64,000 nucleotides of DNA from Antedon mediterranea (lineage: Eukaryota > Animalia > Echinodermata). The translations under genes and the position numbers were made by a program. Numbering within the stretch: the stretch's first letter is position 1; each line of letters opens with the position of its first letter. The stretch covers positions 31,564,437 through 31,628,436 of the forward strand of contig NC_092672.1 in the NCBI RefSeq assembly GCF_964355755.1. Reading direction: 5' to 3'. Shown here piece after piece: positions 1 to 64,000 of the stretch. The notes under the pieces are model-generated. The model worked only from the letters and a program-made list of their open reading frames with translations, made no database searches and had not been told where the DNA came from.

Positions 1-46
1 ACAATACATGATTTTTTAAATGTTGTTTTCCCCCAAAAATGTATAC

Positions 47-1084
47 TTATAGACCCAATGTTTGTTTGAAATAGTTTAAACCTAGGAATTTGTAAAACAC
101 TTCTCTAATTTTAGGATTTGTGAGGGCGTAAAGGAATGGATTGAGGGCAGAGTTGCTCCACAAGAGGTAATTCACGAACTCCCAGAGGGTGTCACTTAAA
201 CAGTCATCACAGACGATACTCCAAATAAGCACAATGCAATAAGGAGTCCAGCAGACAATAAAAGCAGAAACTAAAACCGCGAGAGTTACTGCAGCTTTTC
301 GATGTCGCTTAATCAAATTTATACTCGTATTTACGTGTTTTCGTGTAGAACCTGTGATCGATTGACCTGCACTGATCGATAAATGATTGTCTGCAACCCG
401 AAATAATGATTGGTTGTTATTGATGGGATTTGTGCGCGTACGATGACGTATCTGCGTATATACAATTGTATTTAAATATATTATGATGAATAACGGAATT
501 ACAAACTCAACGAATACAATTATCACATTGTACGCCATACTTTGTTCTGATTCCATTTCACAATTATCTGAATAATCTATTATTTTTTTACCCGTAAAGT
601 TTTCCCAGAATAAAGTTGGAATTGCGTAAAATGGTATGATAACAGCCCACGAGATAAGAATCATAACGGTAACGCGTTTTGTAGTCTGAAATTGACGGTA
701 TTTCAACTTAATTGTTAACATCCAGTATCGATCCAAACTGATTAAAATAATACCACAAACAGAAACAGCACATGCCGTGTAGTCAATGATCAACCACATC
801 TTACAGACGCCTTCACCAAATGGCCAGTAACCAAACATTAGCCAAAGAGTGTTAAGCGGGAACGAGAAAGCGCCAATGAAAAAATCAGCAACAGGCAAAT
901 TTAAAATGAACAAATATCCTGGTTTTGAATGAAAAGATGTTTCTGTTATGAGCACAAGAATGACGAGACCGTTTCCGATAACGGTTACAATAGACAAAAT
1001 CCATAGTATTACAATTCCTCCATTCACAATTAAAGTATCGTCTTCGGTTTGATTTCCGGCATCGTAATTGAAGGACGATTTCAT
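47..1084 (-). CDS. Class A GPCR copy 1, histamine H3/H4-like aminergic receptor (intact, most canonical)
   Basis: Seven TM segments with GN (TM1), CKMWLIIDY..C...SLDRY (D3.32), FVEFVIP (E5.46), CWTPY and LLWSNSALNPFLY (W7.43). First ATG at 1084, downstream of the acceptor tttctgtttcAG at 1121-1122. Confidence 0.9.
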   Translation of the reverse strand: MKSSFNYDAGNQTEDDTLIVNGGIVILWILSIVTVIGNGLVILVLITETSFHSKPGYLFILNLPVADFFIGAFSFPLNTLWLMFGYWPFGEGVCKMWLIIDYTACAVSVCGIILISLDRYWMLTIKLKYRQFQTTKRVTVMILISWAVIIPFYAIPTLFWENFTGKKIIDYSDNCEMESEQSMAYNVIIVFVEFVIPLFIIIYLNTIVYTQIRHRTRTNPINNNQSLFRVADNHLSISAGQSITGSTRKHVNTSINLIKRHRKAAVTLAVLVSAFIVCWTPYCIVLIWSIVCDDCLSDTLWEFVNYLLWSNSALNPFLYALTNPKIREVFYKFLGLNYFKQTLGL

Positions 1085-1186
1085 CGTTCTGAAGTGTCGT
1101 ACAGCACACAATTTGAATTACTGAAACAGAAAGTGGAAACAACAAAACAATGGCAATGTCATTAAGCTTCATAGTTACAAGACTAA

Positions 1187-1336
1187 AGCGTGGTTCCTCT
1201 TGCCAACGCAAAATCGTAAGTTTTCGACCAATCACCACGCGATGGAAGATTAGAACTGTGGCTTCCTTGTGATTGGTCAACTCACTTACATTACATCTAG
1301 GTCGTTGCGTTGCGTCTAAGAAGTAGGAACTAAGCT
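1187..1336. mobile_element. Palindromic MITE (PIF/Harbinger-like) in intron 1 of copy 1
   Basis: Ends AGCGTGGTTCC...GGAACTAAGCT flanked by TAA/TTA; internal inverted CCAATCAC/GTGATTGG; same family as 2547-2893. Confidence 0.6.
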
Positions 1337-1600
1337 TTAAATTACTGACACCCGTATTTTATGATAACAATGATTTGAAGAGGAAGGACCTTTGCACTTA
1401 AATGGAGTTCGATTCAGATGAAATTCTGCCTTTCTTTGGGATGTTGTCTCCCAGTATTAAACAGAAAAAGTTGGGGGTAGATTCATTGTTTCTATTTATC
1501 AGCGAATAAATAAATTAAGTTTACTGAATAATTCAGATATGAATATTGAAAAGGAAGATCGCGGACAGTAGGCCTTCTGTGGATGAAGAAAACAAATAAT

Positions 1601-1835
1601 ACTTACTGTCACACTCTGCCCTCTGCATCGAAAATGTTACCATTCACCAGTCTTGAAGTTCCTTTTAAATTGACATGTTTTTTAACGATAAAGACGCTAT
1701 CATATTTAATTATATGCATTTACATTGTTAGACCAATCACAACAGGTTGAAATAAACAGTGGCTTTTGTTCATGATGTGTATAACAAAACCAAACCATAA
1801 AGGGAAATGTTCAATCGTGAGGAGGGCGCAATACT
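1601..1835 (-). promoter_or_regulatory. Putative promoter and non-coding exon 1 of copy 1
   Basis: Minus-strand donor GTAAGT at 1601-1606; blocks TACATTGTTAGACCAATCA (~1721-1739) and GGAGGGCGC (~1821) are shared with the upstream regions of the other copies. Confidence 0.55.
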
Positions 1836-2546
1836 CGTATTTTAAAATAAACACTTATCTTCAAACAATTTCTTCAGCAGTTAGTCAATCCATGGCTAGA
1901 CTGTTGATCATGTTTCGCACACTCTTTCCCGCCAAAAACGTTGCGCGCCCATTAACACAAAATCACAATTCACAATTCACTCGTTCACTGTCTGATAATT
2001 CATTTACGTTGCATTTCGCACGAATATTCTCGCGTGTCACAGTAATGTTACTCGTGTCATAAGCGGTATATTGCTGTCCTAAAAAGTTTGTTATTGAAGT
2101 TTTTTTTTTCATTTCGTGAACGAGTGCATTTGAAATAATTATGTAACTACTAAAGGCAGGGTAATCATTGCAAACTTTGGCGAGAAAAGTCTCTTAACTT
2201 CTACAGACTATAGTTCTGTAATTTGCAGAAGTTTGTAAACTGGTTCTACACTAGAAAACTTTGGAAAAACGTATCTTAGCAACTGTTAAAGTTTGCACAA
2301 GTTAAGCTTCCTGTCTAAACTGGAGGCTGTCAAATACGGCCTAACGTATGCAAAGTAGTTTACCGCAGCCTCTGCAGCACTACAACTTTAGGCCTACGGT
2401 TTGCAAACTCAGACAAGAAGAACAGTTTTCTAAAATGTGCTAGTTGGCAAACTGCACACAAATTAGAAGACATTATTTTTCAGTAGCCGACTGGCGAGAT
2501 GGAGTTTCAACCTCATCAGTCGAATCATAATATCCATCATCTCTAA

Positions 2547-2893
2547 AGCTTGGTTTCCACTTGCGACGCAACGCAAAGACGTAACGCAATGTAAAGCGTG
2601 GTTCCCACTAGCGACGCAACACAAGGACGTAACGCAACGAAAGTGAATTGACCAATCACAAGCGATGGCTTATTCGCTTGTGATTGCTAACCGTCTATAA
2701 CTTCGCTTGTCATTGGTTAAAACGCTTGCATTGCGTTTACGTCCTTGCGTTATGTTCTAGTGGGAACCGAGCTTTAGTGATTTGACAAATCACAAGCGAT
2801 GTATTATTTAAACAGTGGCTTGCCATTGGTCAACTCGCTTGCGTTGCGCGTAGACCTACGTCTTTGAGTTGCGTCTCTAGTGGAAACCACGCT
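2547..2893. mobile_element. Harbinger-like MITE with a second copy of the same family nested at 2595-2773
   Basis: Outer TIRs AGCTTGGTTTCCAC / GTGGAAACCACGCT with TAA on both sides; inner TIRs AGCGTGGTTCCCACTAG / CTAGTGGGAACCGAGCT flanked by TAA/TTA. Confidence 0.7.
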
Positions 2894-2896
2894 TAA

Positions 2897-3132
2897 AGAT
2901 GTATTGTCCCCTAAAAACTTGAAAAATGAAGATTAATTAAATCAGACTTTGAATAGGTTATTTTGTAGTTTTGATAAAGTGAATCACTTCCGTAGAAAAA
3001 AAACCGCTTTCAATTCCATTTTGTTTAGGTAAATAAATTATTTTATAAGTCAATAACTAATTATATGAGATTAAAATGGCATATTCAACAACAAACATTT
3101 AAACAATTATTTTTCAGGGGGACAATACATCT
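2897..3132. mobile_element. Kolobok-like MITE
   Basis: TIR AGATGTATTGTCCCC / GGGGACAATACATCT; TTAA at 2893-2896 and 3133-3136; AG...CT termini. Confidence 0.75.
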
Positions 3133-3576
3133 TTAATACATCGACTACAAGTTTTTCATCTTGTTCTTAAAAAATATTTTTGTGTAATCTGGTTTTATTT
3201 CGGTAACTTGATCGGTAAAATCAACTCTTTAAAAAATATATAAGAAGCCAAATATTTAACTATAAAAAAACTTTACTACATCTGCTACAACTGTATCACT
3301 AAAATAAGACCGAACGAACGGTAAGTAGACTTAAACCAATTACATTACCATAGTATTAGATAATTAAAAAGCAAGATTATGAATGAAGCAGGTTACATAA
3401 AATGAAAAGCCCTAACTTCGATTTAATTTCTTGATTAAAAGCACTAATTAATAAATGACGTAAACAAAATTACATTACCATAATGTACCGTACGTTACAT
3501 CATTATATTATAGGCCTTTATTTCGGCTTTTCATCTTTTTTGAGTTTTTTTAACATCATCTTGACGGTACCTTTTG

Positions 3577-3724
3577 CGTGTTCCCATTAGGATGCAACGA
3601 AGGATGTATGGGCAACGCAACCGAGTTGACCAACCAGTCCGAGTAATCCATCGATTGTGATTGGTCAAATTACTAGCGTTGGTGGGTGTACTTTCTTGCG
3701 TTGCATCCTAGTGGGCACCAAGCC
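3577..3724. mobile_element. Diverged Harbinger-like MITE
   Basis: GTTCCCATTAGGATGCAACG ... CGTTGCATCCTAGTGGGCACCAAGCC inverted ends, similar to the 2547 family. Confidence 0.55.
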
Positions 3725-3809
3725 TAAATGTTTAATCAATAAAATAATTCACTTTGTTTGTATTCCCACATTTATCATAGGCCTATATGCCTATACAAAC
3801 ACTCACAAA

Positions 3810-4160
3810 GAGTGAGTGGCCGAGCGGTCAAGACAGTGGAACCGTAATTACGTAGCCATAACATCGGCAAGGGTTCGAGGCTCACTCGCTCCATGGTTCT
3901 GGTGGTAGAACGAGTCTTCTCGGATAAGGACTATAAACCGTAGGTCCAGTGTACACATAGCTCATGCTCACTTTAAAGAACCTAGTACATCTTTCGAGAC
4001 GAGTACCCCGGTGTACTAGTCCACACAAACACAGCCACTGTCACACACAGCCACTGTGCAAATTGGGACTGGACCGTTTTAGAGGTGTTTACCACCTGTT
4101 GGTCCAGATCCTTCACTAACTGAGTTAGTGAGAAGTCGAATAAATAAAAATAAAATAAAA
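3810..4160 (+). mobile_element. tRNA-derived SINE with Deu/Nin-like core
   Basis: A-box TGGCCGAGCGG and B-box GGTTCGAGGC; core TCGGATAAGGACTATAAACCGTAGGTCC...TAAAGAACC...CCCCGGTGT resembles the DeuSINE core (from recall); (AAAAT)n tail at 4140-4160. Confidence 0.7.
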
Positions 4161-5242
4161 ACGATTTGCATAACACAAACGAGCGTAACATTTTATTTTT
4201 GACCAGCATGCACAACAAATTGATACGATTGTTTCACAATACAAACACCAATTTACCTATTTTACAGATTTACACCGTGACAGGTTTAATTAATTGGAAA
4301 CTATTTTGGTCAATTGCATTATTACAACACTAGTTTCATGTTTCATTTTATTATTCATTATTGTCACGTTTTCAAATTATTTACATAATTAATAGCATGG
4401 CGCGGTGGTAATGTAAATTGATTCTGACGATGATACTATAATCTATCGATATTTTTACAAATATTGTTTCTCACTGATAAGGCAACCTACGCGCAACTCG
4501 AGTAAATCGACCAATCACAAGCGGCAGTTCAGATGATCCATTGATTAGTAAAATTGTACGAGTGTACGTACGTTGTGTTGTGCGAAACAAGACAAATGAT
4601 GCAAACTATACGGTATTGAAAATGTCAAAATCGGCACTGAATTTTGGTCGAAAGTTATTTCATCACGGTACCTTTTGGTTTTTACAACTAACAATGATCG
4701 GTCTGGTACCGTTTACTATAACAAGTACCTTACGTTGAATATACGTCATGGCGTTGCATTTACGTCGTTCTTACTTACAGCAGCATTTTTTCCTGTGAGG
4801 TTAAGGCAGAAATATGAATAATTCAGTACCTTGATTATTTTCTATCATAAAGAAAATTGCAAGATAGCTGATTACTTCTCTCAACTATTAAAAAAAACAT
4901 GTTCTTGATAGACCTCGAACCGGTGTAATAGTTTACACACATGATTTAATCTGGCCATGCTTATATAGCGCCCTCTATAACGACTGATTTCTGCCTTAAT
5001 CTCATAGAAAAAAAATGCAGCCCGGCAGCATTATTTCTGCCTCAACGAACCTAACCGGAAAATAAATAATGCAACCGGGCACTTTAAATTAATGTCTTAC
5101 TTGTTTCTTAGCATTGACATTATGCAACCACAATATTAGGTGCTATATAAATCTAGGATATTATTATTATTTTTTAACCTAAATTGTACATCAGTTGATA
5201 GCACCAAAACATTGGTTAGGTTCATGCATTTACTTTTAAAAT

Positions 5243-6199
5243 TCATTTGAAACATTTAAGACGAAGGAACTTGAAAAACACGTCTCTGATTTTAAGATTT
5301 GTAAGTGCATAAAGGAATGGATTGATGGCAGAGTTACTGAACAAGAGGTAGACTAAAACCACGTAAACAATTTCATCTGGTGAGTAATCACTAACACTAC
5401 TAAAAAAAAGCACAGTACAGTAAGGAGTCCAGCAGATGATAAAGGCAGAAAGTAAAACAGCAAGAGTTACTGCAGCCTTTCGATGTCGTCTCATTGAAGA
5501 AATTGCTATGTTCCGTTGGGTAGAAAATGCAATGATTGATAATGGATTTGTACGCGTACGATGACGTATCTCTTTGAATACATAACTATTCAAATAAATT
5601 ATAATGGTTAATGGTATCACAAAATTAACGAATATAGCTATCAAACTGTAAGCCGTACTTTCTTTCAATTCGTTATCGCACTCTTTTGAGTAGTCAATTA
5701 TTTGTTCTCCTTTGATTTTCTCACCGAATAAATATGGAATTGCGTAAAATGGTAATATAACAGCCCACGAGACAAGAATCATAACGGTAACTCGTTGTGT
5801 AGTCTGAAATTTACGGTATTTCAACTTTAGTTTTAGCATCCAGTACCGGTCCAAACTGATTAAGATAATACCACAAACAGAAACAACACATGCCGTGTAT
5901 TTAATGATCAACCACATCTTACAGACGCCTTCACCGAATGGCCAATAACCAAACATTAGTTCAAAGATGCTAAGCGGGAATGCGAAAGCGCCAATTAAAA
6001 AGTCGGCAACAGAAAGATTTAAGATGAACAAATTCGCTGGATTCGAACGAAGCGATTTTTCGGTGATGAAAGCAAGAATTACCAGACTGTTTCCGAACAC
6101 GGTCACTACGGATATAAACCAGCATATGATGATTCCGCCGGATACATTCAAAGTATCGTCAGTTTGATTTCCGACATCATTGTCGCTTAAAAAATCCAT
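5243..6199 (-). CDS. GPCR copy 2 (intact; K at 3.32, N at 5.46, F at 7.43)
   Basis: Full 7TM ORF ending KCFK*; ATG at 6199; acceptor ttttatttagtttcAG at 6223-6224. Confidence 0.88.
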   Translation of the reverse strand: MDFLSDNDVGNQTDDTLNVSGGIIICWFISVVTVFGNSLVILAFITEKSLRSNPANLFILNLSVADFLIGAFAFPLSIFELMFGYWPFGEGVCKMWLIIKYTACVVSVCGIILISLDRYWMLKLKLKYRKFQTTQRVTVMILVSWAVILPFYAIPYLFGEKIKGEQIIDYSKECDNELKESTAYSLIAIFVNFVIPLTIIIYLNSYVFKEIRHRTRTNPLSIIAFSTQRNIAISSMRRHRKAAVTLAVLLSAFIICWTPYCTVLFFSSVSDYSPDEIVYVVLVYLLFSNSAINPFLYALTNLKIRDVFFKFLRLKCFK

Positions 6200-6550
6200 A
6201 TTGAAGTGATCTTGGACAATCACTGAAACTAAATAAAACAGTAGTTTGAGTTAGAATAACTAATCCGTTTAAACTACTTCGTGCAATGTTGTTCTATAGG
6301 CCCTATTGTTATTGTCTATGATAACTGAAATGTCATGTTTATTTAGTTGCATTGCTCCCAATTTTGATATAGTAATTTTAAATACAATTTACAAATAATT
6401 TATTTGCAGTGATGTTAAATTTGTATATACTGTGCATACTACAAAATAAGATTATCAGAAAACTCCGATATAGAACAATTAAAAAACAATACATGGTTCC
6501 GATTTTGCTATTATTGTTTTCGATATTTTTGAATAAACAATACACATTGT

Positions 6551-6780
6551 ACTTACAGTGTATTAAATGCCACTATTCATCAGTCAGTGATGGAGTTCTA
6601 AGTTGTCCACACTGGTTGTCGCTACGATATTAAATTGAATAAAAGATGCATCGTATATTAATTATTATATACATACATTGTTAGACCAATCAAGTATAAA
6701 GTTACATTTTAATGGAAGTAATCATATCATTTATAATCTAATAATGATATTCTATAATTAGGAGGGCGCGATACTAATTA
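6551..6780 (-). promoter_or_regulatory. Putative promoter and non-coding exon 1 of copy 2
   Basis: Donor GTAAGTA at 6556; Inr-like TCAATT ~6637; TATATAA ~6666-6672; CCAAT ~6686; GGAGGGCGCG 6761-6770. Confidence 0.55.
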
Positions 6781-8166
6781 TTTGAAAAATCAATTACTTA
6801 CTTTCAAGTAGTCACTGATTGTGTTTTACAGTCATGTCCACGTGTGTTGTCTGACCATTCTCTTACGTTATTTTCCTCACATTTAGCACGAACATTTTCT
6901 CGTGTATTACTCGTGTCAAATGAATAAGATGCATGGCCTAACTTCAGCAAACTGCAGTTACCGAAGATTGTCAACTGTCAACTACATAGTCATACCAAAC
7001 GGTGAAAAGCTTTTCTTTCCAAACTCGTTGTAACAAACTGCCACTTTTTAAACTATTTACTGAAGGCCGTCATTCTGTCCATAATCACATGAATACCCTA
7101 CAAAACTGTTATCTGACAACCCTCAGCAAGCTAGTTTGTCGACATATTTTCTTCAAAATAAAAAGGCTTAACTTCTGCAAACTAATTTCCAAGTAGTTTG
7201 CCAATTGGTCTAAAGTTTTTTGACAAACGAACATTGTTACAACCAAGCTTTAGGTGCTCGAGTTTACCATTATAGCCTAAACCTTAAGTCTCCCGAATAA
7301 TATGTTCTTTCTGTGGATTTGGAACTATACCGTATTTTAAAACTTAGCTTGTTTTTTATTGCTACAATTTTTAAAAATGTTATTTAGAAATTGTATATAC
7401 CTGTATATCTTTGTACTTTTTATAAAATCTAAAACTGTTGTGCAGTAGTTCTTACAGTCATGGCAAATTGTACTGCACATTTTTATATGTATTTTTTTTA
7501 ACCAGAAAGAGCACTTAAAGGTATTTTGGTTGTTTTTAGTTTTTAATCTTTAAAAAAATAAATAAATAAAAGAAATCCTAAATTTTAAAATGTCTGAACC
7601 TAAAAGTGAACAAATTAACTACAACTTTTAATACGTTGCATTTCGCACGAATATTCTCGCGTGTCACAGTAATATTACTCGTGTCATAAGCGGTATATTG
7701 CTGTCCTAAAAAGTTTGTTATTGAAGTTTTTTTTTTCATTTTGTGAACGAGTGCATTTGAAATATGTAACTACTAAAGGCAGGGTAATCATTGCAAACTT
7801 TGGCGAGAAAAGTCTCTTAACTTCTACAGACTATAGTTCTGTAATTTGCAGAAGTTTGTAAACTGGTTCTACACTAGAAAACTTTGGAAAAACGTATCTT
7901 AGCAACTGTTAAAGTTTGCACAAGTTAAGCTTCCTGTCTAAACTGGAGGCTGTCAAATACGGCCTAACGTATGCAAAGTAGTTTACCGCAGCCTCGGCAG
8001 CACTACAACTTTAGGCCTACGGTTTGCAAACTCAGACAAGAACAGTTTTCTAAAATGTGCTAGTTGGCAAACTGCACACAAATTAGAAGACATTATTTTT
8101 TAGTAGCCGACTGGCGAGATAGAGTTTCAACCTCATCAGTCGAATCATGACATCCATCATCTCTAA

Positions 8167-8753
8167 AGCTTGGTTTCCACTTTCGACGCAACGCAAGGAC
8201 GTAACGCAATGTAAAGCGTGGTTCCCACTAGCGACGCAACACAAAGACGTAACGCAACGAAAGTGAATTGACCAATCACAAGCGATGGCTTATTCGCTTG
8301 TGATTGCTAACCGTCTATAACTTCGCTTGTCATTGGTTAAAACGCTTGCATTGCGTTTACGTCCTTGCGTTATGTTCTAGTGGGAATCGAGCTTTAGTGA
8401 TTTGACAAATCACAAGCGATGTATTATTTAAACAGTGGCTTGCCATTGGTCAACTCGCTTGCGTTGCGCGTAGACCTACGTCTTTGAGTTGCGTCTCTAG
8501 TGGAAACCACGCTTAAAGATGTATTGTCCCCTAAAAACTTGAAAAATGAAGATTAATTAAATCAGACTTTGAATAGGTTATTTTGTAGTTTTGATAAAGT
8601 GAATCACTTCCGTAGAAAAAAAAAACCGCTTTCAATTCCATTTTGTTTAGGTAAATAAATTATTTTATAAGTCAATAACTATTATATGAGATTAAAATGG
8701 CATATTCAACAACAAACATTTAAACAATTATTTTTCAGGGAGACAATACATCT
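8167..8753. mobile_element. Duplicated nested Harbinger MITE (8167-8513) plus Kolobok-like MITE (8517-8753)
   Basis: Same TIRs and TTAA sites as 2547-3132. Confidence 0.7.
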
Positions 8754-9406
8754 TTAATACATCGACTACAAGTTTTTCATCTTGTTCTTAAAAAATATTT
8801 TTGTGTAATCTGGTTTTATTTCGGTAACTTGATCGGTAAAATCAACTCTTTAAAAAATATATAAGAAGCCAAATATTTAACTATAAAAAACTTTACTACA
8901 TCTGCTACAACTGTATCACTAAAATAAGACCGAACGAATGGACTGAATATTTGTGCAGATAACACAGGTAAGTAGACTTAACCCAATTACATTACCATAG
9001 TATTAGATAATTAAAAAGCAAGATTATGAATGAAGCAGGTTACATAAAATGAAAAGCCCTAATTTCTTGATTAAAAGCACTAATTAATAAATGACGTAAA
9101 CAAAATTACATTACCATAATGTACCGTACGTTACATCATTATATTCTAGGCCTATATTTCGGCTTTTCATCTTTTTTTAGTTTTTTTAACATCATCTTGA
9201 CGGTACCTTTTGCGTGTTAAGAAAGCCGGAACATTGTCTCCGTATTCTTTAAAACTGAACTTACTTTTGTTTAATTATAGTTATGAAATTATTAAGGAAT
9301 ATTTATCTAATTGCATTAATAATCGGAATGTTTAATTTATATAATTTTCTTCCTCGGATTTCCATTAGAATGTTCTAGTTTTAGCCCATGTTTCCACAGC
9401 CGTAAC

Positions 9407-10126
9407 AAACAAGGCCATATAGGTGGCTGCAGTCGCGTGCTTAGTGTTTACCGACCGACCAATCAACCTACCAACTGACCGAAATTACTGAACTGAAAAA
9501 TGTTGAAATGTTTAAAAACAGTTATATTTTTTTAATTTACACGTCCGTAGCCTGTCACTTTTGACGTGCTCGTATAACGTAATTTCGAGTTGAAAAGTAA
9601 GTCAAGAAAACAGAAATCGGGCAAAAAGAGTGCGCAAAAACATTTAACGCGCAGTGCGCGCGCAAAAATCTGCGCACTCATGGCAATTTTGTAAACGCTT
9701 AAAATTGCCTGAAACGTACTCTTATTTCATCGAAAATAAATTTTGAAAATTTTAAGCGCGCGTACGCATGCGTTACATGCGCTACGCACGTAATTGTATT
9801 GCCATATGATGATTTATGCCCTGAAATTTATGAGTACCAAATTTTATTTAATTGTGATTCATGGTTGTGAAGATATGATTACAAACGTGATTTCGTTAAA
9901 TCGTGCGTAGACCTCGTAATTTTGTATTGCGCACCGTGAAAACATAACCACATCGATTCCTGGCCATAAGGAATATACTGTGAAAAATTGACTTAGCTAG
10001 ATTAAACTGATATCAAGATAAGGTCAGAAAGCGATAAAACGCATAGTGATACCGGACCGACAGACAGACCGACAGACCGACAGACCGACATAGTGAACTA
10101 TAGAGTCGCTTCCACGCGACTAAAAA
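9407..10126 (-). mobile_element. DINE-1/HINE-like non-autonomous Helentron-type element
   Basis: Reverse complement of the 13736 element: TTTTTAGTCGCGTG start, (GTCG/GTCT)n microsatellite, 3' CACGCGACT and GGCCTTGTTT end. It lies inside a GCCCATGTTTCCA / TGGAAACACGGCC MITE. Confidence 0.65.
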
Positions 10127-10260
10127 GTATCATTTCATTTTTAACCAATCAGATAATAATATATCGGTTAATTATCGGTTACTTTTTGGCTTTGGAAACA
10201 CGGCCTTACACTGTCCTAAGTAATACAATTACGTTTAGCGAAAAGATTGGTTCCCATTAG

Positions 10261-10552
10261 GCAAGGGTTCGAGGCTCACTCGCTCCATGGTTCTGGTGGT
10301 AGAACGAGTCTTCTCGGATAAGGACTATAAACCGTAGGTCCAGTGTACACAATAGCTCATGCGCACTTTAAAGAACCTAGTACATCTTTCGAGACGAGTA
10401 GGGGGTAGGGGGTTACCCCGGTGTACTAGTCCACACAAACACAGGCACTGCAAATTGGGACTGGACCGTTTTAGAGGTGTTTACCACCTGTTGGTCCAGA
10501 TCCTTCACTAACTGAGTTAGTGAGAAGTCGAATAAATAAAAATAAAATAAAA
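10261..10552 (+). mobile_element. 5'-deleted copy of the Deu-like SINE
   Basis: Matches 3868-4160 from the B-box onward. Confidence 0.7.
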
Positions 10553-11637
10553 ACGATTTGCATAAAACAAACGAGCGTAACATTTTATTTTTGACCAGCA
10601 TGCACAACAAATTGATACGATTGTTTCACAATACAAAAACCAATTTACCTATTTTACAGATTTACACCGTGACAGGTTTAATTAATTGGAAACTATTTTG
10701 GTCAATTGCATTATTACAACACTAGTTTCATGTTTCATTTTATTATTCATTATTGTCACGTTTTCAAATTATTTACATAATTAATAGCATGGCGCGGTGG
10801 TAATGTAAATTGATTCTGACGATGATAATATAATCTATCGATATTTTTACAAATATTGTTTCTCACTGATAGGGCAACCTACGCGCAACTCGAGTAAATC
10901 GACCAATCACAAGCAGCAGTTCGGATGATCCATTGATTAGTAAAATTGTACGAGTGTACGTACGTTGTGTTGTGCGAAACAAGACAAATGATGCAAACTA
11001 TACGGTATTGAAAATGTCAAAATCGGCACTGAATTTTGGTCGAAAGTTATTTCATTACGGTACCTTTTGGTTTTTACAACTAACAATGATCAGTCTGGTA
11101 CCGTTTACTATAACAAGTACTTTGCGTTGAATATACGTCATGGCGTTGCATTTACGTCGTTCTTACTTACAGCAGCATTTTTTCCTGTGAGGTTAAGGCA
11201 GAAATATGAATAATTCATTACCTTGATTATTTTCTATCATAAAGAAAATTGCAAGATAGCTGATTACTTCTCTCAACTATTAAAAAAAAACATGTTCTTG
11301 ATAGACCTCGAACCGGTGTAATAGTTTACATACATTATTTAATCTGGCCATGCTTATATAGCGCCCTCTATAACGACTGATTTCTGCCTTAATCTCATAA
11401 AAAAAAATGCAGCCCGGCAGCATTATTTCTGCCTCAACGAACCTAACCGGAAAATAAATAATGCAACCGGGCACTTCTTTGAATTAATGTCTTACTTGTT
11501 TCTTAGCATTGACATTATGCAACCACAATATTAGGTGCTATATAAATCTAGAATATTATTATTATTTTTTAACCTAAATTGTACATCAGTTGATAGCACC
11601 AAAACATTGGTTAGGTTCATGCATTTACTTTTAAAAT

Positions 11638-12584
11638 TCATTTGAAACATTTAAGACGAAGGAACTTGAAAAACACGTCTCTGATTTTAAGATTTGTAAG
11701 TGCATAAAGGAATGGATTGATGGCCGAGTTACTCCACAAGAGGTAGACTAAAACCGCATAAACAATTTCATCTGGTGAGTAATCATTAACACTACTCAAA
11801 AAAAGCACAGTACAGTCCAGCAGATGACAAAAGCAGAAAGTAAAACCGCAAGAGTTACTGCAGCCTTTCGATGTCGTCTCATTGAAGAAATTGCTATGTT
11901 CCGTTGGGTAGAAAATGCAATGATTGATAATGGGTTTGTACGCGTACGATGACGTATCTCTTTGAATACATAACTATTCAAATAAATTATAATGGTTAAT
12001 GGTATCACAAAAATAACGAATAGACCTACCAATCTGTAAGCCGTACTTTCTTTCAATTCTGTATCGCACTTTCTTGAGTAGTCAATTTGTTCTCCTCTGA
12101 TTTTCTCACCGAATAAATATGAAATTGCGTAAAATGGTAATATAACAGCCCACGAGACAAGAATCATAACGGTAACTCGTTGTGTAGTCTGAAATTGACG
12201 GTATTTCAACTTTAGTTTTAGCATCCAGTACCGATCCAAACTGATTAAGATAATACCACAAACAGAAACAGCACATGCCGTGTAATTAATGATCAGCCCC
12301 ATCTTACAGACGCCTTCACCGAATGGCCAATAACCAAACATTAGTTCAAGGATGCTAAGCGGGAATGCGAAAGCGCCAATTAAAAAGTCGGCAACAGAAA
12401 GATTTAAGATGAACAAATTCGCTGGATTCGAACAAAGCGATTTTTCGGTGATGAAAGCAAGAATTACCAGACTGTTTCCGAACACGGTCACTACGGATAT
12501 AAACCAGCATATGATGATTCCGCCGGATACATTCAAAGTATCGTCAGTTTGATTTCCGACATCATTGTCGCTTAAAAAATCCAT
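11638..12584 (-). pseudogene. GPCR copy 3, frameshifted (N at 3.32)
   Basis: 7-bp deletion at ~11816 between AGT microhomologies (copy 2: acAGTaaggAGTcc) destroys CWTPY; TM7 and KCFK* continue in another frame to 11638; also W3.28G. Confidence 0.85.
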
Positions 12585-13735
12585 ATTGAAGTGATCTTGG
12601 ACAATCACTGAAACTAAATAAAACAGTAGTTTGAGTTAGAATAACTAATCCGTTTAAACTACTTCGTGCAATGTTGTTCTATATAGGCCCTATTGTTATT
12701 CTCAATGATAACTCAAATGTCATGTTTATTTAGTTGCATTGCTCCCAATTTTAATATAATAATTTTAAATACAATTTACAAATAATTTATTTGCAGTGAT
12801 GTTAAATTTGTATATACTGTGCATACTACAAAATAAGATTATCAGAAAACTCCGATATAGAACAATTAAAAAACAATACATGGTTCCGATTTTGATATTA
12901 TTGTTTTCGATATTTTTGAATAAACAATACACATTGTACTTACAGTGTATTAAATGCCACTATTCATCAGTCAGTGATGGAGTTCTAAGTTGTCCACACT
13001 GGTTGTCGCTACGATATTAAATTGAATAAAAGATGCATCGTATATTAATTATTATATACATACATTGTTAGACCAATCAAGTATAAAGTTACATTTTAAT
13101 GGAAGTAATCATATCATTTATAATCTAATAATGATATTCTTTAATTAGGAGGGCGCGATACTAATTATTTGAAAAATCAATCACTTACTTTCAAGTAGTC
13201 ACTGATCGTGTTTTACAGTCATGTCCACGTGTGTTGTCTGACCATTCTCTTACGTTATTTTCCTCACATTTAGCACGAACATTTTTTGTGTATTACTCGT
13301 ATCAAATGAATAAGATGCATGGCCTAACTTCAGCAAACTGCAGTTACCGAAGATTGTCAACTGTCAACTACATAGTCATACCAAATGGTGAAAAGCTTTT
13401 CTTTCCAAACTCGTTGTAGCAAACTGCCACTTATTAAACTATTTACTGAAGGCCGTCATTCTGTCCATAATCACATGAATACCCTACAAAACTGTTATCT
13501 GACAACCCTCAGCAAACTAGTTTGTCGACATATTTTCTTCAAAATAAAAAGGCTTAACTTTTGCAAACTAATTTCCAAGTAGTTTGCCAATTGGTCTAAA
13601 GTTATTTGACAAACGAACATTTTTACAACCAAGATTTAGGTGCTCGAGTTTACCCTAAACCTTAAGTCTCTTGAATAATGTTTTCTTGTTGTGGATTTGG
13701 AACTATACGGTATTTAAAATATTCAAACTTATCAG

Positions 13736-14590
13736 TTTTTAGTCGCGTGGAAGCGACTCTATAGTTCACTATGTCGGTCGGTCGGTCTGTCTGTCTGTCT
13801 GTCTGTCTGTCGGTCTGTCTGTCGGTCTGTCTGTCTGTCTGTCTGTCTGTCGGTCCGGTATCACTATGCGTTTTATCGCTTTCTGACCTTATCTTGATAT
13901 CAGTTTAATCTAGCTAGGTCAATTTTTCACAGTATATTCCTTATGGCCAGGAATCAATGTGGTTATGTTTTCACGGTGCGCAATAAAAAATTACGCGGTC
14001 TATGCACGATTTAACGAAATCACGTTTGTAATCATATCTTCACAACCATAAATCACAATTAAATAAAATTTGGTAATCATAAATTTCAGGGCATAAATCA
14101 TCATATGGCAATACAATTACGTGCGTAGCGCATGTAACGCAGGCGTACGCGCGCTTAACATTTTCAAAATTTATTTTCGATGAAATAAGAGTACATTTCA
14201 GGCAATTTTAAGCGTTTACAAAATTGCCATGAGTGCGCATATTTTTGCGCGCGTACTGCGCGTTAAATGTTATTGCGCACTCTTTTTGCCCGATTTCTGT
14301 TTTCTTGACTTACTTTTCAACTCGAAATTACGTTATACGAGCACGTCGAAAGTGACAGGCTACGCACGTGTAAATTTAAAAAAAATAAATGTTTTTAAAC
14401 ATTTCAACATTTTTAAACATGTTCAGTAATTTTGGTCAGTATAGTTCACTATGTCGGTCGGTCGGTCTCTCTGTCTGTCTGTCTGTCTGTCTGTCGGTCT
14501 GTCGGTCTGTCTGTCGGTCTGTCGGTCTGTCTGTCGGTCCGGTATCACTATGCATTGTAGCACGCGACTTAATGGCTGTTGGCCTTGTTT
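13736..14590 (+). mobile_element. DINE-1/HINE-like element
   Basis: Inserted in a T-run that is empty in the paralog at ~7350; 5' AGTCGCGTG, two (GTCK)n tracts, 3' CACGCGACT followed by GGCTGTTGGCCTTGTTT. Confidence 0.65.
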
Positions 14591-14613
14591 ATTTCTACAA
14601 TTTGATTTAAAAA

Positions 14614-14888
14614 TTGTATATACACCTGTATATCTTTATTGTATATACCTGTATATCTTTATTGTATATACCTGTATATCTTTATTGTATATACCTGTAT
14701 ATCTTTATTGTATCCTGTATATCTTTATTGTATATACCTGTATATCTTTATTGTATATACCTGTATATCTTTATTGTATATACCTGTATATCTTTATTGT
14801 ATATACCTGTATATCTTTATTGTATATACCTGTATATCTTTATTGTATATACCTGTATATCTTTATTGTATATACCTGTATATCTTTG
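14614..14888. repeat. 23-bp minisatellite (~12 copies)
   Basis: Unit TTGTATATACCTGTATATCTTTA; single copy at the paralogous sites ~7391 and ~19324. Confidence 0.95.
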
Positions 14889-15017
14889 TACTTTTTATGA
14901 AATCTAAAACTGTTGTGCAGTAGTTCTTACTGTCATGACGAATTGTACTGCACATTTTTATATGTATTTTTGTGAACCAGAAAGAGCACATAAAGGTATT
15001 TCGGTTGTTTTTAATTT

Positions 15018-15679
15018 TGTAATATAACGATATACTTTTATAATTAAAATATTGACCTTTGTATCAGAATTCAAATAAGTTCACAAACTTGACCCAGAAA
15101 GTCCAGAGGAGAGTTTGTCCAGATGTTTTAATGACCATTTAGTTTATAATAGAATCCCTAAAGAAAACACTTAGCTTAATTTTGTGACTTTTCCCACCGT
15201 TAAATCAGGAGAGATTGACACTATTTAAGTACAGATTTGACAGTGTCAGCCATCATAGAAATACCTTATTATACCGTTAATCACTTCTAACTAAACACCC
15301 CTGGATCAACTTAGGACCAATCGTTACCCTCACAGATTACGTAGTGACATATGCAAATGAACCGAAGCCAATATACCCCCAAGTTTCAGAAGGGCCCAGA
15401 CACACACCTTACAGCCACTTCACGGAGCACACACCTTACAGCCACTTCACGGAGCACACACCTTACAGCCACCTCACGGAGCACACACCTCACAGCCACT
15501 TCTTCAGAAGCAGACCTACACACTTCACACCTCACCGACAGCATCACTGATCCTCCATTCCTTATCTATACTTATAGTTGTATATTGTACTGAAGTATTA
15601 TACTGAATAAACAATATGTGTTACGACAATTAAGCGAGTAAGAGTCTTCATTAGTACCTCAACAAAACACTATATTACA
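15018..15679 (+). mobile_element. Solo LTR
   Basis: TGTAATATA...TATATTACA ends, 4-bp ATTT duplication, AATAAA at 15606, three internal 27-bp repeats; absent from the paralogous site at ~7540. Confidence 0.8.
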
Positions 15680-17033
15680 ATTTTAATCTTTAAAAAAAAA
15701 AAATTAAATAACAGAAGGACTAAATATTAAAATGTCTGAACCTAAAAGTGAACAAATTAACTACAGATTTATAGCCAAAATACCGACGTTAACATTAAAA
15801 AAAGAGAACCCAAGTTGGCAAAGAACAAATCAACAATTATCAGCTGCTAAAATCATCAATACTTTATTTACAACATATTTGTTTTGTTACACTAGCAGCA
15901 TTGGGTAATAAAAAAACAAGATTATGAATGTAAATTGTAATTACCTTAACTTTTATTTTCTTGTTGAGTTGATTAAAGAAACACTATTATTTTATTAAAT
16001 GTAATAAATATGAATCCAAGATAACATTAATAGCAGATTCATAAACATTTTTTAAAATCCTATGTCAGTTAACAATAAGTTACGCAATTCAAAAACATGA
16101 CACTGGTGAAAAAAAAATAATTCTTTATTTTCGTCTACTACTATTATGGCTAGAAATTGCAACATTTAATACTTTTTTTTCAGTACACAAGTCACATGAC
16201 ACAAGTCGTAATAACATATCTGTTGGCGCCGGTTTACATAATGCCAACTATCGGAAATATTAAAAAGAAAGCAAACAAGCAATTTACTTTATAATATAAG
16301 TTAGTGCAATTTTTATGTGGGAATGATAGCAATATTAATCGTCTCTGATACTGTAGATGATGATAGATTAACATAAGAAGACAATAACGTGTGTGGTATG
16401 TGTGTGAACAGACGTTAGAAATGTGTAAATATATAGTAAACGTGTCAATACAGTAAATTGACATTATTCATCAAACTCGATTCACACATAGGCCTACAAC
16501 AGTAACAAATTGATACAATTAAATGTGTGAAAGCGTATCCGTGGTACTTAGATGTAAAATCTCGGACATTTATGTAAAGACTTGAAACCATTACATTACC
16601 ATAGTATTAGAGTGTGATTGAAGCAGCTTACATAAAATGTAAAGCCCTAACTTCGGTTTTCATTTCTTATTGAGTTGATAAAAGCATTAATTAATATATG
16701 ACGTAAACAAAATTACATTATCATAATGTACATTCAATTTTTATATAAATTGGCGCCTATGTCTTTTCATCGGTTTTCGGATTTTAAAAACTTTTTTGTG
16801 TTAAGGAAGCTGAAATAGTAATCTACGCATTCGTTGCCACTAAACTTGACATACTTTTGTTAAAATATTGTTATGAAATTTATTAGGCACTTAATAAAAT
16901 CAATGTCTATCACGTGTTCTTTATTTCTTACTTCTTCAAGCAACTACGTGATCTTTGAGAGTTTTCAACCTAAATTGTACATCAGTTGATAGCATCAAAA
17001 TGTTTGTTAGTTTCCTGCATTTAGTTCCAAAGT

Positions 17034-17995
17034 TTACTTGAAACATTTTAGACGAAGGATCTTGAAAAACACATTTCTGATTTTAAGATTCGTAAGTGTG
17101 TAAATGAATGAATTGATGGCAGAGTTACTCCACACGAGGTAGAGTAAAACCGCATAAACAATTTCATCTGCTGAGTAATAACTAATACTACCAAAAAAAA
17201 GCACAGTACAGTAAGGTGTCCAGCAGATGATAAAGGCACAAAGTAAAACAGCAAGAGTAACTGCAGCCTTTCGATGTCGTCTCATTGAAGAAGAAATTTC
17301 TGTATTTACGTTCCATTGGGTAGAAAATGCAATGATTGGATTTGTACGCGTACGATGACGTATCTCTTAAATACATAGCTATTCAAATATATTATAATTG
17401 TTAACGGTATCACAAAATAAACGAATAAATTTACCAAACTGTAAGATGTACTTTCTTTCAATTCTTTACCGCACTCTTCTTTTGAGTAGTCAATTGTTTG
17501 TTCTCCTCTAAATTTCTCCCAGAATAAAATTGAAAGTGTGTAAAATGGTATGAGAATAGCCCACGAGACAAGAATCATTACGGTAACTCGTTTTGTAGTC
17601 TGAAAATGACGGTATTTTAACTTCATTTTTAACATCCAGTACCGATCCAAACTGATTAAAATAATACCACAAACAGAAACACCACATGCCGTGTAGTCAA
17701 TGATCAACCACATCTTACAGACGCCTCCGCCGAATGGCCAATAACCAAACATATTCAAAAGTGTGAAAGGCGGGAACGAGAAAGCACCAACGAAAAAGTC
17801 CGCTAGAGAAAGATTCAAGATGAACAAATTTGCTGGCTTCAAACGAAGCGATGTTTCGGTGATAAAAGCAAAAATGACGAGACTGTTTCCAAACACGGTC
17901 ACTACGCACATAATCCAGCATATGATGATTCCGCCGGATACAGTCAAAGTATCGTCAGTTTCATTTACGACATAGTTGTCGCTAGGCGATTCCAT
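17034..17995 (-). pseudogene. GPCR copy 4, frameshifted
   Basis: 1-bp deletion at 17367-17368 relative to copy 5 (tctcttaaa vs tctctttaaa); NPxxY also altered to NSFIY. Confidence 0.8.
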
Positions 17996-19475
17996 ATTGG
18001 AAGTGAGCTTGCACAAACTAAATAAAAAGTAGTTTTAGTTGGAATAGATTCTAAAGGTAATGATAATCTGTTTAAACTACAGTACTTCGTTCAATGTTGT
18101 TCTATATAGGCCCTAAATTGCAATTCTCACAACTCAAATGTCATGTTTATTTAGTTGTATTTGCTTCCAATTTTAAGATTTTGCAACATAAATACAATTA
18201 ACTTATAAGATAAGTTATTTGGAGTGATGTAAAATTTGTATCTACATACTACAAAAGAAGATTTTCAGAAAACTCCCAAATAGTGAAATTAAAATAATAA
18301 TTTGCACCATAATTAAAACTTACGAATATCATATATAATAATAAGTTATTTGAATTGCATACTAAAAAATAAGATTATCAGAAAACTTCGATAGTGAAAT
18401 TAAAAAAAAAAACACTACATGGTTCGATTTTAATATTGTGTTCGATAATTTTGAATAAACAATATACATTGTACTTACAGTGTATTAAATGCCACTATTC
18501 ATCAGTCAGTGATGGAGTTCTAAGTTGTCCACACTGGTTGTCGCTACGATATTAAATTGAATAAAAGATGCATCGTATATTAATTATTATATACATACAT
18601 TGTTAAACCAATCAAGTATAAAGTTACATTTTAATGGAAGTAATCATATCATTTATATTTTAATATATTCTATAATTAGGAGGGCGCGATACTAATTATT
18701 TTAAAATCAATCACTTACTTTCAAGTAGTCACTGTTGTTGATCGTGTTTTACAGTCATGTCCACACGTGTGTTGTCTGACCATTCTCTTACGTTATTTTC
18801 CTCACATTTCGCAAGAACATTTTCTCGTGTATTACTCGTGTCAAATGAATAAGATGCATGGCCTAACTTCAGCAAACTGCAGTTACCGGAGATTGTCAAC
18901 TGTCAACTACATAGTCATACCAAACGGTGAAAAGCTTTTCTTTCCAAACTCGTTGTAACAAACTGCCACTTTTTATTATTTTTTACTATTTACTGAAGGC
19001 CGTCATTCTGTCCATAATCACATGAATACCCTACAAAACTGTTATCTGACAACCCTCAGCAAGCTAGTTTGTCGACATATTTTCTTCAAAATAAAAAGGC
19101 TTAACTTCTGCAAACTAATTTCCAAGTAGTTTGCCAATTGGTCTAAAGTTATTTGACAAACGAACATTGTTACAACCAAGCTTTAGGTGCTCGAGTTTAC
19201 CATTATAGCCTAAACCTTAAGTCTTCCGAATAATATGTTCTTTCTGTGGATTTGGAACTATACCGTATTTTAAAACTTAGCTTGTTTTTTATTGCTACAA
19301 TTTTTAAAAATGTTATTTAGAAATTGTATATACTTGTATATCTTTGTACTTTTTATAAAATCTAAAACTGTTGTGCAGTAGTTCTTACAGTCATGGCAAA
19401 TTATACTGCGCATTTTTATATGTATTTTTGTGAACCAGAAAGAGCACATAAAGGTATTTCGGTTGTTTTTAATTT

Positions 19476-20142
19476 TGTAATATAACGATATACTTTTATA
19501 ATTAAAATATTGACCTTTGTATCAGAATTCAAATAAGTTCACAAACTTGACCCAGAAAGTCCAGAGGAGAGTTTGTCCAGATGTTTTAATGACCATTTAG
19601 TTTATAATAGAATCCCTAAAGAAAACACTTAGCTTAATTTTGTGACTTTTCCCACCGTTAAATCAGGAGAGATTGACACTATTTAAGTACAGATTTGACA
19701 GTGTCATCCATCATAGAAATACCTTATTATACCGTTAATCACTTCTAACTAAACACCCCTGGATCAACTTAGGACCAATCGTTACCCTCACAGATTACGT
19801 AGTGACATATGCAAATGAACCGAAGCCAATATACCCCCAAGTTTCAGAAGGGCCCAGACACACACCTTACAGCCACTTCACGAAGCACACACCTTACAGC
19901 CACTTCACGGAGCACACACCTTACAGCCACCTCACGGAGCACACACCTCACATCCACTTCTTCAGAAGCAGACCTACACACTTCACACCTCACCGACAGC
20001 ATCACTGATCCTCCGTTCCTTATCTATACTTACAGTATAGTTGTATATTGTACTGAAGTATTATACTGAATAAACAATATGTGTTACGACAATTAAGCGA
20101 GTAAGAGTCTTCATTAGTACCTCAACAAAACACTATATTACA
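19476..20142 (+). mobile_element. Solo LTR, duplicated along with the ~4.46-kb unit carrying copies 4 and 5
   Basis: Near-identical to 15018-15679 with the same flanks. Confidence 0.8.
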
Positions 20143-21483
20143 ATTTTAATCTTTAAAAAAAAAAAATTAAATAACAGAAGGACTAAATATTAAAATGTCT
20201 GAACCTAAAAGTGAACAAATTAACTACAGATTTATAGCCAAAATACCGACGTTAACATTAAAAAAAGAGAACCCAAGTTGGCAAAGAACAAATCAACAAT
20301 TATCAGCTGCTAAAATCATCAATACTTTATTTACAACATATTTGTTTTGTTACACTAGCAGCATTGGGTAATAAAAAAACAAGATTATGAATGTAAATTG
20401 TAATTACCTTAACTTTATTTTCTTGTTGAGTTGATTAAAGAAACACTATTATTTTATTAAATGTAATAAATATGAATCCAAGATAACATTAATAGCAGAT
20501 TCATAAACATTTTTTAAAATCCTATGTCAGTTAACAATAAGTTACGCAATTCAAAAACATGACACTGGTGAAAAAAAAATAATTCTTTATTTTCGTCTAC
20601 TACTATTATGGCTAGAAATTGCAACATTTAATACTTTTTTTTCAGTACACAAGTCACATGACACAAGTCGTAATAACATATCTGTTGGCGCCGGTTTACA
20701 TAATGCCAACTATCGGAAATATTAAAAAGAAAGCAAACAAGCAATTTACTTTATAATATAAGTTAGTGCAATTTTTATGTGGGAATGATAGCAATATTAA
20801 TCGTCTCTGATAGATGATGATAGATTAACATAAGAAGACAATAACGTGTGTGGTATGTGTGTGAACAGACGTTAGAAATGTGTAAATATATAGTAAACGT
20901 GTCAATACAGTAAATTGACATTATTCATCAAACTCGATTCACACATAGGCCTACAACAGTAACAAATTGATACAATTAAATGTGTGAAAGCGTATCCGTG
21001 GTACTTAGATGTAAAATCTTGGACATTTATGTAAAGATTTGAAACCATTACATTACCATAGTATTAGAGTGTGATTGAAGCAGCTTACATAAAATGTAAA
21101 GCCCTAACTTCGGTTTTCATTTCTTATTGAGTTGATTAAAAGCATTAATTAATTTATGACGTAAACAAAATTACATTACCATAATGTACATTCAATTTTT
21201 ATATAAATTGGCGCCTATGTTTTTTCATCGGTTTTCGGATTTTAAAAACTTTTTTGTGTTAAGGAAGCTGAAATAGTAATCTACGCATTCGTTGCCACTA
21301 AACTTGACATACTTTTATTAAAATATTGTTATGAAATTTATTAGGCACTTAATAAAATCAATGTCTATCACGTGTTCTTTATTTCTTACTTCTTCAAGCA
21401 ACTACGTGATCTTTATGAGTTTTTCAACCTAAATCGTACATCAGTTGATAGCATCAAAATGTTAGTTAGTTTTTTTTCTGCAT

Positions 21484-22452
21484 TTAGTTCCACTTGAAAC
21501 ATTTTAGACGAAGGATCTTGAAAAACACATTTCTGATTTTAAGATTCGTTAGTGCGTAAATTAATGGATTGATGGCAGAGTTACTCCACACGAGGTAGAG
21601 TAAAACCGCATAAACAATTTCATCTGGTGAGTAATCACTAACACTACTCAAAAAAAGCACAGTACAGTAAGGTGTCCAGCAGATGATAAAGGCACAAAGT
21701 AAAACAGCAAGAGTTACTGCAGCCTTTCGATGTCGTCTCATTGAAGAAGACATTTCTGTATTTACGTTCCATTGGGTAGAAAATGCAATGATTGGATTTG
21801 TACGCGTACGATGACGTATCTCTTTAAATACATAGCTATTCAAATATATTATAATTGTTAACGGTGTCACAAAATAAACGAATAAATTTACCAAACTGTA
21901 AGATGTACTTTCTTTCAATTCTTTACCGCACTCTTCTTTTGAGTAGTCAATTGTTTGTTCTCCTCTGAATTTCTCCCAGAATAAAATTGAAAGTGTGTAA
22001 AATGGTATGAGAATAGCCCACGAGACAAGAATCATTACGGTAACTCGTTTTGTAGTCTGAAATTGACGGTATTTTAACTTCATTTTTAACATCCAGTACC
22101 GATCCAAACTGATTAAAATAATACCACAAACAGAAACACCGCATGCCGTGTAGTCAATGATCAACCACATCTTACAGACGCCTTCGCCGAATGGCCAATA
22201 ACCAAACATATTCAAAAGTGTGAAAGGCGGGAACGAGAAAGCACCAACGAAAAAGTCCGCTAGAGAAAGATTCAAGATGAACAAATTTGCTGGCTTCAAA
22301 CGAAGCGATGTTTCGGTGATAAAAGCAAGAATGACGAGACTGTTTCCAAACACGGTCACTACGCACATAATCCAGCATATGATGATTCCGCCGGATACAG
22401 TCAAAGTATCGTCAGTTTCATTTACGACATAGTTGTCGCTAGGCGATTCCAT
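21484..22452 (-). CDS. GPCR copy 5 (intact; D3.32, Y5.46; ends KCFKWN)
   Basis: Full 7TM ORF; ATG at 22452; donor of the upstream exon at 22952. Confidence 0.88.
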   Translation of the reverse strand: MESPSDNYVVNETDDTLTVSGGIIICWIMCVVTVFGNSLVILAFITETSLRLKPANLFILNLSLADFFVGAFSFPPFTLLNMFGYWPFGEGVCKMWLIIDYTACGVSVCGIILISLDRYWMLKMKLKYRQFQTTKRVTVMILVSWAILIPFYTLSILFWEKFRGEQTIDYSKEECGKELKESTSYSLVNLFVYFVTPLTIIIYLNSYVFKEIRHRTRTNPIIAFSTQWNVNTEMSSSMRRHRKAAVTLAVLLCAFIICWTPYCTVLFLSSVSDYSPDEIVYAVLLYLVWSNSAINPLIYALTNLKIRNVFFKILRLKCFKWN

Positions 22453-24006
22453 ATTGGAAGTGAGCTTGCACAAACTAAATAAAAAGTAGTTTTAGTTGGA
22501 ATAGATTCTAAAGGTAATGATAATCTGTTTAAACTACAGTAGGCCTACTTCGTTCAATGTTGTTCTATATAGGCCCTAAATTGCAATTCTCACAACTCAA
22601 ATGTCATATTTACTTAGTTTTATTTGCTTCCAATTTTAAGATTGTTCAACATAAATACAATTAACTTATAAGATAAGTTATTTGGAGTGATGTTACATTT
22701 GTATACACACACTACAAAATAAGATTATCAGAAAACTCCAAAATGGAGCAATTAAAATAGTAATTTGCACCATAATTTACAAATATAATATATAATAATA
22801 AGTTATTTGAAGTGCATAACTAAAAAATAAGATTATCTTAAAACTTCGATAGTGAAATTAAAAAAAACACTGCATGGTTCCGATTTATATATTGTTTTCG
22901 ATAATTTTTGAATAAACAATATACATTGTACCAGGTCCCTGATTGTACTTACAGTGTATTAAATGCCACTATTCATCAGTCTGTGATGGAGTTCTTGTTA
23001 TCACTGGTTGTCGCTACGTTATTAAATGAATAAAAGATGCATCGTATATTAATTATTATATACATACATTGTTAGACCAATCATGTATAAAGTCACAAAT
23101 TTAATCGAAGTAATCATATAATTTATATTTTAATATATTCTATAATTAGGAAGGCACGATACTAATTATTTTAAAATCAATTACGTACTTTCAGGTTTTC
23201 TCAATAAGCAGTTTATTTTTACTGTTTGATCGTGTTTTACACACATGTCCACGTGTGTTTTCTGACCCATTCTCTTACACCAAATATTTTCCTCACATTT
23301 CGCACGACATTTCCTCGTGTACTACTTGTGTCAAAGGAATACGATCCATGGCCTAACTTCAGCAAACTGCAGTTACCGAAGATTTTCAACTAGTCATACC
23401 ACACGGTGAAAATCTTTTCTTTCGGAGTACCTATACTAGCAAACGGCCACTGTTTAATTTAAACAGGCTATTTACTGATTTCCATAATCACATAAATCCA
23501 AAGACTGCTATTTTATTCTCTGAATTGACAACACCCCGCAAACTAGTTTGTCGGCATACTTTCTTCCAACTAAAAATGCCTAACTTCTGCAAACTAGTTT
23601 ACAAGCAGTTTGTCAATTGGTCTACATTGGAAAACATTGGAAAATTTATCTTGACACATCGGAGTTTGCTGAAATTCGCAAACTAAAGTATTTTGGCAAA
23701 CTTTAGAAACAATGTTCAAGCTAAGTTCTAGGTGCTGGTGCTTGAGAGACTGTTCGACCGCAGAAGTGCACTTTGTAAAAAGGTAAATGACTCTCAAAAC
23801 AAATTCAATTCACATTTTTTCAGCAATATAAATATTTACATTACAAGGATTTTACAGTAATTGTCTGTAGTCGTAAAACCCTTTAAGAAAAAAGACCCAA
23901 ATATTATCAAAAATAAAAAAACATGAAAAAAAGGTTTTAAAGATACAAGTTTTAAACAGAAATAAGCAAAAGTGTAAATACAATATAATACAAAACGAAC
24001 GAATTA

Positions 24007-24957
24007 CTACGTGTATACACTCACACATGCACGCACACCACGCATTTTAAGATTCGTATATGCGTAAAGGAATGGATTGATGACAGAGTTGCTGAACAAG
24101 AGGTAGAGTACAACCCGAAAAACAGTGTAGTCTGGTGTGTGATTACTAACTATACGCCAAATAACTACAACATAGTAAGGAGTCCAGCAGACGAAGAAAG
24201 CAGAAACTAAAGTCGCAAGAGTCACTGCCGATTTGCGATATCTTCTCATTGAAGAAATTGCTGTATTTACGTTTCATGGCGTAGAAAATGTAGTGATTGA
24301 TAATGGAGTTGTACGCGTACGATGACGTATCTCTTTAAATACAGCGCAATTCAAATATATTATCATGGTTAACGGTATTAACAAGTAAACTAATACATTT
24401 ACGAATTTGTAAGCCGTACTTTGTGCCGATTTGCACTCTTCTAAATATCCATTATGTTGTACACCTCTGAATTTCTTCCAGAATAAAATTGGAATTGTGT
24501 AAAATGGTAAGATATCAACCCACGAAAATAGAATCATGACAGTAACTTGTTTTGTATTTCAAGTTTTATTTCAACAGTTTTAGCATCCAGTACCGATTCG
24601 AACTGATTAGTAATAGCATAATGATAAAGTAATACCACAAACAGAAACAGCACATGCCGTGTAGTCAATGATCAACCACATCTTACAGAAGCCTTCACCA
24701 AATGGCCAATTACCAAACATTAGCCACAGAGTGAACAGCGGGAAAGAGAAAGCGCCGATGAAAAGGTCAGCAACAGAAAGATTCAAGATGAACAAATGTA
24801 CTGGATTCGACGGAAGAGATTTTTCGGTAATGAAAGCAAGAATGACGAGACTGTTTCCTAATACGGTTACTACGGAAAGAATCCAAGTTATTACGACTCT
24901 GCCGGACACAGTCAAAGTATCGTCAGTTTGATTTTCGTCATAATCGGACAATTCCAT
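24007..24957 (-). pseudogene. GPCR copy 6, multiply disrupted
   Basis: Three ORF pieces (24607-24981, 24274-24537, 24007-24249); indels around DRY/ICL2, a stop in ICL3, and the C-terminus replaced after ~24045. Confidence 0.9.
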
Positions 24958-25247
24958 AATTGCTGTAAAGTGAACATACACACGTCACTGAAACTATAAA
25001 ACAGTAGCAGTAGAGAATTAATTTTAATGTTAACTAAGATAAGGTGTTTTTCTGGCAAAGTGTTTGTTTGTTTATGATTTTATAATTCATTTACATTATG
25101 ATTTGCCAACAACTCAAATGTAATACTGTAATCTGTGATAATAATATTCAATTTTAAGATAGTAATTTGCAAAAGTAATAAAATACTAAAATTACTTACA
25201 TTTTTTTCCGATTTTGATATTGTTTGCGATACTGTTGACAACAATAC

Positions 25248-28200
25248 AATTGTACTTACTTGTCACGGCGTATGTATTATAAATCTCCTGAGTTCTTGTA
25301 ATGCACATTGTACTTACTTGTCACGGCGTATGTATTATAAATCTCCTGAGTTCTTGTAATGCACATTGTACTTACTTGTCACGGCGTATGTATTATAAAT
25401 CTTCTGAGTTCTTGTAATGCACATTGTACTTACTTGTCACGGCGTATCTATTATAAATCTCCTGAGTTCTTGTAATGCACATTGTACTTACTTGTCACGG
25501 CGTGTGTATTATAAATCTGCTGAGTTCTTGTAATTAAAATTGTACTTACTTGTCACGGCGTATCTATTATAAATCTCCTCAGTTCTTGTAATACACATTG
25601 TACTTACTTGTCACGGCGTATCTATTATAAATCTCCTGAGTTCTTGTAATGCACATTGTACTTACTTGTCACGGCGTATCTATTATAAATCTCCTGAGTT
25701 CTTGTAATACACATTGTACTTACTAGTCACGGCGTATCTATTATAAATCTCCTGAGTTCTTGTAATGCACATTGTACTTACCTGTCACGGCGTATCTATT
25801 ATAAATCCCCTGAGTTCTTGTAATACACATTGTACTTACTTGTCACGGCGTATGTATTATAAATCTCCTGAGTTCTTGTAATACACATTGTACTTACTTG
25901 TCACGGCGTATGTATTATAAATCTCCTGAGTTCTTTTAATACACATTGTACTTACTTGTCACGGCGTATCTATTTTAATCTCCTGAGTTCTTGTAATACA
26001 CATTGTACTTACTTGTCACGGCGTATCTATTATAAATCCCCTGAGTTCTTGTAATACACATTGTACTTACTTGTCACGGCGTATGTATTATAAATCTCCT
26101 GAGTTCTTGTAATACACATTGTACTTACTTGTCACGGCGTATCTATTATAAATCCCCTGAGTTCTTGTAATACACATTGTACTTACTTGTCACGGCGTAT
26201 GTATTATAAATCTCCTGAGTTCTTTTAATACACATTGTACTTACTTGTCACGGCGTATCTATTATAAATCTCCTGAGTTCTTGTAATACACATTGTACTT
26301 ACTTGTCACGGCGTATCTATTATAAATCTCATGAGTTCTTGTAATACACATTGTACTTACTTGTCACGGCTTATCTACTATAAATCTCATGAGTTCTTGT
26401 AATACACATTGTACTTACTTGTCACGGCGTATCTATTATAAATCTCATGAGTTCTTGTAATGCACATTGTACTTACTTGTCACGGCGTATCTATTATAAA
26501 TCTCATGAGTTCTTGTAATACACATTGTACTTACTTGTCACGGCGTATGTATTATAAATCTCCTGAGTTCTTGTAATGCACATTGTACTTACTTGTCATC
26601 GGCGTATCTATTATAAATCTCCTGAGTTCTTGTAATGCACATTGTACTTACTTGTCACGGCGTATCTATTATAAATCTCCTGAGTTCTTGTAATACACAT
26701 TGTACTTGTCACGGCGTATGTATTATAAATCTCCTGAGTTCTTGTAATGCACATTGTACTTACTTGTCACGGCGTATCTATTATAAATCTCCTGAGTTCT
26801 TGTAATACACATTGTACTTACTTGTCACGGCGTATCTATTATAAATCTCCTGAGTTCTTGTAATGCACATTGTACTTACTTTTCACGGCGTATGTATTAT
26901 AAATCTCATGAGTTCTTGTAATACACATTGTACTTACTTGTCACGGCGTATCTACTATAAATCTCATGAGTTCTTGTAATACACATTGTACTTACTTGTC
27001 ACGGCGTATCTATTATAAATCTCCTGAGTTCTTGTAATGCACATTGTACTTACTTGTCACGGTGTATGTATTATAAATCTCCTGAGTTCTTGTAATACAC
27101 ATTGTACTTACTTGTCACGGCGTATGTATTATAAATCTCCTGAGTTCTTGTAATACACATTGTACTTACTTGTCACGGCGTATGTATTATAAATCTCCTG
27201 AGTTCTTGTAATGCACATTGTACTTACTTGTCACGGCGTATCTATTATAAATCTCCTGAGTTCTTGTAATGCACATTGTACTTACTTGTCACGGCGTATG
27301 TATTATAAATCTCCTGAGTTCTTGTAATACACATTGTACTTACTTGTCACGGCGTATGTATTATAAATCTCCTGAGTTCTTGTAATACACATTGTACTTA
27401 CTTGTCACGGCGTATCTATTATAAATCTCCTGAGTTCTTGTAATGCACATTGTACTTACTTGTCACGGCGTATGTATTATAAATCTCCTGAGTTCTTGTA
27501 ATACACATTGTACTTACTTGTCACGGCGTATCTATTATAAATCTCCTGAGTTCTTGTAATGCACATTGTACTTACTTTTCACGGCGTATGTATTATAAAT
27601 CTCATGAGTTCTTGTAATACACATTGTACTTACTTGTCACGGCGTATCTACTATAAATCTCAGGAGTTCTTGTAATACACATTGTACTTACTTGTCACGG
27701 CGTATCTATTATAAATCTCCTGAGTTCTTGTAATGCACATTGTACTTACTTGTCACGGTGTATGTATTATAAATCTCCTGAGTTCTTGTAATACACATTG
27801 TACTTACTTGTCACGGCGTATGTATTATAAATCTCCTGAGTTCTTGTAATACACATTGTACTTACTTGTCACGGCGTATGTATTATAAATCTCCTGAGTT
27901 CTTGTAATGCACATTGTACTTACTTGTCACGGCGTATCTATTATAAATCTCCTGAGTTCTTGTAATGCACATTGTACTTACTTGTCACGGCGTATGTATT
28001 ATAAATCTCCTGAGTTCTTGTAATACACATTGTACTTACTTGTCACGGCGTATGTATTATAAATCTCCTGAGTTCTTGTAATACACATTGTACTTACTTG
28101 TCACGGCGTATCTATTATAAATCTTCTGAGTTCTTGTAATACACATTGTACTTACTTGTCACGGCGTATCTATTATAAATCTCATGAGTTCTTGTAATAC

Positions 28201-28950
28201 ACATTGTACTTACTTGTCACGGCGTATCTATTATAAATCTTCTGAGTTCTTGTAATACACATTGTACTTACTTGTCACGGCGTATCTATTATAAATCTCC
28301 TGAGTTCTTGTAATACACATTGTACTTACTTGTCACGGCGTATGTATTATAAATCTCCTGAGTTCTTGTAATACACGTTGTACTTACTTGTCACGGCGTA
28401 TCTATTATAAATCTCCTGAGTTCTTGTAATACACATTGTACTTACTTGTCACGGCGTATCTATTTTAATCTCCTGAGTTCTTGTAATGCACATTGTACTT
28501 ACTTGTCATCGGCGTATCTATTATAAATCTCCTGAGTTCTTTTAATACACATTGTACTTACTTGTCACGGCGTATGTATTATAAATCTCCTGAGTTCTTG
28601 TAATACACATTGTACTTACTTGTCACGGCGTATCTATTATAAACCTCCTGAGTTCTTGTAATACACATTGTACTTACTTGTCACGGCGTATCTATTATAA
28701 ATCTCCTGAGTTCTTGTAATACACATTGTACTTACTTGTCACGGCGTATCTATTATAAATCTCCTGAGTTCTTGTAATGCACATTGTACTTACTTGTCAC
28801 GGCGTATCTATTATAAATCTTTTGAGTTCTTGTAATACACATTGTACTTACTTGTCACGGCGTATCTATTATAAATCTTTTAAGTTCTTGTAATACACAT
28901 TGTACTTACTTGTCACGGCGTATCTATTATAAATCTTCTAAGTTCTTGTC
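25248..28950. repeat. 58-bp satellite array (~64 copies)
   Basis: Unit ACACATTGTACTTACTTGTCACGGCGTATCTATTATAAATCTCCTGAGTTCTTGTAAT; period 58 (25261 to 25319). Confidence 0.97.
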
Positions 28951-29824
28951 CACACTGCTTCTTGCTATGATACTAAATGAATTCAAGCTGCTTTGTATAT
29001 TTAATATTATACATACATTGTTAGATCAATCAATCATTTTTAATGTAAATTTAATGTAAATATAAATCAAAGTTATCATATTTTTACTTAATACATCATT
29101 AGGACTACAAAGACTCATGTGATTTGATTCGCTGAGTTATCATCTTAATAAACTAATTTCAAGACGGCCTAACTTTTGCAATTTAGTTTGTGCAGTTTAC
29201 ACAACTTGAGTTTGGCAATTGCTACTACCTTGGTAGAAGTAGGACAAAAGTCTTAACCTACAAGTAAACAACTTTACTACAACTTTTTATCGGCAAAATG
29301 CAATAACTAAGGTAAGAAGAATAGAACATTTTGTTGTCATAAACTATCATAAATCGGTCCAGACATTTTAGTATACACACATATATATCTAATTACTTGA
29401 GTAAGAAGAAAAAAAGAAATAAGTGAAGATATATTTTTTTTCTACAGAAATTATTAGCTTTGCATTACGTGGTAACTACTGTAGTGGCTAAATGTTATAT
29501 CAGACAATGCAAATTCTTTTTAAAATGTCCGACATTTTTTGAAAATTGTTTCATTTACATTTTGGATGGCGTCTGCCTTGCGTATGTTTTAGTTTTTGAG
29601 GTACCACTACGCGTTTCCGGTTTTACGTTGCGTTTACGTCATATTTACGTTATCTACTAACTGTAGGTGTCTTTACTGCTTTGTCTAGGTAGTTTCAATT
29701 ACACAACACATGACCATACATACACCTATATTTTACCTAAACTTTAGATACAGTACCGAGAATCGGCTGCTTTACCACAGTTGATAACTAACACCAAAGT
29801 CAGTTTAGTTTCTCATGCGTAATC

Positions 29825-30829
29825 TCATTTAAAACATTTGAGACAGAAGAATTTGTAAAACACCTCTCTGATTTTAACATTTGTGAGTGCGTAGAGGAAT
29901 GGATTGATGGCAGAGTTGCTCCACAAGAGGTAGATAACAATATGCCAAACAGTGTCATCTGTTAAGTCTTCACTGACTATACTCCAAATAAGCACAATGT
30001 TGAAAGGTGTCCAGCAGACGGCAAAAACGAATACTAAAATCGTAAGTGTAACTGCCGCTTTACGATGTCTCCCCGTTGAAGAAATTGTTCTATTTACGTT
30101 CCGTCACGTAGAAACTGAAGTAGCTGCAGTAATTGATAAACTTGTGCTTGTGGCCTGAAATATTGATCGGTTGTTATTTACACTGGGATTTGTACGCGTA
30201 CGATGACGTATCTCGTTATATACAGCGCAATTCAAATATATTATAGCGGCTAACGGTATTACGAACTGTACAGATACATTTGCCAAATTATTGAAATAAC
30301 CCGTTACGCAATTTATCGAGTAGTCAATTACATGTTCTCCACTGAATTTCTCCCAGAATGAAATTAGAATTATGTTAAGTGGTAAGATAAAAACCCACGA
30401 GACAATAATCATAACGGTAACTCGTTTTGTAGTCTGAAACTGACGGTATTTTAACTTCATTTTTAACATCCAGTAGCGATCCAAACTGATAAAAATAATA
30501 CCACAAACAGAAACACCACATGCCGTGTGGTTAATGATCAACCACATCTTACAGACGCCTTCACCGAATGGCCAATAACCAAACATTAGCAAAAGAATGC
30601 TGAGCGGGAATGCGAAAGCGCCAATTAAAAGGTCGGCGACAGAAAGATTTAAGATGAACAAATTCGCTGGATTCGAACGAAGCGATTTTTCGGTGATGAA
30701 AGCAAGAATTACCAGACTGTTTCCAAACACGGTCACTACGGATATAAACCAGCATATGATGATTCCGCCGGTTACATTCAAAGTATCATCAGTTTGATTT
30801 CCGACATCATAGTCACTTAACAAGTCCAT
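29825..30829 (-). pseudogene. GPCR copy 7 with a single in-frame TGA at 30104-30106 (otherwise intact)
   Basis: CGA in copy 8 is TGA here; the same frame continues through RHRKAA, CWTPF and NPFLY to KCFK* at 29825. Confidence 0.85.
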
Positions 30830-32172
30830 ATTGAACTGGACTTGCACAATCACTGAAACTAAATAAAACAGTAGTTTTAGTTAGAATAAATGAGAATCTG
30901 CAGTTTTATTATAGTAATTCACTATGACAACTCAGATGGCAGTTAGTTGTAGTGCTCTCAATGTTATAATTTGCAACATAAATATAATAATTATCTTTTA
31001 AGATAAGTTACTTGGAGTGATGTAACATTTTTATCTACATAATACAAAAGAAGATTATCAGAAAACTCCCAAATAATGCAATTAAAATAGTAATTTGCAC
31101 CATAATTAAAATTTACGAATATAATATATAATAATAAGTTATTTGAAGTGCATACTAAAAAATAAGATTATCAGAAAACTCCCATATAGCGAAATAAAAA
31201 AAAAACACTACAAGGTTCCGGTTTTTTATATTGTGTTCAATAATTTTGAAAAAAAAAACAATAGGATACTCTGTACCTACTGTGTATTAAAAGCCACTAT
31301 TCATCAGTCTGTGATGGAGTTCTTGTCATCACTGGTTGTCGTTACGTTATTAAATGAATAAAAGATGCGTCGTATATTAATTATTATATACACACATTGT
31401 TAGACCAATCATGTATAAAGTTACATTTTCATCGAAGTTATCATATAATTTATATTTTAATATATTCTATAATTAGTAGGGCGCGATACTAATTAATTTT
31501 AAATCAATCACTAACTTTTAAGTAGTCTTGTCACTGTTGTTGATTGTGTTTTACAGTGATATTCATATCTTTTAAACCTGATTTTTTCTCAAATTTAGCA
31601 CGACATTTCCTCGTGTACTACTCGTGTCAAAGGAATACGATCCATGGCCTAACTTCAGCAAACTGCAGTTACCGAAGATTTTCAACTAGTCATACCAAAC
31701 GATGAACAGCTTTTCTCTTCGGAGTACCTATACTAGCAAACGGCCACTGTTGAATTTAAGCATAAATTTTGTCCATAATCACATGACTGATGACTCCAAA
31801 GACTGGTATTTGATTCTCTTATTTGACAACCCTCAGCAAACTAGTTTGTCGGTATACTTTCTTCAAATTAAAAAGGCCTAACATCTGTTGTAAATGTGAC
31901 CATAACGTTTAAGGCCCGGCCTGCACTGAAAATAACTTATTATGTAACTACTCGTTTGAGATGATTCCCTTGGCGTCTACGTCATAGTTTCGTTGTCTAC
32001 TGTGCGTGTTATTACTGCTTTGTCTAGGTAGTTTTTTAGTTACGTTTACGCCATGTGCTTTATAAAATCAATGTCATTTTTTCTTAGAATTAGACAACAT
32101 GATCTTTAAAATGTGTGTTTTATCTAAACTTTACATCATTGATAACAGACACCATCAGTTTTCACACGTATC

Positions 32173-32208
32173 TCATTTGAAACATTTCAGACCGAAAAAA
32201 TTGTAAAA
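32173..32208 (-). pseudogene. C-terminal remnant of an 11th GPCR copy
   Basis: Minus strand reads FYNFFGLKCFK*, and the adjacent sequence resembles the 3' flanks of other copies. Confidence 0.75.
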
Positions 32209-32789
32209 AAATTTTTTGTTGAGTTAATTAAAAAAACACTATTTTAAGAATTAAATGTCATAAAATTACATTAGCATAATATGAATCCAATATAATATTA
32301 ATAACAGTTTCGTCAACATTTTGTTAAATCCTTACGTCAGTTTTTCATACGTTACATCAGTTACGCAATTTACCTGTTGCGTAAAGGAAGTTGGAAAAAC
32401 TCGACGCTCTGTTGAAAATTAATTTAAAAAAATGTTGTACCCTTATAATTATGATTAGAAATTACAACAATTCATAATTTTATTTCGAATTTGATAGATA
32501 CGTTTTTCATGACACAATTCGTAATAACATATCTATTGGCGCCGGTTTACATAATACCAACTATCGGAATTATAAAAAAGAAAGCAAATAAGCAATTTAC
32601 TTTATAATATACACAGTAAGTTAGTGTCATGTATAGAAACACGATTATTTAAGAACTTTTATTATTATGTGGTAATAGTGGGAATAGCAATCGTCTCTGA
32701 GATGATGAAATATTTATTAAATGTCATAAAATTACATTAACATAATATGAATTCAAGATAAATTAATACAACGATTATAAACAATGTCT

Positions 32790-33200
32790 TAGTTAAGTCG
32801 AAGACTTCAACCACTCCACACAAGAAAATGGCACTCTTGCAAGGTTTTTGCCTCTAAAGCACACGCCTCTGGTCAATTCTCCACCTTGTTCCCTGCCCCT
32901 TAGTATAGATCCTGCATGACCCTTAGACATAATCGTAAAGTGGAAAACTATAGTTACAAAACAAAACGTTTCCAAACTAGTCCTGTCCCTTTTATGGTTG
33001 AACTTTTGAACAAACTGTAACTTTTTTATTTTTTTTTGCTTGTATTATTTGAGGTAACTGCAGTCTAATTTATTCGTTTTTATATATGTATGTATTGTTG
33101 ATAGTGACTATAGTTTAAATAGTTTTTATAATGTAATACATATGCAATTCAGCCATGTGCTGCCATGTATGTAATTTGTATGTGAATTTTGAATAAATAT
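32790..33200 (+). mobile_element. 3' fragment of a CR1/L2-group LINE
   Basis: Translates LRHNRKVENYSYKTKRFQTSPVPFMVELLNKL*, typical of ORF2 C-termini; AATAAA ~33192. Confidence 0.5.
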
Positions 33201-33749
33201 ACCGATATGCTCTCCGGGTGGAATGCCATCCTGAGATGAGTAGTAGTAATTAGTCTTGTTTATTTTATTTCATTTATATGTAATTTTTACTTTCTATGAA
33301 CCAGAGATTCCGAAATAAAAGATTGAATGTATGAATGAATATAGCAGTTTGGTCAGTTTTTCATAAGTTACATCAGTTACGCAATTAACTTTTTTGGAAA
33401 ACCTGTCTTTGTATTCCTTAAAACTATTACGAAATATTATCAAATACAAATATTTAATCTCCAGTGATCTCTACTGACACCGATCTGCATAATGCCAACT
33501 ACTGTACAAGAAAACAAACAAGACAATTCACATTACGTATTAAGAACTTTGACGATTCCATCCTTAAATTTGGCCTTATTTACATTTATTGCTATGTGGT
33601 AATGGTGGTAATATTAATCGTCTCTGATTGATGATTAAAGATTAATATACGAATACCATAAAGTGTGTGGTGTGTGTGTGAACAGACGTTAGAAATGTGT
33701 CAAAATACACTAAATTTACATTATACTGTACAACTTATGATAAGAATAC

Positions 33750-33985
33750 ACATATTACTTACTTGTTACTGTGTCTCTATTATAAATTTCCAGAATTCTT
33801 GTCCACATTGGTTGTAACTACGATACTAAATTAATTCAAGCTGCTTTGTATGTTTATAGCTATACATTCATTGTTAGACCAATCAATCATTTTTAATGTA
33901 AATTTAATGTAAATATTAATCAAAGTAATCATATTTTTACCTAATAACCCATCATTAGGAAGACACAATACTAATTATTTTAAGT
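33750..33985 (-). promoter_or_regulatory. Orphan promoter/exon-1 module of the deleted 11th copy
   Basis: TACTTAC donor, ATTGTTAGACCAATCA and ATACTAATTATTT blocks; homologous to 28890-29100. Confidence 0.55.
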
Positions 33986-36900
33986 CAATCACTTACAGTA
34001 TTTTCAATATACCAATGTTTGTTCATAGTGATAGTAGTATTCTAAATACTAGACCGTATTTCGGATATTAAATATTGACAAAAAAGATAAATAATTTGGC
34101 ATATATGGCGTTTCATACGTCTAATAATAAACAACATTTATTCAACATCAACAGACAGTTTACGGTCAAGACAAACAGAAGCCGAAGTGGCTTGTCTTTG
34201 TAGCCCATAAGCATAAAACGTAAAACATAGACGGAGGCATTACAATTATAAAAAATGACATTTTGAAAGACAGAAAAGAAAAAATACAAAGTGAGATCAA
34301 GCATAATAAAAACATATCATAGATACGTATAATACTTGAGGTCACAAAAACAATGTTTTTCCAGACAAAAATCGAAACGCCGACTAACAAAATATAAAGA
34401 CAATAGATAATTTAAGTTTAGTAGGAACAATGCTCTCTAAGTCTACACTGGAAACTGTATCATTTTTGTTTTTGCAGACTTCGAATTTAGAGTCCTCAGT
34501 CGGGTTTACTGGAGGTTGTCATTTTGTACACCATCAGAATCACATGACTAAAATGATTGTGATTTGATTCTCTGAGTTATCATCTAAATAAACAGATTTC
34601 AAGACGGCAAAACTTTTGCAAACTAGTTTCTGCAGTTTACACAACTTGAGTTTGGCAATTGCTACTACCTTGGTAGAAGTTGGACATATGTCTTAACCTA
34701 CAAGTAAACAACTTTACTACAACTTTTTATCAGCAAAATGCAATAACTAAGGTAAGAAGAATAGAACATAAACTGTAATAAATCGGTCCAGACATTTTTG
34801 TTTACACACATACATGTCTAATTACTTGAATGAGAAGAAAGAAAATAAACAGAAAGAAACAAGTTTAAAAAAAAGGAAAAGAGAAAGCGAAAAAAAGAAG
34901 GAAAGTAAAGAAAAAAGAAAGTAAAGACATTTTTTTTTGATAGAAATGATTAACTTTATATTACGTGGTAACTACTGTGGTGGTTAAAGGTTATATCAGA
35001 CAATGCAAGCATATTGTATTCCTAAAATAGTTTCATTAACATTTTGGATTTGATAGTTAAAAATGACCAATCTGTTAACAATAAAAATGGCGTCTGCCTT
35101 GCGTAGGCCTACACTCATGTCCACGTGTGTCGTCCACGTGTATTACTCGTGTCAAATACGCCCTCATCTTTCAGTATTTTTATTCACTAGGCGGGATCTC
35201 CGAAGAGATACTTTTATATATATAAACACATTAGCCAAAGAACATTAATTCTAAACCGCCCGGTGATATACTGAAATTTTAATTAATTAATTTGAAACGA
35301 TAAAGATGAGGAAATCTGTGATATTTATATATGTGAACTTTATTCAATCAATCGTACATTTTTTTGGTATTATAATGGTAACCATAATAACGTATATTTA
35401 CAGTGATTTTTACACACAAAAAAACAAACAAAATAAATATTAATTATAAAATATATACAGTGATTCTTTACAGTAATGATAATCATAAAATTAATTGTTT
35501 ATATTGACTATTATTGGAAACAGAAGAGGAATAATAAAATACTGAATAAATACAAAGTTTCATTTGAGGTTTTTATTTAAAGGCCTAACTAGTTTCCAAG
35601 CAGTTTCTCAATTTAATTACTCTACACTGTCATAAATTAGAAAATGTATCGTTCCAGCTCAGATTTATGTTTGTATATTATAATTTAATATGATTTTATG
35701 AATCTATAACTCAAATTAAATGTATACCAAGTACTATCATTTAACCATCGGTTTATCAGGTAAAGTTCAGTCTTCCGTGAATTTGGTAAGTCATAACTGT
35801 TATCGTCTGATCTTGTTTGTAGAATTTTGTGACGTAACTAACATTCAACTTATAAGGAACTATTTTTACCATATTTGGTTACAGGTCCGCCTCTATTTTG
35901 TATATTAAACAGACCTAAAGTGACACTTACAAAATGATTTAGAATCCGCGCGAAACTTTTACAGACTTCTACCGATAGAGGGCCTGTAAAATTCATGACG
36001 TCAGAGCGTGTGCGATAATTTGCCAATAACGGTCGAAAAGTTGAACGCGGCTCTCCGACTGATAATTAAACATTTCGCATAAACACAATATTGCGATAGG
36101 AGATAAACTTATTAATCAAACAATTTTTTTGTAATTAATTGCGTTTACGTTAAATACCATTGACGTATACAAATATCTTTTCTTTACCTCTCATTTTTAC
36201 AGTGTTTAATTTGGTTCATAATAAATATTCATATTAATCAATCAAACATTTCGCATAATCTACACTGGCAAATTGTTTTATTCTTGTTGTTGCAGACTTC
36301 GAATTTAGAGTCTCTAAGTTGAGTTTACTTGAGGCTGTCATTTTGTTCACCATCAGAATCACATGACTACAAAGACTGTGATTTGATTCGCTGAGTTATT
36401 ATCTCAATAAACTGATTTCAAGGCGGCCTAACTTTTGCAAACTAGTTTCTGCAGTTTACACAACTTGAGTTTGGCCTTGGTAGAAGTTGGACATATGTCT
36501 TAACATACAAGTAAACAACTTTTTATCGGCAAAATGCAATAACTAAGTTAAGAAGAATAGACAATTTTTTTGTCATAAATCGGTCCAGACATTTTAGTAT
36601 ACACACATATATGTCGAATTACTTGAGTAAGAAAAAAGATAAAGAAATAAAAAAAGAAAAATGTTTTAAAAAAGAAAAGGGTAAAAAGAAAGAAAGTAAG
36701 GAAAAAAGAAAGTGAAGACATTTTTTTCGATAGAAATGATTAACTTTATATTGCGTGGTAACTACTGTAGTGGTTAAAGGTTATATCAGATAATTGATGA
36801 TTTCATTGACATTTTGGATTTGATAGTTAAAAATGACCAATCTCTTTTACGTTGCGTCTACGTCATAATCACCATAGTTGCGTTATCTACTGTACGTGTC

Positions 36901-37049
36901 TTCACTGCTTTGTCTAGGTAGTTTCAATTACACAACACATGACAATACATATATATTTTACCTAAACTTTAGATACAGTACCGAGAATCAGCTACTTTAC
37001 CACAGTTGATAACTAACACCAAAGTCAGTTTAGTTTCTCACGCGTAATC

Positions 37050-38054
37050 TCATTTAAAACATTTAAGACCGAAGAACTTGTAAAACACCTCTCTGATTTT
37101 AAGATTGGTGAGTGCGTAGAGGAATGGATTGATGGCAGAGTTGCTCCACAAGAGGTAGGTAACAACCTGCCAAACAGTGTAATCTGTTAAGTCTTCACTG
37201 ACTACTCTCCAAATAAGCACAATGTTGTGAGGAGTCCAGCAGACGGCAAAAACGGATACTAAAATCGTAAGTGTAAATGCCGCTTTACGATGTCTCCCCG
37301 TTGAAGAAATTGTCGTATTTACGTTTCGTCGCGTAGAAACTGAAGAAGCTGCAGTAACTGATAAACGATTGCTTGTGGCCTGAACTATTGATCGGTTGCT
37401 ATTCACACTGGGATTTGTACGCGTACGATGACGTATCTCGTTATATACAGCGCAATTCAAAAATATTATAGCGGCTAACGGTATTATAAACTGTACAAAT
37501 ACATTTGTTAAATTATTGTAATAACCCGTGTCGCATATTATTGAATAGTCAATTACATGTTCTCCACTGAATTTCTCCCAGAATACAATTAGAATTATGT
37601 TAAGTGGTAAGATAAAAACCCACGAGACAATAATCATAACGGTAACTCGTTTTGTAGTCTGAAACTGACGGTATTTTAACTTCATTTTTAACATCCAGTA
37701 GCGATCCAAACTGATAAAGATAATAGCACAGACAGAAATACCACATGCCGTGTAGTTAACAATCAACCACATCTTGCAGACGCCTTCACCAAATGGCCAA
37801 GTACCAAACATTAGCCACAGAGTGAAAAGCGGGAACGAGAAGGCGCCAGTTAAAAAGTCCGCACCAGACAGATTCAAGATGAACAAATTTGCTGGATTCG
37901 AACGAAGTGATTTTTCGGTTATGAAAGCAAGAATGACGAGACTGTTTCCAAACACGGTTACTACGCACAGAATCCAGCATATGACAATTCCACCGGATAC
38001 AACCAAAGTATCGTCAGTTTGATTTCTGACATAATAGTCGCTTAAAAAATCCAT
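37050..38054 (-). CDS. GPCR copy 8 (intact; N3.32, Q5.46, H6.51)
   Basis: Full 7TM ORF ending KCFK*; ATG at 38054; upstream donor at 38708. Confidence 0.88.
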   Translation of the reverse strand: MDFLSDYYVRNQTDDTLVVSGGIVICWILCVVTVFGNSLVILAFITEKSLRSNPANLFILNLSGADFLTGAFSFPLFTLWLMFGTWPFGEGVCKMWLIVNYTACGISVCAIIFISLDRYWMLKMKLKYRQFQTTKRVTVMIIVSWVFILPLNIILIVFWEKFSGEHVIDYSIICDTGYYNNLTNVFVQFIIPLAAIIFLNCAVYNEIRHRTRTNPSVNSNRSIVQATSNRLSVTAASSVSTRRNVNTTISSTGRHRKAAFTLTILVSVFAVCWTPHNIVLIWRVVSEDLTDYTVWQVVTYLLWSNSAINPFLYALTNLKIREVFYKFFGLKCFK

Positions 38055-38441
38055 ATTGAAGTGAACTTGTACAATCACTGAAACTAAAAAAAACAGTAGT
38101 TTTAGTTAGAATAAATGAGATTTGTTGTTCTATTACAGTAATTCACTATGACAACTCAGATGTCAGTTAGTTGCATTGCTCTCAATGTTACAGTAATTTG
38201 CAACATAAATATAATATCTTATAAGATAAGTTATTTGGAGTGATGTAAAATTTGTGTCTACATACTACAAAATAAGATTATCAGAAAACGCCCAAATAGT
38301 GCAAATAAAATAGTAATTTGCACCATAATTAAAACTTACGAATATCATATATAATAATAAGTAATTTGAAGTACACACTAAAAAATAAGATTATCAGAAA
38401 ACTCCGATATAGTGGAATTTAAAAAACACTACACGGTTCCG

Positions 38442-38675
38442 ATTTTGATATTGTGTTCGATAATTTTGATATTGTGTTCGATAATTTTGATATTGTGTTC
38501 GATAATTTTGATATTGTGTTCGATAATTTTGATATTGTGTTCGATAATTTTGATATTGTGTTCGATAATTTTGATATTGTGTTCGATAATTTTGATATTG
38601 TGTTCGATAATTTTGATATTGTGTTCGATAATTTTGATATTGTGTTCGATAAGTTTGATATTGTGTTCGATAATT
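38442..38675. repeat. 21-bp minisatellite (~11 copies) in intron 1 of copy 8
   Basis: Unit ATTTTGATATTGTGTTCGATA; single copy in paralogous introns (e.g. ~18427). Confidence 0.95.
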
Positions 38676-39433
38676 TAAAAAAAAAACAATAGGATACTCC
38701 GTACTTACTGTGTATTAAAAGCTACTATTCATCAGTCTGTGATGGAGTTCTAAATTGTCCACACTGGTTGTCGCTACGATATTAAATTAATAAAAGATGC
38801 GTCGTATATTAATTATTATATACATACATTGTTTGATCAATGTATAAAGTTGCATTTTAATTGAAGTAATAATATTTATAATTTAATATAATCTATTGTT
38901 AGGAGGGCGCGATACAAATTATTTTAAAATCACTTATTTTCAAGCAGTCTTGTCACTGTTGATCGTGTTTTACACTCATGTCCACGTGTGTCATCTGACC
39001 ATTCTCTTACGTTATTTTTCTCACATTTCGCATGAAACGTTTTTCGTGTACTACTCGTGTCAAAGAAATAAAGATTCATGGTCTAACTTCAGCAAACTGC
39101 AGTTCCCGAATATTTTCAACTACATAGTCATACCATACGGTGAACATCTTTTTTTACCAAAGTCTAGATTATACTAGCAAACTGCCTGTCGGTATACTTT
39201 ATTAAAAACTTGAAAAGTTTAACTAGTTTCCAATCAGTTTCCCAATTTAATTGGTCTACACTGTCAAACATTATAAAATGTATCTTTCCAGCTCGGAGTT
39301 TGCTAAAGATTTAGAGGCAAAATTTAAGAAAAAAATTTTCACGAAAGCTCTATTTGACTTGACTCTCCTGAATACTGTGTTATTGCTGTGGATTGGACGT
39401 CCTTGTATGGCTTGCCATAGGAAATATACAGTA

Positions 39434-39541
39434 TTTTTAGTCGCGTGCAACGCTACTCTACAGCTCGCTATGTCGGTCGGTTGGACGGTCGGTAAACACT
39501 AACTTGAGCACGCGACTGCAGCCATCTATATGGCCTTGTTT
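39434..39541 (+). mobile_element. Short DINE/HINE-like element
   Basis: TTTTTAGTCGCGTG ... GTCGGTCGG ... CACGCGACTGCAGCCATCTATATGGCCTTGTTT. Confidence 0.6.
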
Positions 39542-40469
39542 AAATACAAATTATTAGTTTTTTGTTTGTTATTGTATAACGAAAAATTGCATTTTTATGT
39601 ATTCCATAACATTAAAAATACAAAACAACATTATTTACAACATTATTTGGCTTGTTACACTTGAGGCATACCGGACTACCGTACTCTGAGTACGAATACA
39701 AATCTTCCTCTTGATTTATGCATTACGTCATCATTAGTTAGCCACACATAACGGATTGTAACTAGCGCCATCACAGAACACAAAAATACAAATATTATTA
39801 CGATTGCCGGTAAAAATGCATTGTACTATGTAGGCTTACATAGACAATTTACATTACCATAATCATTGGGTAATAAAAAACAGGATTATATGAATAAAGC
39901 AGGTAATATATAAAATGTAATTGCCTTAACTTTGAATGTTGAATTAAATAAAGAAATACTGTTTTTAGATGTCATAAATTACATTAACATAATAATTATA
40001 AATTCAAGATAAATTAATATATCAGCTTGGTCAGTTTTTCATAAGTTACATCAGTTACGCCATTTACCTTTTTAAAAACTTATCTTTGTATTCCTTAAAA
40101 CTGAACACTTCTGTCGAAAATATAACTATTACGAAATATTATTAAAATGGACCTGAAATGGACTTTCGATTTTATAGAAATTCACACATGTTATTTAAAT
40201 TGTCAAATTAACACAAGCCCATACAAATAAAAACAAAATGTATAGTATTTAGAGAAAAAACGAAATTTTAAGATACCTTGGTAAATTAGCGAAAATTACT
40301 CACGCCATTGCAATATTCTATTTCAACGGCCGTCGGGAGCCTCTATATTCACGACGTCACCTACCTATACACACGACGATATCATCGAGAGCGTGTATGC
40401 CGCCCGATAGTCAGTGAATGGACGACGGCCTGGAAAGATACGCGAAGCGTTGACACTAATACTAATTTC

Positions 40470-40635
40470 TTTAATGATTGTCAGACACGTTTTACTGATT
40501 ATTTTGATGTTTAATATATATCTATTAATTGGTATTATTTTCAAACATGGCGTTGTATTAGAACTGCCCTTAGTGCGCAGTAGCGTTGCTATGGTTATAT
40601 GGTTGGGGGCAGCATACACATATGATATTACTACA
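40470..40635 (-). repeat. 3' LTR
   Basis: Identical to 45080-45245; preceded on the minus strand by the PPT AAAAACAGGGGGA (40636-40648). Confidence 0.95.
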
Positions 40636-40865
40636 TCCCCCTGTTTTTTATAACAGTATAATATGGTTAATAATAATAAGAGTTATTTATTTCGGTGTCC
40701 GTAATTGTCCAAAAAGTTCCAAACTGTATTAACTATAAACGTTCAAATGTTCAAAAATAAAAACTTCAAACACAACTTGTTTCATAACTTCCTAGAACTG
40801 CAACTTTAACAATCAGTGGTATTGAACATACATTTTAAACTTGTAGATCACGTTACAGTCCAAAA

Positions 40866-43800
40866 TCACTCTTTTGTTTCAATTAAACGCGTAGGAGGTT
40901 TCACACTTCTCTTAGAGTGCGTGTTACTCATATTCAGAATAGACGGATTTTGGTCTATCGGTTGCCAGGTTGGTATAACATTCTCAGGTACTGTGCTACC
41001 ATTGATTTGGGCATTCTGTTGAGGTACCTTCCTCAAATGTACGCGATTTCGTCTCAGCAGATTTCCATTTTCCGCTTGTATAATATATGATCTTGGTTGG
41101 ACACACTTTTCCACAGTCGTCGCAGGTTTCCATTGCTTTGTGGACTTATCATAAACTCGAACATTGCTTCCATCAGGAATAGGTGGGAGTTCATGAGTGT
41201 TTTTATCTGCATATTCTTTTTGTCGCTGCGTAGCTTGTTGCAGTTTTCTACAATATTCTTCTTGTTGCGAGTTGTTTGCTGCTTGACGACTTGGTGTTAA
41301 TGTTGGTATAGGTCGATTAAACATCAGTTCAGCCGGACTTGGTACACCTGTGTCCAATGGTGTAGCTCTAACATTCAACAGTGCTTTGTTAATATCTCCG
41401 CCGGTTTTTAAACATTTTTTTTATGATGGGTTTTATGTAACGAACTTGTCGCTCAATGAACCCGTTTGACTGAAGATCTCCTGGGCTACTCGTGGTATGA
41501 TCAATGCCCCATTCAGCGCAAAATTCATCATACTCTCGCTGGAATTGAGGACCATTATCGGAGAATATTTCAGAACAATTTCCAAATAAACTTAGTACCT
41601 CCTTTGTTGTGTTAATTACAGATCGTGCAGTTGTAGATCCAAGTAGTTTTACAACAGGGTATCTGCTGTAGTAGTCGCTGATTAGAAGAAAGTTCTTGTT
41701 TCCAATCTCAAATAAATCAGTCCCGAGCTTTATCCATGGTTTAGAAGGTTTTTCATGCATAATCATAGGTTGCTTTGCTTGTTGTGGTTGATATTCCTGA
41801 CAAATCTGACAGTTCTGGCAAATTTCATCAATGTCTGTGTTTATTTTCGGCCAGTATACGCTTTCACGAGCCAGCTTTCGTGTCTTTTCCACACCTTGGT
41901 GTGATTCGTGAAGTTGCTTTAGAATATCGTTTCTCATCATTTCTGGAATTATAACCTGTCTTCCTTTGAATATGACTCCATCTTCTATTGCAAGTTGATC
42001 TCGGTAACTCCAAAAATTTCGAAGTTCTGTTGGCAATTCCTTCATTTCATTTGGCCATCCAGTATAAATAACTTGGCTAAGACAATGAAGTGTTCTGTCA
42101 CGCTCAGTTTCCTCTCTTAGTTGCTTTCTTTTGCTTGGTGAGAAGTTTATGAGGTCAATGTGTACAGAATCTACACTTATTGCCAATTCAATGTCCTTAT
42201 TGTTTTCTGTGTTCGGAAGTCTAGAGAGTGCGTCCGATACGATCATCTGCGAACCTGGTCTATATTTTAGATCAAAATCGTATCCCATTATCTTGACTAG
42301 CATTCTCTGCAATCTGGGTGGTGCCGCACACAATGGTTTCTTCACTATCACTTCGAGTGGTTTGTGATCAGTAATTATTTCAAATTTTCGTCCAAAAAGG
42401 TAGTGGTGAAATCTCTCGATGCCATGAACTACACCAAGACATTCACGTTCAATATTACTGTAATTTGATTGCGTCGGCGTTAGTGTTTTACTAGCAAATG
42501 CGATTGGACGATTATCCTGCATTAATGTAGCACCTAAACCTCTGCCTGAAGCGTCAACTTCCAAAGTCACTGGCTTTGTCTGGTCGTAGTAGTTTAAACA
42601 TACGCCGTCTGCGACCGCTTGCTTAACCGCTTTGTAACTCTTTTGGTAATTTTCGTCCCAATCAAATGGAACATCTTCCTTTAGAAGGTCACGTAAACTT
42701 GCCAGTTTATTAGACAAGTTAGGAATATGGTTTGACATAAATGTAACCATGCCAATAAAGCGTTGAAGTTCTCGCTTGTCACGAGGTTCTGGCATTTCAT
42801 AAATATCCTCTATCTTCTCTGGATCAGGTAGGATACCTTCGTCTGTGTATATGCGTCCAAAGAAATTAATTCTGTTTGTCTTTACCAGGCATTTTTTAGA
42901 GTTAAGAGCAAGGCCATAGTCCTTTGCCAATTTCATGAATTCTAACAGGTTTCGGTCATGTTCATGTTCGGATGTACCATACACAATAATATCGTCTGCT
43001 ATACCTACTGCACCTTCGCATTTGTCTAAAAGTTCTCCAATTTTCTCCTGAAATTCGTCTTGGGAGCTCGCTAAGCCATATGGAAGTCGCGTAAAACAAT
43101 AGCGACCGAAAGGCGTTCGGAAAGTCGTGAGCAGTTGTGACTTGTCTGCAAGTTTCACGCTCCAATATGCTGCCTTCGCATCAAGCTTGGTGAAGAATTT
43201 AGCCTTAGCAAAGTTTGGGTTTAATTCTTCCACAGTAGAGATTTTTCTTGGGCATCTTTTCAGAGCTGCGTTTAATCGTCGGGGATCGAGGCAAACACGT
43301 AGACTACCATCGCTTTTCGTTACATATGTGAGCGAAGAACACCAGTCTGTGTGCCCTGTTACTTTTCGGATTATACCTTCAAATTCCATTTTATCCAACT
43401 CAGCTTTAATCTTTGGTTTCATGTGAATTGAACAACGTCGTGGAGCATCGATGTAAGGTTCTGCATCTGGTATCAGATGGAGATCTACTGGCTCTTTAAA
43501 ACATCCAACTTTATCAAAACATTCAGGAAAATTCCATTTCAAATCTTCGACTGTGTTTATTGGTTTAACTGACGTGTGATCAAATAATGTGGATGTCGTA
43601 GTAACAGCATCATATGTCATGTGCTCATCAAATGTAATTAGCTCCATGCATTCGCTAGATTTCTTTCCAATTAATGCTGGACCATCTACGTCAACAACAT
43701 GGAACCTATGTGTAGAAATCTTTTCACTATCTGTTCGTTGTAGTCCTAGATTTATCGAACCAAGATACTTAATTTTATGCCCACTGTATGAATACAGATC

Positions 43801-44848
43801 AGTGTAATCTTGCTTAATGTCAACTGATTGTTCTTTAAACATTTTCTTAAATATTCTCAGTGGTAACGTATTTCCACTGGCTCCACTGTCGACTTTTAAG
43901 TGGATCAGTCCCTTAGAAAGTATGTCGTCATGATGTACGTGCAAGTTTGTAAAAACTTCATTGTTTTTATTTTGTCTTTGAGCGTCGAGAAAAACACTAT
44001 CGTATAATGTTAAGCTGCCTAACTCATGATGTTCATTTTCATCTACAGCATGCATCTTTCGTTTTTGATTTTGAAAGTTGTTGTGTCGAGAACGATTATG
44101 TAATTTACCTTTAGCTTTAGATGTGGATTGTTGCGATTTAAATGTGGATTGCGATTTACAGCATACTTTCCAATGATTCATTTTTCCACAATTTCTACAA
44201 GTGTCTCCCCATGCTGGACATTTTCGTGGTTCATGGCTTCGGTCGCAATTTCGACATTTTCGTTCATACTTCGTTTTCATTGAATGAGCAATTACTGTCG
44301 GTGGTTGTTGTTGATCCTGCATCTTCTTTATTGTGCAATTAGATGCACTGATTGCTTCATATTCACGACCACGCTCAATAACTTGCGCAACAGGATATTT
44401 CTCCGGTTTTGTAAGCAGTTCCTTACGAAAATCTTCGAATGGTGTGGACAACACTACCATTTCGATCAATCGCTCATTTAGTTCATCCTTTTTAAAAGAG
44501 CATTTTGATGCTTTTTCACGTAGACGCGCAACATAATCACTGATGGGCTCATCTGTCTTTTGCCTATAGGTTGAAAACTCTAAAATTTATCTTGACAGAC
44601 GCATCTAGTTGCTGCTCAAACAAGGTCCATATTTCTTTGGGTACCTTTTGGTTTGCATCAGACAACCCAGATGATAAAATTCTCTTCATACCTTCATCAC
44701 CAAAAGCAAGTTTAATCTTTGTTGCTTTTTTCTCATCCAGTGTTATATTGTGGTCTTCAAAATATAAATTCATGCGTGCTTTAAACGCACGGAGACTCTC
44801 TGCCAGGTCTCTTGCATCCCAATCCATCTTGGGCATTTTAGATGACAT
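40866..44848 (-). pseudogene. Gypsy gag-pol with two frameshifts
   Basis: Two CCHC-type knuckles, protease VDSGAS, RT IADD, RNase H VDASG, integrase HHCC and SDNG. Frameshifts at ~44580 (gag) and in the T8 run at 41415-41422 (integrase). Confidence 0.9.
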
Positions 44849-45066
44849 ATTGATTATTGTTACGTACGGCCTAGCCTAAGCCACCAGAGCAATTATCACG
44901 CTAAAACGGTGATGGTGATTCGCCTACAAACGGCGCTGCTGTTGTTGGACGGACACGAGTGTTTTTTACGGCGAGGCTTGTTGCTCGGAAATAAAAAATA
45001 TGTCACGTAACTGTAAGTGTACTAAGATTACTTACAGGAGTTCTATTCCTTGTTATTTCACAATAT

Positions 45067-45079
45067 ACCGCTGCCACCA
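45067..45079 (-). promoter_or_regulatory. Primer-binding site (tRNA-Leu type)
   Basis: TGGTGGCAGCGGT directly after the 5' LTR, complementary to the 3' end of tRNA-Leu (ACCGCTGCCACCA). Confidence 0.85.
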
Positions 45080-45245
45080 TTTAATGATTGTCAGACACGT
45101 TTTACTGATTATTTTGATGTTTAATATATATCTATTAATTGGTATTATTTTCAAACATGGCGTTGTATTAGAACTGCCCTTAGTGCGCAGTAGCGTTGCT
45201 ATGGTTATATGGTTGGGGGCAGCATACACATATGATATTACTACA
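45080..45245 (-). repeat. 5' LTR
   Basis: TGTAGTAAT...ATCATTAAA on the minus strand. Confidence 0.95.
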
Positions 45246-45652
45246 ATTTCAATATCTAATGTTGTTGAAATATAGGTCCCTAAAATGTACTTTGATTTTT
45301 CTAAAACCCGAATTCAGAAGGCCTACCTCCCAAACCTTTACTAGGCCTAGGCCTCCAGCGCGCGGAGTCGATCCACCACCCCACATGCGAGGCTCCGTTT
45401 CTTGTGTATCCAAGGACCAAAGCGATATCAACAACTTGCTGCTTATTGTCTCAAGCCAAATTAAAATATAAATAAAATTCGTTTTCGAACTGCCTGATTC
45501 GTGACAAATAAATTATCATCTCATATTCATAATTTAATTCTGCTAAACTAAAAATTAAAGAAACTAACACATTTTAGCAGTATAAATACGAACGATATAC
45601 AAAATACAAACGGAAAATATGGATACGCATCATTGCTGCACACGGCGCTGTA

Positions 45653-45741
45653 TCCTGGACGCGATTTTTTTTTTCGTACATGAGTTGGGGACCCCCTCAT
45701 GAAACGTCACAAAATAAACATGAATAATTCATCAGTTAAAT
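45653..45741. repeat. Left arm of an 89-bp internal inverted repeat
   Basis: Reverse complement of 49060-49148 with about 3 mismatches. Confidence 0.9.
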
Positions 45742-45759
45742 GTTCTTGTTCCGTGTGCA

Positions 45760-47967
45760 CCCCAATAGTAGAAGCTGATGTAAACGGTCTCGTAGATTCG
45801 ATAAAAGAAACACTTGTTTGTCTTCAATTTGATGTCGAAATTCATCTATCAAACATGATCACTGCTTTCTCATGAACATTCTCTTCATTTGGTGTTATAG
45901 TATGTGAGATATTACTTCTTTGATTGACATAACGTACAAAACAATTTGTTTTCTGTGATACCGGGCCTTGACAGTAACCAAATCTTGATTTGGTACGCCA
46001 CTCAGTCTCAACACCATGTTGTGATCTTGATGTCTTAAAGCAGCATTAAATACTTGTGTACATATTTGATTCACCTTTTGAATCAACCACCATTGACCAT
46101 CCCGGTCGATGTTTGATAGAACATCGTTCTCCACATATAAAACAGTAATTAAGCCAATCAAAATTAGCTTCATTGGTTGTTGTTGACCTAGTACTGCGTA
46201 ATGTGGCTTCTTCATTCTCTACAATACGGTTCTTATCATATTCCTTGGATTTGCCTACCTGTACTGGTGGACCACATAACCGTGGTACTTTATGGGCAGT
46301 TGGTCCTTTGTCCTTGTCGACTAATGACATTTTTTTAAGTTCCTACATTCCTAAAGCTAGGCATTATCGTTCTATAGCTATCTAAATTTGTTGTCCTAAG
46401 GTTTAATCTAAACAAAACAAAAAATAATAAATAATAAAAACAATAATAATAACAACAATTTAATAATAGTAATAATAATATTAATAATAATAGTAATACT
46501 ATAAAATGGTAACGCTAGTAATAAATTAATAGTGTATCTATAATAACTTATTTAAACTCACCTCTGTTAGAGCAGTAATTTAAAAAATATGACCGTTCTA
46601 GCTACGGTATCTAAATTACATGGGTTGTCCTAAGGTTTAATCTAAACAAAACACAAAATGATAATAATAATAAATAATAATAACAGTAATAATAACTAAT
46701 ACTTAGATAATAATAATAATTATAATAATAATAATAATAGCTAATACTAAAATAGTAATAATAGTAATAATATTAATTTATTTGAATTACCTTTGTTAAA
46801 CCAATAATTTTTTAAAATGACAACCGTCGTGAGCAGTTGGTTCTGTCGTCATTAAAATGATATTTCTTTTTGTTACAATTACACAAACCACTAAAAAAGA
46901 TGAATTCAATAACTTATTAAATTAATTATAAATATGACCGATCTAAACTAGGCCAATTTAAAATATAGATTCACAAAAATTCATTTAAATAATAATTGAA
47001 AATAAATACATGACGTACTAAAAAACAATTACTGTATACTGTACTGAAAGCTATACTAGGCCTAGGCTAGGCCTAGAGTGTCTATAATAAAAGTTAAAGG
47101 CCTACCTAGTAGGCCTAGCCTAGGCTAGCTACCCTATTATTAGTATTAAAGGGAGTCTAGGCCATACGTTTCACCTAGTCAATATTTAAAGCACAAACCT
47201 AGTCAATATTTGAAGCACATAAAATATATTGATGTTAGAGCTGGATATTTCTATCCATTCATCATTTTTAGCTTAAAATATACAAATGTTGTATGTTTGA
47301 GGGAGACCTGACTATGCAGCAGCAGCTAATTCAGCGGAAAAGCAAGTGGGCCTAGAAAAAGCGGTCCCTACAAAAACACAGCAAACACACAGTAATGCTA
47401 GAATCAATGTTTTGAGAAGCTACTATGATGCTATATGATTTATTAAGTTATTAATACTACTTTATAGATTGTAGTTATATATAAAATATTAATTAACAAA
47501 ATTAAAAGATAGTCTTACAATTCAAGTTGAAATAGTCAGCAAATGACACAGCGAAAAATGTAAACACACAAGTTTTGGACTCTTCCATTATGAAAAATAG
47601 GGATGTATTAAACTAAAAAAGAACCTAGAGAATATTGAATAGCATGTTCTTTTATTTTTTTCTCATAATATTTGAAGTTTAAGCAAAATTTCACAAGAAA
47701 ACCTATCATGAAATAGAAGTGAAGATATAAAAATCTACAACCGGAAAAAAAAAATTTATATTTTCCCCATTTTATAATGATAAGTTACAAAAACTTTTTA
47801 AACTACTTGTGGATTTTTTTCATAGAATAAAAAAGTGAGTTGTCTTTAAAGGGTTGTAATAAAAAATGCCAGCAGTTTTGAAAGTGTCATCATGCAGTTT
47901 CTGAAAGCCTATAAAATTATAAACATTTTGATATATAATTCAGCTTGTTAATTTGCCGGTTGCACTA
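45760..47967 (-). mobile_element. Truncated 5' arm of a DNA transposon with a decayed transposase N-terminus (possibly Academ)
   Basis: Frameshift-joined peptide FDWLNYCFICG...DLVTVKARYHRKxCFVRY (46330-45760); putative terminus TAGTGCAACCGG at 47967. Family assignment is from recall of the motif only. Confidence 0.4.
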
Positions 47968-48010
47968 ACTCCTTAAATAAGCCACTTTTTGCAATAGGGT
48001 TGGTGAAATC

Positions 48011-48200
48011 TGTCCATAATAGGTTACTTTTCTGTCCATAATAGGGGACTTTCTGTCCATAATAGGGACTAGAGGGCGCTGTTGTTTGTCCATAATAGGT
48101 AACTTTCATAATTGGCTGTCCAAAATAGGCGACTTTTTGTCCACAATAGGCGCGAGTTTATTGGAGTAGTGCGCCATCCATTGTGTTGTCCATAATAGGT
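48011..48200. repeat. Cluster of ~7 TGTCCATAATAGG motifs
   Basis: Irregularly spaced 13-bp direct repeats, resembling transposon subterminal repeats. Confidence 0.8.
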
Positions 48201-49059
48201 GATTTTGTTGGCGTACTCGATCGTACGTACGTAGTTTATTTCGCGAGTAGAAGTAATAGTATTATTAGTTAATACTAATTTTCTTTCTCTTCAAACTTCG
48301 AGGCTACCTACTGTAGTCCTAGCTAGTAGGAGGCCTAATTAGTATAATTATTTAAGTCTCTCTAGCCGCTAGGGCCTAGGCCTAGCCTAGGCATAGATAG
48401 TACTACTAGTACTACTAGCTTAGGCCTAGCTGGAGTCCATTTGTTATTGTCCACTATTACTAATGAAATGTGAGCTTTTTTTTTCTAGGCCTACCTTACA
48501 GCAGGGGGTGCCTCCCTGCTACAGTAGGAATAAAAATGACATGGGCTCATATTAGGTAGATAGGTTTCCTACTACAAACAACTAGGCCTATCCTCATTAA
48601 TTATCTGTTTTTTTATTATTTTAATATGAATATTTTACAGACTACTCGTAACTATACTGCCTAACTGCAGGTCAGGTCTGGCGGACTAGTCACTATACAG
48701 TCTTTTACTAATACCACTGCCACCACCGCCCAAGAGAGTAATAAGTCAGCAAAATTAAACAATAAACATTACACAAAAATACATTTTTTATTCTCGTGGG
48801 TCTAATCTTCCCATCTCATGTGTTCATATACGCGCATTTTTAAATTTCCTTTGAGTACATGCATTGTTTGATAATAAAATAGCAGAATTAAAAAAAATAC
48901 AGTACACAAATTATACACATTCTTTATTCTTGTGGGTCTAAGCTTTCTTTGGGCTATGTCGATTATCCTCGACTCGACACATTTTGTGTGAAGAAGAGTG
49001 CGCGAAGGCAATCGCGTGAATTGACTTAGAATCCTAGGCCTAGAAAGTAATTGTGTGCA

Positions 49060-49148
49060 ATTTAACTGATGAATTATTCATGTTTATTTTGTGACGTTTC
49101 ATGAGGGGGTCCCCAACTTATGTACGAAAAAAAAAATCGCATCCCGGA
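49060..49148. repeat. Right arm of the 89-bp internal inverted repeat
   Basis: Pairs with 45653-45741. Confidence 0.9.
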
Positions 49149-50126
49149 CAACGTTGCCAGGCTAACTTCGGTATTGCCAGAAAAAACCCGTTGATTTGAA
49201 GATTTTAAATCGTCATTTACTCGATGAATAACCGTTTATACGGTAATAATTTTATCTAAAAAAATTCTAAATACGTTTCTGCAAATGCACAAGCATTTTT
49301 TTAGAAAATACTCCATAGATTTCAAGAGTTATAGCCAAAAAACTGCAAATTGTCCATTGGAAGGATAGGAATATATTCGTGAAGTGACGTCACCCGCGAA
49401 TTTTTTTGATTTTCAAATGGGGCTTTCCCCAAAAGGGCGAATTTATATTTTATAACAATATACATTCTAGCAACACCTAATAGCCCCCAAAACATCATTC
49501 TAAAATGAAAAAAATCGAAAATCCATTTCAGGTCCATTTTAAATACAGATAGTTAATCTCTAGTGTCCTCTACTGACACCGGTCTGCATAATATCAACTA
49601 CAAGAAAGCAATTCACTTCACGTATTAAGAACTTTGACAAACATTATACACAAGATGCTCTACATAAACAAAGTCTTATTATAAGAGAGGGAGTTGTAAT
49701 TTTGTCCTTTAAAAAAATCCTGACATGTAACTCCAGTGCCCTTGGAGTGGTGGCCAAGCATCATACTCCACTCTTAGTGGTAATATTAATCGTCTCTGAT
49801 TGATGATAACAGATTAACAAACGAGTAGGCCTACCATAAAGTGTGTAGGCCTACATGTTTCTGCTAATCTTGTGTTGCTCCAATGGTTTTTTTGGTGCAT
49901 CGTTTTTTGCGTTGTATGCGTCGTTGCTGCGTTGTATACGCATATCTTGGCTTGCGTTTACGTGAACGAAGACCGGTGTTCCATAAAATCAATGTCACGT
50001 GCTGCTTGGTTCCTGCATTACGCAACACATGATCTTTGAAATTTGGATTTTCCCGTAAACTGTCCATCAATATTGATAACACAAAAACATCAGTTTAGTT
50101 TCTCACTTAGGACTTAAATCCAAAGC

Positions 50127-51074
50127 TCATTTGAAAAATTTTAAACAGAAAAATTTAAAAAATACGTTTCTGATTTTGAGATTTGTAAGTGCGTAAAGGA
50201 ATGGATTGATGGCAGAGTTGCTCCACAAGAGGTAGGTGACGACCTCCACAAAAATGTAATCTAGTGAGTTATCACTAACTCTATTCCAAATAAGCACAAC
50301 GTTGTAAGGAGCCCAGCAGATTGCAAAAACAGAAACCAATACCGCAAGAGTTATTGCCGCTTTTCGATGTCTTCTCATTGAAGACATTGTCGTATTCACG
50401 CTTGCAGCCTGAAATACTGATTTGTTTCTATTCAGCACACTGTGATTTCTACGCGTACGTTGACGTATCTCTTTGTATACAGTGCTATTCAGATATATTA
50501 TAATAGGTAACGGTATTACAAACGAAAAGAATAGGCATACCAACTTGTACGCCTGTCCCGATTCCATATAACAATTTTCTGAATAATCAATTTCAACTTT
50601 TTTACCGGTAAATTTCTTCCAACAAAAAATTGGAATTGCGTATAACAGTATGCAAATGATCCATGTGGTAATTATCATAACGGTAACGCGTTTCGTAGTC
50701 TGAAACTGACGGTATTTCAACTTCATTTTTAACATCCAGTACCGATCCAAACTGATTAAAATAATACCACAGACAGAAACAGCACATGCCGTGTAGTCAA
50801 TGATCAACCACATTTTACAGACGCCTTCACCAAATGGCCAATAACCAAACATTAGCCAAAGAGTGTAAAGCGGGAACGAGAAAGCGCCAACTAAAAAATC
50901 CGCTACAGAAAGATTCAAGATGAACAAATCGGTTGGATTCGAACGAAGTGACTTTTCGGTGATAAAAGCAAGGATGACGAGACTGTTTCCAAATACGGTC
51001 ACTGCGGATAACAGCCAGCTTATGACGACTCCGCCGGATACATTTAAAGTTTGATTGAAGGACGATTCCATCAT
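50127..51074 (-). CDS. GPCR copy 9 (intact; D3.32, S5.46)
   Basis: Full 7TM ORF; ATG at 51074 or 51071; acceptor ttttatttagtttcAG just upstream. Confidence 0.88.
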   Translation of the reverse strand: MMESSFNQTLNVSGGVVISWLLSAVTVFGNSLVILAFITEKSLRSNPTDLFILNLSVADFLVGAFSFPLYTLWLMFGYWPFGEGVCKMWLIIDYTACAVSVCGIILISLDRYWMLKMKLKYRQFQTTKRVTVMIITTWIICILLYAIPIFCWKKFTGKKVEIDYSENCYMESGQAYKLVCLFFSFVIPLPIIIYLNSTVYKEIRQRTRRNHSVLNRNKSVFQAASVNTTMSSMRRHRKAAITLAVLVSVFAICWAPYNVVLIWNRVSDNSLDYIFVEVVTYLLWSNSAINPFLYALTNLKIRNVFFKFFCLKFFK

Positions 51075-51312
51075 TGCCGTGGAAAACTTACACAATTACT
51101 GAAACTAAATAAAACAGTAGTGTTGTGTTAAATTTGCCAACATCTGATTATACTACTTCGTGTAATGTTATATTGCTTTTTACTTATGTTTGTATATTAT
51201 AATTTACTATGATTTTATGAGTCTATAACTCAAATTCCATGTATACCAAGTACTATCATTGAACCGTCGGTGTCTCAGGTAAAGTTCAGTCTTCCGTGAA
51301 TCGTGTAAGCCA

Positions 51313-51858
51313 TAATTAAACATTTCGCATAAACGCAATATTGCGATACAAGATAAACTTATTAATCAAACAATTTTTTGTAATTATTTGTGTTTACATT
51401 GATTACCACTGACGGATACAAGTATCTTTTCTTTACCTCTCATTTTTACAGTGTTTAATTTGGTCCATATAATAGCCTAAATATTCATATTTATCAATCA
51501 AAAATTTCGCATAAACACGATATTGCGATACGAGATAAACTTATCAATCAAATAATTTTTTTGTAATTATTTGTGTTTACATTGATTACCATTGACGTAT
51601 ACAAATATCTTTTCTTTACCTCTCATTTTTACAGTGTTTAATTTGGTCCATAATAGCCTAAATATTCATATTTATCAATAAAAAATTTCGCATAAACACG
51701 ATATTGCGATACGAGATAAACTTATCAATCAAACAATTTTTTTGTAATTATTTGTGTTTACATTGATTACCATTGACGTATACAAATATCTTTTCTTTAC
51801 CTCTCTTTTTTACAGTGTTTAATTTGGTCCATAGTAAATATTCATATTATCAATCAAT
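51313..51858. repeat. Three tandem ~181-bp repeats
   Basis: ATTTCGCATAAAC recurs at ~51322, ~51504 and ~51685; a related single unit lies at ~36070-36255. Confidence 0.85.
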
Positions 51859-53436
51859 AAGTTATACTGATGGCCTTGAATAGTATAAAACTATACATTA
51901 TAATAAAAACGCAATTTGAAATAATGTTAAACCATTTGTTATATCGTACTACAGTATGGTATACTACGATATTTTGAATTTTAATAATTATAAATAATTG
52001 GTTGACTTTTGGTGTTGCTGTTTGGCTTTTTTTTGTGAACTAATTTAGCATGGTAGTAAATAATTTTCTGTAGAAGTGAATGTACACTAGTTTGTTATTA
52101 AATATGTATTATAAAATGGTTTACAATTGCAAAATATATTATCATAATTCTATTTAATGTGACATGTATAATATCTATTAAAATCAAGTCTTAATTAGTC
52201 TGTATACATCCGCTCTTGAGGGCGGGTATCACTCTCTGTTACAAACTCAACACAAGCGATTTCCACTTAGTTATGTCCGTCATGGCAGGCCATACACCAG
52301 CATACTGCGCGAAGGTTGCCAAAAAGTCCACACTGGCAAACTTTGAAAAGGTTTCTCTGAGTTTGCACTGCAAACTTAAAGTTTGCATTGTTTGGAGAAA
52401 TGTGTGTGTTTTGTCGACACTAGTTCTCGGCTGCCATTTTGCACATCTACATCTACTAAAACTTCTGAGTTGACAAACCTCAGCAACCTAAGTTGTCGGC
52501 ATTCTAAAAACCCGGCTTTCTGCAAGTTGCTGACGGTCTACAAACTGGCAAACATTGAACATCGTATGTCTCTACAACTTTTGCCACCTAAACTATTTAC
52601 CGAACTTTGCAAAATCCGAATTTGGCACTGTTTGAAGAAACATTTTCTAGTGTAGTGTACTCAAGGCTGCAATAGGTGTACGGTCTAGTTTCCTTCATCT
52701 TCAGCAGTAGTAAACTTCAGTTTGCAATCTCGAGTAAACAAAATGGAGCTAGTGTGTAGACAAGTTGACAAACTTTGGCAAACTGCAGAAGACTAGTTAA
52801 TTTCGGACAGACTGTCAAGGAGCTTCAACCTCATTGAATCATAACAAAATAATCATCACTTCAAACCCATCGACTGCATATTGGTCCATCTTGAAATAAC
52901 GTAAAATAATCTTATTCTGGAAACTATCCAATTGTTTGTATTTTTTCTTTGTTATGTATTTAAACGTATTGTTGAATGGATGCTAAATGAATAAATGAAA
53001 AAATTAAAATGAAAATCTGAAAAATGTGTCTATATCACAAAAGTGAAATATTTAATCACTAATTTGGGTGTTCCTTTAATCGATTGGTGTAATCTAACTC
53101 TATTAAAGAATAAATACATATTTAAAATGTTTACAAGTAAGCTGCAGCTACCACAACTTAAACTCCAAATACAAACAACAATACAGGCATTACAGTACAT
53201 TTATATAAAAAAAAGAACCCATTGAGTTAAGTTAAAGCCATGACATAATTATGAAGGTAGTAAGCCTAGACAAATTACATTACCATGATTATTAGGTAAT
53301 TAAAAAGTAAGAATATAAATTAAGCAGCCTACGTAGGCGTAATAATAGCCATAACTTTTCAGTTCTAAGTTCACTTAAGAAAACAAAATGTCATTACCAT
53401 GATATGAATTTAAGATAAATTAATATTTCAGCGTAC

Positions 53437-56400
53437 GAAATGACGTTTTTAATTATTTGAGGGAGAAACACTTATCAATATACTGTTTACAAGACGTTCA
53501 TTGGTTAGAATCACAAACAACGCAAATAGAATCCGAGTGGGGACACAAATGTTTTATTAGCTATGGAAAATCAAATTCTAGGGGAGTCGCTATTCTGCTA
53601 AATAACAATTTCGAATACTCCATAAATGATGTTAAAAAAGATAACTATGGTAATTGGATCGCGATCAACATTAGAGTGAGAGATATTGACTTAATAATAA
53701 TGAATGTTTACGGACCTAATAAAGATGATCCTCCTTTCTATCAGGAAGTTAAAAAAGTGATCGAATTATTCACTAGCCCTTATATTCTGATTTGCGGTGA
53801 CTGGAATCTAGTTCAAAATGAAAATCTAGACCTATTTAACTATCGACATGTAAATAATCCTAAAGCTAAAACAATTGTACAACAAATTATGCTAGACTTG
53901 GATCTATGTGACGTATGGAGAAAAAAAAACCCAAACGAGAAGCGCTATACGTGGCGATCAAAAAATCCTTTTAAACAAGCAAGGCTTGATTACTTTTTGA
54001 CCTCAAACAATTTATTGCACCTAGTGTCAAATGCAAACATCCTACCAAGTTATAAGTCTGATCACTCAATAGTGACAATAACACTTGATTTAAAAAGTAT
54101 AGAAAGAGGAAAGGGGTTTTGGAAATTTAATAATTCACTTCTCCATGACCAAGATTATGTTACACTCATAAATGAAATTATAAAAAATACGATTAAAAGC
54201 TATACCAACACCACACCTAAAGACCCAGAGAATAATAAGTTAAATCTAACTATAAATGACCAACTATTTTTTGAGGTGTTGCTTTGCAATATTCGTGGAG
54301 GTACAATAAAATATAGTTCAAGAAAAAATAAAGCCATTCTTAATGTGGAAAAAGAATTAATTAATAACATAGAAGAGATGGAAAACGATCTCGCACAACA
54401 AACATTAGATATTACAGTCACAGAACACGGAGTAAAAGAAATTGAACAAAAAAAGCACGCCTAGAAGAAATTCGAAACGAAAAGCTAAAGGGGGCATTTA
54501 TTAGATCTCGTGCTAAGTGGATAGAAGAGGCTGAAAAGCCAACCACATTTTTCTTAGGTCTCGAGAAAACTAACTTTACGAACAAATTAATAGACGAATT
54601 AATAGATGAAGAAAAAAAAACTATATTGGACAATAAACTTATAATAAAGGAAGTTGAGCATTTTTACAGTTCTTTATATTAAAAAAAAGATATAGAAAAT
54701 AAAGCAAATAGATTTAAACGTATTAATAACAAACCAGAACTTTGAAAAAGTTTCAGAAGAAGAATCTCAAAAGCTTGAGAGTGAATTGACCTTAGCTGAG
54801 CTTACAAATGCACTCAATAAAATGAAAAACAACAAATCACCTGGAACAGACGGCTTTACGTCTGAATTTTTCAAGATTTTTTTGGGGAAACTGGGTGCTC
54901 TACTTCTTCGTTCTTTGAAATATGGCTTTTAAAACTTGTAACCTTTCAGTCACTCAAAAACATATTTTATATGATATCCTCTCACTCTATGACGAAAAAA
55001 ACCTACCTGGTCTCGTATTACTGGTAGATTTCGAGAAAGCTTTTGATTCCCTGGCGTTCAAATTTATTGATAAGTGTTTGACCTTCTTTAATTTTGGACC
55101 AACTCTTAAGAAATAGTGTAGACTTTTTTACACGAAAATTTCTTGCGTTCTAGTTAATGGACACCCCAGCAATTTTTTCAATATTGAAAGAGGTTGCAGA
55201 CAGGGCGATCCGCTATCTCCATACCTATTTATTCTGGGAGTGGAAATTCTAAACATGATGTACGCCAAAATATTAATATTAAAGGAGTAACAATTGACAC
55301 CTCTGAGATTAAAATGTTACAATACGCAGATGACACTGCATTTCTTCTGAACGGCTCACACAAATCACTTACTGAATGCATGAGTACACTTTCAAAATTT
55401 GAAAAGATGTCTGGTTTAAAAATTAACATTTCTAAATCAAAAGCAATATGGTTTGGATTTAAAAAGTTCTCGAATGAACAAATTAATACTAATTCAAATC
55501 TTGACTGGTGTGATAAAGGCCGTTTTGATTTTTTGGGTGTTACATTTGACTTAGAAATAAGCAAAATGACTAAAATAAATGTTGAAGAGATAACTGGTAA
55601 AATTAGGTCTACTATCAATGTGTGGCGTAAGAGAAATCTTACTGTGTTGGGAAGGTTAACTGTGTTAAAATCTCTAATATTATCAAAACTTAATTATATT
55701 TTCACAATGTTGCCAAACCCTACTACAGCTTATCTAAATGAACTTAATAGGATGTTTTTTAATTTTGTCTGGAAGGGAAAGGATAAAATCAAAAGAAATA
55801 AGCTAATTAGAGAGTATAAGGATGGCGGAATTAACATGATTGATATCTTCAGTTACATAAAGGCAGTTAAGATTAGTTGGATGCGAAGAATTCGTAACAA
55901 CACTGGAATTCTCAATGTACTTTTCAACAAAATATGCCATGGTAAAAAAACTGAATCAATCTTTGAATACGGCTCATGCATGATTCAGAGGCTGTCAAAA
56001 AATATGAACAATTTGTTCTGGAGAGATGTTCTCCATTCATGGTCCGAGTTTATTGCTATTCATAATTCAACAGTATCTGCAAACTATAACGTACTAAAAG
56101 AACCAATTTATGGTTGAATGATTCGATTCTAATCAATAACTTTCCAATTTTTTACACCAATTATTATGAGTGTGGCGTAAGGTTCATAAATGATTTAATC
56201 TCGGATAGAGGAACCTTGCTTAGTTATGAAAACTTCAAAACACACTATAAGGTGAAAAAAAATAATTTCCTTAAATACTATGGATTAATTGATGCAATTA
56301 TAACTAAATACCCTTCTTTGGGTACAGAAATAAATACTAAATTACAAAACCCAATAAATTTACCCATACTTGAAACCATAACCAAACCCCAAACAGGATG

Positions 56401-57174
56401 TAAAGCTTTTTATCGTAAGTTTATTCAAAACAAAGACTTTAACTGTAAAGCTAAACAAAAGTGGGGTAAAATCTTAAATGTTGAATTCTCGGAACATGAA
56501 TGGGAGGAAATTAATGTTGCAACTTTTAATGTGACCGACAACGTAAAATTACGATGGTTCCAATACAGACTTAACAACAGTATCCTCACAACTAAAATTT
56601 ACCTTAAGATTATTAAGTACATCGACGAAGATAACTGCTACTTTTGTAACATTAGAAGAGAAACAGTTTATCATTTATTCTGTAAATGTAATATCAGTAG
56701 ATGGATAAGCAATTTTTTTTTTTCAATGGTGTTCTCGAAATCTTGATATTCGTATATGTGTATCGGAAAGTGAACTGCTTTTTAGTAATACACCATCCAA
56801 TAGGATTAATTTACTTTTGTCAATACTAAAGTTGTATATATATAAGAGTAAGTTTTCGGGCCTCCTCTCACCCACCGGCCTCATAAGCTTTGTAAAATAT
56901 TACTTTACAATTAAAAAGTTTAGATGTTTGATTAATAATAGAGCCGAAGAATGGGAAGAGTGGAGTGCCTGGGATAATCTTCTGTAACATAGATTTGTAT
57001 CACTCTTTCCTGACTTGATGTGCACAACTATATTTATTTTATAAGAAGGTGTTTATATAGGAGAATTGATTTTGTATAATTTTTCTATTTTTTCTCTGTC
57101 TGCTTTTTTTTTTGTATTTCGATGTATTAAAGAAAGATTGAAAATAAAAAAAAAAATAAATAAAATAAAAAAAA
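53437..57174 (+). mobile_element. 5'-truncated, decayed L1/Tx1-clade LINE (ORF2)
   Basis: APE endonuclease (CLQD, GDWN, RLDY, SDH), RT (DFEKAFD, QGDP, YADD), C-terminal CYFC..HLF.KC, A-rich tail, and a 15-bp TSD AATATTTCAGCGTAC at 53422-53436 and 57175-57189; several frameshifts and an internal deletion near 54960. Confidence 0.93.
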
Positions 57175-58739
57175 AATATTTCAGCGTACAGATTTTAATA
57201 AGCCTACTCGAGTTACATAATTCAAATTCAAAGTGCTTCACTTTTTAAAGACATAACAAAGCTTTTGACTATTTCAATAGAAAATGTATTAGTAAATAGC
57301 TAGAAACCTTTATCTATGGCCCATCTTTTATATTTGATTTGATTTGATTTGAATTTATTTGGAAAATCATCATAAAAAATACATACAAAGTGATAACATA
57401 AATTACGGACATTACAAATAATACATTTATAAAAGACTTTCCAGGATAGCCCAAAAAGCTTATCAGCTTATTTCCATTGGGATCCTTTATTATTAAAGCT
57501 GTACACGCTACAATAACCATAACAATTGGTTGTCTTGTTTTTTTTAAAGTAAAATCTGGAGTATGACAAGGATGTCCTTTAAGTGATCTTTTCTAACATT
57601 ATCTTAAAAGCAAATTAGCATGCTGATGATAACACTTTATTTCTCAGCTATGACATATCCATCCACATAATTTTGAAATAAACAGATTGATGAATTCACG
57701 AGATCTCGAAAATGAGATTACATTTTAAGTTAAGAGACTAACAACGATTGGTAAAAAATGTAAAGGTCATGTCATTGACATGATTCGTCTAAATTTTCAT
57801 CGGCTAAAATGAAACGCATTAACATAACTGTTCTAATGATTGTTTTAACATGGAAAAATATGCCCCTTTACTATTTTGGAAAACTCATAACAGGTGATGA
57901 CAAATGCTTGATGCAATAGGCCTAACTGTTCTAGTAAATATTCAGAAAACAATTTCGACAAACCATTTCAGATTTTCGACACTGTATATAGCATGTAATT
58001 TATTTAATCTAAACTTTAAAAGATAGTAACTTATATTCATTTATTTAATCACTTTGTATTATTTAATGATCTACTATGGTACAAAACTATAAAATTTTGA
58101 CAATAAAGTGCACTTGTATCTTATATTGTATGACTATAAATATCGCTTGACACAATGTACTTTACATTTTGTTTACAAACACACACGAATAATTAATGAT
58201 AGAGATAGAAACGATATTAACACCACATACACGACCAACTGATGTGGTTTAATAATCGTATTAAATATGAAGGTAATACTCTTCATTATCTAAATTGAAC
58301 GTGCTATTTATAAACAACATGATGATGATGCTGATGAAATATTGTTGTTATATAATTTTTTAAAGAACAAAGTTAAAAACAATCATTTAATGGTCGAATA
58401 TTATACATTGTACATGCTATTCCACATAATGTTTGGTATATTATTAAAGTAAACTCGAAAATAACATATGAAAATTCATTGAAGCTTTGTAATTCAAACT
58501 ATTATAAGACAACTTATTAATTGTATTTTTTTTCTGTTTTGGAATAGTACATTCTTACTACACATTTAAAAAGAAATAATGACGATTTAATCCTTAAATT
58601 ATAAACTGTTTTGGTCGACTTAATATATTCATTTCAACCCACAGTTTTCAATTTACATAATCATAATACTAAATAGAATTGACTTTTTATCATATTCAAT
58701 TAATAATTAATTATTCGTACAGAAATAGACAGAGTTAAT

Positions 58740-58950
58740 TACACTGGAGTTCTTACATCAGACATTTGAAAAGCCCTAGGCAATGTGGATCACATTATCT
58801 TAATTAAGAAACTAGAAGCAACGGGAATAGATAACTCAACCGTTAAGATCTTATCTTGCAACAGACAGCATACAGTTTTTGTTAAAAACACACATTCCCG
58901 TCTCCTTTCTATTCCATGTGGTGTTCCACAAGGTAACATAGGACCTCTTT
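58740..58950 (+). mobile_element. Old LINE RT fragment (CR1/L2 group)
   Basis: DHIILIKKL ... RQHTVFV ... CGVPQG. Confidence 0.6.
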
Positions 58951-60298
58951 GCTACGTTCAATTTTCAATTCAATTCAATTCAATTTATTTTCCACATACA
59001 ACTGGTATAATAATCTTTAATGTCTTTCTGTTTTGTTCTTTCTCACATAAATAAAATCAAAACTTAAGACAAAAACCAAACTAAACTAAACAACTACTAC
59101 AACAAACTACATTAAAGAACAACACATATTCTGGTCTCCTTTCTATTTTATGTGGTGTTCTACAATGAGGTATAACATAGGACCTTTTTGTACGTTCAAT
59201 TTTCAATTCAATTCAATTCAATTTCTTTTCCACATACTACAACTACTACAACCAAGATCTGTGCAGAGCACAGATCTTTAAGCTAATAAGCAACCTTACA
59301 AAATAATAAATATTTACAATAAGCATACAAGCAAGTGAATAAATAAATAAATAAGTAAACAAATAAATTTTGTATATATTGTATAAAATATAATAAAAAA
59401 GCAGGGTAGTATTTATTCACCATATATCGAGATCAGAGGCAGTTTAAAAGCACACTTATTTACTGATGCCAAGTAAAGATCCCGTCTTATAGCTAGTGAT
59501 CTAAGCAATGAACTCAAATCATGTAATCATTTGTATCCTGATAACATATCAATTCACTTGAGGCTGCCTTATTTGGAACAAATAGTTAATTAAAACAAGC
59601 TAATGACTTCTAGATTGTAGCGGAAGTAAACAAGCAACCTGCGCATTTTCTTTAGGTATATCACTTGATAAGTCATTACATAGTAGATTTAGTTTTTTTT
59701 TAGTTTAAGAGATAAAGTTTTTGTATAAACAAGTATTATTTCTTAATAAATACGCTAGAAAACAATTATATTCTGATCTTATTCAACATAATTTTGATTA
59801 GCCGACGCGTTGTATCATGGTGCCAAGCAAGAGGACAAGCCTATCATTAAAATCAGCCATTTTGCTCGAAAATAATTGTTTTATTAAATTGTTGGTTGTG
59901 ATATTTTACAATGATCGATCTCAGAGTTACAGAACTTGTTTTTCGTTCTAAGTTAATTTTTATACCTCATTTACGTCGTTTTTTGTTGTCTACATCATTG
60001 TATATTTCGTTTTTGTGTTGATATAAGTAGATTTTGCGTTGCGCGTATACGTTAACCGCCGTGTAGGCTTGCTCCAAATCTGTATTTATTGTCTTTTTTA
60101 TGTTAGATTCACACGTCGATTTGTGTCTGAAAATACCAAGCTAAAGTAGTATACATATGAAACGCCATATGTGCCAAAACTTTTTACTAATATTAAGACT
60201 GTTTTTCAATAGTATTGACTTTACACAGCACACACGATCTTTAAAATGTACATACATGATAACAGCAAATCATCTGTTTAGTTTCATAAATCCAAAGC

Positions 60299-61291
60299 TC
60301 ATTTGAAGCATTTTAGACCGAAGAACTTGAAAAACACCCCTCTGATTTTAAGATGTGTAAGTGCATAAAGGAATGGATTGATGGCCGAGTTACTCCACAA
60401 GAGGTAGAGAACAAACGACCAAACAATCATAGCTGGTGAGTTGTTATCATCACTAATTACACTCCAAATAAGCACAATCGAGTAAGGAGTCCAGCAGATG
60501 ACAAAAGCAGAAACTAGAGCCGCAAGAGTTATTGCCGCTTTTCGATGTCTTGTATTATCCACGTTTTGTTGGTCAGACCTCGAAGATGTATAACCTGTAG
60601 TGATTGGTGTAAGATTGTTTGCAACCTGGTGTATTGATTGGTTGTGATTTATACGCGTGCGATGACGTATCTCTTTGAATACATAGCTATTCAAATATGC
60701 TATAATGGTTAACGGTATTACAAAATAAACGAATATAGTTACCAAAGTGTAAGGCAGACTTGTTGACTCTATATCGCAATATACTGAATAGTCAATTATT
60801 TGTTCACCTCTGAATTTCTCCCAGAATAAAATTGGAATTGCGTAAAATGGCAAGACAGCCGCCCACGAGACAAGAATCATTACGGTAACTCGTTTTGTAG
60901 TCTGAAATTGAAGGTATTTCAACTTCAGTTTTAACATCCAGTACCGGTCCAAACTGATTAAGATAATACCACAAACAGAAACACCACATGTCGAGTAGTC
61001 AATGATCAACCACATCTTACAGACGCCTTCACCAAATGGCCAATAACCAAACATTAGCCAAAGAGCGTAAAGCGGGAAGGAGAAGGCACCAATGAAAAAG
61101 TCCGCTACAGACAGATTCAAGATGAACAAATTAGCTGGATTCGAACGAAGTGATTTTTCGGTGATGAAAGCGAGAATGATGAGACTGTTCCCGAACACGG
61201 TCACTACGGACAAAAACCAACATATGACGACTTCTCCAGATACAATCAAACTATCATCAGTTTGATTCAAATAGTTGCTGGACGATTCCAT
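60299..61291 (-). CDS. GPCR copy 10 (intact; D3.32, Y5.46)
   Basis: Full 7TM ORF ending KCFK*; acceptor ttttattcagtttcAG at ~61320. Confidence 0.9.
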   Translation of the reverse strand: MESSSNYLNQTDDSLIVSGEVVICWFLSVVTVFGNSLIILAFITEKSLRSNPANLFILNLSVADFFIGAFSFPLYALWLMFGYWPFGEGVCKMWLIIDYSTCGVSVCGIILISLDRYWMLKLKLKYLQFQTTKRVTVMILVSWAAVLPFYAIPILFWEKFRGEQIIDYSVYCDIESTSLPYTLVTIFVYFVIPLTIIAYLNSYVFKEIRHRTRINHNQSIHQVANNLTPITTGYTSSRSDQQNVDNTRHRKAAITLAALVSAFVICWTPYSIVLIWSVISDDNNSPAMIVWSFVLYLLWSNSAINPFLYALTHLKIRGVFFKFFGLKCFK

Positions 61292-61814
61292 GTTTCCGTG
61301 AAGTTAACTTACACAATTACTGAAACTGAATAAAACAGTAGGAATTTGAATTAATAACAGAATCTGTTTGTGCACTTTTACTGTGTTAATAATATAATTA
61401 TGATTTAATAACTCAAATTTCAAGTGCTTCAGTTCAGTGATAATATTCCATTAAGACAGTAAATTGCTGTTATTATAATTTAGCCGTCGATTGAGTTCGG
61501 CCTTCCCGAGGATTTTGTAAACCACAAATTAACATGTTGGTAAACTTTAGCAAAAACTAGACATAATAAGAAATAAACTGACACTAGTTGAACAATTTTG
61601 TTGAGATTATTTGACATTAATTAACCTATATACATATATTTAAAACAGATATATTGTATTCTAAAGTCACATAATAGTTATTTACTTTGACCAGAAATTG
61701 GTCGAAACTAAATTATTTACCTGTATTATTTAACTGTAATTCAAGCAAACAATTCACTGGAAGTCAATGTTTTTTTGGTTGAATTTAACCTTTTATTTTG
61801 TCTTTTTTCTGAAA

Positions 61815-61923
61815 AAAAAAATTGTTTTCTACGGAAGTGACTAACTTTATTAAAACTGCGAAATGGCATATTCAAAGTCTTTTTATCAATCTTCATTTTT
61901 CCTGTATTTAGGGACAATACATC
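61815..61923 (-). mobile_element. Diverged fragment of the Kolobok-like MITE
   Basis: Reverse-complement similarity to 2898-3005 (GGGACAATACATC, CTACGGAAGTGA). Confidence 0.55.
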
Positions 61924-62370
61924 GAGATAGATATACGATTTTTACAGTGTTTAATTTGGTCTATAGTAAATATTTATATTTATCAATCAATAATTTATGT
62001 TGACTGCTTTGTTAAGAATAAAACTAGAAATAATAATAAACAAGTAAATTTCAAACAATGCTAAAATATGCATTTTCTATTATAACAATATTAATGATAT
62101 ATCATACTGATTAAATTGCTATAAATATTGTATTATCATTTATCTTGGAATGATTTTGAATTAGAATCACGACGATATTAACATTGCTAGTCATTTTCAA
62201 ACCCCTTACACGGTAATTATAAATGAATGATGATGGATGTAAATAGACCTAAAAAATAAGATCGCGGTGTTTGACACATTAGACGCAACACGTTTAATTA
62301 ATAAAAAAAACACATAAATATACTTGATAATATGATGTTTGCTATAATTATTTAAATAAACAATATATAA

Positions 62371-62610
62371 TACTTACAATCACTTGCTGTATTTACCTAT
62401 GTTACCATTCATCCCTCTTTAGAGTTCTCATTCACGGTGACTGTTGCTATGATCTTAAATGAGTGCTATGCGTCGTATATCATACCTGGGTAGACCAATC
62501 ATAACACGTCAAAATAAACACGCGAGTGGTTACGATTTAAACATGAATCCCATGATACAGTACATTACTATACTTACGTCACCATCCATCATAGGAGAGG
62601 GCGCAATCAT
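62371..62610 (-). promoter_or_regulatory. Putative promoter and non-coding exon 1 of copy 10
   Basis: Donor GTAAGTA at 62377, TAGACCAATCA at 62491, GAGGGCGCAAT at ~62598. Confidence 0.55.
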
Positions 62611-62929
62611 ATTTTTTAAATCATTTGAGTTTCCTTCAACAATTAGATGTGTTCATTGTTGATGTATTAATATCTGATTCACGTATATACTAATTTGTCC
62701 AGTAGGCCTATGATAGGCTCTGTAATACAGCGTCAAATATGTCATGGCATCAGAGCATTTGCAATGATTTAGATAGATAGATAGATAGATAGATAGCTAG
62801 AAGATAGTGTCCAGCAAATGTCAGTCTTCTTCTTATTGTTTTTGTTGGTATAGTCATAGAGCCATTACAGTACTTCGTTACTGAATATTTGTTGCCATTT
62901 TATTCTCATAGCAGTAGATTAAAGTGAGT

Positions 62930-63170
62930 GACTGCCATCAATTGCTTTCTTAAGTTTCTTTGTAATGGTCCAATTTTCTGATCCATATAGAAATACTGAT
63001 TCAACAGTCATCTTGAAGAGCCATAGTTTAAGGTTTTTACTACTATTTGACCTCCATATTTGATTTAATTTAGTAATTACAGTTCATGCTTTTTCTTTTC
63101 TTATTTTTAAATACCTGCTGGTCGTGTTAATAAAGCTACACAGATACCAGAAATCATTCACCTTGTCTAT
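62930..63170 (-). mobile_element. RTE-clade LINE fragment
   Basis: Translates KLNQIWRS..KLWLFKMTVESVFLYGSENWTITKKLKKAIDG. Confidence 0.65.
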
Positions 63171-64000
63171 CTCTATACTATTCTGTGTTTTAATTTTTCC
63201 GGATTGATTATATGATATAAATTCTCTCCACCTTTCGACACAAGTTTGATGGTTTCTAGGCCCAGGTAAGGCAATCTATTGGTTCTGACCTGACCTGACC
63301 TGACTTGACCTGATATAGTTTGGTCGTCGGTCGTCGCAAATCGATAACTTCTTAATAACAAAGGTTTTTGTTATTACTAACACAATTATAATAAGATGCT
63401 TAATGTACTATATTTGTTATTGTTATGCTTTAAAATTCATGATATATAGATACATAAAATGTAATTAGTATAAATAGACATTTTTAATGAATTAAACCAT
63501 TCCACTTATATGGATTAAGATTATATGTACAATCTACTGCGTAATCAACATACACGTATAAAAAGTTTAAAAAAAAATTCATTAATGCCTATCAATAATT
63601 TATTTTGATGTTTTATATGTGATTTTATATAGATTTGTATTTTATATGTATATTTCCTATTATCTCTCAGTGTATAAAGAACAATTTATGATGTATTATT
63701 TTATATTGGACCAAATAAAAACTTAAAATTGGCTTTAGTGAAATTGCATTATAGGAGTAAATTTACTTTTATGTTTTAATTTAGTACGATAGATAAGTAC
63801 GAAATGATGTATATATTTCATATGTTTACAAATACAGTATAGCCTCTATTAAGGAGACCCATGGGACCTAAAAAAGTTTCTCATTCATATATATTTACAT
63901 AAATTACTATAACTAGAGATTGTTTAAGAAAAAAAGTACATAAACTAATAATAAATAAAAGAAAACAAAGTTACAATTTCTATTTAAACCATATTATCCA

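Follow-up and report, generated by a model that had tools for sequence, protein, structure and literature searches.

A tandem array of H3/H4-related receptor genes in the feather star Antedon mediterranea with an invariant activation core and a fast-changing ligand pocket

Introduction

Vertebrate TAARs, which originated from HTR4, are the precedent for a chemoreceptor repertoire of this kind (PMC8032801, PMC8890504, PMC11526382, each in excerpt). In both TAARs and lamprey TARLLs, as far as the available portions of PMC8032801, PMC8890504, and PMC4695389 describe them, an amine-receptor origin is combined with a mono-exonic coding region, birth-and-death evolution, and turnover of the acidic anchors at position 3.32 and in TM5. 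The accessible part of a 2024 review names IRs, TAARs, and cephalopod CRs as the only transitions from neurotransmitter receptor to chemoreceptor, all of them ancient (PMC11526382). Clustered candidate olfactory GPCRs have been reported from starfish tube feet, and the echinoderm surreal GPCRs and starfish ApORs are clustered rhodopsin-type expansions proposed as chemoreceptors (PMC5442662, in excerpt). H3R and H4R are defined by F7.39 and W7.43 together (PMC11437213). TAARs were not found in 12 echinoderm genomes. To our knowledge, few echinoderm chemoreceptors have been identified.

Here we show that a tandem array of receptor genes in A. mediterranea arose by DNA-level duplication of genes with their flanks, accompanied by exchange between copies and pseudogene formation, and that it combines an invariant activation core with a fast-changing pocket. 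The array is best read as resembling TAAR evolution but arising from another branch of amine receptors.

Methods

The window (the whole 64-kb stretch of DNA analysed) was searched using tblastn and blastn. The trees contained no TAAR sequence, and the place of TAARs in OG1 was taken from PMC10244343 and PMC8032801. AU tests on the quick tree were set aside as unreliable because its free search had missed a better tree. Site models were fitted both including and excluding pseudogenes, also with copy 2 omitted, on one to four trees, and with one copy per close pair. An 11-site 'vestibule' set (omega 1.7-2.5) was discarded as circular, since its sites had been picked after inspecting earlier site results.

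Results

Gene content and duplication history

Exactly ten class A GPCR copies lie within 47..61291 of the window, all on the minus strand and each with its coding region in a single stretch (Table 1). This agrees with the preliminary description, whose count of four disrupted copies was likewise borne out (these are copies 3, 4, 6, and 7); open frames are found in the other six (1, 2, 5, 8, 9, and 10). The predicted structure of copy 1 has seven transmembrane helices (pLDDT 87.7). Copy 7 is a mosaic, its 5' portion resembling copies 2/3 and its 3' portion copy 8, and its RefSeq model (P0010) leaves out the stretch with the stop. Upstream of eight of the ten copies is a pyrimidine tract with TTTCAG, a predicted 5'-UTR splice acceptor.

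Table 1. Receptor copies and associated features of the array in window coordinates.
Feature	Position	Strand	Description
Copy 1	47..1084	-	Intact, 345 aa; ancestral-type pocket D3.32, E5.46, N7.39, W7.43; ECL3 cysteine pair
Copy 2	5243..6199	-	Open frame, 318 aa; K3.32, N5.46, F7.43, E2.64; terminal-branch omega 1.49
Copy 3	11638..12584	-	Broken: 7-nt deletion in TM6 near 11810, directly after W6.48; recent duplicate of copy 2
Copy 4	17034..17995	-	Broken: putative 1-nt deletion in A run near 17365 of the assembled sequence; recent duplicate of copy 5
Copy 5	21484..22452	-	Intact, 322 aa; D3.32, Y5.46, L7.39
Copy 6	24034..24957	-	Pseudogene: 17-nt insertion, deletions, stops, 3' end gone
Copy 7	29825..30829	-	One TGA in ICL3 at 30104-30106; N3.32, Q5.46
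Copy 8	37050..38054	-	Intact, 334 aa; N3.32, N4.57, Q5.46, H6.51; orthosteric pocket without acidic anchor
Copy 9	50127..51074	-	Intact, 315 aa; D3.32, S5.46, T7.39
Copy 10	60299..61291	-	Intact, 330 aa; D3.32, Y5.46, L7.39
Pyrimidine tract and TTTCAG (copy 10 instance)	61310..61345	-	Predicted 5'-UTR splice acceptor, ~25-35 nt upstream of ATG
Duplication unit pair with copies 2 and 3	3866..13719	.	3866-7341 vs 10260-13719, 96% identical
Duplication unit pair with copies 4 and 5	14865..23624	.	14865-19145 vs 19323-23624, 94% identical

As in TAAR-like repertoires, the genes are clustered, have single coding exons, and show birth and death; the tandem birth-and-death evolution proposed earlier is supported by duplicated flanks, inter-copy exchange, and pseudogenes. 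Retrocopy origin was ruled out because flanks and the predicted upstream acceptor were duplicated along with the genes. Synonymous divergence (dS) reaches 0.57 across the array, lies at 0.28-0.48 between intact derived copies, and falls to 0.03 (copies 2/3) and 0.02 (copies 4/5) in the close pairs, values so low that allelic false duplication is conceivable; at least eight distinct genes are present even if both pairs are allelic. Four further close copies were found on a contig of equal length, compared with one close relative in the crinoid Anneissia. The order of RefSeq accessions (copy 7 at 880, followed by 884, 886, and 887) gives only a hint that the array continues past the window. In one sequencing run (X8, guessed to be RNA), low-depth coverage extends over intergenic DNA, so that the run speaks neither for nor against expression.

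Phylogenetic placement

The array falls inside an H3/H4 superclade of OG30 (the group of H1, H3, H4, and muscarinic receptors), apart from muscarinic, H1, and OG1 receptors, with support of 100/100 in both careful trees. There it is nested in a separate, much expanded echinoderm-hemichordate (ambulacrarian) clade (100/99), which is multi-copy in crinoids, starfish, brittle stars, urchins, and acorn worms and whose members carry RefSeq labels of H3-, H2-, H4-, H1-, M1-M5-, 5-HT-, octopamine-, or beta2-like receptors. The H3/H4 orthologue group (vertebrate, amphioxus, hemichordate, and spiralian) forms one clade excluding the array (100/97 and 96/92 in the two trees), and true hemichordate members of that group (P0266, P0247) are found elsewhere. 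Joining the expansion to hemichordate H3/H4 gave a borderline AU result (p 0.053). Both trees favour a protostome group (Owenia, Nucella, Priapulus) as sister of the ambulacrarian clade (95/85, 89/85), although the AU test on the careful tree does not separate this group from H3/H4 in the sister position (p 0.52).

Residue 7.39 was overlooked in the preliminary description. F7.39 occurs in 96% of the 51 H3/H4 orthologue group members having that column; it is absent from the ambulacrarian clade, where N7.39 is commonest (50% of 108), and no array copy displays the F7.39-x3-W7.43 pattern of the orthologue group. HRH3/HRH4 are the best PDB sequence match of the array (E 1e-47) and rank among the top fold matches alongside muscarinic receptors, from which the fold search did not separate H3R. 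Copy 1 shares with them D3.32, Y3.33, C3.36, E5.46, Y6.51, E7.36, W7.43, and the ECL3 cysteine pair. The array differs from HRH3/HRH4 in that F7.39 and W7.40 are absent from 10/10 copies, E5.46 is lost in 9/10, and it forms a fast-turnover tandem array in a separate clade.

Descent from HTR4 within OG1, the mark of TAAR/TARL membership, was not recovered: the array groups with H3/H4, muscarinic, and H1-like rows and apart from H2, adrenergic, dopamine, and 5-HT1-type rows, whereas TAARs stem from HTR4 in the other monoamine subclade (OG1 of PMC10244343). Of the earlier suggestion that a histamine-receptor-like gene had been recruited, independence from TAARs is supported, but the genes are not H3/H4 orthologues. 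Members of their separate clade are already numerous throughout echinoderms and hemichordates, so that any recruitment, should it have taken place, probably predates the feather-star array by a long time.

Pocket residues

Exactly as first described, the residues of copies 1-10 are D,K,N,D,D,D,N,N,D,D at position 3.32 and E,N,I,Y,Y,Y,Q,Q,S,Y at position 5.46. Residue lists, indels, and loop lengths also confirm the variation described elsewhere in the receptors: 6.51 is Y in 7/10 copies, the exceptions being copy 3 (deleted), copy 7 (F), and copy 8 (H); 6.52 is C in copies 1-5, Y in copy 6, N in copies 7-9, and S in copy 10; ECL2 carries indels, the ECL3 cysteine pair is kept in copy 1 only, and ICL3 spans ~21 to 42 residues (counted by eye). 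W7.43 is present in eight copies. Taken singly, D3.32 occurs in 6/10, Y3.33 in 9/10, Y6.51 in 7/10, and E5.46 in 1/10; only copy 1 has all four together. No copy lacking D3.32 gained an acid in TM5, unlike clade III TAARs, where D5.42 offsets its loss (PMC4695389, in excerpt). Other members of the ambulacrarian clade keep D3.32 in 99/106 and E5.46 in 50/106 cases, whereas the feather-star array is younger and has the most variable pocket. Copy 1, previously taken as closest to the ancestor, holds that place within the window, but P0002, outside it, is nearer still. Because copy 1 itself lacks F7.39, histamine is only a candidate ancestral ligand.

Selection and rates

The pocket changes three to four times faster than the conserved signalling core. 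Omega was 0-0.05 at 17 activation-motif codons, 0.28-0.32 in inner and 0.60-0.64 in outer helix halves, and 0.99-1.20 at the 16 codons of the paper-defined pocket (about 1.0-1.3 in all), not significantly above 1 in intact copies. Pocket rates exceeded those of other TM sites in 5/5 set-ups (p 3e-9 to 1e-6) and those of outer helix halves in 3/3 (p 0.0007-0.003). Paper-defined pocket and vestibule together gave a joint omega of 1.27 in intact copies (p 0.16), or 1.02 without copy 2; for the residue set from PMC9569329, omega was 1.91 (p 0.007) with all ten copies, 1.46 (p 0.17) with six intact copies, and 1.10 without copy 2.

Site models indicated a small positively selected class across sets (M1a/M2a p 0.0009-0.043; M7/M8 p 5e-6 to 8e-4), support persisted with a single copy per close pair, and none of 27 null simulations attained the observed statistic. 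For the six intact copies, 6/11 top sites were among 24 pocket positions (Fisher p 1e-4; 0.0025 inside the outer half), as were 2/7 without copy 2 (p 0.13); the selected class was enriched at pocket positions in two of three sets, and top sites 149, 290, 328, and 27 lay outside the pocket sets. Omega may be inflated, given that dS in ECL1-TM3 (0.23, vs 0.45-0.60 in most other regions) is a sign of conversion; with four partitions the six-copy site test weakens to p 0.043. Pocket-to-scaffold diversity ratios were 0.73 in the H3/H4 group (75 proteins), 0.62 in protostome relatives (28), 1.00 in other ambulacrarian members (108), and 1.73 in the array (9 intact proteins). The pocket-focused change anticipated earlier is therefore upheld as faster evolution than the scaffold (p<=1e-6) with significant M7/M8, but not as pocket omega significantly above 1, so that relaxed constraint explains part of the signal.

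Discussion

We put at close to an even call the reading that the array is a birth-and-death repertoire of working amine-type receptors with diverging ligands, most probably for external small molecules. Purifying selection would maintain the activation motifs and helical core, with each copy acquiring its own changes in the pocket. With six open frames in the window the repertoire is small, which counts against this reading. Copy 1 and P0002, keeping the ancestral two-acid pocket (D3.32 and E5.46), would accept a histamine-like ligand or another diamine; copies 5, 9, and 10, which keep D3.32 and replace E5.46 by Y or S, may recognize other monoamines; and copy 8 (N3.32, Q5.46) may have a non-amine ligand or none. 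The receptors are predicted to signal through heterotrimeric G proteins, perhaps of the Gi/o type used by H3R/H4R; the predicted sites of expression are sensory cells, whether of the tube feet, the pinnules, or larvae. Judging from sequence, a role of the array in chemical sense is possible; for TAARs, olfactory expression and ligands have been shown. Overlap with the surreal/ApOR families appears unlikely: the available portion of PMC5442662 contains no mention of histamine or muscarinic receptors (0 matches).

An alternative to which we give roughly a one-in-five chance is that the ancestral function rests with copy 1 and P0002, the remaining copies being redundant duplicates, free of ligand constraint, that drift towards pseudogenes with their scaffold kept briefly or by conversion. 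A pocket omega indistinguishable from 1, four broken copies out of ten, recent pairs at omega 0.7-1.1, a copy 2 that is possibly decaying (Table 1), and signs of conversion among copies would all fit, but intact derived copies show zero replacements at the 17 motif codons despite their divergence, tip omega is 0.44 for copies 5, 8, 9, and 10 vs 0.88 for broken copies, and a site class above 1 was supported in every set tested. Drift would not be expected to spare the core yet hit the pocket.

Unlikely to a similar degree is a ligand-diverse repertoire inside the body (coelomocytes, gut, or mutable tissue) for endogenous, dietary, or microbial amines, nearer to immune-cell H4R than to olfactory TAARs. 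The sequence signature expected from it is identical, the superclade contains the immune-cell receptor H4R (PMC10954740, in excerpt), and histamine and an H3R antagonist, as internal modulators, alter sea-urchin metamorphic competence (PMC3460732, in excerpt); however, endogenous transmitter sets are small and their receptor pockets conserved (ratio 0.62-0.73 in non-expanded relatives), and no result of this analysis places array genes in immune cells.

A partial assembly artefact, with pairs 2/3 and 4/5 as two alleles in tandem and the copy 4 frameshift as a homopolymer error, would suit the low dS and 94-96% identity of these units, flanks included, and a break at a single base in an A run, but is highly improbable, for it leaves the other copies (75-91% identical) unexplained, contigs that a different study obtained from a second organism match copy 1 and copy 4/5 at ~92-96%, and selection tests hold using one copy per pair.

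The wider proposal that the whole ambulacrarian clade (>100 proteins sampled) is an amine-odour receptor family of its own from the H3/H4 sister lineage, built by echinoderms and hemichordates, for neither of which TAARs have been reported, with the feather-star array still radiating and copy 8 stepping out of amine recognition, is rather doubtful, at about one chance in three. Because the array is young and contains derived copies next to one of ancestral type, the transition can be tested on six to nine single-exon genes amenable to cloning. Many echinoderm genes labelled 'muscarinic-like', 'H2-like', '5-HT-like', or 'beta2-like' in RefSeq belong to one unnamed clade, whose identity matters for assigning pharmacology to receptors, e.g. 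the H3R-antagonist effects in sea-urchin larvae. If ambulacrarians do have such an amine-odour family, neurotransmitter receptors would have given rise to chemoreceptors independently once more, and there would be candidate receptors for the amine cues of larval settlement.

Methods

Copies 1 and 8 served as tblastn and blastn queries against the window, and residue numbering was anchored on D67, R119, W146, P197, P281, and P316 of copy 1 together with an alignment to H3R. The protein pool (n=299) comprised the ten window copies and database matches; six database records that correspond to genes in the window were omitted, as were 35 redundant rows, almost all of H2 type. FastTree was run on 291 of the 299 proteins, and IQ-TREE on hand-picked subsets of 81 and 45 rows. 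Codon models were fitted with a purpose-written program rather than codeml (GY94/F3x4, naive empirical Bayes, branch lengths scaled from M0), using separate trees on each side of the mosaic breakpoint described below. Sixteen pocket positions and eight vestibule positions were taken from the accessible portions of PMC11437213 and PMC9569329, respectively.

Content and history of the array

All ten co-oriented copies of the preliminary description were recovered, and these searches found no further ones in the window (see table). Its residue strings at 3.32 and 5.46 match our re-read alignment of the ten copies, and its count of four disrupted copies (3, 4, 6, and 7) was borne out, copies 1, 2, 5, 8, 9, and 10 having open frames. 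Pfam detected 7tm_1 at E 1e-49 or better in both copies scanned (n=2), and AlphaFold predicts for copy 1 a 7-TM bundle (pLDDT 87.7) that resembles muscarinic and H3 structures about equally in structure comparison. P0010, the database gene model of copy 7, leaves out the stop-bearing stretch. Copy 2 has an open frame, yet is absent among the database matches to its own sequence.

Coordinates and lesions of array copies, mobile elements, and tandem repeats in the window
Feature	Position	Strand	Remarks
Copies 1-10	47-61291	-
Copy 2	5243-6199	-
Copy 3		-	7-nt deletion 3' of W6.48
Copy 4		-	1-nt deletion inside A run
Copy 6	24034-24957	-	several breaks; 3' end gone
Copy 7		-	single TGA
Gypsy-like LTR retrotransposon coding region	40866-44879	-	RT, RNase H, integrase by Pfam; 1065-aa frame
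Fragmented non-LTR retrotransposon	53424-56746	+	endonuclease, RT by Pfam
58-bp satellite	25243-28949		64 copies, 95% match
23-bp tandem repeat	14613-14887
21-bp tandem repeat	38442-38676
181-bp tandem repeat	51314-51833

Genes in the array have been born, have died, and have exchanged sequence. Self-comparison of the window reveals that pairs 2/3, 4/5, and 7/8 arose by DNA duplications that included their flanks; a splice acceptor is predicted upstream of the ATG in 8 of the 10 copies, and pairwise dS among copies ranges from 0.02 to 0.57. Copy 7 is a mosaic, its 5' third being common to copies 2/3 and the remainder to copy 8 (max-chi 84, a value reached in 0 of 2000 permutations; 352 triplets scanned). 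The breakpoint falls inside ECL1-TM3 (copy 1 residues 85-125), likely an exchange hot spot between copies; in most other regions, dS across all copies is about twice as high as here. The Gypsy-like element sits between copies 8 and 9, the non-LTR fragment between copies 9 and 10, and the 58-bp satellite immediately upstream of copy 6, the most decayed copy.

A. mediterranea proteins in the database, P0010 among them, share 64-81% identity with copy 1, and four close Antedon copies (P0002, P0003, P0007, and P0011) lie outside the window. Protein database searches identified at least one close relative in Anneissia japonica (P0004). P0002, which has the shortest branch in the trees, and P0004 agree at 29 of 29 signature positions, from which copy 1 deviates at one (6.52).

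Family placement

Both IQ-TREE trees recovered a superclade (100/100) in three parts: an H3/H4 group, a protostome group, and an ambulacrarian clade of echinoderm and hemichordate proteins, in which the array nests (100/99). The H3/H4 group includes H3 of fish, lungfish, and amphibian, as well as sequences from amphioxus, the hemichordates Glandiceps and Saccoglossus, molluscs, one annelid, and rotifers; no echinoderm member occurs among its species-named rows, which are a minority of rows. The protostome group, with Owenia, Nucella, and Priapulus, is distinct from the spiralian H3/H4 orthologues, Owenia being represented in both; its members (P0216, P0248, P0289, P0319, and relatives) have E5.46 and W7.43 and lack F7.39. 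The ambulacrarian clade comprises 123 rows in FastTree, with several members per species among species-named matches and inconsistent RefSeq names. Forcing it onto hemichordate H3/H4 was 33 log units worse (AU p 0.053), and its alternative sister groups were not separated by the AU test (p 0.52).

According to the accessible part of PMC11437213, F7.39 and W7.43 are determinants of the histamine pose in H3R/H4R. F7.39 occurs in 96% of the H3/H4 group vs 0 of 10 array copies; in the ambulacrarian clade, position 7.39 is most often N. The initial label "H3/H4-like" is thus a fair nickname in view of the superclade, but because of tree placement and the missing F7.39 it does not denote membership; judged from sequence, it should not be taken to imply histamine binding, even for copy 1.

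More distant Antedon relatives outside the window include P0208 and P0221, which fall in the ambulacrarian clade, and P0338, known from a database match alone; an older, wider cluster including P0338 and P0208 may exist. Elsewhere in the clade, E5.46 was replaced independently by F, S, or T in sub-expansions (the P0022/P0052, P0055-P0059, and P0038/P0050/P0060 groups) that belong to brittle star, starfish, and acorn worm, judged by their species-named members.

Selection on pocket and scaffold

The core is held under working-receptor constraint and the pocket is released from it. The predicted excess of non-synonymous change in the pocket was evident in all five set-ups, with omega 1.20-1.30 vs 0.36-0.40 at other TM sites (p 3e-9 to 1e-6); the pocket value does not differ from 1 (p 0.25-0.36). 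Topology alone gave 1.17-1.23 for the pocket, 0.60-0.64 for outer helix halves, and 0.28-0.32 for inner halves, and seventeen codons that we take to be class A GPCR motifs had omega 0 in intact copies. The pocket/scaffold protein diversity ratio was 0.73 in the H3/H4 group, 0.62 in the protostome group, 1.00 in other ambulacrarian members, and 1.73 in the array, from uneven samples with near-duplicates.

Evidence for selection is moderate, and the pocket was probably also accelerated to some extent. M1a/M2a comparisons gave p 0.0009 for ten copies with the corrected column filter (0.011 without the correction), 0.004-0.006 for the six intact copies (0.043 with four partitions), and 0.0085 for five copies without copy 2; 0 of 27 null simulations reached the observed value. 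Top sites include positions in the pocket (5.46, 7.32, 6.52, 5.42, 2.61, 7.39, 7.36, and 7.35) and outside it (328, 149, and 290). Their enrichment in the 24 paper-defined positions was significant in two of three sets (p 1e-4 and 8e-4), the exception being the five copies without copy 2 (p 0.13). Counting against positive selection, vestibule omega exceeds 1 only with broken copies included, and pocket plus vestibule omega falls to 1.02 without copy 2; low ECL1-TM3 dS also weighs against the signal. Slow decay of the copies is a real rival explanation. Branch omega was 0.88 on broken tips and 1.49 for copy 2, and 0.44 on intact tips (5, 8, 9, and 10), 0.48 on internal branches, and 0.30 for copy 1.

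Discussion

We infer that different copies bind different ligands. The ancestral-type pocket, with two acids, would fit a diamine-like ligand; most derived copies retain one acid, copy 8 retains none, and copy 2, which may be decaying, carries a lysine. External chemosensation is the favoured candidate role, because a conserved core, variable pocket, and birth-death turnover are typical of chemoreceptor families (PMC11526382, accessible portion) and the pockets of receptors for endogenous transmitters stay fixed. That last point also speaks against internal or immune sensing, which is nevertheless a real rival.

Supplementary trees apart, neither the array nor the clade is described in the accessible portions of the literature found (PMC8890504, PMC8032801, PMC4695389, PMC11526382, PMC5442662, PMC3460732, PMC11437213, PMC9569329, PMC10244343, PMC10954740, and 10.1101/2025.04.18.649542); the broader clade may already be present as "H3-like" genes in supplements or earlier receptor-evolution literature. 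In bivalves, "HSR3" gene number varies, with three in Mytilus (10.64898/2026.08.17.745212, in the part available). The repertoire is small and its sensory role that of a candidate; the expansion is real and well structured. It is a variation on a known theme, that of an amine receptor becoming a diversifying repertoire, in a lineage where TAARs were not found.
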